Shown here: piece by piece, positions 1 to 64,000 of the stretch
Layout: each line of letters begins with the position of its first letter
How positions within the stretch are numbered: position 1 is the first letter of the stretch
Source: a virus
IMG/VR virus record: IMGVR_UViG_3300028654_000014
Location: 1-64,000 of that record
DNA length: 64,000 bases
Strand: one strand, 5' to 3'
Notes under the pieces: model-generated
What the model saw: only the letters and a program-made list of their open reading frames with translations
Told to the model about the DNA's origin: nothing
The model's database searches: none
Made by a program: the position numbers and the translations under genes

Positions 1-27
1 GCAAAAATTGTAAAGTTGTATTAAAAT

Positions 28-219
28 ATGAATAATATAGTAATGGTTATAAATTCAGATTATCCTAGCCCTAAAACTACTATGTTTAATTTATTATCTA
101 ATAAAGGAATAGGGTTTTTAGAAAAAGAGAGATTTATAGGAATGAAAAAATTTGATATTGAAAAAGAAAAACAATATCATTTAAATCAAAATTGGAAGAT
201 ATTAATTGAGTACGAATAA
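28..219 (+). CDS. tagged micro-ORF (ends NWKILIEYE)
   Basis: ORF track; C-terminal hydrophobic-hydrophobic-x-Y-E motif. Confidence 0.7.
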   Translation: MNNIVMVINSDYPSPKTTMFNLLSNKGIGFLEKERFIGMKKFDIEKEKQYHLNQNWKILIEYE

Positions 220-238
220 CAACTAAAAATAGGTAACA

Positions 239-442
239 ATGAATACATTATTTATAAGAAATTGGTTTCAAAATAGTATACAATTGAATCTTGTAAGAAG
301 GAATGAAGATTATACCTATAGTATTAGATATTTAGAAAGTAGGGCAGCGTTTAAAAATTATCAACCAAATAACATAACATTTGAAGTGATAATAAACGAT
401 CATTTACGAAATAATTGGAAGATATTAATGATTTATGATTGA
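239..442 (+). CDS. tagged micro-ORF (ends NWKILMIYD)
   Basis: ORF track; shares AATTGGAAGATATTAAT with 28..219. Confidence 0.7.
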   Translation: MNTLFIRNWFQNSIQLNLVRRNEDYTYSIRYLESRAAFKNYQPNNITFEVIINDHLRNNWKILMIYD

Positions 443-578
443 ATATTATATAGAAATATGGAATGATTATAATTATTTTTGTACTAAAGATAAATATTAT
501 TCTATTTTTCATAAAGAATTTAGACATAATTTTATAAGTGCAGTGAAAAAAGTCCCTCTGTTTACAATAGAGGATTAA
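435..578 (+). CDS. micro-ORF MIEYYIEIW...LFTIED (degenerate family member)
   Basis: Hand-translated; ATG overlaps the TATGATTGA junction of the previous ORF. Confidence 0.5.
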   Translation: MIEYYIEIWNDYNYFCTKDKYYSIFHKEFRHNFISAVKKVPLFTIED

Positions 579-816
579 AGTTAGGTGTGAAGCTAAATAT
601 TAAAACACCAGTCATAATAGGATGTTATGATTAATAAACATATAAAATAGCGCATACTAGTTTGAAAACTGTCTCAAGGTGCCCTATTAGTTTCAAAGAT
701 AAATGCTAATTCTTGGCTGTTAACATCTTTTAAACCCTTTATTATACTATGGAAAAGTATAACTATTTTTAAATCCCCGCCCTAATATTAATAAAAGTTG
801 TGTATTCAAAATCAGA

Positions 817-968
817 TGACAATCGAAGCATAAAGCGAAGATTGTCAATCTATTAAACACTGTCAAACTTATTCCAATATAAATCAATCAGTTAGTAATT
901 ATTGTATTTAAGTTAGTCATTTGTGTATCTTGTAAGTGATTGAAATCATTGTTGGCCCAAGGTTTGCA
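817..968 (+). promoter_or_regulatory. sigma54-type promoter with IHF site and upstream inverted repeat
   Basis: TTGGCCCAAGGTTTGCA (GG 954-955, N10, GC 966-967); AATCAATCAGTTA 882-894 matches IHF consensus WATCAANNNNTTR; inverted repeat TGACAATC 817-824 / GATTGTCA 840-847. Confidence 0.6.
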
Positions 969-981
969 TTAATAATCAAGT

Positions 982-1194
982 ATGAAACATTCAATAACAG
1001 TCCAAATATTCAAACAAGCTAATACTAATGATGAGTTCATTATTGAAACAGATCTTTGTATTGAATTTAAATTAGATGGTAATACAACAGAGTTAATAAC
1101 TAATATAGATGAATACAAAGAATTGAATCCTAGTATTGAAAAATCAATAGATTATGAAATTAGTAGATTTGTATTAAATGGTGGAATATTTTAG
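982..1194 (+). CDS. hypothetical protein
   Basis: ORF just downstream of the -24/-12 element. Confidence 0.65.
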   Translation: MKHSITVQIFKQANTNDEFIIETDLCIEFKLDGNTTELITNIDEYKELNPSIEKSIDYEISRFVLNGGIF

Positions 1195-1223
1195 TTGCGA
1201 AAAATATAAGAAATAGATATAAT
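1195..1223 (+). promoter_or_regulatory. sigma70-type promoter
   Basis: TTGCGA-17-TATAAT, followed by GAGG and ATG 1242. Confidence 0.65.
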
Positions 1224-1241
1224 ATTAAAGTGAGGTATTAA

Positions 1242-1682
1242 ATGTTTTGTATGAAGTGTAAATTACTACCACCATTAAAATATAAAGAAGTAAAATATAA
1301 AGATCATCGAAATAGAAATTATACTCAAGTTATAATGAAAGATAAAACTGTTCTCAATTTTGAAACAGATGATCATATTATTGAATATGAACGTACTTTA
1401 AATTCAAATCCTTATAATACTTATACAAGTATTAAAGATACTGAAAAATTTAAATTATTTGAAAAAAATAATAAAGTTGAAATCATAGTGAATTTTAAAG
1501 AAATAGTAAGAAGGACAAATAATCATAATCTCCATAATAATGATATTACTTTTTCATCATTTGTCGATAATGATAAATCAGAAACTTTAATTAGAAAAAA
1601 TGAAATACAAACTATTAAATTTTCTAAAACTTCATTGGAAGAAGTTGAATGTATTAGATTTGAATTGGAGGAAAGAAAATGA
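1242..1682 (+). CDS. hypothetical protein
   Basis: ORF with SD; starts a coupled chain of small genes (1679..1873, 1870..2079, 2351..2536, 2533..2760, 2757..3023, 3004..3291, 3288..3488, 3485..3634). Confidence 0.7.
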   Translation: MFCMKCKLLPPLKYKEVKYKDHRNRNYTQVIMKDKTVLNFETDDHIIEYERTLNSNPYNTYTSIKDTEKFKLFEKNNKVEIIVNFKEIVRRTNNHNLHNNDITFSSFVDNDKSETLIRKNEIQTIKFSKTSLEEVECIRFELEERK

Positions 1683-2075
1683 TTGTAAAAGGATTTAAAC
1701 AAGGTAATACTGAAATAATGGTAACAGCAACAGAAAAGCATAAATATAGTGCTATTAAGCTAATAGAAGGTGCAGAGCCACAATTTATGTTCAATATGGA
1801 TTATGAAGATTCAACAGATATATTTGATTATTGGTTAGATGATTTACAAGGAATAGAAAGGAATATTGAATGAATAAGTTAGAACCAAAACAAATTACAT
1901 TGGATAAAGCAGCGGAAATTTTAAAGCTTGCGACACAAACTATTACACTTTTAAGTACACAACTTGGAATACTAAAACAAGCAGCTTTACAAGAAATTGA
2001 TAATTCATCGGATCAAAAGACACGACAAAAATTAACAGAAGCTTTTGAAGATTGTGAAAGAATGGAGATTAAACA

Positions 2076-2354
2076 ATGAAAGAAACAATAACAATTCATT
2101 GTTCTATAAATAATATTACTTTTACCGTTTTAAAAGAATTTGAAATTCAATGTCCAAATTATAAAGATTTTGCAACAAATAAATGGATTGAAAAATACAA
2201 TATTTTAAAATTTCTTCATAATGAAAATGGACCGGCAGTAATTGATCACAAATCAGATATAAGAACATATTTTTTAGATGGTAGATTTATAGGAAATACA
2301 GTTGATAATGATGAAAAACTTAAACAATTTCTAAAGGAAAGGGAAAACAAATGA
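2076..2354 (+). CDS. hypothetical protein, paralog of 28880..29179
   Basis: Shared NNITFT...CP...EK.NI.KF.HN.NGP.V.DHK....TYFL.G pattern. Confidence 0.75.
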   Translation: MKETITIHCSINNITFTVLKEFEIQCPNYKDFATNKWIEKYNILKFLHNENGPAVIDHKSDIRTYFLDGRFIGNTVDNDEKLKQFLKERENK

Positions 2355-3633
2355 AAAAAGTTAAACATATTCAAGAAGTTGGCGAATGGAATGTTAAAAC
2401 TGATTTTAATAACGAATATGATACAATAGTTAATGAATTATCTTTAAAAAGATATTTAGAAGATGCTCCAGAAGTTATCAAAGCAATACAAAATAATATG
2501 AAGTTTTGTAAACAAAAATTGAAGGAGTTAAAATGAAAAAATACACATATACTTGTGATTGTAAATCAAAAAGAAGTGCTCCCGTTATGAAACAAACAGA
2601 AGTTAATGATAATAAACAATGTATAAAGTGTGGACATTTTGCATTTTTAACAGAAATTAGAAATGGAAGGGTTTGGACTCATGAAATGAAAGAATCAATG
2701 AGAAATCAAAAACCCACTTCAAGTTTTGATGAAAGATTTCTTTATATGGGTGAAAAATGATTAGGATACGATATAATCATTCTAATGGGAAATTAGTAAG
2801 TAAAGACAGTTTTCTATCGACAAATAATTTAGTATATGTTATACTAATTCCAAGTACATTAGAAGGCTTTATAAACCATAAGGAAGAGGTTTTAACAAGT
2901 TTTAAGGCAAAGACACTTCCAGCGTTAAAAAAGCTTGCTAAAAGGCAATTACAAGCGTTAGGAGTGGTTTTTAAGAATGAACTTAGAGCAAGAGTAAAGG
3001 ATTTTGGACAAAATGAAAAATAATTATGAATTGGAATGGAAAAGAGCCAAAGAAATTCAAGACGAATTGATATTAAACAAAGCAATTTATCAAGAATTAG
3101 TAAAACCTTTTACTGATAAATTACCAGATTTATTAAAAGATAATTTTCGTTTTGAAGATGAAATTGAAAAGAATTTTGATAGTGTTGTAAAATGGGCAAT
3201 AGCAGCGGAATTGCATAAAAGGATTAATGTTAATATTGATGATGCTTTTATAGAAATTGAATCTCAAGACATAAAGGAATATTTGAAATGATGATTTTAT
3301 TAGGTATTTTATGGTATGTAATTGGTTCAACAGGATTTATTTATTGGTGGACAAATGAATTTGATTTAAAATCAAGTGAAATTCCTTTATTATTAATTAC
3401 AGGATTTTTAGGACCTTTATCATTTATAATAGGTTATTTACTTCATGGAGAAAAATGTTCTAAAGTTATTATGAGGAAAAGAAAATGATTATTTTAGGAA
3501 TTGGACTTATTTTTCTTGCTTTAATTTCTAATTTGTTGTATTATGAAATGAGAGTTTTTAAGGGATTAAATGCCGAGCCTAAAAATATTGATAAAGCTTA
3601 TACAAATTATTTATTGAATAAGAGATACAAATA

Positions 3634-3807
3634 ATGGCTAAGAAATATACTTTATATTTAGATAATGAAAAACATGAAGATACTAGATATATGGAATTTA
3701 TATCCATGTCTTACAACGATATTATCTATATTTCTAATGATATATTAATTTATCCAAAACAACAAACAATACACGATAGTTTTGTTAAAATATTGGAATA
3801 CAAATGA
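3634..3807 (+). CDS. tagged micro-ORF MAKKYTLYL...VKILEYK
   Basis: Hand-translated 57 aa; ATGA overlap with 3804..4001. Confidence 0.75.
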   Translation: MAKKYTLYLDNEKHEDTRYMEFISMSYNDIIYISNDILIYPKQQTIHDSFVKILEYK

Positions 3808-3979
3808 CATTCGCACAAAAACAAGAACTTAAATTAATAATCCAAAGACTATCCAAAATGGATTATAATAGGAATAGAATCAAACAAATATTAGTTAGCA
3901 AGAATTTATATTTTAATTTTACAAGTCCAATGATATTTGTAAAGAAGAATTTAGGATATAAGGTTTTGGAATATGTTGA

Positions 3980-4351
3980 TTGGTTGGAGGAAACAAAATG
4001 AAACATTTTTATGCATCAATGATTGCATTATCATTTGTTGGAATATTATTTTTATTATTCAATCCAAATAATTCAATTCTCAAACATAAACCACAACATA
4101 AAGTTGATGAATTTTTTGAACATTGGACTTTAGGAAATGAATTTGAGAATCCAAAATTATTAAATACTGGAAAAATATTAAAAGTTGGTAAAGATAATTA
4201 TTTTTTACATGAAATTGATTGTCTTGTAATTAAATATAATTTAAATCCAAGAAATACAACAGAAAGTATTAGTTATTTTGATGAAAGATATAAAATAGTT
4301 ACATTAGAACAAATGTTAAATGATCTTCAAAAAGAATGTAATTTGAAATGA
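3980..4351 (+). CDS. hypothetical protein with N-terminal hydrophobic segment
   Basis: ORF track; MIALSFVGILFLLF. Confidence 0.6.
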   Translation: MVGGNKMKHFYASMIALSFVGILFLLFNPNNSILKHKPQHKVDEFFEHWTLGNEFENPKLLNTGKILKVGKDNYFLHEIDCLVIKYNLNPRNTTESISYFDERYKIVTLEQMLNDLQKECNLK

Positions 4352-4575
4352 CCTGTAATTGTAAAGCAAATCATATTTATCATGATGGATCTTATGTTTG
4401 TTCGGGATGCGGGAGAAATAAAACCCTTGAACATTTAAATCAATTAGGATATGATTTTAATACAGATTTAAAAGATTATGTAAATAAGGATGGATGTTTG
4501 ATTCATAAATGGAAATCTTATGAAGGTTTCAAAGAAAAATATAACTATTGTGAAGTTTGTGGACAAAAAGAATAA
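4348..4575 (+). CDS. small Cys-rich (Zn-ribbon) protein
   Basis: CxC, CSGCG, HKWKSYEG...YCEVCG. Confidence 0.65.
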   Translation: MTCNCKANHIYHDGSYVCSGCGRNKTLEHLNQLGYDFNTDLKDYVNKDGCLIHKWKSYEGFKEKYNYCEVCGQKE

Positions 4576-4732
4576 ATTATATTATGATATATTTTTTACT
4601 AAAGAAATCCCACAGTTTTGGGTTGTCACAAAAGATAATATATTAATTGATATGAGTTCTAAATTCTCTCTTAGAGATACAAAATTAAATAACAAATTAA
4701 ATGATCCATTAATATTAGAATACGAGGATTAG
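4559..4732 (+). CDS. tagged micro-ORF (ends LILEYED)
   Basis: In ORF-track 4520..4732; GTG 4559 start preferred; contains NKLYY. Confidence 0.65.
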   Translation: MDKKNKLYYDIFFTKEIPQFWVVTKDNILIDMSSKFSLRDTKLNNKLNDPLILEYED

Positions 4733-4734
4733 AA

Positions 4735-6375
4735 ATGCAACAAATGTCTGAATTTTCCAAAACAATCATGCTTCAAAAATACTCCCAAACTTTAAAAGAT
4801 GGTTCAAAAGAAACTTGGGATAATATTTCTTATAGAGTAACCAAAAATGTTATGAAAAGTGTTGGACTTTCAATGAAAGATCAACTTTCAAAAGATATAT
4901 TTGAAGCTATTAAAGATAGAAAATTTATCCCAGGTGGAAGATATCTTTATAGTGCCGGAAGAAATTATCATCAAACACAAAACTGTTTACTATTAAGAGC
5001 AGAAGATTCAAGAGAAGGATGGGCAGATTTATTACAAAAATCAACTCTAGCTTTAATGACTGGAGCTGGAATTGGAATAGTTTATAGTGATATTAGAGGT
5101 GAGGGAAAATTAATAAGAAGTACAGGTGGAAGTTCCACGGGACCAATTTGTTTAATGCAAATGATAAATGAAGCAGGACGAGGAATAATGCAAGGAGGGT
5201 CAAGAAGATCTGCAATATGGGCTGGACTTCATTGGAATCATCCAGACATTCAAAAATTCATTCATATAAAAGATTGGTCAAATGATATAAAGATTTTAAA
5301 AGAAAAAGATTTTAATTTCCCAGCAACATTAGATGGTACAAATATTTCTGTAATATTAGATGATGAATTCTTTGAAGCTTATAAAGATGAGAAACATGAA
5401 TTACATTCAATGGCTCAAAATGTTTATTGGGAAACAATGAGACAAATGTTGAAAACTGCCGAGCCTGGCTTTTCAATTGATGTAGGAGAAAATAAGAATG
5501 AAAATCTTAGGAATGCATGTACAGAAATTACTTCTAGAGATGATTCAGACATTTGTAATCTTGGTTCTATCAATTTATCTCGCATTAATAATCACAGTGA
5601 AATGGAACATATCGTCAATTGCTCCACATCATTTCTCCTTGCTGGAACTGTTTATAGCGATGTTCCTTACGCTCAAGTGGATAAAGTTCGAACTAAAAAT
5701 CGAAGATTAGGTCTAGGATTAATGGGAATTCATGAATGGCTTTTAAAAAATGGTAAAAGTTATGGTAAAGATGATGAATTACAAAAATATCTAGAAATAT
5801 ATCAAACATCTACAAAGATTGCTCATAAATATGCAAAAGAGTGGGAATTATCAAAACCTATTAAAACTCGTGCAATAGCCCCAACAGGTTCAATTGGAAT
5901 TTTAGGAGAAACAACTACAGGCTGTGAACCAATTTTCTGTATTGCATACAAAAGAAGATATTTAAAACATTCAACATGGAACTATCAATATGTAATAGAT
6001 CCAACAGCAAAACGATTAATTGAATCAGGAATCAATCCTGATATTATTGAAGATGCTTATTCAATTGATTTTGAACGAAGAGTTGAAATGCAAAGTTGGT
6101 TACAAAAATATGTAGATCATTCAATAAGTAGTACAATTAATATGCCCAAATGGGGAACAGAAACCAATAATGAAAATACTGTAAGAAAATATGGTGATAT
6201 TTTAATGAAATATTTACCAACTTTAAGAGGTATGACAATTTATCCAAATGAAGCAAGAGGTGGACAACCATTAGTAAGAGTAGATTATAATACAGCTGTT
6301 AGTAATGTTGGACAAGTTTTTGTAGAACAAGCTGATTTATGTGATATTACTGGAAAAGGAAGTTGTGGATCGTAA
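4735..6375 (+). CDS. nrdJ: class II (adenosylcobalamin-dependent) ribonucleotide reductase
   Basis: FIPGGR, NC, NACTE, CNLGSINL, GLGLMG, IAPTGS, ISSTIN motifs; C-terminal Cys pair; no NrdB gene in window. Confidence 0.85.
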   Translation: MQQMSEFSKTIMLQKYSQTLKDGSKETWDNISYRVTKNVMKSVGLSMKDQLSKDIFEAIKDRKFIPGGRYLYSAGRNYHQTQNCLLLRAEDSREGWADLLQKSTLALMTGAGIGIVYSDIRGEGKLIRSTGGSSTGPICLMQMINEAGRGIMQGGSRRSAIWAGLHWNHPDIQKFIHIKDWSNDIKILKEKDFNFPATLDGTNISVILDDEFFEAYKDEKHELHSMAQNVYWETMRQMLKTAEPGFSIDVGENKNENLRNACTEITSRDDSDICNLGSINLSRINNHSEMEHIVNCSTSFLLAGTVYSDVPYAQVDKVRTKNRRLGLGLMGIHEWLLKNGKSYGKDDELQKYLEIYQTSTKIAHKYAKEWELSKPIKTRAIAPTGSIGILGETTTGCEPIFCIAYKRRYLKHSTWNYQYVIDPTAKRLIESGINPDIIEDAYSIDFERRVEMQSWLQKYVDHSISSTINMPKWGTETNNENTVRKYGDILMKYLPTLRGMTIYPNEARGGQPLVRVDYNTAVSNVGQVFVEQADLCDITGKGSCGS

Positions 6376-6589
6376 TGCTTTAATATGTATTCATGATAAT
6401 GAATCCGAACCATCTTTTATAACCAAAAAATCATTAGATGATTATCCTATAGATTCTTGGAAAGAAAAGTTATTGGTAACTTTTATGAAAACTTTTTATC
6501 CCTTTTCACTTAAATTACTAATAAAAGTTGTAAATATAATTGATAAAGATATTACAGCTAAATCTACTATAATTTTAAGGTACGAATGA
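6365..6589 (+). CDS. tagged small ORF (ends IILRYE)
   Basis: ORF-track 6341..6589; GTG 6365 after AAAGGA. Confidence 0.65.
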   Translation: MDRNALICIHDNESEPSFITKKSLDDYPIDSWKEKLLVTFMKTFYPFSLKLLIKVVNIIDKDITAKSTIILRYE

Positions 6590-6795
6590 AAATCGGTGAT
6601 AAAGTTAAACTCTCAGATATTTGCCGCAAAAGATTCCATTTATTAGATGGAAATTTAGCCTTTACAAATTGCACTTTATTTTTTGATAAAGAATACGAAA
6701 TATCTGAAGTTCTTCCAAATGGTTATAAACTCAAAGGTATGAATTTAAAATATCCCTTATGGGAAGAATTAATTACCAGTTCCATTTCCAAATAA
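6586..6795 (+). CDS. hypothetical protein (KIGDKVK, KOW/SH3-like start)
   Basis: ORF track. Confidence 0.6.
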   Translation: MKIGDKVKLSDICRKRFHLLDGNLAFTNCTLFFDKEYEISEVLPNGYKLKGMNLKYPLWEELITSSISK

Positions 6796-7105
6796 CATTG
6801 TATTGCTGAGAAGAATTTGTCAAATCAAATGATAAATTATCACAAAATGGTTTTAAAGGAGCAGAGAGTTTAATCTCTTGTTTTTTATAAGCATCAAAAG
6901 CCCCGCCAATAATTGCCCCGCCAACAATAAATCTTCTATCAATTGTATTATAAAAGTCTTTTTCTTCAATCTTTTGAACTTCATCAACTTCCTTTTTAGT
7001 TCCAGATTGAGCATAGGAAGCTTTTAAAGAGCTTTTACAAGCATCTCCATTGAAATTAAAGTTCAATTGCATATAAACACACATTTGGGCAAATAATTCT
7101 TCCAT
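6773..7105 (-). CDS. lone reverse-strand hypothetical protein ending YNVIWKWNW
   Basis: ORF-track 6773..7141; ATG 7105 lies just downstream of a minus-strand TATAAT. Confidence 0.65.
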   Translation of the reverse strand: MEELFAQMCVYMQLNFNFNGDACKSSLKASYAQSGTKKEVDEVQKIEEKDFYNTIDRRFIVGGAIIGGAFDAYKKQEIKLSAPLKPFCDNLSFDLTNSSQQYNVIWKWNW

Positions 7106-7112
7106 TATCAAT

Positions 7113-7148
7113 ATTATACTTGTAATAGATAAAAAATTCAAGTATAAT
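7113..7148. promoter_or_regulatory. symmetric bidirectional sigma70 promoter
   Basis: 10-bp inverted repeat ATTATACTTG / CAAGTATAAT; + strand TTGTAA-17-TATAAT, - strand TTGAAT-17-TATAAT. Confidence 0.7.
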
Positions 7149-7296
7149 CTTTAAATGAAGTTTAAAATCATTAAATCTCAAAATAGATCAATAATATCAT
7201 ATGGATACATAAAATCTATTAAATTCTTATGGATTAATATTTTTACATTGACTTTTATGATAGATTTAAAGTAATATAGAGGAAAGGAGTTAAAAA

Positions 7297-7497
7297 ATGA
7301 ATGATATAAAGAATCTATTATCAGAGGAAGAAATTGATAAGTTAATAAATGAATTGGACTTTGAAGAAAGTCAAACCCAATTTGATTTTGATGATATTAG
7401 GGATCATAATGAAACATTGTGTGATCATCAATTTATAAATTATACAGGATTAAATGAACAATATCAATTCTGTACAGTTTGCGGGGAAAAAAGGTGA
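7297..7497 (+). CDS. small protein with C-terminal Zn-ribbon
   Basis: AAGGAG SD; CDHQFINYTG...FCTVCG. Confidence 0.7.
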   Translation: MNDIKNLLSEEEIDKLINELDFEESQTQFDFDDIRDHNETLCDHQFINYTGLNEQYQFCTVCGEKR

Positions 7498-7673
7498 CAA
7501 CATTATTTATTTCATCTCATAAAGAACATTCAATAAGATGGAGAATCTTTAAAGAAGGAGATTATAATTTATATATGTTTCTAGATGATGGAAAATTAAA
7601 CGTATCTCAATTCAATGTAAATGATATTGGTGTAACACCTAATACTTTAAGGTATATTCTTAAATATGAATAA
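7494..7673 (+). CDS. tagged micro-ORF (ends YILKYE)
   Basis: GTGA overlap with previous stop. Confidence 0.7.
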   Translation: MTTLFISSHKEHSIRWRIFKEGDYNLYMFLDDGKLNVSQFNVNDIGVTPNTLRYILKYE

Positions 7674-7836
7674 ATTCATTTACAATCAATTTTCAGATTT
7701 TACTTATGAATTAGAAAGAGATGAAAAACTTTATATACTTCTTTCTGATAAAAATTTTCATGAATTTAATTATACAGATTTAAGTAAACAATCTACATGG
7801 TATAAGGAAAGAAAGATAGTAATGGTTTATGAATAA
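7666..7836 (+). CDS. tagged micro-ORF MNKFIY...IVMVYE
   Basis: Hand-translated; TATGAATAA junctions at both ends. Confidence 0.75.
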   Translation: MNKFIYNQFSDFTYELERDEKLYILLSDKNFHEFNYTDLSKQSTWYKERKIVMVYE

Positions 7837-7996
7837 ATTTTATTACACGATTCATCCAAAAGGAGATAGTAGTTGGTTAATTTATAGAATTTTGATTAAT
7901 AATAAATTATATTTTCATGATATTGATGACGAACTTCGTAAATCACATTTTGAATTAGATGATTCTAGATTAAAGGAAATACTTCAATATGAATAA
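7829..7996 (+). CDS. tagged micro-ORF MNKFYY...EILQYE
   Basis: Hand-translated. Confidence 0.75.
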   Translation: MNKFYYTIHPKGDSSWLIYRILINNKLYFHDIDDELRKSHFELDDSRLKEILQYE

Positions 7997-8168
7997 ATTA
8001 GGATATTATAATAAATATTCAGATAAAAGTTCTTTATTTATTGTAAAAGGTGAAATTAATATGTTGTATATTGAAGGTTCTCAATTTGATTCCCCGCATA
8101 TAATTAAGAATTATGATCTATGGCATCCAGAAATGAATTATAGCATATGGATATGTGAATATGAATAA
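7989..8168 (+). CDS. tagged micro-ORF MNKLGYY...WICEYE
   Basis: Hand-translated. Confidence 0.75.
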   Translation: MNKLGYYNKYSDKSSLFIVKGEINMLYIEGSQFDSPHIIKNYDLWHPEMNYSIWICEYE

Positions 8169-9153
8169 ACTTTCATTTTCCTCAGTAAATCTTTATAATC
8201 AATGTAGTTATTGTTATTATTTAAAATATATTGAAAAGATTTATCCAAAAAGAATTAAATCATCATTATTATTTGGTACAGCAATTGATAAAGCTTTAAA
8301 TCATTTATTGCTCGAAAAGAATTTAGAAGCAGCAAAACAAGTCTTTATAGATAATTGGACAACAGGTAAAATTAATTACAAACCAGTACAATTAGAAGGA
8401 AGTGATTTAATAATCTATTCAAAATCTGATTTAGATTTAGAATTCTTAAAACATTCTACAAAAACTAAACCAAAAGATTTAAACTGGTCAAGTTTGTATT
8501 TTAAAGGTTTATTATTTATAAAAGCTTATTATGAAAAAGTCCTTCCGCGAATCAAAAATGTAATTAGTATTCAAGAATCAATTTCCATTAAAAATCACGA
8601 AGGTGATCAAATTGCTGGAAATATGGATATTATAGTTGAATGGGAAGATGGAAAAAGATATTTGTTAGATAATAAAACAACCACTTATAAATATGAAGCA
8701 AAAGATGCCCAAGAAAGTCCACAATTAAACCTTTATGATTATATTATTCATGATAAATATAAATTAGATGGTATAGGATTTATTGTTTTAAATAAGAAGA
8801 TTAATAAGAATAAGGTGAAAAAATGTAAAAGTTGCGAGGCAATAAATAATAGTAGTCATAAAACTTGTAATCAAGAATTACCTATTATTGGACCACTTAA
8901 AAGATGTAATGGTGAATTTGAAATAACAATCAATCCTTCAGTAGATATTGATTTCATATTTGATAAAATAGATCCAAACATTCAAAACAAAGTGATTGAA
9001 AATTTTGATGAAACTAATAATAAAATAGCTAATAAAGAGTTTAATATGGAACATAATCCAATAAGAGGTAAATATGGATTTTGCGATTATAAAGAATATT
9101 ATGAAGGGAATGAAGAATTTATTAGGATGGCGAAAAAAGAATCAAAGGATTGA
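8161..9153 (+). CDS. PD-(D/E)XK (RecB/Cas4-like) exonuclease
   Basis: LSFSSVNLYNQC, FGTAID, E...GNMD...LLDNKTT, QLNLY motifs. Confidence 0.8.
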   Translation: MNKLSFSSVNLYNQCSYCYYLKYIEKIYPKRIKSSLLFGTAIDKALNHLLLEKNLEAAKQVFIDNWTTGKINYKPVQLEGSDLIIYSKSDLDLEFLKHSTKTKPKDLNWSSLYFKGLLFIKAYYEKVLPRIKNVISIQESISIKNHEGDQIAGNMDIIVEWEDGKRYLLDNKTTTYKYEAKDAQESPQLNLYDYIIHDKYKLDGIGFIVLNKKINKNKVKKCKSCEAINNSSHKTCNQELPIIGPLKRCNGEFEITINPSVDIDFIFDKIDPNIQNKVIENFDETNNKIANKEFNMEHNPIRGKYGFCDYKEYYEGNEEFIRMAKKESKD

Positions 9154-9245
9154 TGAAATATTCAATAAACCCATGCCTTTAGGAACTGGAGACTATTATA
9201 GAGGTTATAAGGATTGTTTTGAACAATTAAAACAACAGATTTATA

Positions 9246-9274
9246 TTGACAATAGGGAAGAATAATGGTATTGT
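9246..9274 (+). promoter_or_regulatory. sigma70-type promoter
   Basis: TTGACA-17-TATTGT with extended -10 TG. Confidence 0.55.
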
Positions 9275-9377
9275 ATATATACAGAGATTTAACTTTCAGT
9301 GTAGAATGGACTATAACACCTACTCCAATCCAAAGGGAATTCATAAAAAGTGATTACTTAACAAAAAGGATTATAAT

Positions 9378-10064
9378 TTGCGAATATTGTTAATGATTTT
9401 AATAAGTTTGAATTTACAGGCAAAAACTCTCAGAGTATTAGAAATTGATACTGGAATTTCACTTTCCCATCAAGAAATTACAGATCATATTGATTTTAGT
9501 AACTTTAATAGAGCAGATTATATAGATGATCATCCAATTTCCCACGGAACTCATATAGCAGGTTTAATAGTTAAAGATACATGTAAACAAGTAGAATTGA
9601 TAAGCTGTAAATACTTCTTTCAAAATACATCACAAGATGTTATAAGAAATGAGATTAATTGTTTTAAAAGAGCTTTAACTTTAAATATTGATGTTATAAA
9701 CTATTCATCTTATGGATATTCTTATGTTAAAGAAGAATATGAACTTTTAAAGCAATTGAGGGATAAAAATATAATAATTATTACATCTGCCGGAAATGAA
9801 GGAAATGATATTTCATTAAAAAGAAACAGAAGATACTTATCAGGATATGATTTATCAAATATTATAGTAGTTGGGAATTTAGAAGCTAATGGAATAAAGA
9901 ATCCTACTAGTAATTATGGATTTCCAGGGATGAAATGGGAGTTGGGAACTGATATTTATTCAACATTAGCCAATGGAAAATTTGGATATTTAACTGGAAG
10001 TTCACAAGCAACTGCAATTCACACAAACAAATGGTTAAAGAAAAAATGTCTAGAGCTAAATTAG
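9378..10064 (+). CDS. subtilisin-like (S8) serine protease with signal peptide
   Basis: IDTG, HGTHIAG, SAGN, GSSQATA catalytic motifs; hydrophobic N-terminus; TTG start. Confidence 0.85.
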   Translation: MRILLMILISLNLQAKTLRVLEIDTGISLSHQEITDHIDFSNFNRADYIDDHPISHGTHIAGLIVKDTCKQVELISCKYFFQNTSQDVIRNEINCFKRALTLNIDVINYSSYGYSYVKEEYELLKQLRDKNIIIITSAGNEGNDISLKRNRRYLSGYDLSNIIVVGNLEANGIKNPTSNYGFPGMKWELGTDIYSTLANGKFGYLTGSSQATAIHTNKWLKKKCLELN

Positions 10065-10216
10065 TAGCAGATCAAGGATTTAAATACATAGGTATCCAAA
10101 GATTTTGGTTATTTAAAGATAATATTGTATATAATTTAAATGAAAAAGTTATAGCTAAACATTTAAGTCAACCAGTAATGAATCAAGATGAAATATTAGT
10201 ACTTGAATATGAATGA
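10046..10216 (+). CDS. tagged micro-ORF (ends LVLEYE)
   Basis: ORF-track 10031..10216. Confidence 0.7.
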   Translation: MSRAKLVADQGFKYIGIQRFWLFKDNIVYNLNEKVIAKHLSQPVMNQDEILVLEYE

Positions 10217-10358
10217 ACTATTTTATAAAGATGATATGTTTATAAAATCAAATGAAGAAGAAATATGTTTTTATGGTTATAAATATACAATGATAGGAAA
10301 TTCATATCTTAATTCACATATAATTCAATCTGGAACTTTCATATTAACTTATGATTGA
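10209..10358 (+). CDS. tagged micro-ORF MNELFYKDD...FILTYD
   Basis: Hand-translated. Confidence 0.75.
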   Translation: MNELFYKDDMFIKSNEEEICFYGYKYTMIGNSYLNSHIIQSGTFILTYD

Positions 10359-10470
10359 ACTATATTGTAGAGATGATATATTTTTTATTCATGTTGGTAA
10401 TGAATTTAAACAATTTGATTTTGATCAACATTTAGATGGAATACATTCACTTATATTAACTTATGAATAG
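10351..10470 (+). CDS. tagged micro-ORF MIELYCRDD...LILTYE
   Basis: Hand-translated. Confidence 0.75.
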   Translation: MIELYCRDDIFFIHVGNEFKQFDFDQHLDGIHSLILTYE

Positions 10471-10591
10471 AATACTAACAATTGTAATATTTGAAAGTGG
10501 CGAAAAAATCTTTTGGTTTGGAAAATATTCAGTATATAAACAAGTTCCAGTGGCAGATGGAAAAGAAATAATAATTTTGAGGTATGAATGA
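10463..10591 (+). CDS. tagged micro-ORF MNRILTIV...IILRYE
   Basis: Hand-translated. Confidence 0.75.
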   Translation: MNRILTIVIFESGEKIFWFGKYSVYKQVPVADGKEIIILRYE

Positions 10592-11073
10592 AATTTTTAA
10601 AATTAACTAACGTTTCAATAGATTATAATTATCAAGTGCATCTTACAAATGGAAGTTCACAGATAACAAATCAAGGATTATTAGCAGGAGGAATTAATTC
10701 AGCATTTGGTGGAATTTATTCAGGGCCAGGCACTCAACAATATCAAAATGCACAACAATCTCAACAAGGATCAAATTATAACCAACAGCAACAACTCGGT
10801 ATCAACCAATCTATTTATAATCAATTACACCAATCACCAATGCAATCTTATATTAAAAAATCAGTAATGATTCCAATAGATAACATAAATTACTTCATAG
10901 AAGAGAAAATGAATGGTAATAATACAATAATACACTTTAAAACTCCATTTCCAAATGGTGATCAATTTCTTGGACCAACATATACCTTACATGTTGAAGA
11001 AACTATTGATATGATTGAGAAACAAATACATACCCAACAATTCAACAATAAAATGGATGAGTTATTAAAATAA
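10588..11073 (+). CDS. FlbD-like small domain with Q/G-rich insert and FxxKMD C-terminal tag
   Basis: MKFLKLT...IPIDNINYFIEE...TIIHF...VEETIDMI; ends QQFNNKMDELLK. Confidence 0.55.
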   Translation: MKFLKLTNVSIDYNYQVHLTNGSSQITNQGLLAGGINSAFGGIYSGPGTQQYQNAQQSQQGSNYNQQQQLGINQSIYNQLHQSPMQSYIKKSVMIPIDNINYFIEEKMNGNNTIIHFKTPFPNGDQFLGPTYTLHVEETIDMIEKQIHTQQFNNKMDELLK

Positions 11074-11076
11074 ACA

Positions 11077-11105
11077 TTGACAATGAAGATAATTAATAGT
11101 ATAAT
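11077..11105 (+). promoter_or_regulatory. consensus sigma70 promoter
   Basis: TTGACA-17-TATAAT. Confidence 0.8.
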
Positions 11106-11136
11106 ACAATATATAAGTAATTTAAGGAGCAAATTA

Positions 11137-11421
11137 ATGGCTAAGATGAAAAAACATGTAGATGAAGAGAAAGCAGTTGAAATGGAACAAGAAGTAGTTC
11201 AAAAAGAACAACCAGAAGCTCCTGTAGAAATATTGGATAGTTTTGCATTGGGAGTTGCAAAAGACAATGAATCAGGTCGATGGTTTGTTATTAAAATTCC
11301 TTTTAATATTAAAACAGGTCAAACAGGATCTCCTATAAAATTAGGTGAAGGAGATGATAGAAGTATTTGTCTCGAAAGATTTAGAATTGAAGCAGCTAAT
11401 ACTTTAATGGGAGAAGTTTAA
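11137..11421 (+). CDS. hypothetical protein
   Basis: AAGGAG SD before ATG 11137; the longer TTG start coincides with the -35 box. Confidence 0.7.
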   Translation: MAKMKKHVDEEKAVEMEQEVVQKEQPEAPVEILDSFALGVAKDNESGRWFVIKIPFNIKTGQTGSPIKLGEGDDRSICLERFRIEAANTLMGEV

Positions 11422-11597
11422 AATGAAACTATTTTTACCATCAATTTTATCACTATTAACTTCTGGAGCAATTGGATATTTTCTATGCGATTTAGCTTTA
11501 AAAGTTGATAAAAGAGAAACAACAATCATTGTATTACTAATAGTAATGAATATGATTTTAAAAAGTATTATATTTTCAAATGTAAAAGGAGATTCAA

Positions 11598-12125
11598 ATG
11601 TCGCAAAATAGTTTAATTGTAACAAGTGCAGAAAATGCTGAACTTTTTCAAGCGTTAGCAGCTGCGAAAAGAATAATTCAACCTGTTGTAAAGAAAGGTG
11701 AAAATCCTCATTTTAAATCAGCATTTGCAACTTTAGCAGATACTTTAGATGCAGTAGAAGGTCCACTTTTGGATCAAGGAATTCTACTAATACAACCAAA
11801 TTGTACAGATGGAGTTTCAAATTTTGTAACTACAAGACTTATTCATTTAAAAACTGGACAATTTATTGAAAGTTCTGTAAAATTGGAACTTGCTAAAACA
11901 AATATGCAAGAGATAGGAAGCGCAACAACTTATGCCAAGCGTCAAACTATTACATCACTCTTAGGTCTAAGAACAATAGATGATGATGCTGAAGCTTCAA
12001 TGAATCGTTCATCTTCAAATGGTAAAACCAATGTTACAAGAGGATCTTTTAAAAAAGAAGCTGATCGTAGTTCTGTAGCAGAGAAACAGATTAATGCAGC
12101 AGCAAGTGATGATTGGGATAATTAA
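11598..12125 (+). CDS. ERF-family single-strand annealing protein
   Basis: KGENPHFKS.FA.L.D, GSATTYAKR, DDDA motifs. Confidence 0.85.
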   Translation: MSQNSLIVTSAENAELFQALAAAKRIIQPVVKKGENPHFKSAFATLADTLDAVEGPLLDQGILLIQPNCTDGVSNFVTTRLIHLKTGQFIESSVKLELAKTNMQEIGSATTYAKRQTITSLLGLRTIDDDAEASMNRSSSNGKTNVTRGSFKKEADRSSVAEKQINAAASDDWDN

Positions 12126-12276
12126 TGATAGTAATTCTAATATCAATACTAATCATATCATTACCAATGATTATAATTAATCAATTAGAACCAGTTCCAG
12201 TAAAAGAAGATAAAGTAGCTAAAGATAATTGTAAAAATTGTAAATGCGATAAATGACCAAACCGTTGATTATTTAT

Positions 12277-12305
12277 TTGACAGTTTCAATATTATTTGGT
12301 ATAAT
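12277..12305 (+). promoter_or_regulatory. consensus sigma70 promoter
   Basis: TTGACA-17-TATAAT with extended -10 TG; lies inside a small membrane ORF. Confidence 0.7.
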
Positions 12306-12364
12306 ATCTTTAATAGGTTTGAATTATTTAAGAAAGATTGTTAAATTATTAGAAAGGAAAGATA

Positions 12365-13951
12365 ATGAAAAATAAATTACTAATTGGATCATTAGTATTA
12401 TTTGTAATTGCAACTGTTTTAGGAATTGTTTCAACAGCAGGTATTGATAATCAAAGAGAATTACTTAGAAGTTTCCATTTAGGAAGTACTTCTTTATTTC
12501 TAGGATTATTAGGAGTTGGAACATTAGTTATTGCAAAATTATGGAATGAAGATACTCAAATTTCAACATCTGATAAAAAGAAAATTGCAAAATGAAAAGA
12601 GTCGATAGAATTCAATTAAACACTTTAAGTAAACTTTTATTTGGTACTTCATCAAAATGGCAAAAATTGATGAAAGGTCAAACAAAAACAATGAAAGAAA
12701 CTTTAGAAGATGGATCTGAACGAAAGTTTCAAGGAACTCATTATTCTTCTCTTGAAGAGATCAAAAAACAAATGGATGATCTTTTCAAAGAGAAAGTTTT
12801 AAAGGAAGAGAAACAAAAAGAAGAAGCTAATAAAGTTACTGTTACAAGTGAAAATAAAGCAGTAGGAACAAGATTTGAAGAAGTAGTGAAAGAGGAAGAA
12901 AATGACGAATTTATCAGAACAAATTGAACCAGCACTTCCAACAGGTGAAGAAGTTGAAAAAGAACTTTTAAGACGAGAACAAGAAAATCCTCATATATTA
13001 GATAATCATGCAACATTTTTTGCATTGTATATTCCAAAACTCATGCAAATGTTAGATGGTATGAATAAAAAAGCTCTTTTAAGAGTCATTGAATTAGCAG
13101 TAAAACATCCAATTGAAGAAAGTGATAAAAAACTTCTAAGTGTATCAGAAAATAACGCTTTTAATACTTTAAATCAATTAATGACTTCAAAATATTCCAT
13201 GATTATTTATACAGGAATGGAAGAAATGGAACGTCAAGAAGCAGAAAAAGCAAAAGAAGTTAATATAGAATCAGTGATAGAAACAAGTTTTAACGGAGAT
13301 GAAAATGAGTCAAAATCTTAAAGCAATAGATGATACAGGATTGATTAGTAATTTAAATACATTAACAACAGGATCAGTACTTTTATCAAATAGTGTAAAT
13401 GGTGGAACTGGTGGTAATGGAATTAATTCTATAACCGGAGGTTTAGATTTAAATACTAATACGGGCAGTGGAATTGCAACAAATTCATGGTATGTTCCAA
13501 CAACTACATTAGCTTATAGTTATTGGTATCCAACATTACCAGTCCCAACAGTTTCAATTGATAAAGTTGAAAATGGATTTATAATTACAAAAGATAATAA
13601 AAGATTTGTAGCTAAAAAAGCTGAAGAAATTCTTAAATATTTAAAAGGAGAAGAAAAATGAGTGAAGTAAAAGCAAAAACTGTAAGATTGGGGACAATTC
13701 TTCAAACAGATGCAGAAAAAGGTCCCTTTATGATTTTGGGCAATAATAAAAACAAAGACCCAAAATATGATTATACAGTTCAAATTAGAGTTTTGCAAGG
13801 AAGTCCAAAAACTCCAGAAGAATTTAAAAAGGCTACAGTTTTGTATAGTGGAACTAATCCATTGGTTTATATGAATAAGCCACGAGGAGAAAATGTTCCA
13901 AAAATTGTAAAACATGAATTGGCTGTGCCTTTAAAATTAGTAGAAGATTAA
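12365..13951 (+). other. run of five coupled hypothetical genes (12365..12595, 12592..12927, 12902..13321, 13299..13661, 13658..13951)
   Basis: ORF track, overlapping start/stop codons. Confidence 0.65.
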
Positions 13952-13952
13952 T

Positions 13953-14228
13953 TTATATACGTAGTAAAACTACTTATAAAGTCCATTGAAAAGTGGAAGT
14001 TGTTTCTGAAAAGAACATAAACGTTAGCGAATGAAATAACTAACGTTAGGGTCTGTGAGTGCAAATCTCACATAAATCAGGAATGGGTAAATCGTTCGAG
14101 TCGATGGTCCTGATGTATATAATTTATCCCAGTAATTATTCAGTCACATGGAGTAATTACAAATACCTTATTCCTCCCCTCTAAGGTATTTCCTTTCAAA
14201 GTTGTGAACAAGCCGGAGGTAATCCGGC
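13953..14228 (+). ncRNA. candidate structured RNA (multi-branch, GAAA tetraloops, T-loop-like hairpins)
   Basis: Closing helix TTATATAC 13953-13960 / GTATATAA 14115-14122 encloses six stems; three more hairpins to 14228. Confidence 0.55.
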
Positions 14229-14250
14229 ATTAAACTAAGGGAGTGATTGA

Positions 14251-16170
14251 ATGATGTCTCAAAAATATGTTAGATTAACAAAACATTTTCAAGATAAGGG
14301 AATTTTAGTAAAACAAGAAGAAGTTTCCAGTCAAATTAAAGATAAGAACAAAGAACACTATCAAAGTACCTATTATTACAATGAAGAACATTTTAAAGAG
14401 TTTCAAAAAGTTGGTTCGATAAAAGGAATCAAAGATGTTACTACTAATCAAATTTGGTGGGATTTTGATTCTTCAGATTTAAAATTAGCCCGAAAAGATA
14501 CAATTGAACTTGTAAAGCGTTTAAATGATTATAAAATTACATCTGATCAATTAGAAATTTATTTCTCAGGAAATAAAGGATTTCATGTAATTATTAATGT
14601 TGATAAAGAAATCAATAGAAAACAAGTTGAAAACTTCTCAAGACGAGTGGCGAAAGATTTAAAAACATTTGATACAAGTCTTTATGATGAATCACAAGTT
14701 TTAAGAATTCCTGGCACAAAGCATCATAAAACTGAATACTTTAAAACTTCATTAACTCATGATGAATTATTAAATCTTAAAACCGCTGCCCTTTTAGAAA
14801 AAGCCAAAATTCCCCAACAAATAAAATCCTCACAAAAACTAACCCTCCCTGAAAAACTATTTGAAGTTGAAGAAGTAAAAGTTCAACCAGTTACTACAAC
14901 ATTTGACATAAGCGCAAAACCAAAAGGATGGAAGGGTTCAAAATTTGCCCTATTACAAGGATTCTATGGAGCGGGTGAAAGAAGTCAAGCAATGATGATA
15001 ATAGCTTCGACTTGTAGGGCTTTAGGATATGATGAATCCACAACTTACCATATGTGTCTAAGTTCTTTAGAAAAATCATGGGAAAAGAATGGAAAAGGTT
15101 CATTTGATGAAAATGAATTACAAACCAATATTATTAATCAAGTATTTGGAGAACATTGGAATGGAGGACAATATTCGGAAAAAAATGATATGTTCCTTCA
15201 GAAAAAGGCCGATGAGTTGGGAATCAGAGAAATAGCACCAACTTCAACCGTTAATATAAAGGGAGCTTTAAAACTCTTTAAAGGATACGCAAAAAATATT
15301 GATGAATTAACATTAAAAACTGGAATTCAAGAATTAGATGCAAAACAAAGAATAACAGTTGGTATGTCATGGGGAATAATTGCAGCCCCAGGAGTTGGAA
15401 AAACATCTTGTGCATTACAAATGTTACACGCAATGTCAAAAGCTGGGGAATTATGCGTTTATCTTTCATATGATATGTTTGCCCCACACGTTGTTCAAAA
15501 GATCATTCAAAAGCACTGGAAAGGTAATAATATTGAAGAAGTCTTTGAAAAATACAAAGCAGGAGATGAAAAATTTACAAAGGAAGTAGAAGAATTAATT
15601 GAAGTTGAATATCCTAATGTTGAATTTTGTTTTGAAAGTGGCCAATCAATTGATGATATAAAACAAACAATCAGAGATGCTGAACAAAAATGCGGTAAGA
15701 AATGTAAATTTGTAGTAGTAGATTATAATGAATTAGTTATTACAGATGTTTCAGATCCAACACAAAGTTCTAATAAAGTTGCTCAACAAATTAGAGCTTT
15801 GGCATCAAATGAACAAATTTGTATTCTATCACTATTTCAACCTAATAAACTCACCGGAGATCCTTCAGTTGAAATTAAATCATACCGAGCAGCAAAAGGT
15901 GGTTCAGGAATTGAACAATCTGTAAGTTTAATGCTTGGAATGTCCAGACCTGGATTTGACCCCCGCAGACCTGATGATGATAAATATGTATCATTAAATT
16001 GCGTTAAGAATCGAATGGGATCAATCTTTTATGTAGATTTATACTGGAATGGTTATGAAGGAATGGTCCGATCTTTAACAAATGTTGAGAAAGTTGAATT
16101 AAAAGAACTTAGAGCTGCAAGAGAAGCTGAAAAAAATGGAACAAAGTTAGGATTAAATGATGACTGGTGA
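14251..16170 (+). CDS. primase-helicase fusion (AEP primase-polymerase + DnaB-like SF4 helicase)
   Basis: WDFD, FSGNKGFH, RIPGT in the N-half; AAPGVGKT, VVVDY, KNRMG in the C-half. Confidence 0.85.
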   Translation: MMSQKYVRLTKHFQDKGILVKQEEVSSQIKDKNKEHYQSTYYYNEEHFKEFQKVGSIKGIKDVTTNQIWWDFDSSDLKLARKDTIELVKRLNDYKITSDQLEIYFSGNKGFHVIINVDKEINRKQVENFSRRVAKDLKTFDTSLYDESQVLRIPGTKHHKTEYFKTSLTHDELLNLKTAALLEKAKIPQQIKSSQKLTLPEKLFEVEEVKVQPVTTTFDISAKPKGWKGSKFALLQGFYGAGERSQAMMIIASTCRALGYDESTTYHMCLSSLEKSWEKNGKGSFDENELQTNIINQVFGEHWNGGQYSEKNDMFLQKKADELGIREIAPTSTVNIKGALKLFKGYAKNIDELTLKTGIQELDAKQRITVGMSWGIIAAPGVGKTSCALQMLHAMSKAGELCVYLSYDMFAPHVVQKIIQKHWKGNNIEEVFEKYKAGDEKFTKEVEELIEVEYPNVEFCFESGQSIDDIKQTIRDAEQKCGKKCKFVVVDYNELVITDVSDPTQSSNKVAQQIRALASNEQICILSLFQPNKLTGDPSVEIKSYRAAKGGSGIEQSVSLMLGMSRPGFDPRRPDDDKYVSLNCVKNRMGSIFYVDLYWNGYEGMVRSLTNVEKVELKELRAAREAEKNGTKLGLNDDW

Positions 16171-16483
16171 TAAAAATGAGAAAGATTTTGATACATTCTT
16201 TTTAGCTTTTAGTGGTCAACAAGTTACAATAACCACTTCTATAAATGCTAATATAAGCGTCCAAGATAATCATAGTCAAACGATTAATAACTTACCCTTG
16301 TATTATGAAGGTGTTTTAATGGATTATGATAATGAATATTATTATTTAGGTGATGGAAAAGAAGTTAATCAAGCTGTTAGAAAATCTTTAACCGCTCATA
16401 TTGTAGTTAGTCAACCGTCAACAATCTTCGATGATTTATTAAATAAAATACCATTCCCTAATAAAGAGGAAGATATTAATTGA
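16157..16483 (+). CDS. hypothetical protein
   Basis: ORF track; followed by hypothetical 16480..16773. Confidence 0.65.
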   Translation: MMTGDKNEKDFDTFFLAFSGQQVTITTSINANISVQDNHSQTINNLPLYYEGVLMDYDNEYYYLGDGKEVNQAVRKSLTAHIVVSQPSTIFDDLLNKIPFPNKEEDIN

Positions 16484-16769
16484 TGAATAAAGACATTAAC
16501 AATCTTTTAACACTTTTAGAAGTGACAATGATTAATGAAGAAAAGTCTGAATATTTGGAAGTTTCTTATCAAAATGGATTTGTTTATATTTTAAGTTCAA
16601 AAGAAGATTATAAGAATTATACAATAACTGAAAGGATAAAAGGGATATTTGAATTGTTAAAGTTTGAACATAATGACATTCTTTTACAGCATCCAGTAAT
16701 CGTCGAATGTTTTGATTCTTCAGAATTAGATGGGTTATTTTTAATGTATTCTAAAAAGGAATATATAAA

Positions 16770-17357
16770 ATGAGCAGACCAATTATAATATATAAAACAA
16801 AAATATGTAATATTTGTAAAAAGAGGAAGAATGTTGATAAATTTTACTCCAAATATAAATATGGAAAATATAAACATCAAAAAAGTTCACATTGTAGAAA
16901 ATGCGAAAAGTTTAGATTAACGGAAAAAGATAAAATATGGCTAAAAGAATATAGAAAAAAATATTATCCAAAATATTACAAAGAAAATATAAAAGAAATT
17001 CGAAAAAATAATCGCAAATATTATCATTTAAATAAAAAAGAAATTAGTAGAAAAAATAAAGAAAAATACAATAATGACCCAGAATTTAAGATTAGAATAA
17101 AATGTGTAAAATATAAAATTACTGTTGATGAATATAAAAAAAGATTAAAAAAACAAAATAATAAATGTGCAATATGTAAATTACCATCTAATTTATTTAA
17201 TAAAGAATTATTTATTGATCATTGTCACCTAACTGGTAAGTTTAGAGGATTTTTATGTGGAAATTGTAATTTAGGTATAGGTTATTTTAAGGATCGTAAA
17301 AAATTAATGTTATCTGCTATAAAATATTTAGAGAATAATAATGCTAAAACTTATTAA
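16770..17357 (+). CDS. endonuclease VII-like HNH (homing) endonuclease
   Basis: QNNKCAIC...IDHCHLTGKFRGFLCGNCNLGIG. Confidence 0.85.
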   Translation: MSRPIIIYKTKICNICKKRKNVDKFYSKYKYGKYKHQKSSHCRKCEKFRLTEKDKIWLKEYRKKYYPKYYKENIKEIRKNNRKYYHLNKKEISRKNKEKYNNDPEFKIRIKCVKYKITVDEYKKRLKKQNNKCAICKLPSNLFNKELFIDHCHLTGKFRGFLCGNCNLGIGYFKDRKKLMLSAIKYLENNNAKTY

Positions 17358-17760
17358 AGCTTATTTTAAAAAACGAAGGGATGATAATTATTATAATGCT
17401 ATGAAAAATAGTATTATAAGAAATATAATAGATGGTACTAATATTTTCCAAATTCCAGTAGATTTTAATGATCGGCTAAATAATGAACTTTCCTTAATAA
17501 AAACATATTACTTTAAAGAAGAAGGATTTAAGAATTTAAAGATATTATTAGTATTAAAAGATAAAGAACATAAACAATTTAATATCATTGACTTTTATTA
17601 CGGAAAAGAATATAATAAAGATTATATATTGATTTATAAAAGGAAATATAGTAGTAAAATATTTAATACTATACAAATACCAAAGACTTATTTAATTAGT
17701 AAAAAACAGCTGTTACAAATTGATTTTGATAGAAAAATGGATGAAGTGATAGATGATTGA
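17341..17760 (+). CDS. hypothetical protein with FxxKMD C-terminal tag
   Basis: ends QLLQIDFDRKMDEVIDD. Confidence 0.7.
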   Translation: MLKLIKAYFKKRRDDNYYNAMKNSIIRNIIDGTNIFQIPVDFNDRLNNELSLIKTYYFKEEGFKNLKILLVLKDKEHKQFNIIDFYYGKEYNKDYILIYKRKYSSKIFNTIQIPKTYLISKKQLLQIDFDRKMDEVIDD

Positions 17761-17962
17761 AGCTTTTTATTGTAATAGAGATGTTAGTAATAAAGGAAGT
17801 AGTGTTTTTATAAAAAAAGAATTAGAAGGATATTACTTTAGTTGGCGGCCTAAAGATTATTGGGATAAAGGAACAGGAACACAATATCATGATAGTACTT
17901 ATGAATCATTAATAGATTGGTATAAAAATAATAATTTCATCAAAGTTCTTGAATATGATTGA
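17753..17962 (+). CDS. tagged micro-ORF (ends KVLEYD)
   Basis: ORF track. Confidence 0.75.
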   Translation: MIEAFYCNRDVSNKGSSVFIKKELEGYYFSWRPKDYWDKGTGTQYHDSTYESLIDWYKNNNFIKVLEYD

Positions 17963-18149
17963 ATTAAAATATTACATACAAAATGATCATAGAAAAGATT
18001 TTCCAAGAATATGGAATACGTTAATTGTAAAAGGAGAAGTAACACATAGTTGTTATAATAGAGAAGATTGTTTTATTGGTCATTCTGCTGGATCTGTAAA
18101 TAAATGGAAAGAATATGGAAAATTTATTGATATATTAACTTATGATTGA
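17955..18149 (+). CDS. tagged micro-ORF MIELKYY...DILTYD
   Basis: ORF track; ATG 17955. Confidence 0.75.
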   Translation: MIELKYYIQNDHRKDFPRIWNTLIVKGEVTHSCYNREDCFIGHSAGSVNKWKEYGKFIDILTYD

Positions 18150-18324
18150 ATTAAAATATTACACAGAAGATACAAATAAAAATTGGATATTCAGAATAAA
18201 AAATGATAGGGTTCTTAATTATATGTATATTGAAAAGGAAGAATCATATTGGCATGTATGTGGTAATAATATAGATAATCATAAAGAAAATGGGAAAATA
18301 ATTGATATATTAACTTATGAATGA
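18142..18324 (+). CDS. tagged micro-ORF MIELKYY...DILTYE
   Basis: ORF track. Confidence 0.75.
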   Translation: MIELKYYTEDTNKNWIFRIKNDRVLNYMYIEKEESYWHVCGNNIDNHKENGKIIDILTYE

Positions 18325-19804
18325 AATATTATATGGTAAACAAGAATTACAAAAAATAGTATCAATAGAACCTTCAAATAGTTCTGTTGAAATTTTCATT
18401 CAAGATAATCAAGGAAATGTTAAATCAGAATTTGTTGAAAACCGTTCATGGATTTTAAGCCATTTTCCTCTAAAAGACTTTAAAAAACTCCAAGGTAATC
18501 TTTATTATCAATATGGTAAACAATTTAGAGAAAGAAACGAATTTCAAAAAGCTCGAAGCTATTTAAAAAACTCAGACATATTTTCAATTTATGACCCAAA
18601 AGAATCTTTCATGGTTCTAAAGGGTTATACTTATTTTAAAGGATTAAAACACCAAGATGTTACAATTCTTTCATTTGACATTGAAACTACAACAAAAGAT
18701 TTAAATGATCAATCTAAACTTCTACTAATATCCAATACATTTAGAAAAAACGGCATAATTACTAAAAAGCTATTCTCCTATGATGATTATAATGATGAAG
18801 GAGAAATGATTGAAGAATGGTGCAAATGGGTTAGAAAAATGGACCCAAGCATTATAACAGGTCATTATATTTTAGTATTTGATTTGGATTATATTCAATT
18901 CATAGCTAATAAATATAATGTTGCTTTAAAATTAGGCCGAGATGGTTCTAATATGAAAGTTAACAATTATGAATCACAATTTAGAAAAGATGGTTCACAA
19001 TCTTATTCATATTACAAACATTACATTTATGGCCGAGAAATTATTGATGGATACTTTTTAGCTTTAAAATATGATATTGGTAGAAAATATGATAATTATA
19101 AGTTAAAGAATATAATCAAACAAGAAGGATTAGAAAAACAAGGAAGAGTATTTTATGATGCTTCAAAAATCAGAGAGAATTATAAGAATCCTACCGAATG
19201 GGCTAAAATAAAAGAATATTGTATAGATGATTCTGATGATTCATTAGCAATATTTGATTTAATGAGTCCAGCATTATTTTATTCGGCGCAAATGATTCCC
19301 AAACCCTTTCAATTAATATCAGAATGCGCAACAGGTTCACAAATTAATTCAATTATGATGAGAAGTTATTTACAAAATGGTCATAGTTTACCAAGAGCTT
19401 CTGATCCTTTTCCTTTTAAAGGTGCAATATCAATAGGAAATTTTGGAATCTATAGAAATGTATTTAAAGTAGACGTTTCAAGTCTATATCCTTCAATAAT
19501 GATCCAATATGAAGTTTACGATAAAGATAAAGATCCTAATGGAAATTTCTTATATTTGGTAAAAAATCTAACGGAACAAAGACTTATAAATAAAAAATTA
19601 GCAAAAGAAACTGGAGATAATTATTATAAAGGATTAGAACAGAGCCAGAAAATTTTAGTGAATTCTGCTTACGGATTTTTAGCTGCGGCAGGTTTGATAT
19701 TTAATTCTCCTATTAAAGCTGATTTTATTACAGAAACTGGAAGAGATATATTAAAAAAATCTATTTTATGGGCAACAGGAAAAGAATATGACGAAAACAG
19801 TTGA
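18317..19804 (+). CDS. family B DNA polymerase, N-terminal part (3'-5' exonuclease, motifs A and B)
   Basis: SFDIET, FD, YCIDD, DVSSLYPS, KILVNSAYG; lacks the DTDS motif. Confidence 0.9.
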   Translation: MNEILYGKQELQKIVSIEPSNSSVEIFIQDNQGNVKSEFVENRSWILSHFPLKDFKKLQGNLYYQYGKQFRERNEFQKARSYLKNSDIFSIYDPKESFMVLKGYTYFKGLKHQDVTILSFDIETTTKDLNDQSKLLLISNTFRKNGIITKKLFSYDDYNDEGEMIEEWCKWVRKMDPSIITGHYILVFDLDYIQFIANKYNVALKLGRDGSNMKVNNYESQFRKDGSQSYSYYKHYIYGREIIDGYFLALKYDIGRKYDNYKLKNIIKQEGLEKQGRVFYDASKIRENYKNPTEWAKIKEYCIDDSDDSLAIFDLMSPALFYSAQMIPKPFQLISECATGSQINSIMMRSYLQNGHSLPRASDPFPFKGAISIGNFGIYRNVFKVDVSSLYPSIMIQYEVYDKDKDPNGNFLYLVKNLTEQRLINKKLAKETGDNYYKGLEQSQKILVNSAYGFLAAAGLIFNSPIKADFITETGRDILKKSILWATGKEYDENS

Positions 19805-20330
19805 TTTAATTGGTAAAAGATTTGGAAGATGGTTAGTTTTAGAAATTTCAAACATGGGAAAAAATCCTAGAGTAAAAGTAATATGTGATTGTGGTACAGA
19901 AAAAATTATATTAAGTAAAACTTTAGTAGCTAAAAAAGCTAAAAGTACATCATGTGGATGTTATCAAAGAGAAAGAGTAAAAGAATGTTTAGGAAAACCA
20001 AATGATGTATCAGCTTTAAATCAATATTATTCAATTTATAAAACTTCAGCAAAACAAAGAAATCATAATTTTAATCTTACTAAATATGAATTCAAACAAT
20101 TTATTTTTGAAAAATGTTATTATTGTGAAAAAAATCCAGAACCTAGACTTATACATTCTAGAGGATTACTTTTAAATGTAAATGGAATAGATAGAGTTGA
20201 TAATTCTAAAGGTTATTCTATTGAAAATTGTGTAACTTGTTGTAAAGATTGTAATAATAAAAAATCAGATATAACTAAAAATATTATAATAAAAGCTTAT
20301 AATTTTCTAATGGGGGATAATAATGCATAA
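19788..20330 (+). CDS. HNH-type homing endonuclease inserted between the polymerase halves
   Basis: GKRFGRW.V...CDCG...SCGC; CYYC...NGIDRVDNSKGYSIENCVTCC..CN. Confidence 0.85.
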   Translation: MTKTVDLIGKRFGRWLVLEISNMGKNPRVKVICDCGTEKIILSKTLVAKKAKSTSCGCYQRERVKECLGKPNDVSALNQYYSIYKTSAKQRNHNFNLTKYEFKQFIFEKCYYCEKNPEPRLIHSRGLLLNVNGIDRVDNSKGYSIENCVTCCKDCNNKKSDITKNIIIKAYNFLMGDNNA

Positions 20331-20991
20331 TTTTAAGCTTGTAAACGCTGATACAGACAGTATTTCCTTTTCCAAGGGTGATGAGTCATTTATTGAAAAA
20401 AGTGAGCGTATAAGCCTTTTAAACGAGATTAATGACCTATTTCCTGAGAAGATCAAGTTCGAAGATGATGGATTCTATAAAACGATTATATGCCTGATGG
20501 CAAAGAATTATGTAATGGAAAAGGAAGATGGTACAGTAATTTATAAAGGTTCTGCTTTAAAAGATGCTAAAAAGGAACCAGCCCTTTATCAATTTATGAA
20601 AGATATAATAGGTTCAATTTTAAACAATAAAAACAACTATTTAGAGATTTATAATCAATATGTTAAAGAAATTAAGGATGTGAAGGATATAAAACGCTGG
20701 GCATCAAAAAAGACCATTACCAAAGCTGTTTTAAAAGCTGAAAGAACCAATGAAAAGAATATACTTGCAGCAATTTCTGAAATCGAGTATAATGAAGGTG
20801 ATAAAATTTCATTGTATTATGATGAGGAAGATGTTTTGAAATTAGCTGATAATTTTGATGGAAAATATTCAAAGACAAGACTTCTGCAAAAATTGTACAA
20901 AACAAGTGAAACTTTTGAATCGATTATTCCAAAGGAAACTTTTATGAACTATTCTTTGAAGAGAAATCAAAAGATATTGGAAGTTTTATGA
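20323..20991 (+). CDS. family B DNA polymerase, C-terminal part (motif C)
   Basis: VNADTDSI, KNY, YKG; GGGGGA SD before ATG. Confidence 0.85.
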   Translation: MHNFKLVNADTDSISFSKGDESFIEKSERISLLNEINDLFPEKIKFEDDGFYKTIICLMAKNYVMEKEDGTVIYKGSALKDAKKEPALYQFMKDIIGSILNNKNNYLEIYNQYVKEIKDVKDIKRWASKKTITKAVLKAERTNEKNILAAISEIEYNEGDKISLYYDEEDVLKLADNFDGKYSKTRLLQKLYKTSETFESIIPKETFMNYSLKRNQKILEVL

Positions 20992-21158
20992 TAAAAAAGA
21001 AACACACATTATACTATATGGTAGAATCATTCTTATATAATAGTGATTTTTTTGTAAATTATGATGATGGTGGATTTTTCTTACCCATTTCTGAAGATGA
21101 TGATCTTATTAAAATTGATCTAGATGAAAATGATGTAAAAATATTGGAATATAAATGA
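20988..21158 (+). CDS. tagged micro-ORF MIKKKHTLYY...DVKILEYK
   Basis: Hand-translated. Confidence 0.75.
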   Translation: MIKKKHTLYYMVESFLYNSDFFVNYDDGGFFLPISEDDDLIKIDLDENDVKILEYK

Positions 21159-21349
21159 AAAAGAAGAAATGGACTTTAATTTATGATAATAGACCTTCGG
21201 AATTATTAGTAGCTGTTGGAATTAAACCTTCTGCTGATAGTTTATTTATTTCATATAGTTATAATGAAACAATATTTTTTGATGATGGATTATTAAAAAT
21301 GAAACTTGGTAAATTAAAATCTGATGTTAAAATATTGGAATATAAATGA
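21155..21349 (+). CDS. tagged micro-ORF MKKKKWTLIY...DVKILEYK
   Basis: ORF track. Confidence 0.75.
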   Translation: MKKKKWTLIYDNRPSELLVAVGIKPSADSLFISYSYNETIFFDDGLLKMKLGKLKSDVKILEYK

Positions 21350-21474
21350 TGGTATTATTTTATTATCCAAGATTATGGTTTGGAGATTTTCCAGTAGTTA
21401 ATTATTGGCCAAAAGATTTATATTTAAAAACTGAAATATTAGCAGGTGAATTTATTATTTGTGAGTATGAATGA
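21346..21474 (+). CDS. tagged micro-ORF MMVLFYY...IICEYE
   Basis: Hand-translated. Confidence 0.75.
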   Translation: MMVLFYYPRLWFGDFPVVNYWPKDLYLKTEILAGEFIICEYE

Positions 21475-21611
21475 TTTTATATAGTTGGTATTCAAAATCT
21501 TTTAATAAATGGTTCATACAAGATCCAATGATGAAATTATATTTCTATAAATATATAATTGAAAAAGAAACAGATTGGATAGATAGAAAAATAATATTGG
21601 AATATGAATGA
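21471..21611 (+). CDS. tagged micro-ORF MILYSWY...IILEYE
   Basis: Hand-translated. Confidence 0.75.
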   Translation: MILYSWYSKSFNKWFIQDPMMKLYFYKYIIEKETDWIDRKIILEYE

Positions 21612-22537
21612 TTAAAGAAATAGTTAATATTTTAATAGCAGAGGGAGGCATGGGAGATTTAATTTGTTCATTAGTATCAGTAAATTACAATATAACTCAT
21701 TTCCCAGACATTCAATTTCTTGTATGGGTTCCAAATTATTTATTAGATTTTGCAAAACATGTATTACCAAGAGGAACTTCTATTAGAAATTTTACAGAAG
21801 CTCAAGATAAATATAATCCAAATTTACCAGGAGTTTCAACAAAATGGTCATCATTCCATACTCCAATGAGAACTCATCCTGTAGATTATTCATTTCATAT
21901 GTTAAGCGATAAACATATTTATAATATGAATGAAAAGAACTATTTACAAATAAATCCTGAAAAGATTAATATAAAGAGATTTTCATTGCCAGAAAAATAT
22001 GTAGTAATTTGTTCAGCAGCGGCAGAAAAAGTTAAAGAAATGCCCATAAGTACAATGAATGATTTAATTGAATATATTATTAATAAAGAATATACACCAG
22101 TATTTTTAGGTAAAACTCTTGTAGAAACAGGAGTTAAAGGAATAGATATTAAAGCTAATCCTTTAAATATTGATTATAGTAAAGGGATTAATTTATTAGA
22201 TAAAACAAGTTTATTAGAAGCGGCAAAAATAATGAGTGAAGCAAAATGTGTAATAGGAATGGATGGAGGATTAATTCATTTAGCAGGATGTACAGATGTT
22301 ACAATAATTGCAGCTTATACTTTAGCCAGCCCCGAACATTTAGCTCCAATAAGAAATGGATCACAATCTTATAAATTCTTTCCAATAGAACCAGATCTAA
22401 ACATTCCAAATAGATATTATCAAACCAATAATAATTTTAATTATAATGTTGATTATAGAACATTTCCAGGATGGGAAAAAGTTGTAGAAAATATTACAAG
22501 TGATAAATTTGTAAAAGTATTGGAAGAGATTTTATGA
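21608..22537 (+). CDS. GT9-like (heptosyltransferase-like) glycosyltransferase
   Basis: GGMGDLI, INLLDKTSLLEAAKIM, IGMDGGLIHLA motifs. Confidence 0.8.
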   Translation: MIKEIVNILIAEGGMGDLICSLVSVNYNITHFPDIQFLVWVPNYLLDFAKHVLPRGTSIRNFTEAQDKYNPNLPGVSTKWSSFHTPMRTHPVDYSFHMLSDKHIYNMNEKNYLQINPEKINIKRFSLPEKYVVICSAAAEKVKEMPISTMNDLIEYIINKEYTPVFLGKTLVETGVKGIDIKANPLNIDYSKGINLLDKTSLLEAAKIMSEAKCVIGMDGGLIHLAGCTDVTIIAAYTLASPEHLAPIRNGSQSYKFFPIEPDLNIPNRYYQTNNNFNYNVDYRTFPGWEKVVENITSDKFVKVLEEIL

Positions 22538-22656
22538 CCTTTTTATATTATATAAATGATGAATTATCTGAAAATCTAACTTCTAATGAGAATTTTTTTA
22601 TTAATGATATAATTTATAAAGATAATAAGATTATTAAAATATTGGAATACACATGA
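22534..22656 (+). CDS. tagged micro-ORF MTFLYY...KILEYT
   Basis: Hand-translated. Confidence 0.7.
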   Translation: MTFLYYINDELSENLTSNENFFINDIIYKDNKIIKILEYT

Positions 22657-22790
22657 ATTATTTATATATTGTTAAAGTTGATAATAAAAGAAATTCATTA
22701 AAAGATGCAATTTTTCAATATTTTACTAAAGAACAATATAAATTTTGTAAATTTTATCCTGAAGATACTTTCATATTGGAATATGAATGA
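22653..22790 (+). CDS. tagged micro-ORF MNYLYIV...FILEYE
   Basis: Hand-translated. Confidence 0.75.
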   Translation: MNYLYIVKVDNKRNSLKDAIFQYFTKEQYKFCKFYPEDTFILEYE

Positions 22791-22990
22791 TATTTTATTG
22801 GATTACAATTGTAATATTAATTTTAATAGGAATAAGTGCAATAATACTTATAATAGATAATTTTGTAATTAATAGAAAAACTTATCTTGTATGGAATCAT
22901 AAAAAGATGTCTTTAAGATATACACCTCCAGTAGAATGTGGCAAATATCAAATAAAAAGAGAAGAACAAATAATAATGAGTTACAAATGA
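22787..22990 (+). CDS. tagged micro-ORF with N-terminal TM helix (ends IIMSYK)
   Basis: ORF track. Confidence 0.7.
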   Translation: MIFYWITIVILILIGISAIILIIDNFVINRKTYLVWNHKKMSLRYTPPVECGKYQIKREEQIIMSYK

Positions 22991-23616
22991 AAACAGCAAT
23001 ATTTACAACTACTTATCTAGTCCCCCAAGAAAGATTTGATAAAACTGTCAAATTTCTTGATTATTATTCAAGAAAAACTAATTATGATATATACGTTTTA
23101 GATAATAATTCTCCATTAGAAAAAGCAATTGAATTACAACTATTATTTCCTCAAATCAAAATTATAAGATATGATGAACATTTTGATAGACCAAGCCATT
23201 TAGATTATAAATATCTTTGGAGAGCAGTTTTTGATCTTCAAAACTATTTTAATGAATATGAAAAGATAATTTATATGGATAATGACTTTTATATACTTTC
23301 TGATAAAATGTTCAATTATATCAATGATTTAAAAGATTCATGGACCACTTTTTGGTGTAAAATGCATCAATTTCCAGAAACAGGATGCCATATAATTCTT
23401 AAAAATGATCCTAACTATACTAACTTTATTAAAGATTTAACTTTACAAAATTTTATAAACCTGTATAATAATAGTTGTATGGAAAATACTTTGCCCGTTT
23501 CAAAAATTGAGAAATCATTCAATGGTGATAGATTTGGGGAATTAAAAGATCCTCCAAAATTAGATGGATTGGATTTTTGGGCGCAAGCGAAATTGGAGGA
23601 TAGGATTGAACTTTAA
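22987..23616 (+). CDS. GT-A fold glycosyltransferase-like protein
   Basis: IYVLDNNS and YMDNDF (DxD); ATG 22987 by ATGA coupling. Confidence 0.65.
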   Translation: MKTAIFTTTYLVPQERFDKTVKFLDYYSRKTNYDIYVLDNNSPLEKAIELQLLFPQIKIIRYDEHFDRPSHLDYKYLWRAVFDLQNYFNEYEKIIYMDNDFYILSDKMFNYINDLKDSWTTFWCKMHQFPETGCHIILKNDPNYTNFIKDLTLQNFINLYNNSCMENTLPVSKIEKSFNGDRFGELKDPPKLDGLDFWAQAKLEDRIEL

Positions 23617-23746
23617 TATTCTAGCTTATAGATTAAATCAACCTATTCATGGTAATATTCATGATCCTTTTTATTGGATTCCAACAGTTTATTCAGGATA
23701 TGTAGAAATATTTAGATTAGTTGAATTTAGAGAATATAATGACTAA
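23606..23746 (+). CDS. micro-ORF (degenerate tag FREYND)
   Basis: TTG 23606 after GGAGG. Confidence 0.55.
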   Translation: MNFNILAYRLNQPIHGNIHDPFYWIPTVYSGYVEIFRLVEFREYND

Positions 23747-23897
23747 ATTATGGTATAATACAAGAAAAGTATGGAAACATATGCCATTCTCTTCAACAAG
23801 GAAAAATTATACTATACATTTCACAGGTAAGAAAAATATTATATCTGATAGAGAAATAATATATGAAGATGATATTTTAATAATGGAATATAAATGA
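23739..23897 (+). CDS. tagged micro-ORF MTKLWY...LIMEYK
   Basis: Hand-translated. Confidence 0.75.
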   Translation: MTKLWYNTRKVWKHMPFSSTRKNYTIHFTGKKNIISDREIIYEDDILIMEYK

Positions 23898-24010
23898 TAT
23901 TAGTTTATTGGAGCGAAATATATGCAGATCCATTTAAATTATATCCAATAGAATATTATTGTAATATACCAGTTAGTAAAGTTCATATAAAAGTAATGGA
24001 GTATAAATGA
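23894..24010 (+). CDS. tagged micro-ORF MILVYW...KVMEYK
   Basis: Hand-translated. Confidence 0.75.
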   Translation: MILVYWSEIYADPFKLYPIEYYCNIPVSKVHIKVMEYK

Positions 24011-24621
24011 TTTGTATCATACCTTGTGCCGGATTTGGAAAACGAATGGGAATGAAAAAGAACCAATCCAAAGAAATGCTCCCAGATACTGATTTTAAAA
24101 ATGATCATATAATTGATTATAGTATAAATATTTGTAGAACATTAGAAATTGAACCAATAGTAGTTACAAGAAAAGAGAAGAAAGATTTAATTAATTATTT
24201 AAAAGAAAAGAAAGTTAAATACATCATTTTTAATCCAAATGAACATAATGAATGGTATGATTCAGTTTTAGCTTCACAAGCTCATTGGGATGAAGATAAT
24301 TTATTAATTCTACCAGATACAAGATTCTTACCAATATTTCCAACTATTTCTGATATTAAAAAAGGATTGGAATTGGGAAATGAAGCAGTATTTGCAGTTC
24401 ACAAAGTTAATGACCCACAAAATTGGGGAATAATTAAAGATTATTCTTTATTTGAAAAACCTGAAAATATGGAAGGTCCTCAAAGAGCTTGGGGATTAAT
24501 AGGTTTTAAAAAATCTTATGGATTTAATTTATTTAGTCGAATGAAGATGAAAAATCAAGAATTAGAACATGCAGGATTTGTATATTTAAATAGCTTTTTG
24601 GATATTACAAGAGGTAAATAA
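24007..24621 (+). CDS. sugar-phosphate nucleotidyltransferase (NTP_transferase-like)
   Basis: IIPCAGFGKRM...KEMLP, LPD, WGII, EKP. Confidence 0.8.
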   Translation: MICIIPCAGFGKRMGMKKNQSKEMLPDTDFKNDHIIDYSINICRTLEIEPIVVTRKEKKDLINYLKEKKVKYIIFNPNEHNEWYDSVLASQAHWDEDNLLILPDTRFLPIFPTISDIKKGLELGNEAVFAVHKVNDPQNWGIIKDYSLFEKPENMEGPQRAWGLIGFKKSYGFNLFSRMKMKNQELEHAGFVYLNSFLDITRGK

Positions 24622-25592
24622 TGGGAGTTTTTAAAGTAAAAAAGATTACCAATATTAATGATGTAAAAGTCAATGATGAACTTCCTGAATCAGATTTCGC
24701 ATCAATGACCAGTGAAGGAAATTTCGTACAACTTGAATATATTGATGATGAACATACAAAAGAACCTTATAAAGTCAAGCCAGGAATTTGGGCAGTACAA
24801 AAAGTAGGTATGAGTTTAAAATTAGAAGCTACAAGCTTTGTAAGTGATAAAATATTAGATTCATTTGTAAGTACAAAGAATATTACTGATAAAATTGATT
24901 GCTTTTTCAATAAAATTCCAGTTTATAAGGAATTGGGATTTGAAGTGGCGAAAAGAGCAGCTTTATTATATGGTCCCGCAGGATGTGGAAAATCGACCAG
25001 CCTTGCATTAGTAGCAAACAAATATACAGCAGATAATAAAACAGCAGTCATAATATGGCATACAGATAAATTTGAGTCATACCAAATTAAGGATTTTATC
25101 AAATCTTTTGAATATGATGGAGTTGAAAAGCTCATTTTGATTATAGAGGATGTTGGAGGAGCAGAAATTGAAGGTGCTCGAATGAAATCTGACAGTTCCC
25201 TACTTTCATTATTAGATAATCAAGAAAAAACCTTTAAGATTCCAGTATTTATACTCGCAACAACAAATTATCCTGAAAATTTCATGGGCAATCTTACAAA
25301 CCGTCCTAATCGATTTGACGATAAAATAGAAGTATCCTATCCAGAAGCAAAACAAAGAGAAGAATTATTATCATTCTTTTTAAAAGAAAGTCCTTCACAA
25401 GAAGCAAAAGATCTGATATTATCTAATAAGACAAAGGAATTTTCAGCGGCTCATATAAGAGAGATAGTGATAAGGTCAAAAATATATGATAAATCAATTG
25501 AAGCTGTCATTACAGAAATGCACAAAGAGATTGAGAAGTATAAGAAAGCCTTTGCAGAAGAACGAAAAATGGGATTCGAAATTGATGATTAA
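24621..25592 (+). CDS. AAA+ ATPase
   Basis: GPAGCGKS, ILIIED, ATTN, NRPNRFD. Confidence 0.9.
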   Translation: MGVFKVKKITNINDVKVNDELPESDFASMTSEGNFVQLEYIDDEHTKEPYKVKPGIWAVQKVGMSLKLEATSFVSDKILDSFVSTKNITDKIDCFFNKIPVYKELGFEVAKRAALLYGPAGCGKSTSLALVANKYTADNKTAVIIWHTDKFESYQIKDFIKSFEYDGVEKLILIIEDVGGAEIEGARMKSDSSLLSLLDNQEKTFKIPVFILATTNYPENFMGNLTNRPNRFDDKIEVSYPEAKQREELLSFFLKESPSQEAKDLILSNKTKEFSAAHIREIVIRSKIYDKSIEAVITEMHKEIEKYKKAFAEERKMGFEIDD

Positions 25593-25689
25593 TGGATATT
25601 ATTGTTTTGATAGTGAACAATTTCATTATTTTCAATCACATTCTTCTTGCAAATCTTGTAATTTTGTATTAGAATATATAAATGATTAA
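25585..25689 (+). CDS. micro-ORF MINGYY...FVLEYIND containing a promoter
   Basis: Hand-translated; TTGCAA-17-TAGAAT at 25647-25675. Confidence 0.5.
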   Translation: MINGYYCFDSEQFHYFQSHSSCKSCNFVLEYIND

Positions 25690-25710
25690 CTAAACAAAAG
25701 GGAGAAATAG

Positions 25711-26775
25711 ATGAAGCCAGGAAATATTAAAGATGTAATGGATTTAGCAAAAAGAGCACGAGAAAGAGGTCATAGATTTAATCCATGTTTTGTAAGTCCT
25801 CCAGGAGTTGGAAAATCAGAAATCGTTCAACAATGGTGTAAAGAAAATGGTTACGATTTTATTGATATTAGATTAGCTTATAAAGAAGCTCCTGATATGA
25901 TCGGATTTCCACAACCAAGAGAAGTTACCGATAAAAATGGTACAGTAAGACAAGTTTGTTTATATTTTACCCCAGAAATTTGGCCAACAGAAGGTAAGGG
26001 AGTTATTTTCTTAGATGAAATTAACCGAGGTACAACTTCTGTTATGAATACTTGTATGCAACTTTTGACTGATAGAAAGATTGAAAAATACTCACTTCCT
26101 GAAGGATGGATAATTGCTGCCGCGATAAATCCTGAAAATGAACACAATGATGTAAATACAATGGATACAGCTTTAAAAGATCGTTTAGAAATCTTTGAAG
26201 TAAATTATGATAAGAAAACATTTGTATCCTTTATGAAAGATTCAAGCTGGGATAAAAATATCGTTATGTTTGTAGAATCAAATATGTGGTCATATTCCAA
26301 ACCAGAAGATGTTGGAGAAACAGCGGGAAATAAATATCTATCCCCAAGAACTTTAAGCAAATTAAATGCAGCTTTAAAATCTGATATTCCAAAAGATATG
26401 GAATTAGATTTCTATGAAGGAATTTTGGGTAAAAATGTCGGGAGAGCATTTTTCCAATTTATGAATGATGAACAACCAGTACTTTACAAAGATATTGTAA
26501 AGAATCCAGCTAAAGCATTTGAGAAGCTTAAAAGATTCAGTGATCCTGCAAAATACATGGCTGGACACATTTCTTTAACAATCAAAGATATTGTTGAAAA
26601 TCATGATATTGATGATGAATTGTTAGTAAAAGTAATTTTAAACATTCCAGCTGATAGTGGACCATCACTTGTAAGTGAATTGGAATTTAAAAGAAAAGAT
26701 CCAACTCTCTTAGATCGTTTGTTAAAAAATTATCCTGCTGTAAAGAAATACTTTAAGGATGTTTTGAATAAATAA
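25711..26775 (+). CDS. MoxR-like AAA+ ATPase
   Basis: PPGVGKS, IFLDEINR, AAINP, MDTALKDR, SPRT. Confidence 0.85.
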   Translation: MKPGNIKDVMDLAKRARERGHRFNPCFVSPPGVGKSEIVQQWCKENGYDFIDIRLAYKEAPDMIGFPQPREVTDKNGTVRQVCLYFTPEIWPTEGKGVIFLDEINRGTTSVMNTCMQLLTDRKIEKYSLPEGWIIAAAINPENEHNDVNTMDTALKDRLEIFEVNYDKKTFVSFMKDSSWDKNIVMFVESNMWSYSKPEDVGETAGNKYLSPRTLSKLNAALKSDIPKDMELDFYEGILGKNVGRAFFQFMNDEQPVLYKDIVKNPAKAFEKLKRFSDPAKYMAGHISLTIKDIVENHDIDDELLVKVILNIPADSGPSLVSELEFKRKDPTLLDRLLKNYPAVKKYFKDVLNK

Positions 26776-26819
26776 TGATTTTCATAGTGTATTTAAATAC
26801 GAGAGGGAGATTTTAAGAT

Positions 26820-28121
26820 ATGACTAAAACAGAGGAACTTTTACAGTCATGTATTTATAAGATAGTAAGGGATAATGCTTTTATTGGTGGTTTGTTACAA
26901 GAATTAACTTTTAAATTTAGTAATGAAGTACCAACAGCTGCGATTGGTTTTGATAAAAAGACCCAAAAGTATGAATTATACTTCAATCTTGACTTTTTTC
27001 AGAAAATGGAGAAGGAACAAAGAATTGCAGTATTAATGCATGAAATCCTTCATTTTCTTCATAAACATCTATTTCGATGGATGCAAATGAAAGTTGATGA
27101 AAAGGACCGATTTTTATGGAACATTGCAGCAGACATGGCCATAAACCAATACATTGAAAACCTCCCAAAAGGCTCTATAAGCATAGATAATTACAAAGAT
27201 GCTAAAGGACAGCCTTTTCCAAAATTCCAGCCCATGGAAGCCTATTACGATCTAATACAACAGAATAGAGAAGGAGATAAGACCAAAGGACAGGATTTAA
27301 AAGATCCTAATGGTGAACCTTCAAAAGATAAGAACGGAAATTCTATTGTTGATCCTAATGGAAAGCCTTATGATTCCAAAGGAACGGGCAATGAGGGATC
27401 AAATAAGGAAGAATTGGACAAATATACAGCAATGGATGAGCATAAATGGGAAGATCTTTCAGATGAAGAAAAAGAAAGAATGGCTAGAGAAGCTGAAAAG
27501 CTTATTAAACGAACCATTGAAAAAACAGCTTATAGTCATTCAAATATTCCAGGATATGTTGAAGATTTCTTAAAAGATTTAAGTGCATATTTAAGGAAAT
27601 TGAATTATAAAGCTATTTTAAGAAATGCAATAAAGAAAACAGTAATGAGTCAAGATAGAGAAAATTCATGGAAGAAACCTAATAAAAGATTTGGAGAAGT
27701 AGCCCCTGGAACTTCTTTAAGTAGAACTCCAAGAATTAATATGTATGTTGATACTTCAGGATCAATTTCTTATCAAGAACTTACAGAATTTTTAAGTATT
27801 ATTGATGGATTTTTAAAAGCCGGAAATAAAGATTGTAGATTAGTTTTATGGCATACAAATCCTTATTATAATAAGAAATATAAACTTAATAGTAAATTAG
27901 ATTCAAAAGTAGTTCAAGCAGGAGGAACAGATCCTCAACCTACTTTAGAATTGATTCAAAAAACTAGCCCCGATCTTTCTATTATTCTAACAGATGGATT
28001 TTATGATAAATCTAATATTAAATTACATAGTGATGTAATATGGATTATTAGTAAAACTGGAAATAAAGATCATCCAAATTCTCATATTGGGAAAACGATT
28101 CTTTTAGAAGGAATTAAGTGA
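26820..28121 (+). CDS. HExxH metallopeptidase-like + vWA domain protein (DUF2201-like)
   Basis: HEILH, NIAADMAIN; DTSGS MIDAS, GGT, LTDG. Confidence 0.85.
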   Translation: MTKTEELLQSCIYKIVRDNAFIGGLLQELTFKFSNEVPTAAIGFDKKTQKYELYFNLDFFQKMEKEQRIAVLMHEILHFLHKHLFRWMQMKVDEKDRFLWNIAADMAINQYIENLPKGSISIDNYKDAKGQPFPKFQPMEAYYDLIQQNREGDKTKGQDLKDPNGEPSKDKNGNSIVDPNGKPYDSKGTGNEGSNKEELDKYTAMDEHKWEDLSDEEKERMAREAEKLIKRTIEKTAYSHSNIPGYVEDFLKDLSAYLRKLNYKAILRNAIKKTVMSQDRENSWKKPNKRFGEVAPGTSLSRTPRINMYVDTSGSISYQELTEFLSIIDGFLKAGNKDCRLVLWHTNPYYNKKYKLNSKLDSKVVQAGGTDPQPTLELIQKTSPDLSIILTDGFYDKSNIKLHSDVIWIISKTGNKDHPNSHIGKTILLEGIK

Positions 28122-28216
28122 AAAAAAGTTTAATATGGATTCCTAAATTAGGAATTAGAAGATGTATAAGAGGTGATATGTTTAAATACGAAACTCTTAT
28201 ATTGGATTATGAATGA
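28118..28216 (+). CDS. tagged micro-ORF MKKSLIW...ETLILDYE
   Basis: Hand-translated, GTG start. Confidence 0.7.
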   Translation: MKKSLIWIPKLGIRRCIRGDMFKYETLILDYE

Positions 28217-28308
28217 AAAATTTAATTTGGTTGAATAATTTAAAATGTTTTATTTGGATTAAAAGAATAGGTGGTACACATGAAACTTTTATATTGGAAT
28301 ATAAATGA
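28213..28308 (+). CDS. tagged micro-ORF MKNLIW...ETFILEYK
   Basis: Hand-translated. Confidence 0.7.
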   Translation: MKNLIWLNNLKCFIWIKRIGGTHETFILEYK

Positions 28309-28631
28309 TAGTAATTTTAAAAGATGAAGTAGTAGGAAAATCTTTACGTATTCCCATAATGATTGGAATTTCGGTATCAGTAAAATTTACATTAACTTCA
28401 ATAGCTAACTCTCAAATTATTGATTGTGAATTTTTAAGAGGAAAAGAATATAAAGCAAAATTAAAAAAAGATCCATTAATAGGAGATGAATTTTATTTTA
28501 TAAAACCAGAAAATTCTTCTAAAATATTTAAATTTGATAAATATGTTATTGATAAACACTTTTATATTAAAACAGAAAAACAAATACATCAAGAGAAATT
28601 TGATAAGAAAATGGATAAGATACTGAAATGA
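28305..28631 (+). CDS. hypothetical protein with FxxKMD C-terminal tag
   Basis: ends QIHQEKFDKKMDKILK. Confidence 0.7.
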   Translation: MIVILKDEVVGKSLRIPIMIGISVSVKFTLTSIANSQIIDCEFLRGKEYKAKLKKDPLIGDEFYFIKPENSSKIFKFDKYVIDKHFYIKTEKQIHQEKFDKKMDKILK

Positions 28632-28825
28632 TTCAATTATATTATATAGATAATACATGGTATGAAAATACTTACGAATTCATTGATTTTTCTAATGGTA
28701 GGAATTTATTGAACAAAAGTAAAAAAGAGATGTCCAGATTTGTTTATAAAGATTATAACGATACTGTTAGAGTTAATAGTGATTATATGTATAAATTAAA
28801 GCTTATTTTTGAAATTAGTGCTTGA
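28628..28825 (+). CDS. micro-ORF MIQLYY...LIFEISA (degenerate family member)
   Basis: ORF track. Confidence 0.6.
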   Translation: MIQLYYIDNTWYENTYEFIDFSNGRNLLNKSKKEMSRFVYKDYNDTVRVNSDYMYKLKLIFEISA

Positions 28826-28850
28826 TTTTTGATTAAAGATTTGATATAAT
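28822..28850 (+). promoter_or_regulatory. sigma70-type promoter
   Basis: TTGATT-17-TATAAT with extended -10. Confidence 0.65.
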
Positions 28851-28879
28851 GAATATTATTAACTAATAAGGAGATAATA

Positions 28880-29179
28880 ATGGAAACAGTAACATTTCAC
28901 GATTCAAAGAATAATATCACTTTTACGATTAAGAGTGAATTTGTAGAAACTTGTCCCGAATTTAAAACCACTCCCACGAAAGAATTAGTAGAAAAGCACA
29001 ATATCTTTAAATTCTTTCACAATCCTAATGGTCCATCAGTAACTGACCATAAAACCAACACTATTACATATTTTTTAAATGGTCATTTGGTTGAAGGTGA
29101 AGAATTGGAAAAGATTAAACATCGTGAACAATTCAATGGTAAAATGGATAAAGTTTTAGCAGATGAATCAGCTTCATAA
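28880..29179 (+). CDS. hypothetical protein (paralog of 2076..2354) with FxxKMD tag
   Basis: AAGGAG SD; ends HREQFNGKMDKVLADESAS. Confidence 0.75.
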   Translation: METVTFHDSKNNITFTIKSEFVETCPEFKTTPTKELVEKHNIFKFFHNPNGPSVTDHKTNTITYFLNGHLVEGEELEKIKHREQFNGKMDKVLADESAS

Positions 29180-29182
29180 AAT

Positions 29183-29338
29183 ATGAATAGATTATTTATT
29201 GTAAATGAACCATTAACTTATAAATGGCATTTAGAAAATAATCATGGAGTTCATTATTTCAGTAATGATAAAGTATTAGTTAAGTATGCTGTAGTTATTG
29301 ATTATAGTAAAGGAATATATATTTGTATTTATGATTGA
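29183..29338 (+). CDS. tagged micro-ORF MNRLFIV...YICIYD
   Basis: Hand-translated; coupled to hypothetical 29331..29552. Confidence 0.7.
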   Translation: MNRLFIVNEPLTYKWHLENNHGVHYFSNDKVLVKYAVVIDYSKGIYICIYD

Positions 29339-29548
29339 TCTAGATGAGTATAAAAATAAGAAGAAGCTCAAAGATATTGTAAAAGATCTTGAAGATTGTA
29401 AAATTAAACTTACAGGATCTTTAAATCTTTTAGAAGTTCATAAGAAATATATTCCTATAATGGAATCGATAAGTGTTTTACATAATAGTCGAACTCTTAT
29501 AGAAATTCATTTAAACAAGTACAAGAATTTACTAGAGAAAGAATTAGA

Positions 29549-29896
29549 ATGAATTGGAAAAGCTTTTATAAAAGAATTCCTAAACAAGTTAAAGTAGGTC
29601 AAAATACCTATGAGGTTGTTTGGAACAAAGGTTTTTCCCGCGATAAAAAACAATTAGGGGAAACAAGATTCTTTAACGAGAATCCGCAAATTGTTATTAA
29701 TTTAAATCAACCGATAGAAGAAGCTGTTCATACTTATTTTCATGAACTTTTACACATATTTAGTGAAGAATATGGTGCAAGATTGACAGAAAATCAAGTA
29801 ATAGTTCTAGAGCAGGGACTAAAGGACATTCTAGCCCCTAATAATATATTTACCAAAGGAGTCAAAAGTGATACGACCAAACCAAGAAAACGGTGA
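29549..29896 (+). CDS. small HExxH metallopeptidase-like protein
   Basis: TYFHELLH. Confidence 0.6.
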   Translation: MNWKSFYKRIPKQVKVGQNTYEVVWNKGFSRDKKQLGETRFFNENPQIVINLNQPIEEAVHTYFHELLHIFSEEYGARLTENQVIVLEQGLKDILAPNNIFTKGVKSDTTKPRKR

Positions 29897-30860
29897 GATA
29901 TTAAAGGCTTACGTCCAACTAGTTCAAACAACAGGAAGGTTTCCAAATTGTAGGGAAGTAGAAAGATTAATCACAAGTGATAGGCAAGTTAGAAAACATT
30001 TTGGAGGATATACAGCTTTAAAAGAAACAGTAATTAAATTTCATCCAGAACTGTTAGAATTTGATCAAACACATGAAAATGAAGCTAAAGTATTAGTATT
30101 TGATATTGAAACTGCTCCTATAACAGCTCACGTTTGGGGATTATGGGAAAATAATGTATCATTGAATCAAATAGTTAAAGATTGGCATGTTTTAAGCTGG
30201 AGCGCAAAATGGTTAGGAAATCAAGAGATACTATACAAAGATCAAAGAAAAAATAAGAATGTAGAAGATGATACTGAAATATTAAAAGGTATCTGGAAAT
30301 TATTAGATGAAGCAGATGTTGTAATTACCCAAAATGGTAAGAGTTTTGATGTTAAGAAACTTAATGCTCGATTTGCTTTAAAAGGAATGAAACCGCCAAG
30401 TAGTTTTAGACACATTGATATTTGTCGCGTGGCTAAAAAACATTTTGGATTTTCAAGTCATAAATTAGAATATATGACCGATAAATTATGTAAGAAATAT
30501 AAGAAGTTAAAGCATAAGAAATTCCAAGGCCATGAATTATGGACCCAATGTTTAGCTGGTAATTTAAAAGCTTGGAAAGAGATGGAAAAGTATAATAAAT
30601 ATGATGTATTATCATTAGAAGAATTGTATTATATTTTAATTCCCTGGGACAATACCATTAACTTTGATATTTATACAAATAAAGAAGAAAATATTTGTAA
30701 ATGTGGAAGTAAGAAATTTGTTAAAAAAGGATTTTATTACACTGCTTCTTCAAAATATCAGAGATATCAATGTATTAAATGTTATGCAGAATCAAGGGAT
30801 AATATTAATTTATTACCAAGTCATAAGAAGGATTCTTTGAAACGTGGCATTACAAGGTAA
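29868..30860 (+). CDS. RNase H-like (DnaQ-type) exonuclease with C-terminal Zn ribbon
   Basis: VFDIET, QNGKSFD, YNKYDV, CKCGS...CIKC. Confidence 0.8.
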   Translation: MIRPNQENGEILKAYVQLVQTTGRFPNCREVERLITSDRQVRKHFGGYTALKETVIKFHPELLEFDQTHENEAKVLVFDIETAPITAHVWGLWENNVSLNQIVKDWHVLSWSAKWLGNQEILYKDQRKNKNVEDDTEILKGIWKLLDEADVVITQNGKSFDVKKLNARFALKGMKPPSSFRHIDICRVAKKHFGFSSHKLEYMTDKLCKKYKKLKHKKFQGHELWTQCLAGNLKAWKEMEKYNKYDVLSLEELYYILIPWDNTINFDIYTNKEENICKCGSKKFVKKGFYYTASSKYQRYQCIKCYAESRDNINLLPSHKKDSLKRGITR

Positions 30861-30861
30861 A

Positions 30862-30996
30862 ATGATATTAACTTATATAACTTCTGTATATTATATAGGT
30901 AATATTCATCATATTGAATTTTGGTACGGTCCAGTAAATAATTATTTATCCAATAATTATGGTGATGAAGAAAAGATAATATTGTATTATGAATAA
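30862..30996 (+). CDS. tagged micro-ORF MILTYI...IILYYE
   Basis: Hand-translated. Confidence 0.7.
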   Translation: MILTYITSVYYIGNIHHIEFWYGPVNNYLSNNYGDEEKIILYYE

Positions 30997-31150
30997 AATG
31001 TACTATATTTTTGATACAGGAATGTATCATATTGGAATTCAAACTGCATATAGTATAAGGTATTTTGATTATTCTCATAATGATTGGACATCTATTATTA
31101 ATAGAAAGATACATTACAAAGATATTAGATATGTATTAAATTATGAATAA
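30989..31150 (+). CDS. tagged micro-ORF MNKMYY...YVLNYE
   Basis: Hand-translated. Confidence 0.75.
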   Translation: MNKMYYIFDTGMYHIGIQTAYSIRYFDYSHNDWTSIINRKIHYKDIRYVLNYE

Positions 31151-31204
31151 ATTAATATTAGTACTTTCATTTTTATTATTACTTGTAACTATTTTGTATA
31201 GAAG

Positions 31205-31369
31205 ATGAATAAACTTTTATTAGATGGTACTGGTATTTTTGGTAAAACTAAATATTGGATTATGAAAGATGATAGATTATATGAATCAATAAGTATGCGT
31301 TTATTGGAAAACACAGTTAATGATTTAAATATTAAAAATGATAAAGTTATATTAGAATATGAGGATTAA
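31205..31369 (+). CDS. tagged micro-ORF MNKLLL...VILEYED
   Basis: Hand-translated; preceded by 21-aa hydrophobic ORF 31143..31208. Confidence 0.7.
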   Translation: MNKLLLDGTGIFGKTKYWIMKDDRLYESISMRLLENTVNDLNIKNDKVILEYED

Positions 31370-32266
31370 GTGAAAGAATTTGATTTAGAAGATTATGAAG
31401 AAGCTTCGGAACCAACAGAAGAAATTGTATATAAACCAATGCAATATATTACAATGCCTAAATGTTTTCAAGATTCTATAGGATTGCCAGGAATTCCATT
31501 AGGACATTCAACAATGCTTTATGGACTTTCAGATTCTGGAAAAACTGATGTCTTGTTAAAGATAGCAAGAGAAGCTACAAAACAAGAAATTCTACCAATA
31601 ATTGTAATTACTGAAAATAAACTTGATAAAGATAGATTAGATTCCATGGGTTTGGAACATAAAAAGAATTGTATCATAAAAGAAGATCTTACAACATTAG
31701 AAGATGTTTATGATTATATTTCAATGAAAGTAACTGATATAAAGAATAATAAGCTTAAAATGAATACATTGATTCTATGGGATTCAGTTGCCGGAACTCC
31801 TTCAAAAGATTCCTTTGAAATTGCAAAAGATGGTAAAATAACTAAAAAGTATGGTCCACAAAAGAATGCTCAAACAATTGGATATTTTAATCCTATTATT
31901 ATGAAACTTGTTACAAGTACAAGACAAATGGATTGTGATTATTCTTTAGGACTTTTTATGTTAAATCAAGCTTATAAGAATATGCCCGAATTTCCAGGAG
32001 CACCAGTAACAACGGTTCCAAATGGCGGGGAAAAGATTTGGTTTCCAATTTCTTTAGCCATTGAGATTAAAGAAGGAAAACGCATTAAAATCACTAAGGA
32101 TGGAAGAGATTTAGAAGTTGGACTTGTGAGTAAACTTAAAGTTAAAAAGAATCATATAACGGGTATAAACTCATCTGGAGAGATTGTACTGGCAGGTTCT
32201 GAAATGTTTGAAAATGATGATAAGCTTATAAAGGATTTTAAAGAGAGGATTAAAAATGAAAGCTAA
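31370..32266 (+). CDS. RecA/UvsX-like recombinase
   Basis: GIPLG, YGLSDSGKT, ILWDSVA, LNQ, PNGG, KVKKN. Confidence 0.8.
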   Translation: MKEFDLEDYEEASEPTEEIVYKPMQYITMPKCFQDSIGLPGIPLGHSTMLYGLSDSGKTDVLLKIAREATKQEILPIIVITENKLDKDRLDSMGLEHKKNCIIKEDLTTLEDVYDYISMKVTDIKNNKLKMNTLILWDSVAGTPSKDSFEIAKDGKITKKYGPQKNAQTIGYFNPIIMKLVTSTRQMDCDYSLGLFMLNQAYKNMPEFPGAPVTTVPNGGEKIWFPISLAIEIKEGKRIKITKDGRDLEVGLVSKLKVKKNHITGINSSGEIVLAGSEMFENDDKLIKDFKERIKNES

Positions 32267-32513
32267 GTATTTAATACCATTTTTATTACTAATTTCAATA
32301 GGTTGTATAAATAAACATGAACAATCTAGACCTAAATATCATATTGGACAAATTGTAGGTAATGGATATTGTAAAGGAATGATAGCATCTGTTATATATT
32401 TAATGGATTACTATGAATATTATATATTAGATGCAGAATGTGGAAATAGAATATATAATCATGTTATTTTAAGAGAAGATGAGATAAAATGAAGCTTAAA
32501 TTATATATTTTAG

Positions 32514-32542
32514 TTGACAAAGATAAAAGAATTTGTTATACT
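32514..32542 (+). promoter_or_regulatory. sigma70-type promoter
   Basis: TTGACA-17-TATACT with extended -10. Confidence 0.7.
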
Positions 32543-32842
32543 AGTGATAATAGAAAACAAGTTCAATATTTTAAAAAATCTATTGAAGCAAATAATAAAA
32601 ACCTTAAAATTGTAAAACTAACAGGAGAAATAAAATGACCAAATACGCCGTATCAGAAGAGTCCCTCAATTCTATTCTAAACTATCTAGCATCAAGACCT
32701 TTTGCTGAAGTTTATAAAATTGTACCACTTCTTCAAGTTCCAAATGTAGAACTATTGGCACAAGAAGCTCAAGCAGAAGCATCTGAAGTATCTGAAGTAT
32801 TGGATAGTCAAGAATCAGCATCATAATGATCGGAGGGGATAA

Positions 32843-33178
32843 ATGTCGGGAATTAAGCATGATTCTGAAAAAGAACCATTAGATCTTTTACCACCAGAAG
32901 CTTTATTTGAGATAGGAAGAGTTTTAGCTGCCGGAAAGAAAAAATATGGCACAGCAAATTGGGCCAAGGGAATTACAATTTCCAGACTTCTGGCAGCTTC
33001 TTTAAGACATATCTTTCAATTTTTAAAAGGTGAAGATTATGATAAAGAAACTAAAACACTTCATATTGCAAATGCTGCTTGTAATTTAATGTTTGCGATT
33101 TGGATGATGAAAAATAGACCTGACCTAGATGATCGTTGGATCAAAGGAGTTAAAAATGGCAAGAAAAAAGGCAAATAA
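32843..33178 (+). CDS. dATP/dGTP diphosphohydrolase-domain protein (DUF5664-like)
   Basis: KHDSEK..LDLLP, GKKKYG..NW.KG, ASLRH, GEDYD.ET..LHIA.A.CN. Confidence 0.75.
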   Translation: MSGIKHDSEKEPLDLLPPEALFEIGRVLAAGKKKYGTANWAKGITISRLLAASLRHIFQFLKGEDYDKETKTLHIANAACNLMFAIWMMKNRPDLDDRWIKGVKNGKKKGK

Positions 33179-33501
33179 ATATGGATGGAGTGATAATCCT
33201 TTAATTCTAATTAAACAGTTAGAAAAAGAAATGATTCCTGATATTAAAGCTGGATTAAAATTAAATCCTAAAACAATCAAGAATCTACAAAAAATAGATG
33301 AGATCTTTAAAAAAGGATTAAAAAATGGTAAGAAAAAAAGATAATACATTAAAACTTATGAAAAAAGTTGGTAAAGATTTAGATATAGTATTAAAAAATA
33401 AACATAAATTAAATCCTAGTACATTAAAGAATTTTAAAAAGATTGATTCTTTATTTGAAGATTTATTTAAAGATATTGATTCACTTGGAAAAAAGAAATG
33501 A
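33156..33501 (+). other. two tandem paralogous small basic ORFs (33156..33344, 33325..33501)
   Basis: Both contain KLNP.T.KN..KID..F. Confidence 0.65.
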
Positions 33502-33794
33502 TAACAAACGAGTATCTAAAAGGATACATAAACGCTCTAGATAATATTAAATCTATTGTAAATACTTACAAAATTGATTCAAATAATAATCATTCACTAG
33601 AAGCTTTTAATGATGTTTTAAATTATATTGAACAAGTAAGAAATAATTACAAACAATTAGTAAAGGAATTAAACGAGAAGAATGATTAATTTGAATGAAG
33701 CTCTTATGTATTTTTTTAAACTTTCAATATTATTTTTCATAAGTTCAATTGTTTTATCAGTAATATTTCACAAATTAACAAAGAGGATTAAACG

Positions 33795-34232
33795 ATGCAA
33801 CTAAAAGTTAAGAAAACAGATTCAACTGCTTACCCTTTGGAATATAAAACAGAAGGATCAGCAGCTTTTGATTTAACAAGCATTGAAGAAGTTACTATTA
33901 CATCAGGAGAAACAAAAGCAGTCAGAACAGGGTGGTCTTTCGAAGTTCCTCCAGGTTTTGAACTAGAAATTAGACCAAGATCAGGACTTTCTTTAAGTTC
34001 TAATATTAGAATCAGTAATTCTCCTGGTACTATTGATTCTGATTTTAGAGGAGAGGTTAAAATTATTGTAGATCTTCTAATGAAAAGATTTCCTGAAACA
34101 TATACAATAGTCAAAGGACAAAGAATTGCCCAAGCTCTTTTAAAGAAGGTTGAACAAGCAGAAATTGTAGAGATAGAAGAACTTTCTGAAACTGAAAGAG
34201 GAACTGGTGGATTTGGAAGTACAGGAAAATGA
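33795..34232 (+). CDS. dut: trimeric dUTPase
   Basis: GSAAFDL, RPRSG, PGTIDSDFRGE, RIAQ, RGTGGFGSTG. Confidence 0.95.
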   Translation: MQLKVKKTDSTAYPLEYKTEGSAAFDLTSIEEVTITSGETKAVRTGWSFEVPPGFELEIRPRSGLSLSSNIRISNSPGTIDSDFRGEVKIIVDLLMKRFPETYTIVKGQRIAQALLKKVEQAEIVEIEELSETERGTGGFGSTGK

Positions 34233-34316
34233 TCCAATCTTTTGGTCAAGTCTTATTTCTATTCCTAGCATTTTTAATGATTATATTCATTCCCGATTCA
34301 TTTAAAAGGACAACAG

Positions 34317-34601
34317 ATGGCAAAGACACGTCATGCAAAACCAGACGAGTTCCAAAAGGAACAAATAAGAAATCTAAGAAAACAATTAAAACAAAGAGAT
34401 CAAAAAATAAGACAGTTAGAAAAACTTCTAGGTTATAATCAAAATAGAGATGAATCTAAAAAGGATTCAGTAATAGAAGAATTAAATGTATGTGAGCATT
34501 GTGGAAAAGGGTTTGTAGTTGAAACTGTTTTTGAAGGAATTAAAAGGAAGTTTATAAGCTGTACAGTGTGCGATTATAAATCTAGGGCAATCAAAATATG
34601 A
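34317..34601 (+). CDS. coiled-coil + Zn-ribbon hypothetical protein
   Basis: CEHCG...CTVC. Confidence 0.65.
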   Translation: MAKTRHAKPDEFQKEQIRNLRKQLKQRDQKIRQLEKLLGYNQNRDESKKDSVIEELNVCEHCGKGFVVETVFEGIKRKFISCTVCDYKSRAIKI

Positions 34602-34894
34602 ACGATTTAAAGAATCTTAAAACTCTAGAATATCTATTAAAAGATAAAAACTACTTTGGATATAAATTTTATACTGTTTTTAGACATATTGAATATGATA
34701 GTTATGAAATAACTTTTCTTAATGATGAAAATAAATATTTTAGAATTCAATTATGTCATGGATTAATTTTAGGTATGGAATACAATAATTTAATAGGATA
34801 TATTGATAATATGGTCCATAGTTCCTCAGATTTTAAAAAACTCGCTCATAATCAACAATTTATGAACAAATTTGATAAGATGTTACATGAGTAA
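34598..34894 (+). CDS. hypothetical protein with FxxK(M/F)D C-terminal tag
   Basis: ends LAHNQQFMNKFDKMLHE. Confidence 0.7.
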   Translation: MNDLKNLKTLEYLLKDKNYFGYKFYTVFRHIEYDSYEITFLNDENKYFRIQLCHGLILGMEYNNLIGYIDNMVHSSSDFKKLAHNQQFMNKFDKMLHE

Positions 34895-35057
34895 TATATC
34901 ATATAGATTTAATTCAGTAATAGGATTATTAGAAGCTGGTATTATAACACATAAAGAAGCTATAGAACTTTTAGATTTTAGTAATGTATATTATATTAAT
35001 AATAAATTAATGTGTTTTAGAAAATTTGATATAATAGAAGTATTAAGATATGAGTAA
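34887..35057 (+). CDS. tagged micro-ORF (ends EVLRYE)
   Basis: ORF-track 34872..35057; ATG 34887. Confidence 0.7.
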   Translation: MSNISYRFNSVIGLLEAGIITHKEAIELLDFSNVYYINNKLMCFRKFDIIEVLRYE

Positions 35058-35454
35058 AAAGAAAAAAGATTATAGTTCAATAGAAAAGGATAATGAAGCA
35101 TTTGAAAAGCATAAATTCAATTTTGTTAAGAATGCTTTAAGAATCGCAACTTACAAGTGGCCATATTTTTCTAAAGCTCTTGCGCGACAAAGACTTGAAA
35201 GAGGATTATATCAATGTGAATCTTGTAAAGGAGCTTTCGGTCCAAAACAAATTAATCGGGATCATATTGAACCTGTAGTAGCAGTAACAGGATGGTCAGG
35301 ATGGACAGATTATATTAATAGATTATTCGTTAAGAGTGATGGAATTCAAATATTATGTATATCATGCCACGAAAACAAGAGTTTAGTTGAAAATCAAATG
35401 AGGAAAAAATATAATCAACCTATTATTAAAATTCGAAAAAAGAAGAATAAATGA
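35050..35454 (+). CDS. HNH endonuclease
   Basis: YQCESC...DHIEPV...QILCISCH. Confidence 0.8.
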   Translation: MSKKKKDYSSIEKDNEAFEKHKFNFVKNALRIATYKWPYFSKALARQRLERGLYQCESCKGAFGPKQINRDHIEPVVAVTGWSGWTDYINRLFVKSDGIQILCISCHENKSLVENQMRKKYNQPIIKIRKKKNK

Positions 35455-36095
35455 AAACTGGTGTGTATAAAATAACAAATATTATAAATAATAAAATTTA
35501 TGTAGGAAGTTCTTGGAAATGTATTATAAAAAGATGGAGATGTCATAAAAGTAATTTAAAAAAGAATAAACATACTAATAAACATCTTCAAAGATCATGG
35601 AATAAACATGGAGAAGAAAATTTTAAATTTGAAGTTTTAGAATATTGTGAGCCTTTAAAATGTATGGAAATAGAACAATATTATATAGATACATTAAATC
35701 CCGAATTTAATATATGTAAAAGAGTTGAAGGTAGGATAGGTTGTAAATTATCTAAAGAACAAATTGAGAGATTAAGGGTAATAAATACAGGTAGACCTGC
35801 GTGGAATAAAGGAAAACCATTTCCAAAAGAAACACGAAAAAGAATGTCTGAATCTAGAAAATTAGGATTAAAAAATGGAACTGTTAAATCTTGGAATAAA
35901 GGAAGATCATTCCCATCAAAAGGACCAGTTTATTGTTCAAATGGTAAAATTTATAAATCTGTAAGAGATGCAGCAAAAGATTTAAAAGTTAAACCAAATA
36001 CAATAGTTAAAGCTTGTACTGATAAAAAGCAAATAAGAAAGGTTAAAAAATTTATAGTATCTTATGATAATATTAATAATGCGAGTAAAGAATAA
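35451..36095 (+). CDS. GIY-YIG homing endonuclease with NUMOD-type repeats
   Basis: GVYKITN...YVGSS, H.NKHLQRSWNK.G, WNKG repeats, YKSVRDAAK. Confidence 0.9.
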   Translation: MKTGVYKITNIINNKIYVGSSWKCIIKRWRCHKSNLKKNKHTNKHLQRSWNKHGEENFKFEVLEYCEPLKCMEIEQYYIDTLNPEFNICKRVEGRIGCKLSKEQIERLRVINTGRPAWNKGKPFPKETRKRMSESRKLGLKNGTVKSWNKGRSFPSKGPVYCSNGKIYKSVRDAAKDLKVKPNTIVKACTDKKQIRKVKKFIVSYDNINNASKE

Positions 36096-36128
36096 TCAAA
36101 AACCAATTAAGATGAAGAAAAGAAAGAA

Positions 36129-36275
36129 ATGAAAGATCCTTTAAAATTATTTAAAAGACTTGGAATAAAGTATTATGATATAATGGATTTTTTCAAAGAA
36201 CCTTTCACATATAAACCATATTATAATTCAAATATATTAAAATATTATAAAAAGAAAATATTGGTATATAAATGA
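36129..36275 (+). CDS. tagged micro-ORF MKDPLKLF...KILVYK
   Basis: Hand-translated. Confidence 0.7.
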   Translation: MKDPLKLFKRLGIKYYDIMDFFKEPFTYKPYYNSNILKYYKKKILVYK

Positions 36276-36403
36276 AAGGTGCTTTCATAGAAGCTGCTAA
36301 ATATTTAATGGGATTTTATAATTTTTATCCATGGGAAATTAAAAGATTTAGTAAATTAAATTGGCTAATATATGGTGATATAAAAATATTGAGGTATAAA
36401 TAA
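36272..36403 (+). CDS. tagged micro-ORF MKGAFIEAAKYLM...KILRYK
   Basis: Hand-translated; N-terminus resembles a segment of the capsid protein. Confidence 0.75.
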   Translation: MKGAFIEAAKYLMGFYNFYPWEIKRFSKLNWLIYGDIKILRYK

Positions 36404-36582
36404 TGGCTGCAACATTTATGGGAATTTCAGATATGAGTAAAATTTTTAAAGAATTATATGCAGATTATTTTTCACCATGGAGATATGATGGAAAGAAATT
36501 AACTTATAATGAAGGTCATCTTTGGACTTCACCCAAAGTTGCTCCTCCTAAAAAAGATTTGATAGTATTGGAATATAAATAA
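36403..36582 (+). CDS. tagged micro-ORF MAATFMG...IVLEYK
   Basis: Hand-translated; TAATG coupling. Confidence 0.75.
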   Translation: MAATFMGISDMSKIFKELYADYFSPWRYDGKKLTYNEGHLWTSPKVAPPKKDLIVLEYK

Positions 36583-36707
36583 TGGGAAACTCAAATTATT
36601 ATGTATATGATTCACCACACTGGGTTTCAGAAAATAATATACTCACTTATATAAGCTTTTATATTCCTTATGAAACTAAACAAACGGAAATATTAAGATA
36701 TGAATGA
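36582..36707 (+). CDS. tagged micro-ORF MGNSNYY...EILRYE
   Basis: Hand-translated; followed by untagged micro-ORF 36700..36822. Confidence 0.7.
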   Translation: MGNSNYYVYDSPHWVSENNILTYISFYIPYETKQTEILRYE

Positions 36708-36807
36708 ATATCAACAAGAAACTGATTGGATCTATGAAAAATGTATATGGTTAAGTAATGGATTTTATTGGTATAATTCAAAATATGAAATAATTCAAAT
36801 ATTTCAA

Positions 36808-36836
36808 TTGACAAATGAATAACTATTTGATATAAT
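36808..36836 (+). promoter_or_regulatory. consensus sigma70 promoter, near-leaderless
   Basis: TTGACA-17-TATAAT; ATG 36846 is 10 nt after the -10 box, no SD. Confidence 0.8.
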
Positions 36837-36845
36837 GGGTAATAT

Positions 36846-37127
36846 ATGATTCAAAAACTACAAGACTTATTAAAGACAATTTTAACTAAATTGAACTTTC
36901 TAGACTATCAACAACAGTTATCTATAAGCAATATAACAGTTGCTGTATTTGTATTTATAGCCGCGATAAGAATGGCTTTTGGAGGTTCGGATTTAAATCT
37001 TGGATTCTTCATATGGAAAATACAAGTTATAGATATAGGTGGAACATTACCAGTTTTCTACTCGCTTTTAAATTATGCACATAAAAGACATATTAACAAT
37101 CAAAATAATGGAGATAATAGTAAATGA
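36846..37127 (+). CDS. membrane protein (holin-like size)
   Basis: Two hydrophobic segments. Confidence 0.5.
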   Translation: MIQKLQDLLKTILTKLNFLDYQQQLSISNITVAVFVFIAAIRMAFGGSDLNLGFFIWKIQVIDIGGTLPVFYSLLNYAHKRHINNQNNGDNSK

Positions 37128-38035
37128 ATAAACTTAAAGACCTTCTAGTTAAATTAAAGAGTAACTTATCTATTCCTTTAAAAGTTGGAATAGTAGGATT
37201 CGCTCTTTTGAGCGGATTTGTAATAATTAAACATTTAAAACACGAAACAAATCTCGGAGATTCAAGTGTAATGATTGTAAATCATGAAGTAACTCATGGT
37301 GGTACAGGAATTATTCTACGATCAACAAGCGGTGAATCTAGTATTCTTACAAATGATCACGTTTGTCGAGCAATTAATACAGGTGGAATAGTAATTTCTC
37401 CAACTGGAACATATCAAATTACAAAGATGCTTGAATCAGAATTAAGTGATTTATGTTTAATATCAGTAGCAGCAGATTTGGGAGTTAATACAAAAATTGC
37501 TCAAAAAGCTCCAGAATTTTATGAAGAAGCACAAGTTTCTGGACATCCAGCTTTGATGCCCAATGTTATTTCTACAGGTCATTTCTCAGGAAGATCAATT
37601 ATTCAAGTTATGACAGGAGTTAGAAAGTGTACTGATGAAGAATTATCTGGTCAACTTGGAATTATTTGTGCATTTTTTGGTGGAATTCCAGTAGTTAAGA
37701 ACTTTGAATCTATTCTTGTAACAGCAACAATTATGCCAGGAAGTAGTGGATCTGGAGTTTATAATAAAGATAAAGAACTAAGTGGTGTAGTATTTGCAGG
37801 GAAAAGCGATTTTGGTTATGCATGGACAGTTCCTTACGAACAAGTTGTAAACTTTCTATTTAAAGAACATAAACATCTTAAAACTAAAGTTGTTTCTCAA
37901 GAAATTAATATTCTTAAAGAAGTCGGTCAAGAAAATAAAACAAAAGAAGTATTACAAAAATGTGCTCAAGAAACGAATGAAGAGATTTTAAACTTTTGTG
38001 AGATACTTAAACAAGATATGACATGGGTAAAATAA
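37124..38035 (+). CDS. membrane-anchored trypsin-like (S1) serine protease
   Basis: LTNDHVC, DLCL, PGSSGSGV; N-terminal TM segment. Confidence 0.85.
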   Translation: MNKLKDLLVKLKSNLSIPLKVGIVGFALLSGFVIIKHLKHETNLGDSSVMIVNHEVTHGGTGIILRSTSGESSILTNDHVCRAINTGGIVISPTGTYQITKMLESELSDLCLISVAADLGVNTKIAQKAPEFYEEAQVSGHPALMPNVISTGHFSGRSIIQVMTGVRKCTDEELSGQLGIICAFFGGIPVVKNFESILVTATIMPGSSGSGVYNKDKELSGVVFAGKSDFGYAWTVPYEQVVNFLFKEHKHLKTKVVSQEINILKEVGQENKTKEVLQKCAQETNEEILNFCEILKQDMTWVK

Positions 38036-38301
38036 TGTTAGATTTATGGAATAAGATTAAAACATGGGCTTTAGGAATTGTTTCTGTAATAGGAGCAATT
38101 TTAGCTGCTCTTTTTTGGTACGAAAAAACAAAGAATGCAGATTTAAAAGCTAAAGATGATAATATTGAAACAAAGAGTAAAGTAGCTCAAATTAATCAAC
38201 AAATTGATGATTTAGAAAAAGAAACAAAGGATAAAGAAAATGAACCACAAACTAAAGAAAGCTTGCTTGATTTCGTTAATAATGTTAACAAGCCTAAATA
38301 G
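38035..38301 (+). CDS. TM + coiled-coil protein (i-spanin-like)
   Basis: Architecture only; overlapped by signal-peptide ORF 38240..38602. Confidence 0.4.
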   Translation: MLDLWNKIKTWALGIVSVIGAILAALFWYEKTKNADLKAKDDNIETKSKVAQINQQIDDLEKETKDKENEPQTKESLLDFVNNVNKPK

Positions 38302-38602
38302 TTTTGCTCAACAAGAATCTGTATATTTAGATAAAGGAACTCCAGCTCCATTCTTTGGATACCTTTTACCAGAAGATACTGTAATTACATTAAGAAATAA
38401 CACTCTCGAAAGAGATATGTATAAAACTGAATCTACTTTAAAAGATCAGCAAATACAACTTCTATCTACTCAAAATGATAATCTTTCCAAGACATTAGAA
38501 AGTACATCAAGTTTAAATGCTTGGGAAAAGATTGGATTTTTTGTAGGTGGAGTTTTAATTACAGGGTTAGCGATTTCAGGTGCCCATGCAATCTACCATT
38601 AA
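38240..38602 (+). CDS. secreted/membrane protein (spanin-like position)
   Basis: Signal peptide, coiled coil, C-terminal hydrophobic helix. Confidence 0.45.
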   Translation: MNHKLKKACLISLIMLTSLNSFAQQESVYLDKGTPAPFFGYLLPEDTVITLRNNTLERDMYKTESTLKDQQIQLLSTQNDNLSKTLESTSSLNAWEKIGFFVGGVLITGLAISGAHAIYH

Positions 38603-38711
38603 ATTAGTAATTGGTACTAATCCTTTTGTTAGAAGTTATTGTTTTATAATAGAAGATGAATATAGTTTTAGAAATTTATTACCTTCTCGATTAGTTTTGG
38701 AATATGAATAA
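38586..38711 (+). CDS. tagged micro-ORF MQSTIKLV...LVLEYE
   Basis: Hand-translated. Confidence 0.7.
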   Translation: MQSTIKLVIGTNPFVRSYCFIIEDEYSFRNLLPSRLVLEYE

Positions 38712-38889
38712 CAAATTATACTACGATAATCAAAAAAATGATCCAGATAAATTTGTAATATTCTTTCAAGAATCGAATTTAAAATATTATAATACTAGAG
38801 TTGACGATTGGGTTTATTCTGGAATTCATGTAATAAAAGATATAAATAAATTAGTTAGAATAATGGAATATGAACAAACTATATTATAA
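38704..38889 (+). CDS. tagged micro-ORF MNNKLYY...RIMEYEQTIL
   Basis: ORF track. Confidence 0.75.
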   Translation: MNNKLYYDNQKNDPDKFVIFFQESNLKYYNTRVDDWVYSGIHVIKDINKLVRIMEYEQTIL

Positions 38890-39046
38890 TACAAATCCTG
38901 ATTTTGGATGGTTTATTAAATTTAACAATACAGATGGTTTACATTTTAATAAATTAGAAATCTTTCAAGAAGTTGAAAATGGACAAAAATCTACAGATAT
39001 ACTGATAATGGAATATGAAGAAGATAATAACAGAACTAACGGATGA
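38870..39046 (+). CDS. tagged micro-ORF MNKLYY...LIMEYEEDNNRTNG
   Basis: Hand-translated. Confidence 0.7.
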   Translation: MNKLYYNTNPDFGWFIKFNNTDGLHFNKLEIFQEVENGQKSTDILIMEYEEDNNRTNG

Positions 39047-39710
39047 AGAACTCCTAGAGATAATAAAGAATAAGCCCGAAGGTGAAGAATTATATTTTAA
39101 AAATGATGTAACAGATTTTATCTCTTTTTATAATATAAAATCAGGCAGATTTAAAGTACCTCCAAAACTATTATATAAGTTATATGTAAGATGGTCAGAA
39201 ATTCCAGTTCAACATCAAACATTTACTACAACTTTAACTGATCTTTTTCCTCATATTAAAAAGGGACAATATTATACCCTTTTATTAAATAGAGATACTT
39301 TTAATTTAAAAAGCACATTAGATTTATTAGGTAAAAAGAACAATAAGATTAAGCAGAAAAGATTCAAACAACACTTTGATAAATTCTTAGAAAAGTATGA
39401 GATTAAAAGGGGAAAGAAATACATTAAAAATGAGATTTTATACAATTTATATGATAAATGGACTTATAAAAACAATAACAAGAATCCCCTCGGAGTTGCA
39501 CAATTTAATAACTTTTGTAAACTCTACTTTAATCACAAGGTAGTGAATCAAGAATTTTGTTTTGCAATAAATGAATCTCTATACAAACATTTAACAGAGG
39601 AGATAGTAACATTAATAAAGGAAAAACATGCCAAGCAAAAAGAAAAATCGAAGATCAAACGCGAAATATCCCGCTTTAGAGAAAAATTTAAATCTCAAAA
39701 CAAGAACTGA
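39015..39710 (+). CDS. putative DNA-binding protein with two winged-helix-like repeats
   Basis: Repeat F...Y.IK.G...LY.LY..W occurs twice. Confidence 0.55.
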   Translation: MKKIITELTDEELLEIIKNKPEGEELYFKNDVTDFISFYNIKSGRFKVPPKLLYKLYVRWSEIPVQHQTFTTTLTDLFPHIKKGQYYTLLLNRDTFNLKSTLDLLGKKNNKIKQKRFKQHFDKFLEKYEIKRGKKYIKNEILYNLYDKWTYKNNNKNPLGVAQFNNFCKLYFNHKVVNQEFCFAINESLYKHLTEEIVTLIKEKHAKQKEKSKIKREISRFREKFKSQNKN

Positions 39711-40269
39711 ACAAATAGATTTTGATTATATTGATCAGTTACCAGAAAAATGGACTGATCCTAAAACAGGTAAAACTTGTAATCCCAAACAATACTTGAA
39801 TGATTTCGTAAATGAATCAATTCATGCTGATTTCAAATCAAATAAAAGACTTCATAAGAAGAAAAAGATTGAAGATCCTAAAAATGAAGATCTCCGCAAA
39901 CTATTAGATCTCATTTATATTAAAGTTAAAGAACTAGTAGGATTAATAGATAATTCAAAAACCAACAATAAATTAAAGATTAAGCTTAAAAAATCTATTA
40001 GTAAACTTAAAGTTCAAATTAGAAAACAAATTAAAGGTGATTTTTCATTTATTGAAGATTACTTCCAAAAAGAAGCATATGATAAGAATAACTCAAGGAA
40101 TAGATGTATTTTAACTCGCGCAAAGGCCCAAGGAAAGGCTATAAGTATAGATGATATGCCAGTAGGAGCTTATGTTACAAAGAATGTAGAGGATGAGGTA
40201 ATAGATCTTATAGATGGTTTAAAACTTGCCCAGAACCTTAAGGATGAGAGTGACCAATCCGCTGATTGA
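39628..40269 (+). CDS. basic hypothetical protein; last + strand gene
   Basis: ORF track; overlaps the - strand block tail-to-tail. Confidence 0.7.
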   Translation: MPSKKKNRRSNAKYPALEKNLNLKTRTEQIDFDYIDQLPEKWTDPKTGKTCNPKQYLNDFVNESIHADFKSNKRLHKKKKIEDPKNEDLRKLLDLIYIKVKELVGLIDNSKTNNKLKIKLKKSISKLKVQIRKQIKGDFSFIEDYFQKEAYDKNNSRNRCILTRAKAQGKAISIDDMPVGAYVTKNVEDEVIDLIDGLKLAQNLKDESDQSAD

Positions 40270-40473
40270 AGCTAAAAACGCGACAAATACTAAAACACCT
40301 TTAGTTTTATCCATATAAGATTCAATAGGTTCTAATCTTCCTTCGATGATTTCTGTACGTCTAATATGTTCAGAGAGAGAAACTTCTTGTTTAGCTAATG
40401 TAACATCTACAGAATCAAGACGAGTATCTAAAACATCAATTTTACCTTCGATTCTTTTTAATATATCGTCCAT
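40219..40473 (-). CDS. coiled-coil + C-terminal TM protein (holin/XhlA-like)
   Basis: Architecture. Confidence 0.5.
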   Translation of the reverse strand: MDDILKRIEGKIDVLDTRLDSVDVTLAKQEVSLSEHIRRTEIIEGRLEPIESYMDKTKGVLVFVAFLASISGLVTLILKVLGKF

Positions 40474-40474
40474 A

Positions 40475-42238
40475 TTATTCCTTATCTGGTGTGATTAGTT
40501 TGCGTGTTAAAGGGTTTTGCATTATGAGAAAGATGGCTCTATTCTTTTCACCTTCATCATCATTATCAATCGCTTTATTCAAATGATCAGCATAAAATTG
40601 TAAACCTGGTTGTTGTTTAATTTTAGCTGCCACTTCTTTTAAAGAATCATCTGTAGCATTATAAAGATTCTTAGCTATCTTTGAAGATGGATTATCACCA
40701 CTTCCAAATTTACTTTGAATTTTTGCTTGTCCAAAAGGATTCGTAATAACAGAAGCAGGTGTAGCTGGAAGAGTTTTTTGAACTAATTGACCAGCTGGAG
40801 TATCAACAGCTTTTGAAGCAATATTTAAACCTTTAGCTGCTAACATTCTAGCTTCGCGGCCAATTGGATTTCCAGTCAATAATGTCGAAGGTAGATTTAA
40901 AGTACTAGCAACAGCACTACCAGTACCTTTATCCATTAATTTCTTAGCAGCAGTATTATAAGTATAAAGATTACTTAATGTTTGATTTGTACTTTTAATA
41001 GCTTCAGAAGCTTGAGGATCAACAGTTTCAGCCAAATCTTCAATATGTTGTCTTACAATACCACTTAATCTTTTTACAAATTCAGCTTCGGGTTTTAAAT
41101 CTGAAGCAGGTTGATCAAAAGCAGCTGAGGCTAAATCCGTTGCTTTACTTTGTAAACCTTGTTTATAAGATATTAATTGTTGTAAATCACCATCAGAAGC
41201 AGATAATTTTTCAATATAAGGAATATATTTCTTTTCAATTTTATCCATTATAGCATTTTGATCAGGATCAGTTCCTAAACCTTCTCTAAAATCATATAAG
41301 AATTTAGCAGTTTTATCTCCAATATGACCAGCTTCTTCTAAATTATCTGGCATATTTTGTTCTAATTTCGATTGAACATCGGGTATAATTTTATTTAATT
41401 TTTGATAGTTATTATCAATAGCTTCTAATGATTTATCATAGATTGCATTTGCCCCGCCGGTTAAAGACATTGCACCCTCATCCATAGCAGTTTTACCAAT
41501 ACCTTTTATAATATCAGATCCTTGAGCAACTTTACCAGTTTCTTGATTATAAACTCTAGCAAGCTCTTTAGAAGGTTTAATTCCAACAGCTTTTGAAGCC
41601 ATTTTAGAACTAGCAACTTCTAACGCTTCAGGAGATAAAGCTTCGACACCTTTAGCAATTCCAGCTCCTAAAGCACCCCCAGCAGCTCCTAATCCAGCTC
41701 CTAACGCAGTATCTTTAGCCATACCACCCAAGTCCTCAGAATCAGAGGTTCCAAGCCCTGTAGCAGCTCCTAAAGCAGCTCCACCGCCAATTGTACCTAA
41801 TTTAGCAGCAATAGCTTCTGGAGCTAAGGCAATAGATCCAACACCACCAGCAACATTACCAAGACCATAAGTCCAAGGGTTTTGTTCTTGAGCTGCTGAA
41901 TTCTTAGATCTTTGAATATCTCTGTATTGTTTATAAAGATCTTCCATTGAAGCTTTTTCTTCACCTTTTTCAGGTAAAGCTTTATGTTTTAAAGCTTGTA
42001 AAGCACCCATCATTTCATCAGAATAACCTAAAGTAGCACCTTGAGCGGCACCCCTTAAACCTGATTCTAATTGACTAACGGGTTCTTGTTGAGATTCTAA
42101 AGCAGATTGTTTTACAGGATCATTATCATGAGCTTGTTGGAAAATAGCCTTTAGATCTTGATCATCATTTTTTGATTGATCAATAGGATCATTTCCAGCA
42201 GCGGCATTAAAAATGTCTTTAATATCTTGATCAGCCAT
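40475..42238 (-). CDS. putative internal virion/ejection protein
   Basis: RGAAQGATLGYSDE motif, Gly/Ala-rich hydrophobic helices; position in late block. Confidence 0.65.
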   Translation of the reverse strand: MADQDIKDIFNAAAGNDPIDQSKNDDQDLKAIFQQAHDNDPVKQSALESQQEPVSQLESGLRGAAQGATLGYSDEMMGALQALKHKALPEKGEEKASMEDLYKQYRDIQRSKNSAAQEQNPWTYGLGNVAGGVGSIALAPEAIAAKLGTIGGGAALGAATGLGTSDSEDLGGMAKDTALGAGLGAAGGALGAGIAKGVEALSPEALEVASSKMASKAVGIKPSKELARVYNQETGKVAQGSDIIKGIGKTAMDEGAMSLTGGANAIYDKSLEAIDNNYQKLNKIIPDVQSKLEQNMPDNLEEAGHIGDKTAKFLYDFREGLGTDPDQNAIMDKIEKKYIPYIEKLSASDGDLQQLISYKQGLQSKATDLASAAFDQPASDLKPEAEFVKRLSGIVRQHIEDLAETVDPQASEAIKSTNQTLSNLYTYNTAAKKLMDKGTGSAVASTLNLPSTLLTGNPIGREARMLAAKGLNIASKAVDTPAGQLVQKTLPATPASVITNPFGQAKIQSKFGSGDNPSSKIAKNLYNATDDSLKEVAAKIKQQPGLQFYADHLNKAIDNDDEGEKNRAIFLIMQNPLTRKLITPDKE

Positions 42239-42239
42239 T

Positions 42240-44150
42240 TTAGTAATTAGTATCCTTTAAAGCTTTTTGTTGAATGAGAGATTTTATAGCATCTTGTCTT
42301 GATAATCCTTTTGCTTGCATAACTGCATTTATTCCACGTTCTTGAGCAGGAGTATATAATCCTAACATATCAGAATGTCTATAAATAGCATTTTTATATT
42401 GTTCAGGAGTTAATTTATCTTGACCAGCTTTAACAACATTACCCATATTATCTTTAATAACTTGATTACTTACATCAGCAAGTCCATTTAAATATTTTTG
42501 ATTTAATTTAATAAATTCACCTTGTTGAGCACCAACAGGAACATTTGCAATTTTTTGCATATATCCGGCCATACCAGAAGCAGCTGTAGGATTACTTAAA
42601 TCTTTTATCATTCCTTCAGTAGGAGCGTTATTACTAGCAACTTTTGCCATTTCTATATTATACAATTTAACTTGTTGAGGAGTCCATTTATCAGGATCTG
42701 GAAATTCTTGAAACATTTTTAAAGCATTTTTAATAGCTAATGAATTTCTATAAGCTTGTTGAATTGCAGGTTTACTTCTAGCATTTGTTATATCATTTTC
42801 CATTTTAACTTCAGCATCTCTAGATTCTTTGGCCATTTTAAATTCTTGACCAGCTTTAGCTGCTTGAATTCTAGCAGCATTTTGAGATTTAGTTCTTTCC
42901 ATAGAAGCTGTACGATTTTTCTCACCTTCAGATTGTTTTACATTTTGTTGAAGGATAACTTTTTGCATAGCAGTTTGTAATGCTGAATCTTTTTGTAAGA
43001 AAGGAGCAATTTTAAATAAATCAGAAGCTGAAGCATTATCAGGTACTTTCATTCCTTTTTTATTTAAATAATCCCTTATAACTTGTGACATAGGACTAGA
43101 AGCATCATTTTGTTGATTAGCAACAATTTCATTATATTTTTGAACTGGTAAACCAGATTCAGTTCTTTGTTGTTGTAAAAGAGCTAATTCTTGAGCAGGA
43201 GAAGCTTTTGCCATTCCAGCACCCATTAAAGCAAATCCTTGTTGAGCATTATTTAAAGCTAAATTTTGATCTCTTTGTCTTTGAGCTTCAGCAAGATCAG
43301 AAGATTGAGGTTTTAAAGCACCCAATAATTTACTAAAAGAAGATTGATCTGGTTCTTCTAATAATTTCTTATCTTCATCTGATACTTCGGATTCATCTTT
43401 TGAAGGTTCAGAAGCTAATTTTCTATCAGATTCTTCTGAAGGTTTTTCATCAGATTTTTCTTTAGCTACAAAATCTTCATTAGCCATTTCATTTTTTAAT
43501 TCTTTATCTTCAGGAGATTCTCCAGAAACATCTAATTCAGAAGCAGGTTTTGCAATTGGTTTAGTAGGAGAAGCTTCAATATCTTGTTCTTCACCTTTTA
43601 TATCTTCAGGTTGATTCATTTTTTGAGCTTCAGGATATTCAGCATTAGCAATTAAAGCCAAACCTTCTGGACTATTAGGATCAATAGAACCAGTAACAGG
43701 ATCAGATGAAACTTGTCCACCATCATCGTAACCTTTTATTTGACCACCTTCAGAATCATTATCAGGAAATAATTTATTCCATAATTGTTTTACAGTCATT
43801 TGAGAATCTTGGGGATGGGCAGCAGCTTTTTTTAAAGCATCAGTAACATCAGGTCTAGCAGCTGGAACGGAGGGAGAAGGAGAAGGAGATGGTTCAACAT
43901 CACCACCACTAAAATAACCAACATTTACAACAGGTTCTTTATAATTCTTTTGAGCATCATTATATTTTTGTATTCTTTCTTGTTCGGTTGGAAGGCTCAT
44001 TAATTCTCGGTAATTCTTTTCAACAGGTGTTTCTTCAGGAGATTCATCAACTTGTCCACCATCATCATAATGTTCAATATGAATATGAGGAGGATTATTT
44101 ATCTTTTGATATTGTTTATAAACTTTTTTCATTTTTTTAATGTCTGACAT
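42240..44150 (-). CDS. putative internal virion/ejection protein
   Basis: Acidic disordered N-half with repeated xxGG(Q/D)V motifs. Confidence 0.6.
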   Translation of the reverse strand: MSDIKKMKKVYKQYQKINNPPHIHIEHYDDGGQVDESPEETPVEKNYRELMSLPTEQERIQKYNDAQKNYKEPVVNVGYFSGGDVEPSPSPSPSVPAARPDVTDALKKAAAHPQDSQMTVKQLWNKLFPDNDSEGGQIKGYDDGGQVSSDPVTGSIDPNSPEGLALIANAEYPEAQKMNQPEDIKGEEQDIEASPTKPIAKPASELDVSGESPEDKELKNEMANEDFVAKEKSDEKPSEESDRKLASEPSKDESEVSDEDKKLLEEPDQSSFSKLLGALKPQSSDLAEAQRQRDQNLALNNAQQGFALMGAGMAKASPAQELALLQQQRTESGLPVQKYNEIVANQQNDASSPMSQVIRDYLNKKGMKVPDNASASDLFKIAPFLQKDSALQTAMQKVILQQNVKQSEGEKNRTASMERTKSQNAARIQAAKAGQEFKMAKESRDAEVKMENDITNARSKPAIQQAYRNSLAIKNALKMFQEFPDPDKWTPQQVKLYNIEMAKVASNNAPTEGMIKDLSNPTAASGMAGYMQKIANVPVGAQQGEFIKLNQKYLNGLADVSNQVIKDNMGNVVKAGQDKLTPEQYKNAIYRHSDMLGLYTPAQERGINAVMQAKGLSRQDAIKSLIQQKALKDTNY

Positions 44151-44158
44151 ATCTTACC

Positions 44159-45454
44159 TTAATCTTTTTCGTTAAGTCTATTCTTTACAGAGTTATGAGC
44201 ATGAATTAATTTTAACAATTCTTTACCAAGTTTAGATTCAGCTAATGAACGAGGAACTACAATTTCCATTGGAGATAACATTGCATGAACAGTATCATTT
44301 TTAGGACTATCACCAGGAACATTAGCTTGTCCTGGAACTTCTCCACCTTGTTTGAAATTTACAGGACCACCTTGATTCATTCCAGCAGCAGCGTTCATTC
44401 CACCACCTTGCCACTTTTGTTGTAAATTAGAAATTTTACCACCTTCATAAGCCATAACTTGAGGATTAGCATTTTTAGTACCTGATGTATTATAAGCACT
44501 CTCTAATCCACCAAGACCTTGACCAGCTCCAGCCCACATATTATAAGCACCTTGAGCTGCTTGATTTCCTAAATTACCTAAAGCACCAGCACTATTTAAA
44601 GCTGCACCAGATTGAGCACCAGCTCTTGATAAATTTAAACCATATTGTTGAGCTGTTCTTGCTTGTTGAGCTGCCAATTCTTGATTTTGAGCACTAATAT
44701 TCATATTACCAACATTTTGAAGATTGGCAAGATTTCCAGCTTGAGCCTGATTTTGTGCTCCAACATTTCTTTGTTGTTGAGCAATTTGATTTTGAGTATT
44801 AAATCTTTGCATTTGATCAGCAGCTTGAGCTTTTTGAGCAGCTTGAGAAAATTGTTGTTGATTAATTTGACCACCTATTTGACCAGATTGAGCTGTTGCT
44901 TGTAAAGCTTGTTGTGCAGCTTGTTGAGCAACTTGATTAGCATTACTAAATTCTTGATTAGCTCCTGATTGAGCATTTTGTAATTGAGCAGCTAAAGTTC
45001 TACCAGTTGATCCAGCTCCACCCATTTGCATTTGAGCATTTTGCAAAATCTGAGCATTTTTAGATTGAATATCACCTTGAGCGGATTGTTGAGCTTGAGC
45101 CAAAGCAGCACGATCAGCAGCAGTTAATCCTTGAGTTGATCTTTGTTGCATTTGTTGTAAAGCTTGTCTTTGAGCATCTAAAGATTGTTGATCAGTACCA
45201 ACTCCAGCCATAGCTGAAGGACCAGCAGACATATAAGCTTCTAATTGAGGAGTTAAAATTCCAGCTTGACGATACTTTTCTAATATAAGAGGTTTAGAAA
45301 TATCAGGAGCATTTCCAACTTCTTGCATTATTTGATAAGCGATATTATCTAAATTTGAAGCTTGACCTCTATCGCCACTACCAGCAGCTTGTCCTGCGAA
45401 ACCACCAGCAATACTACCTATTGCACCTAATGCCGAGCTAAATGGATCAGCCAT
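44159..45454 (-). CDS. putative internal virion/ejection protein (Q/A-rich)
   Basis: Gly-rich hydrophobic N-terminus; GDSPKNDTVHAMLSP.EIVVP motif. Confidence 0.65.
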   Translation of the reverse strand: MADPFSSALGAIGSIAGGFAGQAAGSGDRGQASNLDNIAYQIMQEVGNAPDISKPLILEKYRQAGILTPQLEAYMSAGPSAMAGVGTDQQSLDAQRQALQQMQQRSTQGLTAADRAALAQAQQSAQGDIQSKNAQILQNAQMQMGGAGSTGRTLAAQLQNAQSGANQEFSNANQVAQQAAQQALQATAQSGQIGGQINQQQFSQAAQKAQAADQMQRFNTQNQIAQQQRNVGAQNQAQAGNLANLQNVGNMNISAQNQELAAQQARTAQQYGLNLSRAGAQSGAALNSAGALGNLGNQAAQGAYNMWAGAGQGLGGLESAYNTSGTKNANPQVMAYEGGKISNLQQKWQGGGMNAAAGMNQGGPVNFKQGGEVPGQANVPGDSPKNDTVHAMLSPMEIVVPRSLAESKLGKELLKLIHAHNSVKNRLNEKD

Positions 45455-45472
45455 TTTATGATACCTCTTTCA

Positions 45473-47059
45473 TTATGAACTTCCTACAGTATTTGCTATT
45501 GAAGGATAAGCTGATTGTTGAGCAGCTTGTTCTGGAGTTATATTTAAATTTTGTAAACCACCAACAGCAGCATTTGCTGATGCTAATGCATTATTATATG
45601 CAGCTTGATCAGTTGCTAAATTTGCATTTGCCCAAGCTATTTCGTTATCAGAATTTGCACTACCTAATGCACCTGGAGCAAATTGTCTAATTGCTGCTTC
45701 TTTGGCACCTTGAGTATATAATGCAGGATCTGTACTATACCAAATATCATGAATTTTTTGAGCTTGTTGATAAGAAGCTAATGGTGAAGCAATTTGACTT
45801 TGATAATTACCTAATGAATTTTGTAATGCATTATTAAATCCTGTTGTATCAGCATTAATAGTTGGAGCGGCAGCAAATTGACCAACTTGTCCTTGATTAT
45901 ATTGTCCTAGTATATTTTGAGCTGATGTTGGAGCATTTTGTCCACCTAATTGTTGTAAAGCTGCTAATTGAGCATATTGTTGTTGATTAATATCATTTTG
46001 AGCTGTTGCTTGTAATGGATTTTGAGTTAAATAAGATCCAATACCTTGTAATACATTACCAGTAACTTGTTCACCAGGAGTAACTCCTAAAAGATTAGCT
46101 TCTTGTTGAGAAATATTACCTGATTGAAAATCCTTTATAGCTTGCTGATATTGTGCATTTGATGCGTTTTGAGCTTGAGTTGCTTGATTTTGAAATTGAT
46201 TATTTAAACCAGTAACAGTTTGACCAAATTGATTTTGAACTCCTTGACCAAATTGTTGAGCTTGAGAAGCTGCTTGTTGTCCTTGAGCTTGAGCACCAGT
46301 AATAGCATTTTGTATCTGAGGAGATAATCCAGCAGTAGCAGTTCGAGCTTGACCTAAAGCTTGTTGATTATTTTGTTGTCCTAAAAGTAAAGAATCCAAA
46401 CCTTGTTGACCTTGAGTGTATTGAGGATTTCCTACAAATCTTTGTAACAAACCAGTTCTTCCACCTTGAGAACCAATAGCTTGATTTAATTGATTAACAT
46501 CAGCAGCTTGAGATTGTAATTGTTGAGTATTATTTAATCCTTGAGGTCCTTGATATTGACCACTCATTAATTGTTGAAATTGACTAGCTTGAGGTCCAGA
46601 AAGAGATTGAGATCCTGGTTGACCTGAAACATACTGAGTAGGATTTTGTAATACATTTTGAACTAATTGTTGATTAGCTCCAGTGTTAAATTGATTTTGA
46701 GAAGTACCTTGTTGAAATTGTTGTTGCTGATTTTGTAAATTTTGAGAAGCTTGTTGACCAACTCCTTGAATTCCATTTCCAACTGCTTGACCTAATTGAT
46801 TACCTTGATTAGCTTGTAAAACCTTTTGAATATTTGTATAACCAGAACCTTTTTGTTGATTAGGATTTGTAGCAGGTGCAGCAGCACTTCCACCAGCAAC
46901 AGCTGTAGAACCACCAGAACTACCCGATCCTTGACCCCCCGTAGGAGATTGACCATTACCAGAAGTAGGAGAAAATATACCAACTTGTTGCTGTTGTTGA
47001 TTACCAGCTTGTTGAGTATTATCTTGACCTAAGTCATTTTGTTGAATAGTATTAGCCAT
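45473..47059 (-). CDS. Q-rich putative internal virion protein
   Basis: Composition and position. Confidence 0.55.
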   Translation of the reverse strand: MANTIQQNDLGQDNTQQAGNQQQQQVGIFSPTSGNGQSPTGGQGSGSSGGSTAVAGGSAAAPATNPNQQKGSGYTNIQKVLQANQGNQLGQAVGNGIQGVGQQASQNLQNQQQQFQQGTSQNQFNTGANQQLVQNVLQNPTQYVSGQPGSQSLSGPQASQFQQLMSGQYQGPQGLNNTQQLQSQAADVNQLNQAIGSQGGRTGLLQRFVGNPQYTQGQQGLDSLLLGQQNNQQALGQARTATAGLSPQIQNAITGAQAQGQQAASQAQQFGQGVQNQFGQTVTGLNNQFQNQATQAQNASNAQYQQAIKDFQSGNISQQEANLLGVTPGEQVTGNVLQGIGSYLTQNPLQATAQNDINQQQYAQLAALQQLGGQNAPTSAQNILGQYNQGQVGQFAAAPTINADTTGFNNALQNSLGNYQSQIASPLASYQQAQKIHDIWYSTDPALYTQGAKEAAIRQFAPGALGSANSDNEIAWANANLATDQAAYNNALASANAAVGGLQNLNITPEQAAQQSAYPSIANTVGSS

Positions 47060-47084
47060 TTAAAATCCTGTTATCATGCATAAC

Positions 47085-47096
47085 TATAGTTGTTAA
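47085..47096 (-). promoter_or_regulatory. candidate late promoter motif TTAACAACTATA
   Basis: Identical 12-mer at 55441-55452 and 62760-62771, each just upstream of a - strand gene. Confidence 0.6.
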
Positions 47097-47106
47097 CTTC
47101 ATAAAC

Positions 47107-47520
47107 TTACTGTTGCCAAGCAACTACTCTTATTATGTATGATTCATTAGCTTGTAACCCTGTGATATTATTGATGTTATAGACATTTGATGATTGAGCA
47201 CCACTTACAAACACCCCAGAAGTAGGAAAATGAGTTGTATTAGTTTGATTCAAAGCCGATATAACGGTTACACCATCAACCTTTGCTGTTGAATTTAAAG
47301 CAAAAGAAGATGTTTGTAATGGATTGCCCGAAGCGTCAACCGATACAGTAACATCCTTTACAGTACAACTAATATTGTCTCTTAAAGATAAATCACCATT
47401 TAAAGCTTCATAAATTACTTCAATACCATTATTTAATGATACAGAAAGAGTATCAACCAATTGTCTAAATTGACTTTGATAATCTGATGAAATTAATCTT
47501 CTAAATGATGGAAGTTTCAT
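47107..47520 (-). CDS. virion-region hypothetical protein
   Basis: ORF track. Confidence 0.7.
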   Translation of the reverse strand: MKLPSFRRLISSDYQSQFRQLVDTLSVSLNNGIEVIYEALNGDLSLRDNISCTVKDVTVSVDASGNPLQTSSFALNSTAKVDGVTVISALNQTNTTHFPTSGVFVSGAQSSNVYNINNITGLQANESYIIRVVAWQQ

Positions 47521-47617
47521 TTTTTACCTTAATAAAAAACTTATGATTAAATAAACTATGAAATTAAAAATACCCATAGATATTAAAGCTAAACATATAG
47601 CATTCCAAAAACTCATA

Positions 47618-50600
47618 TTAACGATAAGCCCTTGAACTTTGACCAATTTCACCTGTCAAAGTAATTCCAAAAAGAGAATATTTTTCTCTAGCAATTGAAT
47701 GAGTAAATTGACAATTTAAATATCTACATCTTTGAACATCTCTAGGAATATAAGTTCTTGATGGAGCAGAATTTGATGCCCCACCAAAAAATCCATAACC
47801 AAATCCTGTTGGACCTGGAACTCCATGAACTGAAGCAGGAATTCCTGTATAACCAAATATACCATTACCTGTACCAAGTACTGGAACATCAATAAAAGAT
47901 GGTAATAGATCACTAGAAAAACTTAAAGTTGCAGAAGTAAAAGCTTTATTTTCAAACATTGTTGTTGCTTCACGAACATGTTTTAAATTTAATGGATCAC
48001 CAAAAGTTTGAGGTGCCCATTGAATATTTGATTTAATAGATTTAAAAATAGTCAAAGGACCAATAAGAAAATCTAATTTGTTGTTTAAAGTAACTCTTTT
48101 ATTTGAAATATTAACCTTTGTAATAATAGCTTCTTGTAAAGTATTATTTACTATTTGTTGATAATTATTAAAAGCAGTACCAGTATCATTATTTAAAGTT
48201 AAAATCATTCCATTGTAAGAAGATTCAATATCTGCAAAATCATTGTTATTTACAGTTAAACTTCCAGTAGTACCTGCAACTTGTACTGATACTGGAATAG
48301 TAAATGTATTAGAAGTAAGAACAGTTACAGGATAAGTTCCATCAATATTAGGAACAGAATCACTACCACTAATTGTAATTATTCTTCCACTTGTTAAGTT
48401 ATGAGCACCAAATGTTGTAATTACAGTAGGATCACTAGCAGAAATACCAGTAATAACTACTACAGAATTATTAGATTCATAAACAGTATAACTTGAACCA
48501 GGATCAGCTCCAGGTTGAGCTAATCTTCCAGCATCTGTAGCAATTTTAGCCAATAATAAATCTAATTGATTTCTAGCATTTCCACCAGGAAGTAATTGTA
48601 GAGTAGAAAAATAATTCCTATCAGTTAAAAATACATCACTATCTAATTTAGTTAATAAAGTATTAAATTGAAAGATAGAAATAGTTTGATCTTGAGTTAA
48701 AACATCACCTACTGCAAAATCAGCAATATTACTAAATAATATTTGATCACCAAAATAATCACCAGCAACTAAATTTTGTGTTAATTCACGATCAGCATAA
48801 TCATAACGATCAAAATCTTTTCTTTCTTGTTCTAAGAAATCAGTATCACCAGCTCCTAAATATTGTCTATCATTAAATGAATTAATAACACCACAAGTAT
48901 CAGTTTTATCAAAAGTTGTCCATGTATTAGTTAAAGTACTAAATCTATAACCAATAGTAGCTAAAAGATCAGTTGTCTCTTGAACTGTATAAACTGTATA
49001 TGAATTATCAGATTCATAACCAATTCCCCAAGTAGCTGATTTAAAATTTGTATATTGTTCTGTTGCAAGTTTTAAAATATCAATATCAATTGGACGAGAA
49101 ACAATATTAACACCAGATTCAGAAGTTGAAGTAATACCCTGAGTAGTCCATCCATAAATTAAATTATTAGATACATCTAAAGAATCAGGAGCCAATAAAA
49201 TACAGCTACTATCAAATAAAGCAAGATTAAAAGGAGCAGTTTCTCCACTGATTCTAAATAATCCATCTTCTTTATAAACAAATAGACTATCTCTTAAAGG
49301 AAATATTCTAAGAATTGCTTTATCTTTTGCACCAACATCAATTGTATTTACTAATGGTACAGCATCAGGTTGTAATATTTTAGAAAAATATATTCTATTA
49401 GGTAATACTTCATTATCAGAAGTTACAGCAGTTGTAATATTTATCAAAGCACCTCTAGTTCCAGCAACCGTTACATTTACAGGAATAGAGAAAGATGTAG
49501 GACTTATATATGAAATAGTCCAAACTCCATTAACTGAAGGAGTTGAATTAGAATTAGTGATCATTACTTGATTTTGATTAATAAGTCCATGAGGAGTTGA
49601 AGTTGTAATTACAGTAGGATTAGCAATTGAAATTGAACTTATTTGAATAGTAGGACTAATATCGGGATTAAAAGACAATCCTGTTTGAGAATTATTTCCA
49701 ACAATAAAAAAGGGACTATTAGTTAAAGATCTAGCTTCAAATAATATTTGACCAGGAACACCTGTAGGACCTGAAAGATAATAAGCATAAATAGGAGAAT
49801 TAGGATCTCTATTAATAATATCAATTAAGCTTCTAGCAGTTTGATCAACAGCTTGTGCAGGACTTATAACATTTGATAATAGTATTTGATTTAAAGAAGG
49901 ATCAGCTCCAACTCCAGGAGTTAAAACGCTTGAAGTAAATCCAGAAGTACCATTAGTAGGAGCAGCAGCACTTCCTTCATTGATATTAGTAACTGTAATA
50001 TGATTTGTAGAAAATACTGAAGTAAAATCTTGAACAATTGTATTAATAACATTACTTGTTTTTATAGCAACAGTATTAGCCGAATCATTTGTTACAAGAT
50101 CAACTAATACTCCAGTTTTATTAGCTACAAGAGGATCAGTTCCAACTCCATTAACTTTATACCAAATATAATAAGAAGTTGTATCATTAGCATCATTGAT
50201 TGTAAAATATTTCCCAGCTAAATTACCTGAAACATCTGCTACTGTATTAATTTGAACAATTTGTGCAACTCCAAGAACGAAAGTATATGTAGTTGTAGTA
50301 GTGCCATCAGACAATGTAATTGTTGGAATTGTACCTGCATTAATTTCAGCAATCATTTGTTCTACACCTAATAAACTAATATCTAATCTTTGACGAGTAC
50401 GAGTATTAGCATAAAACATGACATTCTTAAAATTGTTAATATCTAATGCAAATGGAGGTAAATCATTTGCTTGTAAAATACCTTCACCAGTTGTAGCATT
50501 TGTATATAGAAAAGCTCCAGCAAATGCTTGAGGAGTAACATCAAGAACTGTAATAAAACCATTTATTATATCTTGAGCTGTAGGAAATCCTTCAAATACT

Positions 50601-52570
50601 AATTTTAATTCATCACTAGGAGCTATATCTGTAGCTAAAACTTGAGTTTGAGAAGCAGTAACAATATCTGATCTATAAATTTGATAAAAATCATTAACAG
50701 TTACACCAGCTGGAATTGTAAAAGTTAATAAAACATTAGCACTATTAGTCAATTGAATTGTTGATAAGAAATTAGTTTGAGAGTTTGAACTAATAGTAGG
50801 AGGTGTACCAGTTGAAGTTTCTGATTGTAATCGAGTTATAATAGCTAATAAATAATTTTGTAAAGCTAATAATTGAGCATCAGTTGTTGGAATTGAAGGA
50901 ACAGCAGGTTGAGCAATAATTTCATATTCATAACTATGAATTGTAGCGTTACTAAATGAAACAGGACCACCAGCAGTTGTATTAAAATTAATTGCTGCGT
51001 CGAAATTTAAAGTAGCACCAGTTGTATTAGAAATAGCATTTTGACTAAGAGTTATTGTATTAATTCCTACAGCTGTTACATAAGTTCCAGCAGCAATATG
51101 TCCAGGACTAGTAACAATTACACCAACATTAATACCAGAAGTACTTGCAACACTTGTAATTATATTAGAATCAGTACCTTGAGTTATAGAAACAATACTA
51201 AACCCTGTAGTACCCATAGTAGCATCAGTAGTAGCACCAATAGATGTATTTGTAATAACAACATTATTAGTTGAACCTGAAGTTATAAAATCAGCATTAA
51301 ATCCATTTAAAGCTTGTCTAATATTAGCAGCAACGGTATTTGCTGAATCATTTGCAGAAATATTTACTCTAATACCTGTTTTACCAGAAACATTTGGATC
51401 AGTTCCAGTATTATCAGAATTTAACCAAACATAATATTGAGTTGCATCATTAGCACTATTAATTAAGAAATATGAACTATTAAGACTTGAATTAATATCA
51501 GCAATAGTAGTTAAAGAAGTACTTTCAGCAACACCTAATGTTGTATTACCAGTTGTTGTAAATGTAGGAACTAATGTTGAAACAACTTCATTAGCAACAC
51601 CAGTTGTAGGATTAATAAAACTACCAGTAGTAGGAGTAAAATTATTTAATAATATATTACTACCAGATACAAAGTAATTAGCTGGATTTCCAGAAGAGAA
51701 ACTAATTGTTCCAATTCCAGAATTAATTGAAGCTCCACCAATTTGTAAAGGAGCAACAGAAACTTGATCAGCATATAAAATAGATTGATCTAATTTTGCA
51801 GCTAAAGCGATTAGATTTGCTTGTAATTCTTGAGCAGAAGCCGAAGGTCCTAAATTTAAAGAAGAAAAGAAATTAAGAGCTGTTATAAGACTAGGATTAG
51901 AAACGTTAGCACTAATATTATTTAATTGATTTAGAATATTATTAAAATCCATTAATACCATTGTTGATAATGGATTAAATACAACAACTCTAGCAGTAGG
52001 AGATCCTAAAACTAAATTTCCATTAGCATCAGTATAACCCCAAACTTGTCTATAAGCTACAGCACTATCTGGAGGTAAAAATCCTGATTGTAATCCTAAA
52101 GAGAAATCCAACACAGCTGATAAATCTAAAGCTTTAATTCCACCAGCGGGAGTTATATAAGGACAAGCTGTTGTAAAATCAGCAGCAGTTTTAGCTGAAA
52201 TCTTTTCAATACCATTAGAAGTTGTAAAGTAAAAATTACCATTAGCTTCTTTAAATCTTATTCTACGACCAACTTCAGGTTCTAAATAAGTTCCACAAAA
52301 ACTTAAAAATTTACCAGCACCATCACTATCATATTGTAATTGATTTGAGAAGTGTCTTAAAATTCTATTTTTATATGTCATTAATTGTTTTGCACGATCA
52401 GAAGATGAACCCATAGCATTACCATATAAAGGATAACCTCTACGTGGCTCAATAACGCCATCACGCTTAATAATGACATTACTAGCTACTGCTAGACTTC
52501 CAGGAGGAAGATCTAATTGATTAGGCTGGACATTTAATCCAGCTGCTTTTAATGTGATTGATGCTGACAT
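47618..52570 (-). CDS. large tail tubular B/nozzle-like structural protein with inserted beta-rich repeats
   Basis: GLNVQPN.L..P.GSL..ASNV...DG.IEPRRG start, NRIYFSK..QPDAVP; FCCH-like repeats. Confidence 0.6.
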   Translation of the reverse strand: MSASITLKAAGLNVQPNQLDLPPGSLAVASNVIIKRDGVIEPRRGYPLYGNAMGSSSDRAKQLMTYKNRILRHFSNQLQYDSDGAGKFLSFCGTYLEPEVGRRIRFKEANGNFYFTTSNGIEKISAKTAADFTTACPYITPAGGIKALDLSAVLDFSLGLQSGFLPPDSAVAYRQVWGYTDANGNLVLGSPTARVVVFNPLSTMVLMDFNNILNQLNNISANVSNPSLITALNFFSSLNLGPSASAQELQANLIALAAKLDQSILYADQVSVAPLQIGGASINSGIGTISFSSGNPANYFVSGSNILLNNFTPTTGSFINPTTGVANEVVSTLVPTFTTTGNTTLGVAESTSLTTIADINSSLNSSYFLINSANDATQYYVWLNSDNTGTDPNVSGKTGIRVNISANDSANTVAANIRQALNGFNADFITSGSTNNVVITNTSIGATTDATMGTTGFSIVSITQGTDSNIITSVASTSGINVGVIVTSPGHIAAGTYVTAVGINTITLSQNAISNTTGATLNFDAAINFNTTAGGPVSFSNATIHSYEYEIIAQPAVPSIPTTDAQLLALQNYLLAIITRLQSETSTGTPPTISSNSQTNFLSTIQLTNSANVLLTFTIPAGVTVNDFYQIYRSDIVTASQTQVLATDIAPSDELKLVFEGFPTAQDIINGFITVLDVTPQAFAGAFLYTNATTGEGILQANDLPPFALDINNFKNVMFYANTRTRQRLDISLLGVEQMIAEINAGTIPTITLSDGTTTTTYTFVLGVAQIVQINTVADVSGNLAGKYFTINDANDTTSYYIWYKVNGVGTDPLVANKTGVLVDLVTNDSANTVAIKTSNVINTIVQDFTSVFSTNHITVTNINEGSAAAPTNGTSGFTSSVLTPGVGADPSLNQILLSNVISPAQAVDQTARSLIDIINRDPNSPIYAYYLSGPTGVPGQILFEARSLTNSPFFIVGNNSQTGLSFNPDISPTIQISSISIANPTVITTSTPHGLINQNQVMITNSNSTPSVNGVWTISYISPTSFSIPVNVTVAGTRGALINITTAVTSDNEVLPNRIYFSKILQPDAVPLVNTIDVGAKDKAILRIFPLRDSLFVYKEDGLFRISGETAPFNLALFDSSCILLAPDSLDVSNNLIYGWTTQGITSTSESGVNIVSRPIDIDILKLATEQYTNFKSATWGIGYESDNSYTVYTVQETTDLLATIGYRFSTLTNTWTTFDKTDTCGVINSFNDRQYLGAGDTDFLEQERKDFDRYDYADRELTQNLVAGDYFGDQILFSNIADFAVGDVLTQDQTISIFQFNTLLTKLDSDVFLTDRNYFSTLQLLPGGNARNQLDLLLAKIATDAGRLAQPGADPGSSYTVYESNNSVVVITGISASDPTVITTFGAHNLTSGRIITISGSDSVPNIDGTYPVTVLTSNTFTIPVSVQVAGTTGSLTVNNNDFADIESSYNGMILTLNNDTGTAFNNYQQIVNNTLQEAIITKVNISNKRVTLNNKLDFLIGPLTIFKSIKSNIQWAPQTFGDPLNLKHVREATTMFENKAFTSATLSFSSDLLPSFIDVPVLGTGNGIFGYTGIPASVHGVPGPTGFGYGFFGGASNSAPSRTYIPRDVQRCRYLNCQFTHSIAREKYSLFGITLTGEIGQSSRAYR

Positions 52571-52576
52571 TATTTA

Positions 52577-54121
52577 TTATGTTCTCCTGGTAGTTCCGAG
52601 TTTTCCATACCTAAGTAAAGAATGTCGGTTATTAACTTTTTGAGGAGTTCCTTCTGAACGATTATCTAAAAGATTACCTTGACGTTGTTCAATTTCTGCA
52701 ATTTTTGCATTAGAAGTTGCCAAACCTGCTTGATCTCCAATTGCTGCCAATATTCTAGCAGCTGTTCTTTCAGCTAAACCATTATGTAAATCAGGAGGAA
52801 TTTGAGGAATGATAGCTTCATTTGCTAAACAAATATAATCATTAGGTTTAATATCTGCTAATATAAACTGTATAGGATTAGAATGAATATCTTTTGTTAT
52901 TCCATTATTAATAGTTCCAGTAGGAACAAGTAATTGTTTTTGTTGAAATGTAATAGTAGTTCCACTAATTCCAGTTGGACTTATTAAAACATCATATTTA
53001 TAAATTCTATGACCTGGTTCTGTTTGTAGAAAATCTATTAATGTATTAGGTTGAAATAAAGGTTCTGTAATATTAGTTTCATTATCAGTATAAACACTTG
53101 GTAATGAATCAAATACAATACCTATAGTATGTTGAGGAATCATAAATGCTATAGTATTACTAGTTATAATAGGCATTCTAATATTAAGAAAGAAAGGTAT
53201 TACTAAATTTAGAGAATTAGTTGAAGTTGTATAATCAATAGCAGTTGCATTAATAGATGCCGATAAATTTGCAGCAGTTAAAGCATCACTTACAGCAATT
53301 TGAAATTGATTAGTTGATGTAAATGTTCCAGTTGAACCTGATGTTGCTATTTGAAAAGGAATAGTAAAATTATTAGGATCAAGAACAGTTACACAATAAG
53401 TTCCATCAATAATTGGATTTGAGTTACTTCCGGTAATAGTTACAAATTGACCAGTAGATAATTGATGATTAGCTGAAGCAATTTGAGTTGCAGTAGATGA
53501 TAAAGCAGTAATCGAACTAATTGAACCACCTAAAGTATTAACAGCAGTATAAATTGTTTTTCCTAAAGTAATTGTATCTAAAGGAACAATTAAACTGTTA
53601 TTAATTCTAATAGGTTGATTAAAACCTTGAACAATCGCAGCACGATCATTTTTTACTAACTGATTAGGACGAAGATAAAATACAAATACTAAAGATCCTG
53701 TAGGAGAATCTACAACACCAGGAGTTAATACTACATCATTACCTTCAATATAAAATTTATGAATAGCTTGATTAGATCCGATATTTGCTTGAAAAAAAGC
53801 TTTATCATGTTCTTCAATTCGAGTCATTTCGAAAAGATTGCCGTTTTGATCCATCCAAAATAAATCACGAAGTTTCATTCCTGTTGCGCGTCCAGGAATT
53901 GGATACTTACTTAAATTAGTTTTTAATGGAGTAGTAACATAATTTACAAAATACTCTTCATGAAATTGAAGAATAGTAGGTACCTGCGAAATGAACATTT
54001 CTTCATTCGCAAAAGCTAAAATATCAAGATTGGTAAAAGTGTTTTGACTTATTGGAAACGCAATTTTACGTTTAACACTATCAATAATGTCATAACTCGT
54101 ATACCATGGTTTTATAGACAT
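52577..54121 (-). CDS. tail tubular A/head-tail adaptor-like protein
   Basis: Helical N-terminus IIDSVKR...DILAFANEE, C-terminal PQIPPDLH; position. Confidence 0.55.
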   Translation of the reverse strand: MSIKPWYTSYDIIDSVKRKIAFPISQNTFTNLDILAFANEEMFISQVPTILQFHEEYFVNYVTTPLKTNLSKYPIPGRATGMKLRDLFWMDQNGNLFEMTRIEEHDKAFFQANIGSNQAIHKFYIEGNDVVLTPGVVDSPTGSLVFVFYLRPNQLVKNDRAAIVQGFNQPIRINNSLIVPLDTITLGKTIYTAVNTLGGSISSITALSSTATQIASANHQLSTGQFVTITGSNSNPIIDGTYCVTVLDPNNFTIPFQIATSGSTGTFTSTNQFQIAVSDALTAANLSASINATAIDYTTSTNSLNLVIPFFLNIRMPIITSNTIAFMIPQHTIGIVFDSLPSVYTDNETNITEPLFQPNTLIDFLQTEPGHRIYKYDVLISPTGISGTTITFQQKQLLVPTGTINNGITKDIHSNPIQFILADIKPNDYICLANEAIIPQIPPDLHNGLAERTAARILAAIGDQAGLATSNAKIAEIEQRQGNLLDNRSEGTPQKVNNRHSLLRYGKLGTTRRT

Positions 54122-54157
54122 CGAATCCTCCTAAAGTTATTAAAAAACGAAGTAACT

Positions 54158-54703
54158 TTATTTGGATGATAGCTTCTTATGAAGTTCCATTAGATGATCG
54201 ATTCTTTTTTGAATCTCATCAATGTCAAGTCCTTCTAAATTTTCATGATCTTCTTCTGATTCTTCTTCAGAAGATTCTTCGCCTTCATGTTCAGGAGATT
54301 CTTCATCTTCTTGAGCAGGAGAACCTTCATCAGCAGCTTCATAATCGCCTTGATCGGGAGATTCTTCAACTTCCCCACCTTCAGCCATACCCATTTCATT
54401 TCCACCATGCTCATGTTCGTGTTCTTGTTCAGCATGTTTGAAATCAGAATATGGAGCTTCAGCATCTTGTTGCATTTGCTGTTCTTCAGGATCATTTAAA
54501 ATTCCTTTAGCTTTATCAAGACCATGTTGCAGACCTTGTTTGCTATTGGACATAACGGATACTTTTCCAAGACCGTCTAATTTATCACCCATCATGCCTG
54601 AAACAGAATCTTTTAGATCCTTAACAACAGACATTTTAGCGTGTTTTTCATTTGGCGAAAGATCTCTCTTTTTAGCCAACATTTTCATCATTTTATCGCG
54701 CAT
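54158..54703 (-). CDS. acidic low-complexity late protein
   Basis: GGAGG SD; MAEGGEV motif. Confidence 0.7.
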   Translation of the reverse strand: MRDKMMKMLAKKRDLSPNEKHAKMSVVKDLKDSVSGMMGDKLDGLGKVSVMSNSKQGLQHGLDKAKGILNDPEEQQMQQDAEAPYSDFKHAEQEHEHEHGGNEMGMAEGGEVEESPDQGDYEAADEGSPAQEDEESPEHEGEESSEEESEEDHENLEGLDIDEIQKRIDHLMELHKKLSSK

Positions 54704-54722
54704 AAATTACCTTTCCTATCTC

Positions 54723-54956
54723 TTATAAATGATTGTAAGTTACTTGAGTTGAATCAGAACCACTTGTAGAAACAGATGGATCTGTATCACGAACAGTAAC
54801 TTGAACAATACCAGCTTTCAAACCACCTTCAATAGCTGTCAAAACATTAATATTCTTATTAATTGCTTCGTCAACTTTTGTAGGTACTTGAACTTCTGCA
54901 TTTAACTGATCAATGGAATCATTGGGACAGTTAATCACTAAAACTAAAAATGCCAT
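54723..54956 (-). CDS. hypothetical late protein
   Basis: AAGGAG SD. Confidence 0.65.
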   Translation of the reverse strand: MAFLVLVINCPNDSIDQLNAEVQVPTKVDEAINKNINVLTAIEGGLKAGIVQVTVRDTDPSVSTSGSDSTQVTYNHL

Positions 54957-54966
54957 ATTTTCTCCT

Positions 54967-55437
54967 TTACTTTTTCAGTAAGTTAATTATTAATAAAGCT
55001 ACAATGCTCACGGCTTGCAAAATAGCAGCAAATTTCAATATAAATGGATAATCTCTATCTTTTAAAACTTCTATTGTTTTTATTTCTTGAACAACAATAG
55101 GTTTTTCATATTCAATTATCTTTGGTACTTCGATATATTTTATTACTTCAATTGTTCTATATTCGATTTCTTTTACAATAACTTGTTTTTCAATTTCTCT
55201 AATTTCAATTTGAGGTATAAATACATTCTTTTCAATGATTTGTATATTAGATTCTTTTTGATCTATTTTAATATTCTTTAAACCATCTTTAATTGAATTA
55301 GTTATTTGATCTGTATCAACTGTAATTCTAATATTATCACCCCCAACTAATACTACCCTATCAGCATCTAAATTGTCATCAAACTTGCGTTTGTGAATTT
55401 GATCGGTATCGAGTTGAGTTAAATTATTGTTTTTCAT
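54967..55437 (-). CDS. hypothetical protein with (V/I)-x-K-E repeats and C-terminal TM
   Basis: IEK/VKEIE repeats. Confidence 0.65.
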   Translation of the reverse strand: MKNNNLTQLDTDQIHKRKFDDNLDADRVVLVGGDNIRITVDTDQITNSIKDGLKNIKIDQKESNIQIIEKNVFIPQIEIREIEKQVIVKEIEYRTIEVIKYIEVPKIIEYEKPIVVQEIKTIEVLKDRDYPFILKFAAILQAVSIVALLIINLLKK

Positions 55438-55440
55438 AAG

Positions 55441-55452
55441 TATAGTTGTTAA
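55441..55452 (-). promoter_or_regulatory. candidate late promoter motif TTAACAACTATA
   Basis: 3 nt upstream of ATG 55437. Confidence 0.6.
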
Positions 55453-55458
55453 TATCCT

Positions 55459-58400
55459 TTATTTAAGTTGTTTTACTATCCAAGTTATACTTGGTGAATT
55501 TGATAGATTTTCTATACTTAAAGTTCCACCTGTAACTTGTCCTTGAATACTTATTGTAGCAGCTGAACCCGAACTAAATGCATATATTCCAGTAAGTGTA
55601 ATAGGAGAACTTTGACTAATTGCTCCAATAATTGCAGCAGAAGAAAAATTAATTGTTCCATCTGTTAAAAAGAAACTACCTTGTGCAGCACTTTGATCTC
55701 CAAAAAATATAGCTGTTATTTCATAAACAGAACTAGAAGATGCTGGAGTTATAGAAAGACCAGCAACATTACTAGATGCAGCACTTACTGTTATTCCATC
55801 ACTAAATATTGTAGTTAAAGTATTATTTCCAGAATTTGTTAAAGCTGCTTGAGATGTACTTGAAGTTGACCATGATGTTGTATTTAGCATACTACCACTA
55901 TAATAATTTACTGAAGCAACAGATGATGGTGTTCCCCAAGTTGGAGCAGAAGTACCATTTGAAATTGGAACTTGACCAGTAGTACCAGCTCCCATATTTA
56001 CAAATTTAGTACCATCAGAATAAAACATTCCACCGGCTGTAACAGAAAGTGAACCATTATTAGTACCACCATTTGCAATTGGTAATACGTTTGATACTTG
56101 AGAAGTTAAATTAACTGAAACACTTGTTAATTGAGAAAATGGTAAACTTAAAGCACTTAAAGTTGTTATAGTAGAATTAGATGAAGCTGTAATATTTGAA
56201 GCTGTACCAGTTGTAGATTGATTTAAAGTTGGAATATCACCAGCTACAATTGCTCCCCATGCTGGAGCAGCAGAAATAGATCCTGTTCCTGTTTGTGTTA
56301 AAAATTGTTTTGTTGAAGTAATATTACCAGCTAATCTTGCAGCAACAGGAGTTGCATTTTCATAAATTATATCACCCAATGTAGTCATTGGATTTGAAAA
56401 ACCAGCAGGAGGAGCAGCAAAAGTTCCATCGGCTCTTAAGAAATTACTTGTTCCACCACCAGAAGCTGGAACCAAACCTTGAAGAGTAGATGTAAATAAA
56501 TTTAAATCAGCAGTTAATTGAGTTGAAGTTACATCTATAGCATTTGCAGTAGAACCTGTATTATTACCTTTATATGTATGAGCTGCCATTTGGGAAAGAT
56601 TAGAATTGGTAACAACATTTGTTCCTGAAACAGTTCCAGCACTACCACTAGCATTTCCTGTTAAATTTGCAGTAACAGTTGTAGCTGATATAGAACCGTT
56701 GACTTGTAAAAAATCTGTTCCATTATCTGTAGTTGTATTTATTAAAACATGACCAGAAGTAGTAACTCTTACTCTTTCAGTACGAGTTGTAGATCCTGTT
56801 GGAGTTGAATTAAGTGTTAAATAAGCACCTTGAGCCGAATCAGTCCAATTTTCACCAGCAAGAAATCCAACACTTGCTTTTACATTTGAACCAAAAGCAG
56901 TAGCTCCATATCCAAGACCGCCAACAAAACCTAAACTATCATTTGATTGAACAGCAGTTGGACTTCCAGAAGTTCCTCTTGCACGTCTTATTTTAAGACC
57001 AGCATTACCAGCATTATCATAATTTGTTAATTGTAAATTTTGAGTTGTTGCAGAACTTTGAGCTTGTAAATCTAAAATAGAATTTGCTGCTGGAGCTACT
57101 CCAACACCTAAAGCTTTATTTGTTGCATCAACTATTAAAGCGTTTGTATTTACAGTAAAAGCTGTAGTAGAAGTAGAAGATACTGCTAAATCACCACTAA
57201 AAGTTTTAGCCCCAGCAATTGTTTGAGTTGTTGTAGAAATTCCACCAGGATGTGTTGAATCTGCTGGTTGAAGATTTAATACTTGTCCAGAAATACTTAA
57301 ACCATTAGCATTAGGAGTTGATCCAAAAGCTGCTAAAGTAACATCACCACTATTTGTACCAGAAGAAGATCCAGAAATATTAGTAGCTGAAATTGTTCCT
57401 GCTAAAGTAGCATTACCTTGATAAGTAACTGCAAAAGCATTAGATCTATGTGTATTATCAGTACCATTACCAATTATAAAAGCATTATCAGTATTAACTA
57501 AACTTCCTGATGTACCTTGAACTACGTTATAACTACCAATAGCAGTTTGTCCATAACCTTGAGCTGTAGTTCCAACATTTGCAGCATGAGCAGCTAAACC
57601 TGAAGTTAAAGTACCAGTACCTTCTGCATGAGAATAAGTAGATCCTGCTGTATTATTTTGACCTTCAACATGACTATAATCACCTGAAGCTGTATTTGTA
57701 GATCCTTCAGAATGTGATGCATAACCAGAAGCATTTGTACTTTCACCTTCTGCATGAGAAATATTTCCAGAAGCTATTGTTCCCGTACCTTCTGCATGAG
57801 AATTTGTATTAGTTGCTTGAGTTGAAGATCCTTCAGCATGAGCAGAAGCAGCAGAAGCTGTTACTGTATCACCAGTAGCTGTAGAATTATCACCAGATGC
57901 TGTTGAATTATTACCGGAAGCAAATGAATTTAAACCTGAAGTAACATTACCAGTTCCAACAGCAACAGTAATTGTAAATGTTTTAGCTCCTGCAAAAGAT
58001 TGTGTAGTAGTTGAAACTCCTCCTGGATTTGTAGCATCAGCAGGTTGAAGAGTTAAAACTTGAGTAGATAATGATGCTCCATTAGAATTAGGAGAACTTC
58101 CAAAAGTTGCTAAAGTTACAGGATTATGAGATCCTTGATTTATAGTAAATCCGCTAGATCCTGGAGTAACTGTTACGATACCAGCAGTATTAGGAGCTTT
58201 AAATATCCAACTATTACGATCAGAAGAAGTTTGAGCATAACCTGTTACTATATTATTTTCTTCAACATTAATACCAGAATTAGAACCACTTCCAACTCCA
58301 GCACCAACATTTAAATTTATAACAGGATTAGATACATTTAAAGTTGTAGTATTTTCAAATATTGTTGTACCTTGAATATTTACAGTCGCGCCAGAATTTC

Positions 58401-58692
58401 CAATATTAATTACTGTAGAATTAACACTTGTACCAATTGCTAATGTTCCAGAAGTTGATCTATCTAAAGAAGCTGTTAAAATTCCACCAGTAACACTTAA
58501 TTTTGTAGTTCCATTATCATATGAAAAATTTGCATTATCTTGATTTAATGAACCAGTAGGATTTACAAATAATACAGATTTATTAGTACCACCAACAACT
58601 GATCCACCAATAGTAGGAGATCCACCTCCACCACCACTGGTACCAGCATTATCAAAGCCACTAAATAATAAAGGATTAAATTTAATCGACAT
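55459..58692 (-). CDS. tail fibre with YadA-head-like repeats
   Basis: 14-aa SHAEG..T.ASG repeats, AFIIGNG, duplicated LQPAD...PGG.STTTQ..AGAKTF segment. Confidence 0.8.
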   Translation of the reverse strand: MSIKFNPLLFSGFDNAGTSGGGGGSPTIGGSVVGGTNKSVLFVNPTGSLNQDNANFSYDNGTTKLSVTGGILTASLDRSTSGTLAIGTSVNSTVINIGNSGATVNIQGTTIFENTTTLNVSNPVINLNVGAGVGSGSNSGINVEENNIVTGYAQTSSDRNSWIFKAPNTAGIVTVTPGSSGFTINQGSHNPVTLATFGSSPNSNGASLSTQVLTLQPADATNPGGVSTTTQSFAGAKTFTITVAVGTGNVTSGLNSFASGNNSTASGDNSTATGDTVTASAASAHAEGSSTQATNTNSHAEGTGTIASGNISHAEGESTNASGYASHSEGSTNTASGDYSHVEGQNNTAGSTYSHAEGTGTLTSGLAAHAANVGTTAQGYGQTAIGSYNVVQGTSGSLVNTDNAFIIGNGTDNTHRSNAFAVTYQGNATLAGTISATNISGSSSGTNSGDVTLAAFGSTPNANGLSISGQVLNLQPADSTHPGGISTTTQTIAGAKTFSGDLAVSSTSTTAFTVNTNALIVDATNKALGVGVAPAANSILDLQAQSSATTQNLQLTNYDNAGNAGLKIRRARGTSGSPTAVQSNDSLGFVGGLGYGATAFGSNVKASVGFLAGENWTDSAQGAYLTLNSTPTGSTTRTERVRVTTSGHVLINTTTDNGTDFLQVNGSISATTVTANLTGNASGSAGTVSGTNVVTNSNLSQMAAHTYKGNNTGSTANAIDVTSTQLTADLNLFTSTLQGLVPASGGGTSNFLRADGTFAAPPAGFSNPMTTLGDIIYENATPVAARLAGNITSTKQFLTQTGTGSISAAPAWGAIVAGDIPTLNQSTTGTASNITASSNSTITTLSALSLPFSQLTSVSVNLTSQVSNVLPIANGGTNNGSLSVTAGGMFYSDGTKFVNMGAGTTGQVPISNGTSAPTWGTPSSVASVNYYSGSMLNTTSWSTSSTSQAALTNSGNNTLTTIFSDGITVSAASSNVAGLSITPASSSSVYEITAIFFGDQSAAQGSFFLTDGTINFSSAAIIGAISQSSPITLTGIYAFSSGSAATISIQGQVTGGTLSIENLSNSPSITWIVKQLK

Positions 58693-58702
58693 TTGTTACC
58701 TT

Positions 58703-58972
58703 TTAATTTGTTCTTTCAGCAGAAATCATTGTATCTCTAGTTCCAGTTGTATATATAATTTTTATAACATACAAATTAGTTCCACTTTCAGAAAAAGTAT
58801 AAGTTTCAGTATCATTTGCAACAGAAGTTGTAGAAATTGCTAATTCAACTTTACGACCAACTTCTCCAGTTAAAAAACCATCAACACCTAAAGTAGCATT
58901 AACATCATTATAAGATCTTTGAATTGTTTGTAAAGGATCTGTATCTGAAAGCGGTTTATTAGTAAGTGACAT
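58703..58972 (-). CDS. hypothetical late protein
   Basis: ORF track. Confidence 0.65.
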   Translation of the reverse strand: MSLTNKPLSDTDPLQTIQRSYNDVNATLGVDGFLTGEVGRKVELAISTTSVANDTETYTFSESGTNLYVIKIIYTTGTRDTMISAERTN

Positions 58973-58980
58973 ATATTTCC

Positions 58981-59328
58981 TTATTCAAATTTTGTAGGTT
59001 TAAGCATTTTCTTAGTTTTACCAAATCTAGGACTTTTTGGTAGACCTGGTAAAGCTGGAACAGCAGCTGGTTGAGAAGCTGGCATTTTTGGAACAGGAGG
59101 AGCAGTTGGTAATTTTGAAGCTCCTAAACTTTGTAAAGCACCGATTTTAGGTCCCATTGGAGCAATAGGAGCTACTTTTGGAACCATTGGAGCCATTTTA
59201 GGAGCACCCATTCCACTTGAAGCCATAGGAGGCATAGGAGCAGCAGGAATTGCTTTTGGAGCAGGATTTAAACTTGCCTTTTGTTTATCTTGTTCAAATA
59301 GAAATTTTCTTAATTTAGCTTTATCCAT
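58981..59328 (-). CDS. Pro/Ala/Met-rich late protein
   Basis: ends PRFGKTKKMLKPTKFE. Confidence 0.65.
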   Translation of the reverse strand: MDKAKLRKFLFEQDKQKASLNPAPKAIPAAPMPPMASSGMGAPKMAPMVPKVAPIAPMGPKIGALQSLGASKLPTAPPVPKMPASQPAAVPALPGLPKSPRFGKTKKMLKPTKFE

Positions 59329-59331
59329 GAT

Positions 59332-59991
59332 TTATCTCATATGTTTCTTTAATTGTTTTTTTATTTCATCAGGAGATAATTTATCTTTACCACCAGGTTG
59401 ACTATAATTATTTGGTTCATCAGGAGCAGCACCACCGCCTCCTCCACCAGAACCTTTACCACTACCACCAGCACCTAAAGCACCAGGACCATCACCACTT
59501 GCAACATTACCAGCATCAGTTCTTCCACCAACATTACTAATATTTAAAGTTATTGGACCTGCGGGTTTACTATCTTTACCTTTTCCTTTTTTTGCACCAG
59601 CACCACTACTTGTTTCAGTGCTACTGCTACCAGAAATTGTTACAGTTACTGTACCAGCACCACCAGTAGATGCTCCACCTGTTGCGGCACCACCAGTTCC
59701 TGCTCCACCAATTCCACTACCAACACCACCCGTTGAAGCTCCACCAGGACTAGATCCACCAGTTTCTGTATTAGTATGAGTTGGAGAATTTCCACTATCT
59801 GAACCTGCTGAATTTGCTGCTGGAGGTTTGGCACTAGCAATTTTAGGTTTTGCAGCTATTGGTGCTGCGGCTGTTGCTTCTGGAGTTTTTGCTGGTGCTA
59901 TTTCTGGTTCTATTGATGGATCTTTTGTTGGATCTTTTACTTCTTCACCATCAAACATTTTTTTCATTCTTTTAAATCTATTATGATTCAT
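59332..59991 (-). CDS. Gly-rich low-complexity late protein
   Basis: starts MNHNRFKRMKKMF. Confidence 0.65.
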   Translation of the reverse strand: MNHNRFKRMKKMFDGEEVKDPTKDPSIEPEIAPAKTPEATAAAPIAAKPKIASAKPPAANSAGSDSGNSPTHTNTETGGSSPGGASTGGVGSGIGGAGTGGAATGGASTGGAGTVTVTISGSSSTETSSGAGAKKGKGKDSKPAGPITLNISNVGGRTDAGNVASGDGPGALGAGGSGKGSGGGGGGAAPDEPNNYSQPGGKDKLSPDEIKKQLKKHMR

Positions 59992-60149
59992 TATTTCTTC
60001 TCCAACATCTTTTTTGTTTTTTTAAATCTTGGTAATTTCATTCCTTTTGAAGCTTGATCAAATTCTTTTACAGTAGAAGGTTTAATACCTTCTTTTTTCG
60101 CGGTATCAGTATGAAAAAATCTACGTTGAGCATCTGAAACATACGGCAT
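59991..60149 (-). CDS. small basic late protein MPYVSDAQRRFFH...PRFKKTKKMLEKK
   Basis: Hand-translated 52 aa; AAGGA SD. Confidence 0.7.
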   Translation of the reverse strand: MPYVSDAQRRFFHTDTAKKEGIKPSTVKEFDQASKGMKLPRFKKTKKMLEKK

Positions 60150-60163
60150 TTATATTATTCCTT

Positions 60164-61702
60164 TTAAAATGCAAAATTAAAAACAGGATATTCAAAATAA
60201 AAGCTAACAGGTTCACTAGATTGAGCAAAACCATTAGCCGCAACTTTTGTCATTGCTCCACTATTAGTTACTTGTGTAAAATAAATATTAGCATTATCAA
60301 AACCATCATAAAATACTCTAGCTTCACGACCTGAAGTATTAATTACTAATGATGCAGAAGAAATACCAATTGCATTACCTATTTGTGTTCCGCATGTATT
60401 TGTTGACATTTTAGTTCGATCTAATTCATATCCGTTTGGTATGGCAATAGAAGCGATACCACCACCTGTTGTTCCTGCAACAAAAGTACCTCTAACTTGC
60501 ATTGAATCACCAACTCTTCTAGAAAATATTTCAGAACTTGTAATTGTTCCAAAACCAATACTAGGAGTAAATGTTAAACTACTTGACCAATTTGATCCAG
60601 GCATTCCACCAGCTGAACCAATTACTCTCCAACGATTAGTAACAGTATCATATAACAATTGAACTGAAGAATTATTAGGAACTGATAAATTATTTCCAGT
60701 TCCTGTTAAAATTCTATTAGCAGCTGTAAGTCCTGTATCTTCATTATTAATATTTATTGTGGCACCAGTAACATTAGTTAATGTAACAGATTGACCTTCT
60801 AGACCAATTACTAAACCACCAATTGAAGTCAATGAAGCATTTGTTAATCTAGTAAACGCTTGTGTAATGCTACTAATAAAAGCACTAGCACCAGTAGTGC
60901 TAGAATTTGTTATCAAATCATATTGAATATTAGAACTTACTCTAAGACGATTTGAAACTGTTACTTGACCAGTTCCATTTGCAGTTAATATTAAATTTCT
61001 ATTATTTTGAGTTGTAATTGTTAAATCAGATGAAGTAGAACCAGTGATAGTATCATTTGCTACTGTAATATTTTTAATTAATACATTACCAGTTGCGCCA
61101 GAAAAATCAATATTAGTAGCACCAAAAATATCATTTAAAGTTCTATTAATAACACTTACTGCTAAAGTTCCACTAGGACCATTATTATCATTTAAAGATT
61201 CTGTATAAAGAGTTGCCCATCTTTTAGAAATATTACCTAAATTTATAGTATTATCAGATGCTGGTAATAATGAAGTATTAATTGCAACAGATGCTAAGTT
61301 ACTTAAATTAACATTTGCTCCACCAGCAACTACAATAGCATTTATTTGAGTTTGAATATTTGAAGTAGCACCAGAAAGATAACTAAGTTCTGTATTAGTA
61401 ACATTAGATGATTCTAAACTACCAGTTGAAGAATTAAATTGAGGAATTCTATTTGCTGTAGAAGATATTGTATTAGAAGATACTGATATAGTACTTGAAG
61501 AAATTGTTCCACCACTAATAACTTTATTAGTTAAAGTAGATCCACCAGCTTCAGTAACAACAGGAGATGATATTGTACCATTATGAAGATTTAATTTATG
61601 ATTAGTGGTATCAAAATCTAATTCCCCAGCAGTATCAACATTTGATGTTACTTTTGGAATTATTTGAATACCAGTATTGATGCGTCTAAAATTCAGGGCC
61701 AT
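60164..61702 (-). CDS. tail fibre/virion appendage protein
   Basis: VTNTELSYLSGATSNIQTQIN, ANVNLSNL, LLPASDNTINLG..SKRW, LLYD...RWRV. Confidence 0.7.
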   Translation of the reverse strand: MALNFRRINTGIQIIPKVTSNVDTAGELDFDTTNHKLNLHNGTISSPVVTEAGGSTLTNKVISGGTISSSTISVSSNTISSTANRIPQFNSSTGSLESSNVTNTELSYLSGATSNIQTQINAIVVAGGANVNLSNLASVAINTSLLPASDNTINLGNISKRWATLYTESLNDNNGPSGTLAVSVINRTLNDIFGATNIDFSGATGNVLIKNITVANDTITGSTSSDLTITTQNNRNLILTANGTGQVTVSNRLRVSSNIQYDLITNSSTTGASAFISSITQAFTRLTNASLTSIGGLVIGLEGQSVTLTNVTGATININNEDTGLTAANRILTGTGNNLSVPNNSSVQLLYDTVTNRWRVIGSAGGMPGSNWSSSLTFTPSIGFGTITSSEIFSRRVGDSMQVRGTFVAGTTGGGIASIAIPNGYELDRTKMSTNTCGTQIGNAIGISSASLVINTSGREARVFYDGFDNANIYFTQVTNSGAMTKVAANGFAQSSEPVSFYFEYPVFNFAF

Positions 61703-61710
61703 GAAAATCC

Positions 61711-62193
61711 TTAACTATTTGTAATAGATTTAGCTTGATATGAAATAATACCGTTATGAGCAGTTCCAGCTAATAAAACAGATGAAAATTGAACTTGACC
61801 AATATCGGTAATATTAAAACTAACTTGAGCATCACCAACTAATTCTTGACTTATTTCCCATTTACTATTTGTAGGATTTGTAGCATTATAATTAATAAAT
61901 ATTTGACCTGTTTCAGTTGCAGTAACAGATGATGTATTTCTATAAACAGAATAGGTGATGATAGCACCTTGGACATTACTACTTGGAAAAGTAAGATTCG
62001 GCAAACTAACATTTGTATTAGCATTGGAAGTCATTACGAAGATTTGAGATGGTACATCATAAGGTCCAGCGAAGGAATTTAATGTATTTTGAATGGCTTG
62101 GAATGCTTCGATTATTGCTGGTGCCCAGTTGGGACTTTCCCCAGATGAGGGAATATTAATCGTAGTTCCACCGATTATTATTGGAATTGACAT
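61711..62193 (-). CDS. virion structural protein
   Basis: Position; IP..GESPNW motif. Confidence 0.55.
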   Translation of the reverse strand: MSIPIIIGGTTINIPSSGESPNWAPAIIEAFQAIQNTLNSFAGPYDVPSQIFVMTSNANTNVSLPNLTFPSSNVQGAIITYSVYRNTSSVTATETGQIFINYNATNPTNSKWEISQELVGDAQVSFNITDIGQVQFSSVLLAGTAHNGIISYQAKSITNS

Positions 62194-62753
62194 TACTTTT
62201 TAACCTCTAAAATACTACAATATTTATTTGACTTTTTAATATTATGAATCTTCCATAAAGGTTGTAAATTCTTGTAATTATTAACTTTTAAGAATTCTTC
62301 CCTAATAGTTAAATCAACTTTACTTAAAGGGATAATATGATCTAATTCCCACTTACCATAATTATCCCACGACATACCTTCTGTGAATTGTTTTTCTAAA
62401 TGAATCTTTAATTCATCTATAGAACATCCCAAATCCTTTACAGCTGATCCTGCCTTTTGATTTTGTTTTAAAGCATGATAAAGCCGACTTCTTAAATTAT
62501 GAGCTAATCTGAAGTTTGTATTAATCTTACGATGTTCTTTAACATATATTTTTCTATAATTTTTGACTTTTTCTTTATTATTTTTTATATATTTTTTAAC
62601 ATATGTATATTTATTATTATTTTGTTTCTGATATTCAGCTTTTTTTAACTTAAAACATGATTTACAATCATATCTAAAACCATCTTTAGATTGCTTATAA
62701 CGATAATATTCTTTATAATCTTTTAAATTATTACATGTTTTACAGATTTTCAT
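62193..62753 (-). CDS. HNH homing endonuclease
   Basis: LGCS..ELK.HLE.QF..GMSWDNYG.WELDHIIP...NLQPLW..HNIKK. Confidence 0.85.
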   Translation of the reverse strand: MKICKTCNNLKDYKEYYRYKQSKDGFRYDCKSCFKLKKAEYQKQNNNKYTYVKKYIKNNKEKVKNYRKIYVKEHRKINTNFRLAHNLRSRLYHALKQNQKAGSAVKDLGCSIDELKIHLEKQFTEGMSWDNYGKWELDHIIPLSKVDLTIREEFLKVNNYKNLQPLWKIHNIKKSNKYCSILEVKK

Positions 62754-62759
62754 CCTACT

Positions 62760-62822
62760 TATAGTTGTTAACTGTATATTTGATAAAAAATAAAGAATTT
62801 TTTGTATATTAAGTAGTTGATT
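62760..62822 (-). promoter_or_regulatory. candidate late promoter motif plus upstream IHF-like site
   Basis: TTAACAACTATA 62760-62771; AATCAACTACTTA (minus strand) 62810-62822. Confidence 0.5.
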
Positions 62823-62840
62823 TTATTAAAGAATTTAGAT

Positions 62841-62872
62841 AAAAAAATAGGGACCTTTTTTAAGGGTCCCTA
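62841..62872 (-). terminator. intrinsic terminator after the capsid gene
   Basis: TAGGGACC stem 62848-62872 followed by T7 on the minus strand. Confidence 0.8.
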
Positions 62873-62895
62873 CTTCAAACTATTACCAGTTTAAA

Positions 62896-64000
62896 TTAGT
62901 TAGAATTCACTACGTTGATTATAATCGTATTTCGTCCTGGAGCCATACAAAAAACAGCCTGGTCAGAATACAATCGTAATTCATAAGCAGCAGCATTCTC
63001 TAGATCTCTAAAGAATTCTTCACCTTGTCCAGGACGTTTAAAGGTCATGTCAGTTGAACCAACACGGAACCATTCGTCAAGACTTAGTACATAAGAATAG
63101 CCTTCTTTTACATAAATAGAAGGTTCGATCTCGATTTCACCATTTTGAGAGTGAAACAAGATTGAACTTGATCCATTTTCAGCTTTTGAAGAACTATAGC
63201 TGGAATCATACTTACGGAGAGCAGCTTGATCAGAAAGCATATTAGCCCATGCACGAGGATTGCAAAGAGATAATACACGACCGTCCAAACCTTTCTCAAC
63301 TGCTCTAGCTACTGCTTGATTCAACTTTGTGAAGCTGAGCGCACCAGATTGAGCATCATATTGATTGCCACGGAAGAGATTATAATTCCCTACATCGATA
63401 TTAAACAAAATACCTGAACTGATTGTCAAGATTTTGTGAATACCAGGGAATTCATTACCGAAAGCACCTTTATGCCAAATAATATCTGTAGCGATAACAC
63501 TTGGAATAGCAGATGTAAGGGTAATTGTTCTAAGAGTCATATCAACAGATTGAACTACAGAAGAACCACGACTTGTAGCACCTGTAGAATCTCTGATTTC
63601 AATTGGCATACCTTCAGCACCGGCCCAGATACCTGGTGCCCATTCTGGGGTAGAGATTGTAATAACAGCTCCAGCAACGGAACCTACTACACCATAACCA
63701 ATTTGACCATAAAGCATTTCGATTTCAAGCTTTTTAGCCATTGATCGAAGCATGTTTGCAACAAGAAACTTTGTAGCATCCATGAAAGCTTTTTGTCCAC
63801 CAAGAGCTGCACGAGAAGCAGCAGCATAACCGAGTAAAGATCTCAAAACAACGGGATTACCGCGAATTTGAGCATCTTTTACTTGACCAGCTACAGGAGC
63901 ATTCAAATTGAATGCATCTTCATCTGAAGCAGCAAATGTAACACCATGCTCTAATCCGAGGATTACAGGTTGATGATACAAATTACCTGGTTGTTTTTCT
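62896..64000 (-). CDS. major capsid protein (5' end outside window)
   Basis: Frame open to the edge (EKQPGNLYHQPV...); size, codon usage, strong terminator, position upstream of tail genes. Confidence 0.75.
   Translation of the reverse strand, partial: EKQPGNLYHQPVILGLEHGVTFAASDEDAFNLNAPVAGQVKDAQIRGNPVVLRSLLGYAAASRAALGGQKAFMDATKFLVANMLRSMAKKLEIEMLYGQIGYGVVGSVAGAVITISTPEWAPGIWAGAEGMPIEIRDSTGATSRGSSVVQSVDMTLRTITLTSAIPSVIATDIIWHKGAFGNEFPGIHKILTISSGILFNIDVGNYNLFRGNQYDAQSGALSFTKLNQAVARAVEKGLDGRVLSLCNPRAWANMLSDQAALRKYDSSYSSSKAENGSSSILFHSQNGEIEIEPSIYVKEGYSYVLSLDEWFRVGSTDMTFKRPGQGEEFFRDLENAAAYELRLYSDQAVFCMAPGRNTIIINVVNSN

Follow-up and report, generated by a model that had tools for sequence, protein, structure and literature searches.

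The first 64,000 nucleotides of the virus record IMGVR_UViG_3300028654_000014 (hereafter the window), which belong to an uncultured soil phage of 82 kb, raise the question why dozens of very short open reading frames (ORFs), situated between core replication genes, end in nearly the same few residues. An earlier note, based on the letters of the window only, had listed about 40 such frames on the + strand and interpreted them as a diversified library on a minimal scaffold, the constant tag of which either docks on one shared partner or pairs with the N-terminal strand, whereas the variable middles would bind host targets (anti-defence or adaptor function). The ORFs are shown here to be genuine genes, all belonging to a single lineage-specific family of proteins of 31-74 aa that has expanded greatly. 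The genome contains 45 copies within the window (41 clear members with 6495 nt in sum, three with degenerate tails, and one truncated by the contig start) and four elsewhere; those in the window are distributed over 19 sites (Table 1), and about 40% of the ORFs called in the early/replication block are family members. All array and singleton coordinates listed previously were correct; the member at 9265-9393 had been absent from that list and was added, and 38870-39046 was resolved as a member. The phage is mid-sized and possesses a P22-like portal; it also encodes S8 and trypsin-like peptidases as well as a MoxR/VWA-metallopeptidase pair.

Table 1. Family members in the window by site (positions are those of the window; lengths in aa; N-term and C-term, terminal residues; SD, Shine-Dalgarno sequence).
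Type	Position	Strand	Members and features
Array of 4	1..578	+	1-35, 28-219, 239-442, 435-578
Member	1-35	+	3' end of member truncated at contig start; C-term VLKYE
Member	28-219	+	63 aa; C-term ILIEYE
Member	239-442	+	67 aa; C-term ILMIYD
Member	435-578	+	47 aa; N-term MIEYY; degenerate tail LFTIED
Singleton	3634..3807	+	57 aa; C-term KILEYK; ATGA junction, TTG-GAA is SD of next gene
Singleton	4559..4732	+	GTG start, 57 aa; LILEYED (tag and one extra residue); immediately upstream of ribonucleotide reductase gene
Singleton	6365..6589	+	GTG start, 74 aa; C-term IILRYE; immediately downstream of ribonucleotide reductase gene
Array of 4	7494..8168	+	7494-7673, 7666-7836, 7829-7996, 7989-8168; 55-59 aa; every junction an 8-nt overlap T-ATG-AAT-AA without SD
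Singleton	9265..9393	+	42 aa; N-term MVLYIY; C-term IICEYC; upstream of S8 peptidase gene
Array of 4	10046..10591	+	10046-10216, 10209-10358, 10351-10470, 10463-10591; 39-56 aa
Array of 3	17753..18324	+	17753-17962, 17955-18149, 18142-18324; 60-69 aa; immediately upstream of PolB N-terminal part
Array of 4	20988..21611	+	20988-21158, 21155-21349, 21346-21474, 21471-21611; 42-64 aa; between PolB C-terminal part and GT9 glycosyltransferase; every junction of ATGA type, SD within tag
Array of 3	22534..22990	+	after GT9; 22534-22656 (KILEYT), 22653-22790 (FILEYE), 22787-22990 (IIMSYK; 67 aa, N-terminal stretch hydrophobic)
Array of 3	23606..24010	+	23606-23746, 23739-23897 (LIMEYK), 23894-24010 (38 aa, KVMEYK)
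Member	23606-23746	+	TTG start; degenerate tail EFREYND
Singleton	25585..25689	+	34 aa; N-term MINGYY; FVLEYIND (tag and three residues)
Array of 2	28118..28308	+	28118-28216 (32 aa, LILDYE), 28213-28308 (31 aa, FILEYK); the shortest members
Probable decayed member	28628..28825	+	65 aa; family-type N-term MIQLYYID; degenerate tail LIFEISA; HMM E=2.2
Singleton	29183..29338	+	51 aa; C-term YICIYD
Array of 3	30862..31369	+	30862-30996 (IILYYE), 30989-31150 (YVLNYE), 31205-31369 (VILEYED); between RNase H-like/exonuclease gene and RecA-like gene
Singleton	34887..35057	+	56 aa; C-term EVLRYE
Array of 4	36129..36707	+	36129-36275, 36272-36403, 36403-36582, 36582-36707; 41-59 aa; directly 3' of GIY-YIG homing endonuclease gene
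Array of 3	38586..39046	+	38586-38711 (LVLEYE), 38704-38889, 38870-39046; in the latter two a sense codon (CAA, GAA) replaces the usual stop behind the tag, and the next gene nonetheless starts at T-ATG within the tag
Member	38704-38889	+	tag IMEYE and QTIL
Member	38870-39046	+	tag IMEYE and 8 residues; ordinary T-ATG start

Positions 1-39500 contain 364 stop-to-stop frames with a length of 20 codons or more on the + strand, and 32 of these end in [IV][ILMCV]xY[EDK], compared with 0 of 632 on the - strand of the same part and with none in 39501-64000, whichever strand is read. When the early block was simulated, such frames numbered on average 0.28 (order-2 Markov; maximum 2) or 0.37 (order-5; maximum 3), and a slightly wider version of the motif immediately precedes a stop in 35 of its 58 occurrences in the three + frames. 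The enrichment is therewith confirmed as real and far above chance. A family HMM run against all 667 genome ORFs of at least 25 aa gave 43 matches at E<0.05, separated from all controls, the first control ORF appearing only at E=0.1; the matches are confined to the + strand early block or to one - strand block just beyond the window. The statement that no member occurs in the late block thus holds within the window, but not for the genome, since the four additional members occupy genome positions 79772-80824 on the - strand. They belong to a group of small genes of that strand, situated around 0.7-2 kb upstream of the genes for TerL and a small-terminase-like protein; an endolysin pair in opposite orientation lies between this group and the terminase genes.

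Concerning the proteins themselves, the C-terminal consensus reads [KGN][KND][DE]-h-x-[IV]-[LMC]-x-Y-[EKD], i.e., a 7-residue strand behind a polar turn. Its Tyr is shared by every one of the 51 aligned members, the last residue may be E, K, D, Q, N, T, I, or V, and the positions I/V, L/M/C, and E/K/D interchange by non-synonymous, yet conservative changes. The related N-terminal strand described before does exist (M-x-x-L-[YF]-[YW]), but its strict pattern is restricted to about one third of the members (14/44, against 2/66 non-family genes). The middles are indeed unrelated (2 of 820 member pairs at E<0.01, the level of shuffled controls) and the members rich in aromatic residues (17.4% vs. 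10-11% in other early proteins); the pI ranges from 4.2 to 9.8, without a uniform basic charge. In orthologous micro-genes of two related phages, L055 and L016, dN/dS over the whole ORFs amounts to 0.10, 0.16, 0.25, and 0.63 (pooled 0.35), with 0.13-0.50 in flanking genes. The Tyr codon of the tags is TAC in 5 of 35 cases, which equals the background of 14%, and none of the 23 genes outside the family that overlap by the same ATGA has Tyr at position -2. The family is protein-coding and its peptide motif is under selection as protein, such that the proposed scaffold of conserved termini and unrelated middles corresponds to a real protein family. No family match was obtained in Pfam, PHROGs, NCBIfam, PDB sequences, billion-scale protein searches, or Foldseek, which supports the previous assertion that no described family matches these micro-proteins.

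For the 55-aa member at 7829-7993, modelled together with 51 paralogues, AlphaFold2 predicted a compact domain entirely of beta structure, with five strands (residues 2-11, 14-23, 26-30, 36-38, and 49-54) and a pLDDT of 92.6, the N-terminal LYY motif constituting the first strand and the tag, at pLDDT >90, the last. In the 39-aa member 10351-10470, four strands were predicted at a pLDDT of 67.9, the first and the last being unchanged; high confidence is thus confined to the 55-aa member, and members of 31-39 aa may be unable to fold by themselves. The best structural neighbours of the 55-aa model are SH3-like modules at Z 3.3-4.3 (bL19, KorB C-domain, NusG/Spt5 KOW, NdhS, PsaE, Tudor, and integrase C-domain); Foldseek returned nothing at E<0.001 with this model, and the predicted likeness to SH3-like small barrels is weak. 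Judged from the models, the tag is most likely the final strand of a common miniature fold, in which the first and last strands would pair.

As the tag is situated inside the predicted fold, it would be a structural strand and not a free docking tail; of the two roles envisaged in the earlier note, strand pairing is thus favoured, whereas docking on a shared partner is unsupported. It is therefore unlikely, in our view, that the tag serves one shared partner as a signal for docking, sorting, or degradation, with the variable bodies as cargo or effectors. An invariant Tyr and a constant terminus of 5-7 residues on otherwise unrelated sequences would fit such a signal, and the peptidases and the MoxR/VWA-metallopeptidase pair mentioned above could act on tagged proteins; however, the last tag residue varies, several members continue for 1-8 residues beyond the tag, which a C-terminal recognition signal would tolerate poorly, and no candidate partner gene was found to co-occur with the family. 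The nearest precedent for a constant tag on variable effectors are the internal proteins of T-even phages, diverse small proteins which act against host defences and, being otherwise unrelated, have only a short terminal targeting peptide in common (PMC3012670). Their capsid-targeting sequence is N-terminal, directs packaging, and is cleaved by the prohead protease (PMC3012670), whereas the constant part is C-terminal here, is predicted as a core strand, and belongs to genes of the replication block, away from the head genes.

The family is also found in L055 and L016 (portal 85% and TerL 73% identical to the phage studied here), where the syntenic locus carries different members; array content turns over rapidly between close relatives whose flanking genes are 65-85% identical. 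Three relatives with complete or near-complete genomes and a PolB identity of 50-55% gave no match with the family HMM, and the arrays separate core genes which directly adjoin in more distant relatives: in L002, PolB, GT9, p216, and p204 are packed, whereas the present genome has three arrays there, among them 20988..21611 between PolB and GT9. Adjacent members resemble each other more closely at their ends than non-neighbours do (21.5 vs. 17.6 of 42 nt, p<5e-5), a sign that members have been duplicated or converted locally; 17955-18149 and 18142-18324 agree in all 21 head bases and in 23 of the 24 tail bases, the middles being unrelated. Genes for GIY-YIG or HNH endonucleases adjoin several arrays in this phage and in L055, and one metagenome contig lacks 35477-36383, i.e., the endonuclease together with the first two members of 36129..36707.

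These observations would also fit translated, foldable mini-genes that had multiplied through duplication on the spot and had travelled along with homing endonucleases, persisting without serving the phage because each bears the start signals of the next gene. Such a selfish or near-neutral expansion is nevertheless considered improbable: three of the four diverged orthologue pairs are under purifying selection, a capsid-limited 82-kb genome retains around 45 intact frames that share a conserved fold signature, and only 3-4 decayed copies exist.

Stop and start codons overlap from one gene to the next, so that the genes form chains with junctions of two types. In the first, of 4 nt (ATGA, or TAATG), the tag codons at -4/-3 (TTG-GAA, ATG-GAA, TTG-AGG etc.) constitute the downstream GGA/GAG/AGG SD about 6 nt ahead of the next ATG; an SD-like triplet at -9 is present in 16 of 17 such junctions, where Leu is encoded by TTG in 12 of 13 cases (background 5-9%). 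In the second type, of 8 nt (T-ATG-AAT-AA or T-ATG-ATT-GA; n=16), the motif is intact, only one junction contains an SD, and the Leu codons (TTA 6, CTT 4, TTG 2) are background-like. Other genes of the phage carry GGA/GGAG/AGG 6-11 nt upstream of ATG. At about half of the junctions, a ribosome-binding site (RBS) is thus shown to be superimposed on the protein-selected motif, which accounts for part of the consensus, namely E/R at x and the use of TTG and ATG. This origin of the SD had been missed in the earlier note. The synonymous variation from which protein-level selection had been deduced is real, but over all tags Leu is TTG in 14 of 26 cases, a strong bias pointing to an additional constraint at the nucleotide level; together with the preference for ATA (20 of 25 Ile codons) and the near-identical ends of some neighbours, it shows that forces at the level of DNA (RBS, recent duplication or conversion) have a share in the conservation. 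That the junction is conserved solely as a translational-coupling or RBS cassette and/or recombination site, the peptides being incidental, is very improbable despite these features and the precedent of repeated regulatory DNA driving shuffling in T4-type phages (PeSL cassettes, PMC2839356), since the 8-nt junctions retain the peptide motif with neither SD nor codon bias, the Tyr codons and the overlapping non-family genes speak against it, dN/dS of whole ORFs is below 1, the predicted fold is confident, and the overlaps do not include the N-terminal aromatic motif.

The promoter-early stem-loop (PeSL) cassettes of the hyperplastic regions of T4-type phages (Arbiol et al. 2010, PMC2839356; Comeau et al. 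2014, PMC4122927) resemble the arrays in that short repeated junctions lie between small accessory genes among core genes, that such regions hold most differences between close relatives, and that recombination between repeats is suspected as the cause. PeSLs, however, are non-coding promoter and terminator units (PMC2839356, PMC4122927), whereas the family arrays have no intergenic space, their repeat consists of coding sequence (a last strand plus the overlapping start of the next gene, sometimes with an SD), and no terminator-like hairpins flank them. Large phages and DNA viruses likewise have lineage-specific multigene families and tandem arrays of small paralogues, with dozens of strongly diverged copies of one small uncatalogued protein, which are arranged head-to-tail with overlapping stops and starts and are gained and lost between close relatives. 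The present phage, in contrast, is no jumbo phage, and its copies are dispersed instead of forming a single block. GoF, MotB.1, and Frd.2 of T4 are LSm-like early proteins, i.e., SH3-like small beta-barrels (PMC12152347), and are similar to the family as tiny all-beta early proteins with dissimilar sequences and agreeing predicted folds. The similarity to SH3-like or LSm-like proteins is, however, below the level that shows membership in a common fold, the family lacks an Sm motif and the uniform basic charge, and there are three such proteins in T4, but around 45 paralogues here.

With moderate confidence, we therefore favour an expanded family of miniature beta proteins, in which the tag is a core strand and a part-time RBS, and which may supply diversified small binders for host proteins. 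The fold would be stabilised by the conserved terminal strands, whose Tyr and Leu would point towards the core, whereas the variable loops and middle strands would present differing surfaces, such that the family might constitute a diversified set of small binders. These would be made alongside the replication genes from polycistronic mRNAs and may handle host proteins, either in takeover or in counter-defence. The members are probably diversified early host-interaction proteins of this phage lineage.

The micro-proteins of this phage that share the C-terminal tag [IV][ILMCV]xY[EDK] constitute a multigene family, i.e., a lineage-specific expansion in which one profile recognises many arrayed paralogues. 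On the + strand of the early block, 32 stop-to-stop frames terminate in this motif; the opposite strand of this block and both strands of the late block contain none. About 0.3 such frames (maximum 3) are expected from Markov simulations of the early block, so that the motif is enriched over both simulated and late-region sequence. It is situated directly before the stop codon in 35 of its 58 occurrences (all + frames). Run against all 667 ORFs of the genome, i.e., of the whole virus record, the HMM of the family recognised 43 at E<0.05 (best control ORF, E=0.1), and the positive ORFs are confined to the early + block and to one block on the - strand at 79.7-80.8 kb. The copies are spread over 19 loci, and in 11 of these between 2 and 4 copies are chained. 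In total, the window holds 45 members: 41 clear ones (31-74 aa, 6.5 kb when summed), three decayed ones, and one at 1-35 that is truncated by the contig start. All coordinates of the earlier note were borne out, and one member (9265-9393) is added to its list. Its statement that all members lie on the + strand and none in the late part holds within the window, but not genome-wide, since four further members are encoded on the - strand (see table). The middles are as unrelated as had been described: 2 of 820 pairs matched at E<0.01, a rate equal to that of shuffled controls, such that hidden homology at the sequence level is rejected. The reported richness in aromatic residues amounts to 17.4%, with 9.4% for Tyr; the other early proteins reach 10-11%.

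Some members deviate in detail. At 38860-39046, two successive IMEYE tags are followed by sense codons (CAA, GAA) at the usual stop position, such that the proteins extend 4 and 8 residues into the start of the next gene; these run-ons suggest that the stop codons were lost recently, with the coupled starts retained. The start of member 38870-39046 is an ordinary T-ATG within the tag of the preceding member. Member 22787-22990 begins with a strongly hydrophobic stretch of about 25 residues (gravy +0.46, pI 9.6) and, judged from its sequence, may be membrane-anchored, unlike the other members.

The window corresponds to bases 1-64000 of an IMG/VR virus record that comprises 82,221 b, with completeness judged as 96%. 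Its first 39.7 kb exhibit a GC content of about 0.26 and carry genes exclusively on the + strand, and from 40 kb onward the late region encodes large structural proteins on the - strand. The phage is present in several rhizosphere metagenomes, and no RNA dataset is listed as holding it. The closest cultured terminase (TerL) is that of a Silvanigrella phage, with merely 30% identity; candidate hosts are Gram-negative rhizosphere bacteria of low GC content. The Shine-Dalgarno (SD) sequences of the phage genes are of the type GGA/GGAG. The family B polymerase (PolB) is encoded in two ORFs, between which an ORF of 180 aa without Pfam match is situated; the more distant relative L002 possesses a single unsplit PolB of 711 aa. 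The last 200 bases of the genome are unlike the remainder, being C-rich (a C6 run, then C10 and TCCC), not AT-rich, and may represent a physical terminus or an assembly artefact.

Features of the phage genome (window coordinates unless stated otherwise)
Feature	Position	Strand	Description
Early-block genes	1-39.7 kb	+	ribonucleotide reductase, PD-(D/E)XK nuclease, S8 peptidase, ERF recombinase
Early-block genes	1-39.7 kb	+	AEP-primase/DnaB helicase; endonuclease VII-like protein
Early-block genes	1-39.7 kb	+	two-part family B polymerase, GT9 glycosyltransferase, NTP-transferase, AAA ATPases
Early-block genes	1-39.7 kb	+	MoxR and VWA-metallopeptidase pair, RNase H-like exonuclease, RecA-like protein, dUTPase
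Early-block genes	1-39.7 kb	+	GIY-YIG endonuclease; trypsin-like peptidase
PolB, first ORF	18317-19804
PolB, second ORF	20323-20991
Sigma-70 consensus promoter	11077-11105	+	perfect 12/12 (TTGACA, 17 nt, TATAAT)
Sigma-70 consensus promoter	12277-12305	+	perfect 12/12 (TTGACA, 17 nt, TATAAT)
Sigma-70 consensus promoter	36808-36836	+	perfect 12/12 (TTGACA, 17 nt, TATAAT)
Four further family members	genome 79772-80824 (L308 15772-16824), outside window	-	tails ICEYV, VCEYI, ICEYE, ILEYV
Contig end	genome 82020-82221		C-rich

Array content differs in close relatives, and more distant ones lack the family. The viral contigs L055 and L016 (portal 85% and TerL 73% identical to this genome) contain 7-8 members each, of 30-43 aa, with a difference of one member between the two, and at the locus syntenic with their arrays the members of this genome differ from theirs. 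This is the locus of the - strand members, a block of small - strand genes including a GIY-YIG endonuclease; an oppositely oriented endolysin pair lies between the block and the terminase genes. No family match was found in the complete or nearly complete genomes of three more distant relatives (G001, G002, and G004; PolB 50-55% identical). In one of these relatives (L002), PolB, GT9, and the two core genes after them adjoin each other directly, at the place of three arrays in this genome. For the ends of PolB (KILEVL) and GT9 (KVLEEIL), which resemble the tag, an origin as recombination scars of array insertion was rejected; array-less relatives have the same or similar ends, which are therefore ancestral.

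Adjacent members resemble each other at their ends more than random pairs do (p<5e-5), and some neighbours have 21 of 21 head and 23 of 24 tail bases in common around unrelated middles. Homing endonuclease genes adjoin several arrays. One Logan contig from a rhizosphere run (depth about 6) joins 35476 to 36384 over a microhomology of 7 nt; the deletion of 35477-36383 takes out the initial two members of that array together with a GIY-YIG endonuclease gene, and spares the GAGG SD and the start of 36403. In contigs from four rhizosphere runs, which are nearly identical to the window, this joint is the sole added population signal. Contigs from several rhizosphere runs part from the window at common sites (22449, 28234, 28798-28825, and 30291-30341), some of them in or beside micro-genes, which suggests co-occurring mosaic relatives. 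Duplication-like neighbours and adjoining endonuclease genes could also be taken as signs of a selfish, near-neutral expansion. The dN/dS values of four diverged orthologous micro-genes from two related contigs speak for constraint, amounting to 0.10, 0.16, 0.25, and 0.63, similar to those of neighbouring genes.

Concerning the fold, AlphaFold2, supplied with an alignment of 51 paralogues, predicted the 55-aa member 7829-7993 as an all-beta protein with a mean pLDDT of 92.6 (all five models at least 86) and strands at residues 2-11, 14-23, 26-30, 36-38, and 49-54. According to these positions, the N-terminal motif corresponds to strand 1 of the model and the tag to its last strand. For a 39-aa member, four strands with matching first and last elements were predicted at lower confidence (pLDDT 67.9), and its homodimer prediction scored 0.01, from which no verdict is drawn. 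In the alignment of the C-termini, a polar turn [KGN][KND][DE] is followed by a strand of 7 residues, in which, counted from the last residue (-1), positions -7, -5, and -4 are hydrophobic, -3 is variable, and Tyr at -2 is invariant (51/51).

The earlier note had offered two roles for the tag, docking on a shared partner or pairing with the N-terminal strand. The predicted placement as last strand favours a structural role: the tag would belong to a miniature beta domain as one of its strands and would not be a tail that is free for docking. In the model, the first strand may pair directly with the last. A docking or sorting tag comparable to the capsid-targeting sequence of phage T4 (PMC3012670) would likewise be short and terminal. 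However, in T4-type internal proteins the prohead protease removes a targeting peptide from the N-terminus, whereas in the family the strongly conserved part is C-terminal; its N-terminal motif is short and found in about one third of the members, such that assignment to this class is rejected.

Protein-level selection on the structural strand formed by the tag, as proposed from synonymous variation, is supported, but a DNA-level component is also present. Substitutions within the tag are conservative (I/V; L/M/C; E/K/D), its Tyr codon is TAC in 5 of 35 cases, equal to the background of 14%, and none of 23 non-family genes with the same ATGA stop/start overlap has Tyr at -2. On the DNA side, the tag Leu codon is TTG in 14 of 26 cases, compared with 5-9% elsewhere, and the Ile codon is ATA in 20 of 25. 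Both signals act on the tag and are separable by junction type. Of 17 ATGA/TAATG junctions, 16 carry GGA, GAG, or AGG at position -9 relative to the following ATG, formed by the codons of positions -4/-3 (TTG-GAA, ATG-GAA, ATG-GAG, TTG-AGG, TGT-GAG, and similar), and Leu is TTG in 12 of 13, whereas at 8-nt junctions (T-ATG-AAT-AA or T-ATG-ATT-GA; n=16) an SD occurs once and the Leu codons (TTA 6, CTT 4, TTG 2) are background-like, with the peptide motif equally intact. Selection thus acts on the peptide itself, and at ATGA junctions codon choice and the exposed position x have a second use in forming the downstream ribosome-binding site (RBS). The overlaps also set residues 2-3 of the downstream protein (MN[KNE], MIE, M[IKTMN]), which explains part of the related N-terminus described earlier; the overlap does not reach the L-[YF]-[YW] of positions 4-6.

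The codon bias and the common ends of neighbours might suggest a purely DNA-level coupling or a recombination cassette similar to PeSLs (PMC2839356, PMC4122927). PeSL cassettes, however, are non-coding and consist of a sigma-70-like promoter and a stem-loop terminator, whereas the junctions of the family are coding overlaps of 4 or 8 nt. Terminator-like sites were found neither inside nor beside the arrays, and promoter-like sites were not enriched over shuffles (160 vs 149 expected, 142 vs 143), in a scan that the AT-rich DNA makes uninformative; membership among PeSLs is rejected. Three perfect sigma-70 consensus promoters are present, the last of them in the sole sizeable gap after array 36129-36707. 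That the members are spurious ORFs is ruled out by dN/dS, the specificity of the HMM, and strand restriction. RiPP precursor arrays are rejected as well, given that both termini are conserved, that the 55-aa member is predicted to be compact, and that no maturase was found in Pfam scans of 30 larger window proteins, mostly from the early block, with small neighbouring ORFs covered in part; the domains of those 30 proteins concern solely replication, recombination, peptidase, glycosyltransferase, and endonuclease functions.

The family itself is undescribed, in agreement with the earlier note. When 51 members were scanned singly against Pfam-A, PHROGs v4, and NCBIfam 20, no catalogued family matched significantly (lowest E-values: PHROGs 0.014, Pfam 0.033, NCBIfam 0.041, each obtained with another member), phrog_3711 being the sole family matched twice (E 0.17-0.28); the family profile had no match at E<=5 among PDB sequences. 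Billion-scale protein searches with family profiles at near lengths returned proteins of this phage group only, without longer or fused forms, and identical proteins are carried by a contig of 88,650 b. All 8 matches of an exhaustive HMMER search belong to this phage, and tblastn with a single member gave none in 50,697 phage records. In viral contigs, a DNA pattern of a single tag plus TGA stop recovered L055 and L016 among 56 mostly chance matches, and double-tag and TAA-stop patterns revealed no further arrays; in one metagenome scan with the double-tag pattern, satellites and other repeats dominate among the matches listed. On the structural level, Foldseek had no match at E<0.001 in either PDB or BFVD, and no usable match came from the ESM Atlas. 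The best VIA-align score was Z = 4.3. SH3-like modules belong to a tied group of rows (Z 3.3-4.3) and rank first among the small modules (bL19, KorB C-domain, NusG/Spt5 KOW, NdhS, PsaE, Tudor, integrase C-domain). Among known folds, the predicted one comes nearest to that of small early proteins of the SH3/LSm-like type, for instance GoF, MotB.1, and Frd.2 of T4 (PMC12152347), a weak resemblance that does not amount to membership. As a phenomenon, the family belongs with the lineage-specific small-paralogue arrays of phages, among which it is unusual in its share of a mid-sized genome, in its 19 dispersed sites between core genes, and in its internal control for dual coding.

What is described here of the structure and evolution of the family is likely to be correct. 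Concerning function, the indirect evidence comprises the early/replication context, the chaining of the micro-genes into putative polycistronic units without terminators, a predicted fixed scaffold with variable loops, and purifying selection within lineages, with fast turnover between them. Together with the wide spread of member pI (4.2-9.8), diversified small binders fit this pattern best, and their use in host takeover or counter-defence is a tentative proposal that the indirect evidence makes possible but not probable. Somewhat less likely still is the fuller picture of a natural library, in which about 45 binders would be built on one beta scaffold of 30-70 residues, with terminal strands fixing the fold and hypervariable loops each directed at a different host protein or defence system, and in which members duplicated locally, at junctions that carry translation signals as well, would give rise to new specificities. 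Such a library would be a viral counterpart to engineered mini-binders of the SH3/Sso7d type.

If these readings are true, about a third of the genes of this phage would be variants of one miniature fold absent from databases, providing a compact natural case of phage diversification among small early proteins, which are less understood than any other part of phage genomes. The tag would be a clean case of dual coding, in which the same codons specify a beta strand of the fold and, in half of the junctions, also the RBS of the next gene; with both junction types present in one genome, the control is internal. For structure determination, as well as for host-target and anti-defence screens, the 55-aa member would lend itself readily.

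Follow-up and report, generated by a model that had tools for sequence, protein, structure and literature searches.

The window analysed here, a 64-kb stretch of DNA, is the first part of the 82-kb genome (82,221 bp) of an uncultured soil phage. Exactly five of its open reading frames, all on the plus strand, end in the pattern K-x2-H-x3-F-x2-K-[MF]-D-x-h-[LI], which is located 1-6 residues ahead of the stop codon (Table 1). A previous sequence-only reading had described a C-terminal tag on these five proteins; the ORFs and their motifs do exist, but the shared module is longer than had been noted, comprising about 25 residues with the consensus h-h-x-S-E-K-E-x-H-N-x-x-F-N-x-K-M-[DE]-E-L-L-K, and the otherwise near-invariant His is replaced by Leu in p2, whose tail is the most deviant of the five. 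The same reading had placed a micro-ORF directly beside each gene, and a micro-ORF ending in ILEYE or a similar sequence indeed adjoins every one of them. Scanning all six frames of the 82,221-bp genome gave no sixth copy of the tail, and in a profile search of the ORFs with a tail HMM the five members scored 48-60 bits, as compared to 8.8 bits for the next ORF. When each of the 327 ORFs of at least 40 aa was shuffled, the mean number of C-terminal matches was 0.0135, with a maximum of one in 2000 shuffles, versus the five observed.

Table 1. Tail-bearing genes, adjoining micro-ORFs and the two neighbouring genes in the window.
Feature	Position	Strand	Product	Tail helix
Micro-ORF at p1	10463-10591
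p1	10588-11073	+	161 aa	~10993-11067
p2	17341-17760	+	139 aa	~17683-17751
Micro-ORF at p2	17753-17962
MoxR-like AAA+ ATPase	25711-26775	+	PF07728, 32 bits
DUF2201 protein	26820-28121	+	PF13203, 79.8 bits; PF09967, 50.3 bits
Micro-ORF at p3	28213-28308
p3	28305-28631	+	108 aa	~28557-28625
p4	28880-29179	+	99 aa, core member	~29090-29158
Micro-ORF at p4	29183-29338
p5	34598-34894	+	98 aa	~34817-34885
Micro-ORF at p5	34872-35057

A DNA-pattern scan identified G001, a distant syntenic relative of 87.6 kb, which carries 24 tail genes in overlapping tandem arrays. The motif is C-terminal in all 24, a strong enrichment that agrees with what the sequence-only reading had expected of relatives, and these members are separated from the remaining ORFs by a clear gap (20 bits and more versus 7.6 bits for the next ORF). 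Within the arrays, the genes overlap by 4 nt. Since four of the five window proteins (p1, p3, p4 and p5) each have their own, different body homologue in G001, the tail has long been retained on distinct bodies. Residues 86-161 of p1, a protein with a Q/N-rich N-terminal half, resemble the G001 protein encoded at 49269-49577 (34% identity over 77 aa), which itself matches FlbD (PF06289) with 26.3 bits at a cut-off of 24.7, while p1 is without a Pfam match. The G001 product of 41228-41548 aligns to residues 42-108 of p3, and the body of p5 is homologous to that of 41545-41823, the last two genes occupying equivalent positions in their genomes. For p4, a G001 orthologue at 44% identity adds to 11 further orthologues at 59-83%. 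No homologue of p2, whose gene shares 17 nt with the end of an HNH gene, was found anywhere searched, and the ESM Atlas gave no usable match. The tail genes of G001 fill genomic slots that are held by ILEYE micro-ORFs in our phage; G001 has no ILEYE ORFs, which adds one observation to the earlier idea of an address system parallel to that of ILEYE. BLAST of the micro-ORFs against the tail family gave nothing significant. A genome-specific 'dialect' of the tail (D or E at +5, K at +9), such as would be expected with a co-evolving reader, is weak, since the tails are 0.45-0.47 identical within a genome and still 0.41 identical between genomes; this is a point against a common partner.

Searches of viral and genome contigs with the tail or p4 alignments revealed no related loci. 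When 5.8 billion proteins were searched with the tail profile, through a word index that may overlook some, the matches were confined to the two phages and the p4 orthologues. Among the matches listed from a DNA-pattern scan of bacterial genomes (at least 120) there was no convincing member, and a second pattern scan of IMG/VR recovered G001 again, the only other match being an internal look-alike in a 6.6-kb contig (L082). Against 1.84 billion representatives, p3 found only itself and a spurious repeat lipoprotein. The five proteins yielded nothing usable in Pfam (E up to 1) or PHROGs, the tail profile had no match among PDB sequences, and in the literature the tail strings were not found and concept searches gave no relevant result. 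The sequencing runs listed included no RNA data set.

The proposal that the tag is an amphipathic helix is borne out by structure prediction. AlphaFold2 modelled the 29-sequence tail alignment as one continuous helix (residues 17-41, pLDDT 94-98) with the invariant K, H, F, K, M, L and L on one face, and a helical wheel places all strongly conserved residues inside a 140-degree arc. As 0 to 7 variable residues follow the motif in the 29 tails, no free carboxylate at a constant position is required. The helix is also the best-conserved part of the p4 orthologues, with mean pairwise identities of 86% in the helix, 65% for the body and 17% past the motif. The AlphaFold2 model of full-length p4 was poor (pLDDT 63), and a wide structural search with it by VIA gave no neighbours, all Z values being below 3. 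The five genes thus belong to a clade-specific multigene family that encodes small accessory proteins in the replication/early region of the phage, and whose members have the helix in common and not the body. We infer that the conserved face is the contact site for an external partner common to the members, and with moderate confidence we regard the tail as a portable interaction helix that is read by one such putative partner. On this reading, the variable, mostly beta-rich bodies would serve different functions, whereas through the common helix a single partner could bind, hold, process or place each of them.

Several other explanations were weighed. Most family genes overlap the start of the next gene and their conserved residues are confined to the final ~20 codons, and thus the conservation might reflect a signal in DNA or RNA that serves the next gene, or an action of the nascent peptide inside the ribosome, rather than a property of the mature protein. 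However, the codons at conserved residues follow genome usage (Leu at +8 is encoded by five different codons, and TTT:TTC for F is 24:5), which shows selection on the peptide rather than on the DNA. Moreover, tail DNA aligns poorly (62% mean column identity, in genomes of 26-30% GC), the distance from motif to stop varies from 0 to 7 codons, and the conserved positions recur with the spacing of a helix face. The population variants of p1 are both synonymous, one of them within the codon of the invariant Phe. This explanation is therefore largely refuted, and we attach hardly any weight to it. A more serious, if unlikely, alternative is that all members form a single fast-diverging paralogue family with one small beta-plus-helix fold, the helix being its conserved structural and functional core and not a portable tag; the bodies would seem unrelated only because they are short and evolve fast. 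The helix comes directly after the last strand of the body with no flexible linker, and its N-terminal half is conserved only as a pattern, and it may thus pack on its own body as an element of the fold. Similarly, the 4-nt overlaps in the tandem arrays, neighbouring paralogues that are 42-45% identical, a like beginning (M-K-Y-K-F-N-K-E) in several G001 members, and a Gly-turn beta-hairpin seen by eye right before the helix in many members, a layout shared with FlbD-like proteins, are all in line with such a family. Because tandem duplication clearly occurs and the body alignments are shallow, common descent of all bodies is possible. In contrast, the lengths range from 64 to 162 aa, and bodies stripped of their tails gave only few BLAST pairs and hhalign probabilities of at most 2.5% between the seven body groups; the dissimilarity claimed earlier thus holds at the level of detectable homology, and the five did not prove to be full-length homologues. 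Single members match different families: FlbD above the Pfam cut-off, DUF6501 just below it, and MORN_2 (PF07661) as a weak lead, the latter from p4, which has no Pfam match and only weak ESM Atlas leads (feature score 0.86, TM 0.53). In addition, H, F, K, M and L stay exactly the same even though their supposed packing partner changes wholly, and four body types are stable in two distant phages.

Among readings that accept the helix as a separate element, it might serve oligomerisation, the members forming homo- or hetero-oligomers instead of docking on a different protein. The ~3-4-3-4 spacing of the conserved stripe over 4.5 turns and the presence of many paralogues with the same helix in one cell would suit this role, but two Lys and a His within the stripe would make a poor coiled-coil core and the strictly conserved part spans only ~16 residues; we consider oligomerisation quite improbable. 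An address of a known type appears improbable as well, whether a degradation tag by which a host or phage AAA+ protease would clear early proteins at a set time, or a capsid-loading signal for injection. The C-terminal position on a large number of small proteins from the early region, the genes for two AAA+ ATPases and a metallopeptidase close by, and a weak match of one G001 member to the polyvalent-protein domain LPD3 (20.1 bits, under the cut-off) would be in line with it; yet the very end varies in length and sequence, unlike carboxylate-read tags such as ssrA, the genes are grouped with replication genes while the structural genes lie on the other strand, and no resemblance to known degrons or targeting peptides was found.

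If the tail is a portable interaction helix, a speculative candidate for its reader is the neighbouring pair of the MoxR ATPase and the DUF2201 protein, the latter combining a putative zinc metallopeptidase domain (HEILH) with a vWA-like domain that has a MIDAS-like motif (DTSGS..TDG). This pair is kept in three of three genomes (this phage, L001 and G001), in all of which p4 lies at most 1.3 kb downstream of the DUF2201 gene, although this closeness may reflect general synteny only. According to a published proposal (PMC7159879), vWA domains serve to capture peptides, while small proteins that diverge fast but keep their C-terminal peptide are substrates of zincin peptidases. Here, the ligand of the MIDAS site could be the conserved acidic residue of K-M-[DE]. 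Thus, it might be speculated that the tail is the ligand of a phage-encoded handling machine in which the vWA domain captures the helix through this residue, MoxR remodels or releases the client, and the zinc peptidase might clip it, so that 5 to 24 accessory proteins would be controlled; the ILEYE micro-ORFs would be a second set of clients that has replaced the tail family slot by slot in the lineage of this phage. We put this scenario forward as a distinctly doubtful one.

Phage genomes are filled with small early genes of no known function, and a shared terminal helix offers a handle on many of them together. A single bait peptide could recover the common partner and show how the phage organises its whole set of accessory proteins. 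Should the partner be the phage's own MoxR/vWA-peptidase module, a function would be assigned to a widespread, unexplained phage module. Furthermore, the exchange of two tag-defined families between related phages, in identical genomic slots, illustrates the turnover of such gene sets.

Several known systems resemble the arrangement in part. FlbD/SwrD (PF06289) similarly has a beta-hairpin followed by a C-terminal helix, but its profile stops short of the conserved H..F..KM..LL, and other members are without a match. As in the case of clamp- or hub-binding C-terminal peptides (QL[SD]LF, the PIP box, the tails of T4 gp43/gp33/gp55 and the acidic tails of T7), where one hub reads a short peptide on many replication-linked proteins, the tail might be recognised on many proteins by one partner; however, none of the 29 tails fits QL[SD]LF or Q-x2-[LIM]-x2-[FY][FY], the tail is longer and helical, and the window has no recognised clamp gene. 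The capsid-targeting sequence of T4 internal proteins and the C-terminal cargo-loading peptides of encapsulins likewise address unlike proteins to one destination by a short terminal peptide. The former, however, is N-terminal, cleaved by the prohead protease and encoded by late genes, whereas our tail is C-terminal and belongs to an early/replication block, and encapsulin peptides have other motifs. Poxvirus ankyrin-repeat proteins with PRANC/F-box-like modules are also a viral multigene family with variable N-terminal parts and a shared C-terminal module, which in poxviruses plugs into a host machine; in contrast to the three-helix F-box, the module is here a single helix, the bacterial host has no SCF ligase, the sequences are not similar, and PRANC/F-box gave no Pfam match in the five window proteins (E up to 1) or in 30 family members (E up to 0.1). 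With regard to the vWA-MoxR peptide-processing systems (Kaur, Burroughs, Iyer and Aravind 2020, PMC7159879), the tail consensus fits none of the FxSxx, RxD, acidic or FtsH-associated types and is a 25-residue helix instead, 5 to 24 precursors per genome are found rather than one, the setting is a lytic-type phage genome rather than a bacterial conflict island, and no radical-SAM partner was seen. The likeness to these systems lies in small, fast-diverging proteins whose C-terminal peptide is conserved, and in a zinc metallopeptidase and a MoxR/vWA pair encoded near them, as is the case at the present locus.

The five small ORFs that the sequence-only reading had credited with a shared C-terminal tag (p1 to p5, see table) are real, and in each of them F-x2-K-[MF]-D-x2-[LIVM] lies 1-6 residues ahead of the stop codon. 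Similarly, a micro-ORF ending in ILEYE or a similar sequence adjoins all five genes, as had been described, with stop and start codons mostly overlapping. The five C-terminal motif matches compare with a mean expectation of 0.0135 upon shuffling of each ORF, and a profile derived from the tails of p1 to p5 gives these proteins 48-60 bits, the next ORF reaching 8.8 bits. No sixth copy was detected in the 82,221-bp genome using a looser pattern in all six frames. The window covers the first 64 kb of this genome, which has a GC content of 30%. Up to about 40 kb its genes lie on the + strand, and those farther along are encoded on the - strand.

Tail genes (p1-p5), the candidate partner genes and the split polymerase gene
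Feature	Genome	Position	Strand	Remark
p1	window phage	10588-11073	+	
p2	window phage	17341-17760	+	
p3	window phage	28305-28631	+	
p4	window phage	28880-29179	+	
p5	window phage	34598-34894	+	
MoxR-like ATPase	window phage	25711-26775	+	conserved; with the DUF2201 protein the most concrete, if unlikely, candidate partner
DUF2201 protein	window phage	26820-28121	+	HEILH zinc site; vWA-like domain with DTSGS..TDG MIDAS-like motif
Family B polymerase, split	window phage	18317-20991		
Family B polymerase, split	G001	46767-49276		L074:6767-9276

Among the five, p4 has 11 orthologues in public assemblies (59-83% identity), in which the helix has a mean pairwise identity of 86%, versus 65% for the body and 17% for the residues past the motif. 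One orthologue is encoded on L001, a piece of the 82.5-kb contig LDNN01000002.1, which is syntenic with window positions 14-40 kb and carries ILEYE-type micro-ORFs, while p2, p3 and p5 are absent from it. The stretch 26820-30860 occurs in rhizosphere metagenomes of 2019, with a word share of at least 0.2 in 13 runs or more. Scanning IMG/VR with a degenerate tail DNA pattern yielded three matches in a single genome, G001, which is complete (87,572 bp, direct terminal repeats, 31% GC) and shares 72 ORFs with the window phage in the same order at about 23-83% identity; the two phages thus belong to one clade, in which they are only distantly related. The nearest named phage, based on the major capsid protein, is a Silvanigrella aquatica phage (29% identity). 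A tail profile search of G001 identified 24 small ORFs of 64-162 aa on one strand, scoring 20-48 bits versus 7.6 for the next ORF. The motif resides at the very C-terminus of all 24, and thus the C-terminal enrichment on which the earlier proposal had staked itself was indeed observed in a relative. Among 5.8 billion proteins, the tail profile matched only those of the window phage, G001 and the p4 orthologues. A stretch resembling the p4 tail, EHREQFKSKMENLLKE, occurs mid-way in a 130-aa ORF of a microvirus-sized 6.6-kb record (IMGVR_UViG_3300038393_000233; L082:2740, - strand); it is not C-terminal, and the resemblance may be due to chance.

An alignment of 29 family tails revealed that the shared module is longer than originally written. 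It begins with a hydrophobic stretch conserved in pattern, followed by a frequent Ser-Glu-Lys-Glu helix cap and then, counted from the Phe as position 0, by K(-7), H(-4), F(0), K(+3), M(+4), D/E(+5), L/F(+7), L(+8) and K(+9). AlphaFold2 on this alignment predicted a single helix of 25 residues (pLDDT 94-98), and a poor model of full-length p4 also finishes in a long helix. On a helical wheel, every strongly conserved residue falls inside an arc of 140 degrees. There is a weak genome-specific dialect: tail identity is 0.45-0.47 within genomes versus 0.41 between them, and position +5 is D in all five tails of the window phage and mostly E in G001.

Selection acts on the tail peptide rather than on a DNA signal, since the conserved-residue codons of the 29 tails match genome-wide usage (TTT:TTC for Phe and AAA:AAG for Lys, each 24:5), tail DNA aligns poorly (mean column identity of 62%, the genome being very AT-rich), and the only two p1 variants in four rhizosphere metagenome runs, where the phage population is nearly clonal (window 10400-29400), are both synonymous, one of them in the invariant Phe codon. 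Moreover, the near-invariant tail Leu is encoded by five different codons. The 0 to 7 variable residues that follow the motif speak against a tag whose terminal carboxylate is recognised at a fixed place, as well as against ribosome arrest linked to the stop codon. With regard to the bodies, the claim that they are dissimilar held: full-length homology among the five was not found, only a few pairs of tail-less bodies being linked by BLAST, and profile-profile comparison of seven body groups gave probabilities of 2.5% or less. Single members match FlbD (above the Pfam cut-off), DUF6501 (just under it) and LPD3 (weakly); for p4, MORN-variant leads came solely from the ESM Atlas, and for p2 no relative was found in protein databases or the ESM Atlas. 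All bodies may still descend from a common ancestor, given the shallowness of the alignments and the clear signs of tandem duplication. Four of the five proteins (p1, p3, p4 and p5) have a G001 counterpart of their own, with which the body aligns, p5 and its counterpart occupying the same genomic position; thus, at least four tail-bearing body types are older than the split of the two phages.

The most likely reading is that the helix is a portable interaction module by which one partner would handle many different small proteins: particular residues persist along one face of the helix, whereas the remaining sequence varies, a pattern expected from a common external ligand. The most concrete candidate partner is the MoxR/DUF2201-vWA pair. 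It has been proposed that vWA domains capture peptides, and zincin peptidases beside vWA-MoxR pairs have been described as acting on small precursors that diverge fast except for a conserved C-terminal peptide (Kaur et al. 2020, PMC7159879). The DUF2201 protein has an intact HExxH (HEILH), which, like its MIDAS-like DTSGS..TDG motif, is also present in the L001 orthologue, and p4 lies at most 1.3 kb downstream of the DUF2201 gene in all three genomes. We regard this pair as an improbable partner, however, because the motif fits no type of Kaur et al. and the proximity of the genes may simply result from synteny.

ILEYE micro-ORF arrays of the window phage (20988-22790 and others) and L001 sit where G001 (pieces L074 and L075) has tail-family arrays, for example at both flanks of a GT9 glycosyltransferase gene. 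Strict ILEYE micro-ORFs number 24 in the window phage, whereas G001 lacks ILEYE micro-ORFs, and sequence comparison of the two families revealed no similarity. The polymerase gene is split in all three genomes, the split holding an HNH gene in the window phage and L001 and a 71-aa tail-family gene in G001; in addition, the last 17 nt of a free-standing HNH endonuclease gene overlap p2 (16770-17760). Thus, HNH, micro-ORF and tail-family genes use common insertion slots. The p3 slot is occupied in L001 by a body-less open frame of 30 codons with a perfect tail (L001:9610-9702; ..EMHNQEFNEKMDKLLE-stop), which overlaps, in a different reading frame, a truncated HNH-like ORF (9462-9662) at the 3' end of the latter. 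This open frame could be what is left of a recently disrupted family gene, or could encode a free 15-residue tail peptide from an internal ATG.

The tail has no match in Pfam, PHROGs, PDB or the literature. Close in logic are the FxSxx-type precursors of vWA-MoxR systems, although the tail motif fits none of the published types, as well as poxvirus PRANC/F-box proteins, T4 and encapsulin targeting peptides, and clamp-binding tails, from each of which the family differs in at least one tested feature. While the family itself is undescribed, a terminal address peptide common to diverse proteins is a known principle.

What the first reader, a model, noticed from the sequence alone, without database searches (positions are those of the whole stretch)
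13953..14122. Candidate novel structured RNA upstream of the primase-helicase
Seen: TTATATAC/GTATATAA closes a junction of six stems: GTAG-TAAAA-CTAC, TCCATT-GAAA-AGTGGA, TGTTTCT-GAAA-AGAACA, AACGTTAG/CTAACGTT, TGTGAG-TGCAAAT-CTCACA, and ATCAGGA/TCCTGAT with nested ATCG-TTCGAGT-CGAT. Two GNRA tetraloops, a G-U pair and two 7-nt T-loop-like loops favour function as + strand RNA. It is not a complete tRNA cloverleaf. Inference: a phage ncRNA, tRNA mimic or cis-regulatory leader.
Basis: partly seen in the sequence, partly recalled or inferred. Interest (0 to 1): 0.75.

Follow-up and report, generated by a model that had tools for sequence, protein, structure and literature searches.

The report
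Orphan hairpin-rich RNA before phage primase-helicase
A 170-base stretch packed with small hairpins, some resembling pieces of tRNA, really does sit in front of this soil phage's replication gene, but it occurs in no related phage and no RNA database, so what it does is still a guess.

Summary

- **Stability:** the fold beats shuffles (z -4.65) and is the fourth most stable of about 966 genome windows. The reverse strand folds as well (z -4.79), and the closing helix has only about 0.47 pair probability.
- **Strand:** loops favour + strand RNA. There are two GAAA tetraloops and two T-loop-like heptaloops; elsewhere in the first 40 kb, 0 of 1091 heptaloop hairpins match the T-loop pattern. The best database look-alikes of one hairpin are T arms of phage tRNAs.
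- **Identity:** it is not a tRNA, and it matches no Rfam family.
- **Conservation:** it has no counterpart in 14 related phage records whose gene order is otherwise the same, so covariation cannot be tested. Four other metagenomes carry identical sequence.
- **What the clade does share:** a C/U-rich anti-Shine-Dalgarno run, then a GC hairpin, then the ribosome-binding site. This lies downstream (14161-14243), outside the finding. This scan noted that shared element before in another 82-kb phage (e1-5892695).

Best reading, at 0.4 confidence: a lineage-specific, transcribed intercistronic RNA structure acting in cis. It is moderately interesting and unproven.

The parts
13558..13585 (+). Sigma-70-like promoter match (TTGATA-16-TATAAT, 11 of 12) inside the preceding ORF; a possible source of the transcript that runs through the element
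   Evidence: It is a consensus match only, and such matches occur at chance frequency in this AT-rich genome.
13658..13951 (+). 97-aa ORF directly upstream; a small protein family kept in this position in 11 relatives; function unknown
   Evidence: No Pfam or PHROG hit. AlphaFold2 model with pLDDT 79 has no fold match.
13953..14122 (+). Domain 1, the finding itself: six small hairpins bracketed by an 8-bp AT-rich inverted repeat; specific to this phage lineage
   Evidence: Absent from relatives.
13982..14015 (+). hp2 and hp3, both capped by a GAAA tetraloop within a shared TGAAAAG heptamer; hp2 has a G-U pair
14020..14047 (+). hp4: 8-bp stem AACGTTAG/CTAACGTT with a 12-nt loop. The 3' arm is part of the 10-bp palindrome CTAACGTTAG, so AACGTTAG is also a direct repeat 22 nt apart.
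14054..14072 (+). hp5: T-arm look-alike (GTGAG-TGCAAAT-CTCAC)
   Evidence: The exact 19-mer is the T arm of an Rfam tRNA hit in an unrelated IMG/VR phage. 28 of 29 aligned bases match the variable and T-arm part of the tRNA-Ser of Vibrio phage VPT02.
14076..14114 (+). hp6: a 7-bp acceptor-like stem enclosing a 4-bp hairpin with the canonical T-loop sequence TTCGAGT
   Evidence: No tRNA-model hit.
14132..14160 (+). hp7: 10-bp hairpin with one G-U pair on the + strand
14161..14191 (+). hp8: 10-bp hairpin whose loop carries TTCCTCCCCTCT (14171-14182), a pyrimidine run resembling the anti-Shine-Dalgarno sequence. It is the only such run in the first 40 kb of the + strand, and it is the piece shared with related phages.
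14212..14228 (+). hp9: GC hairpin GCCGGA-GGTAA-TCCGGC at the position where relatives carry a terminator hairpin with a U run. Here there is no U run.
14237..14243 (+). Shine-Dalgarno sequence AAGGGAG of the primase-helicase gene, 7 nt before the ATG
14251..16170 (+). AEP primase fused to a DnaB-type helicase, 639 aa

Best explanation
Domain 1 (13953-14122) is a lineage-specific stretch of + strand RNA structure. It sits inside a transcribed intercistronic region, between the 97-aa gene and the primase-helicase gene.

It is a string of independently folding hairpins: two capped by GAAA, two T-arm-like, and one inside an acceptor-like stem. Part of it probably derives from tRNA-type sequence.

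It was added upstream of the regulatory module this phage clade shares: a C/U-rich anti-Shine-Dalgarno run, a GC hairpin, and the ribosome-binding site.

The most likely role is in cis on the polycistronic mRNA. It could be a processing or stability element, for example a substrate for host RNase P, RNase Z or RNase III, or a block to exonucleases. In that way it would uncouple or tune primase-helicase expression relative to the upstream genes.

Shown: the hairpins, their statistical excess, the + strand loop motifs, the absence from relatives, and the shared downstream module. Inferred: transcription, any processing, and the function.
For: - **Real and unusual structure:** z -4.65; 4th of about 966 genome windows and top in the early 40 kb. 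The IGR has 36% GC, in the top 1.6% of windows of that arm.
- **Loop motifs on the + strand only:** two GAAA tetraloops against a background of 10 in 1078, and two T-loop-like heptaloops against 0 in 1091. Both G-U pairs are on +.
- **T-arm likeness of hp5:** supported by where its database matches fall. The exact 19-mer is the T arm of an Rfam tRNA hit. The best phage-database hit is a tRNA-Ser variable and T arm, 28 of 29 aligned bases, E 0.1.
- **Likely transcribed:** all genes of the first 40 kb are on +. No + strand intrinsic terminator is detected in 1-20000. Strong promoter-like sites lie upstream at 12277 and 13558 and none inside the IGR. The primase-helicase would therefore be reached by read-through across the element.
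- **Same slot in relatives:** they hold regulatory RNA signals there (CU run, terminator hairpin, SD) at variable lengths of 17-314 nt. The slot is a known site of RNA-level control, and domain 1 is an extra piece in it.
Against: - No homologue exists, so there is no covariation and no proof of selection on the structure.
- The reverse strand folds as significantly.
- The stems are nearly perfect, which also fits young DNA palindromes or a recent insertion.
- The loop patterns were defined after seeing the sequence.
- The tRNA look-alike hits are not significant on their own (E 0.1 to 1; one exact 19-mer where about 0.5 is expected by chance by my rough estimate).
- No promoter, terminator or processing site is demonstrated.
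- The closest relatives do without the element, so it is dispensable for the clade's replication module.
Confidence: 0.4

Rival explanations
1. Non-functional remnant or selfish insertion. Fragments of one or two tRNA genes, or another small inserted sequence, landed in a tolerant intergenic slot and are carried along, transcribed or not, without a role.
For: - The element is present in only one lineage. The closest relatives (57-65% protein identity) have 87-237-nt IGRs without it.
- Two hairpins look like T arms and one like an acceptor stem, but no intact tRNA is present.
- tRNA genes do occur sporadically in the early arm of this clade: two in G007, on the same strand, 4-7 kb upstream of its primase-helicase.
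- It is flanked by a 12-nt near-palindromic repeat that also reads as an 8-nt direct repeat, TAATTTAT.
Against: - The genome is tightly packed, with only about a dozen gaps of 80 nt or more without an ORF, so 170 idle bases are unexpected.
- A decaying pseudogene should show broken stems, yet all the stems are intact. hp1-hp4 have no tRNA counterpart.
- There is no second copy in the genome, in 14 relatives or in IMG/VR.
- The inverted repeat is far shorter than MITE termini.
- The direct repeat is the same observation as the near-palindromic inverted repeat, not independent evidence.
Confidence: 0.2
2. A discrete, processed, trans-acting ncRNA. A stable small RNA is cut from the operon transcript and uses T-loop and acceptor-like modules to engage host tRNA enzymes, tRNA-targeting defences, or tRNAs themselves.
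For: - The T-loop-like loops, the acceptor-like 7-bp stem and the GAAA caps are typical building blocks of compact ncRNAs.
- The terminal helix could define a discrete molecule.
- Published reviews point out that paired T-loops recognise the tRNA elbow and suggest looking for them in viral transcriptomes (PMC4919913).
Against: - The element has no promoter or terminator of its own.
- It gives no Rfam hit, including the tRNA, tmRNA and Y-RNA-like models.
- The genome has no Ro60/TROVE or RtcB gene.
- The terminal helix is weak (probability 0.47).
- It is not conserved in relatives, whereas useful ncRNAs usually spread within a clade.
Confidence: 0.15
3. A DNA-level element. It is either a replication origin or primase-helicase loading site beside the initiator gene, or a set of palindromic operator sites. 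The inverted repeats would act as double-stranded binding sites or as extruded single-strand hairpins.
For: - It lies directly upstream of the primase-helicase gene.
- Both strands fold equally well.
- hp4 and hp7 are pairs of palindromic cores (AACGTT, TAATTA) spaced 22 and 21 bp apart, that is two helical turns.
- Origins of mobile elements commonly sit next to their helicase gene (PMC7581432).
- Origin regions of Ceduovirus phages are non-coding, transcribed, and differ in sequence between otherwise similar phages (PMC7150918).
Against: - There is no iteron array: no word recurs three times in direct orientation.
- The region is GC-richer than the genome rather than an AT-rich unwinding element.
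- Cumulative GC skew shows no turn near 14 kb.
- The six palindromes share no common sequence, so six different binding proteins would be needed.
- DNA-level function does not explain the GAAA and T-loop-like loops or the + strand G-U pairs.
- Relatives with the same primase-helicase lack the element.
Confidence: 0.15
4. A chance cluster of AT-rich hairpins with no meaning.
For: - Short perfect hairpins are common in this 27%-GC genome, at 17.6 per kb for stems of 5 bp or more.
- By raw hairpin count the window is not the genome's top.
Against: - 0 of 200 dinucleotide shuffles fold as well.
- After GC correction it ranks in the top 0.4% of genome windows.
- The loop motifs are far above background.
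Confidence: 0.03

Closest known systems
tRNA T arm plus acceptor stem, and tRNA-like domains built from them (tmRNA tRNA-like domain; bacterial YrlA/Y RNAs, PMC4201824)
   Same: hp6 has a 7-bp stem enclosing a hairpin with the loop TTCGAGT. hp5 differs by one base from T arms of phage tRNAs. An 8-nt G-rich internal loop sits where a D-loop mimic would be.
   Different: There is no cloverleaf, no anticodon arm and no CCA. The inner stem has 4 bp rather than 5, and a 2-nt bulge precedes the acceptor strand. No hit to the tRNA, tmRNA or YrlA models. The genome has no Ro60 gene.
C/U-rich anti-Shine-Dalgarno motifs in Staphylococcus aureus: icaR 3'UTR-5'UTR pairing (PMC3868564) and the UCCC loops of Rsa sRNAs (PMC2790875)
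   Same: The neighbouring hairpin hp8 shows a CCUCC-type run in its loop, next to a G-rich SD. The same run-hairpin-SD order recurs in seven lineages of the clade.
   Different: This concerns 14161-14243, not the finding's 13953-14122. Pairing and regulation are untested here.
Intercistronic RNase III processing hairpins of phage T7 early mRNA, and RNase P cleavage of tRNA-like phage RNAs such as the P1/P7 C4 precursor
   Same: Structured RNA between cistrons of a phage operon that the host RNases could recognise. This is the mechanism I consider most likely.
   Different: The T7 sites are single irregular hairpins of about 60 nt, conserved in T7-like phages. Here there is a 170-nt array of six short perfect hairpins found in one lineage, and no cleavage has been shown.
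Non-coding origin transcript PE1-T of Lactococcus Ceduovirus (c2-type) phages (PMC7150918 and references in it)
   Same: A non-coding, structured, transcribed region tied to replication that differs in sequence between otherwise similar phages.
   Different: The c2 origin is bracketed by two mapped promoters between divergent gene blocks and was shown to drive plasmid replication. Here there is no promoter pair, no functional test, and the element lies inside a co-directional operon.
Iteron origins beside helicase genes of SaPI and SCCmec elements (PMC7581432)
   Same: A non-coding region with inverted repeats adjacent to a primase/helicase gene.
   Different: Those origins depend on short direct repeats, and their inverted repeats were dispensable for helicase binding. 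This element has no iteron array.

Membership tests
tRNA (Rfam RF00005 / ARAGORN) | Four-arm cloverleaf scoring at or above the family threshold (29 bits) | tested here: not met
   ARAGORN finds 0 genes in the window. cmscan gives no tRNA hit at E<=10 on 1401 nt or on 321 nt. Only at ARAGORN's 80% threshold does a poor Leu(CAG) model appear, with a mismatched anticodon stem.
tRNA (Rfam RF00005 / ARAGORN) | T arm: a 5-bp stem with a 7-nt loop of the type UUCRANY | tested here: inconclusive
   hp6 inner loop is TTCGAGT on a 4-bp stem. hp5 is GTGAG-TGCAAAT-CTCAC, with G in place of the near-universal U55. It is identical to the T arm of an Rfam tRNA hit in L023 (30.9 bits) and one base away from the T arm of VPT02 tRNA-Ser. 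These are look-alikes; descent is not proven.
Any curated RNA family (Rfam 15, 4227 models) | Match at the gathering score, or at least a suggestive E-value | tested here: not met
   The best hits in the IGR are twister-P3 (15.3 bits against a threshold of 39.9) and Acido-1 (14.8 against 50), both in domain 2 and both noise.
Y RNA-like (YrlA) tRNA mimics | Match to the family model, and a Ro60/TROVE gene (often with RtcB) in the same genome | tested here: not met
   No Rfam hit. There is no PF05731 or PF01139 match in the 82-kb genome, and the control genomes did score.
Conserved structured RNA (any new family) | Homologues that keep the pairs through compensatory changes | not testable with these tools
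   No homologue was found in 14 related phage records, 2 MAG contigs or 3 metagenome loci. Four other metagenome runs carry 100% identical sequence.
Iteron-type replication origin | Three or more direct repeats (iterons) for the initiator | tested here: not met
   The only repeated word of 7 nt or more in direct orientation is AACGTTAG, twice (with a third copy inverted). GTAATTA occurs twice direct and once inverted.
Iteron-type replication origin | An AT-rich unwinding region | tested here: not met
   The element has 34% GC and the IGR 36%, against a mean of 27% for the early arm (first 40 kb). The IGR is in the top 1.6% of windows there.
Iteron-type replication origin | Supports replication and is bound by the initiator | not testable with these tools
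   This needs a plasmid replication assay and EMSA.
MITE or other small mobile insertion | Multiple copies in the genome or in related genomes | tested here: not met
   It is single-copy in the genome and absent from relatives. Exact sub-motifs are absent from IMG/VR apart from one 19-mer inside a tRNA-like gene. There is no match in the plasmid collection; the only weak match in the phage collection within the element is to the variable and T arm of a phage tRNA-Ser.
MITE or other small mobile insertion | Terminal inverted repeats of 10 bp or more, plus a target-site duplication | tested here: inconclusive
   A 12-nt inverted repeat with one mismatch is present. The 8-nt direct repeat TAATTTAT follows automatically from that near-palindrome, and this word occurs 50 times in the genome. 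No empty site is available for comparison.
Intrinsic terminator | A GC-rich hairpin followed by a U run | tested here: not met
   The scan finds 0 terminator-like sites in 13000-15000. hp9 is GC-rich but is followed by ATTAAAC.
   It is met by 14171-14182, 14212-14228 and 14237-14243, which lie outside the finding's coordinates. This is the only such run in the first 40 kb of the + strand, and such runs are about 10-fold enriched in relatives' IGRs. Domain 1 itself is not part of this module.

The most novel reading that the evidence does not exclude
Domain 1 is a discrete, stable phage ncRNA of a new class. Its two neighbouring T-loop hairpins and acceptor-like helix would let it pose as a tRNA fragment, acting as substrate or decoy for RNase P, CCA-adding or modifying enzymes or for tRNA-targeting defence nucleases. 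Alternatively they would let it grip the tRNA elbow, as the paired T-loops of RNase P and T-box RNAs do.
Probability: 0.1. Interest if true: 0.7.

Novelty: new member of a known kind. Interest (0 to 1): 0.3.

Why it matters
If the element is functional, it would show how a phage can bolt a tRNA-flavoured RNA module onto the control region of its replication gene. It would also add an uncatalogued RNA structure from an uncultured soil phage clade that has no cultured relatives.

More solidly, the work shows that the gap before the primase-helicase gene in this clade is a hot spot of RNA-level signals. A shared C/U-rich anti-Shine-Dalgarno run sits beside lineage-specific inserts. That is a testable model for how early and replication gene expression are separated.

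As it stands, the element is a single-genome orphan without expression or conservation data, so its value is as a lead rather than a result.

Tried and rejected
The roughly 270 protein homologues of the primase-helicase, including a second contig of the window's own protein cluster, could not be turned into DNA. This is the main reason no covariation test was possible.
- **Sequencing runs:** no RNA holder was listed. Contigs of four rhizosphere DNA runs were laid on 13600-14600. Every piece that mapped was identical, and gaps in cover reflect fragmentary contigs.
- **Similarity searches:**
  - blastn of 1 kb around the element against 50,697 phage records found nothing.
  - Searches of the IGR alone gave only E 0.1-10 hits.
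  - The plasmid collection gave nothing.
- **Exact-pattern scans of IMG/VR:**
  - hp4 gave 0 hits.
  - hp6 gave 0 hits.
  - hp5 gave 1 hit.
- **Covariance model:** a single-sequence model of domain 1 matched only itself in 15 phage records and 4 further loci.
- **Relatives' IGRs:** I tested whether they are also unusually structured. Only those with plain terminators are (L010, L011, L014). The long ones (L007, L015, L019) are not, so a structured domain in this slot is not a clade-wide rule.
- **attP idea** (a tRNA 3' part carried at a phage integration site): no tyrosine or serine recombinase is found in the genome.
- **Retron-like or Y-RNA-like ideas:** there is no TROVE or RtcB gene. I did not search for a reverse-transcriptase gene.
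- **Coding alternative:** the 41-aa GTG ORF at 14059-14184 has no SD. It lacks the C-terminal tag that other first-reader notes report for this genome's micro-ORFs (which I did not check), so I treated it as a mechanical ORF.
- **Own tRNA candidate:** a low-threshold ARAGORN tRNA-Leu at 76599-76680 was not confirmed by Rfam.
- **Upstream 97-aa protein:** it was folded to look for an RNA- or DNA-binding fold. Foldseek gave nothing at E<=0.001, and VIA-align gave a best Z of 3.4.
- **Shared promoter motif:** a word search across this genome's IGRs found only scattered 9-10-mers.
- **Host-family search:** the covariance model could not be run against a possible host family, because virus records and MAG loci have no relatives handle.

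Full report
**Where it is.** The window is the first 64 kb of an 82,221-nt IMG/VR virus record. The record has about 27% GC and recurs in rhizosphere metagenomes. All genes of the first 40 kb are on the + strand. The finding (13953-14122) lies in a 299-nt ORF-free gap, 13952-14250. On one side is a 97-aa ORF (13658-13951). On the other is a 639-aa ORF (14251-16170) that is an archaeo-eukaryotic-type primase fused to a DnaB-type helicase (Pfam DnaB_C 5.9e-16 plus weak AEP hits; PHROGs primase and DnaB-like helicase). The genome is tightly packed, and this is one of only about a dozen gaps of 80 nt or more. No cultured phage is close; tblastn finds only 25-31% identity over the primase part.

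**The observation.** RNAfold returns the same architecture as its minimum-energy structure: -43.5 kcal/mol, z -4.65, and 0 of 200 shuffles fold as well. Against the genome itself, and corrected for GC, the element is the 4th most stable of about 966 170-nt windows and the most stable of the early arm.

There are three cautions:
- The reverse complement is as far from its shuffles (z -4.79).
- In a 600-nt context the closing helix has a pair probability of only about 0.47, while the individual hairpins are at 0.8-1.0. A row of independent hairpins is better supported than a rigid six-way junction.
- The 8-bp terminal match is rare (0.4% of windows), but its boundaries were picked after the fact. 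The flanking 8-nt direct repeat TAATTTAT is the same observation as the 12-nt near-palindromic inverted repeat, not separate evidence.

The structured region also does not stop at 14122. Three more hairpins follow, at 14132-14160, 14161-14191 and 14212-14228.

**Strand and molecule.** Energy cannot choose a strand, but the loops can. In the first 40 kb of the + strand outside this gap, GAAA closes 10 of 1078 possible tetraloop hairpins. None of 1091 possible heptaloop hairpins has a loop of the form U[UG]CRANY. The element has two GAAA loops 22 nt apart and two such heptaloops 41 nt apart. On the reverse strand these loops would be UUUC, AUUUGCA and ACUCGAA, none of which is a known stable motif. 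Both non-Watson-Crick pairs in the IGR stems are G-U on the + strand (hp2 and hp7). I defined the loop patterns after reading the sequence, so these figures overstate the significance, but the direction is clear: + strand RNA.

**The tRNA flavour.**
- An exact-match scan of IMG/VR with the 19-nt hp5 gave a single hit. That hit lies in the T arm of an Rfam tRNA match in an unrelated phage (30.9 bits, E 3e-4), which ARAGORN does not call.
- The best blastn match of the hp4-hp5 segment in 2.3 Gb of phage genomes is the variable-arm and T-arm part of the tRNA-Ser of T5-like Vibrio phages. It matches 28 of 29 aligned bases with one 3-nt gap, at E 0.1.
- The inner loop of hp6 is the textbook T-loop sequence, and it sits inside a 7-bp stem, like an acceptor stem.

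Neither database hit is significant on its own. That both fall on tRNA T arms is unlikely to be chance.

The element is nevertheless not a tRNA:
- ARAGORN calls none.
- The Rfam tRNA model is silent even at E<=10 on 321 nt.
- The only relaxed ARAGORN model is poor.
- hp6 gives no tRNA hits by blastn.
- The phage has no tRNA of its own, although one relative has two in its early arm.

**Relatives.** I collected loci around primase-helicase homologues at 32-65% identity: 14 distinct IMG/VR records, 3 metagenome contigs and 2 MAG contigs. Gene order is kept (small ORF, gap, primase-helicase), but the gap ranges from 17 to 314 nt and shows no sequence similarity to domain 1. A covariance model of domain 1 finds only itself in 15 whole phage records and the other loci. 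Only relatives with plain terminators have significantly stable gaps. Four other metagenome runs carry the phage with zero differences.

**What the clade does conserve.** I tested this here.
- In the window's first 40 kb the only + strand run of 10 or more pyrimidines with 5 or more C is TTCCTCCCCTCT at 14171-14182, in the loop of hp8.
- In the relatives such runs are about ten times more frequent in this gap than in the flanking 64 kb.
- After correcting two start codons, seven lineages show the same order: CU run, GC hairpin (usually with a U run), G-rich Shine-Dalgarno, start.
- The window has this module at 14161-14243, with a GC hairpin that lacks the U run.

Domain 1 is thus an extra 170 nt inserted between the stop codon of the upstream gene and the shared module. 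The shared module resembles the UCCC-type anti-Shine-Dalgarno motifs of S. aureus (PMC3868564, PMC2790875).

**Transcription (inferred).** No sigma-70-like promoter and no intrinsic terminator is detected inside the gap. There is no + strand terminator anywhere in 1-20000, and strong promoter-like sites lie upstream (12/12 matches at 11077 and 12277, 11/12 at 13558). The simplest reading is that the primase-helicase is reached by read-through, so domain 1 is part of a polycistronic + strand RNA. Promoter matches occur at chance frequency in this AT-rich genome, so this step is weak.

**Explanations weighed.**
- *Preferred (0.4).* I favour a cis-acting intercistronic RNA structure: a processing or stability element built partly from tRNA-type modules. 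It fits the strand signal, the position in a slot the clade uses for RNA-level control, and the absence of its own promoter and terminator.
- *Functionless remnant or insertion (0.2).* This fits the single-lineage distribution. It fits poorly with intact stems in a packed genome.
- *Discrete trans-acting tRNA-mimic or tRNA-binding ncRNA (0.15).* This is the most interesting reading. It lacks any sign of a separate transcription unit, of known partners (no Ro60 or RtcB) or of conservation.
- *DNA-level origin or operator cluster (0.15).* The position beside the initiator gene and two pairs of palindromic cores spaced two helical turns apart suggest it. Precedents exist (PMC7581432; PMC7150918). 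Against it are the lack of iterons, the lack of an AT-rich unwinding region, no skew turn, and no explanation for the loop motifs.
- *Chance (0.03).* The shuffles and the genome-wide ranking disfavour it.

**Verdict.** Function and even expression remain untested, and the lack of any homologue keeps this a lead. Interest 0.3. I file it as a new member of a known kind, namely structured intercistronic or leader RNA in a phage operon.

Noticed in passing
window 14161-14243; L006, L007, L014, L016, L020 (true start 1501), L025 (true start 1459/1465): A clade-wide module sits before the primase-helicase gene: a CCUCC-type pyrimidine run, often in a hairpin loop, then a GC hairpin usually followed by a U run, then a G-rich Shine-Dalgarno. 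The G-rich 3' arm of the terminator could pair with either its own 5' arm or the upstream CU run, which would make an attenuator.
   Followed up: partly
L007 1342-1475 (record IMGVR_UViG_3300028146_000009): Between a clear terminator and the SD of its primase-helicase, this relative has its own roughly 125-nt stretch, closed by AGCCAG/CTGGCT and followed by a U run. It is unrelated in sequence to the window's domain 1. Its fold is not better than shuffles (z about -1).
   Followed up: partly
L023 8721-9226 (IMGVR_UViG_3300035698_019603): An unrelated, GC-richer phage has a roughly 500-nt stretch without an ORF of 50 aa or more. The stretch ends in a borderline tRNA (Rfam 30.9 bits against a threshold of 29) that ARAGORN does not call, with mismatches in its acceptor stem and an odd anticodon loop.
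   Followed up: partly
G000 74801-74970, window 63751-63920 and 59756-59925: Three 170-nt windows of the same genome fold more stably than the finding after GC correction (residual z -4.3, -3.5, -3.2). No Rfam hit in 74600-75200. I did not check whether they are coding.
   Followed up: partly
window 13658-13951 and the syntenic ORFs of 10 relatives (alignment A5): A small protein family of 77-106 aa always sits directly upstream of the gap and the primase-helicase. It has no Pfam or PHROG hit. The AlphaFold2 model is a mostly beta fold (pLDDT 79) with no convincing structural neighbour.
   Followed up: partly
G007 26663-26736 and 29416-29485 (loci L029, L030): One complete relative (89 kb, direct terminal repeats) carries two good tRNA genes (43.7 and 42.6 bits) 4-7 kb upstream of its primase-helicase, on the same strand. 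The window's phage and three other near-complete relatives have none.
   Followed up: no
window 11077-11105, 12277-12305, 13558-13585, 17588-17616: Perfect or near-perfect sigma-70 consensus promoters (12/12, 12/12, 11/12, 11/12) lie on the + strand, inside or at the ends of small early ORFs. No + strand intrinsic terminator is detected in the first 20 kb.
   Followed up: no
L024 (CAZRNW010000257.1) and L025 (PLXT01000071.1): Relatives of the primase-helicase (43% identity) sit on contigs binned into a Flavobacteriaceae MAG and a Methanobacterium MAG. These are probably phage contigs mis-binned, so they say little about the host.
   Followed up: no
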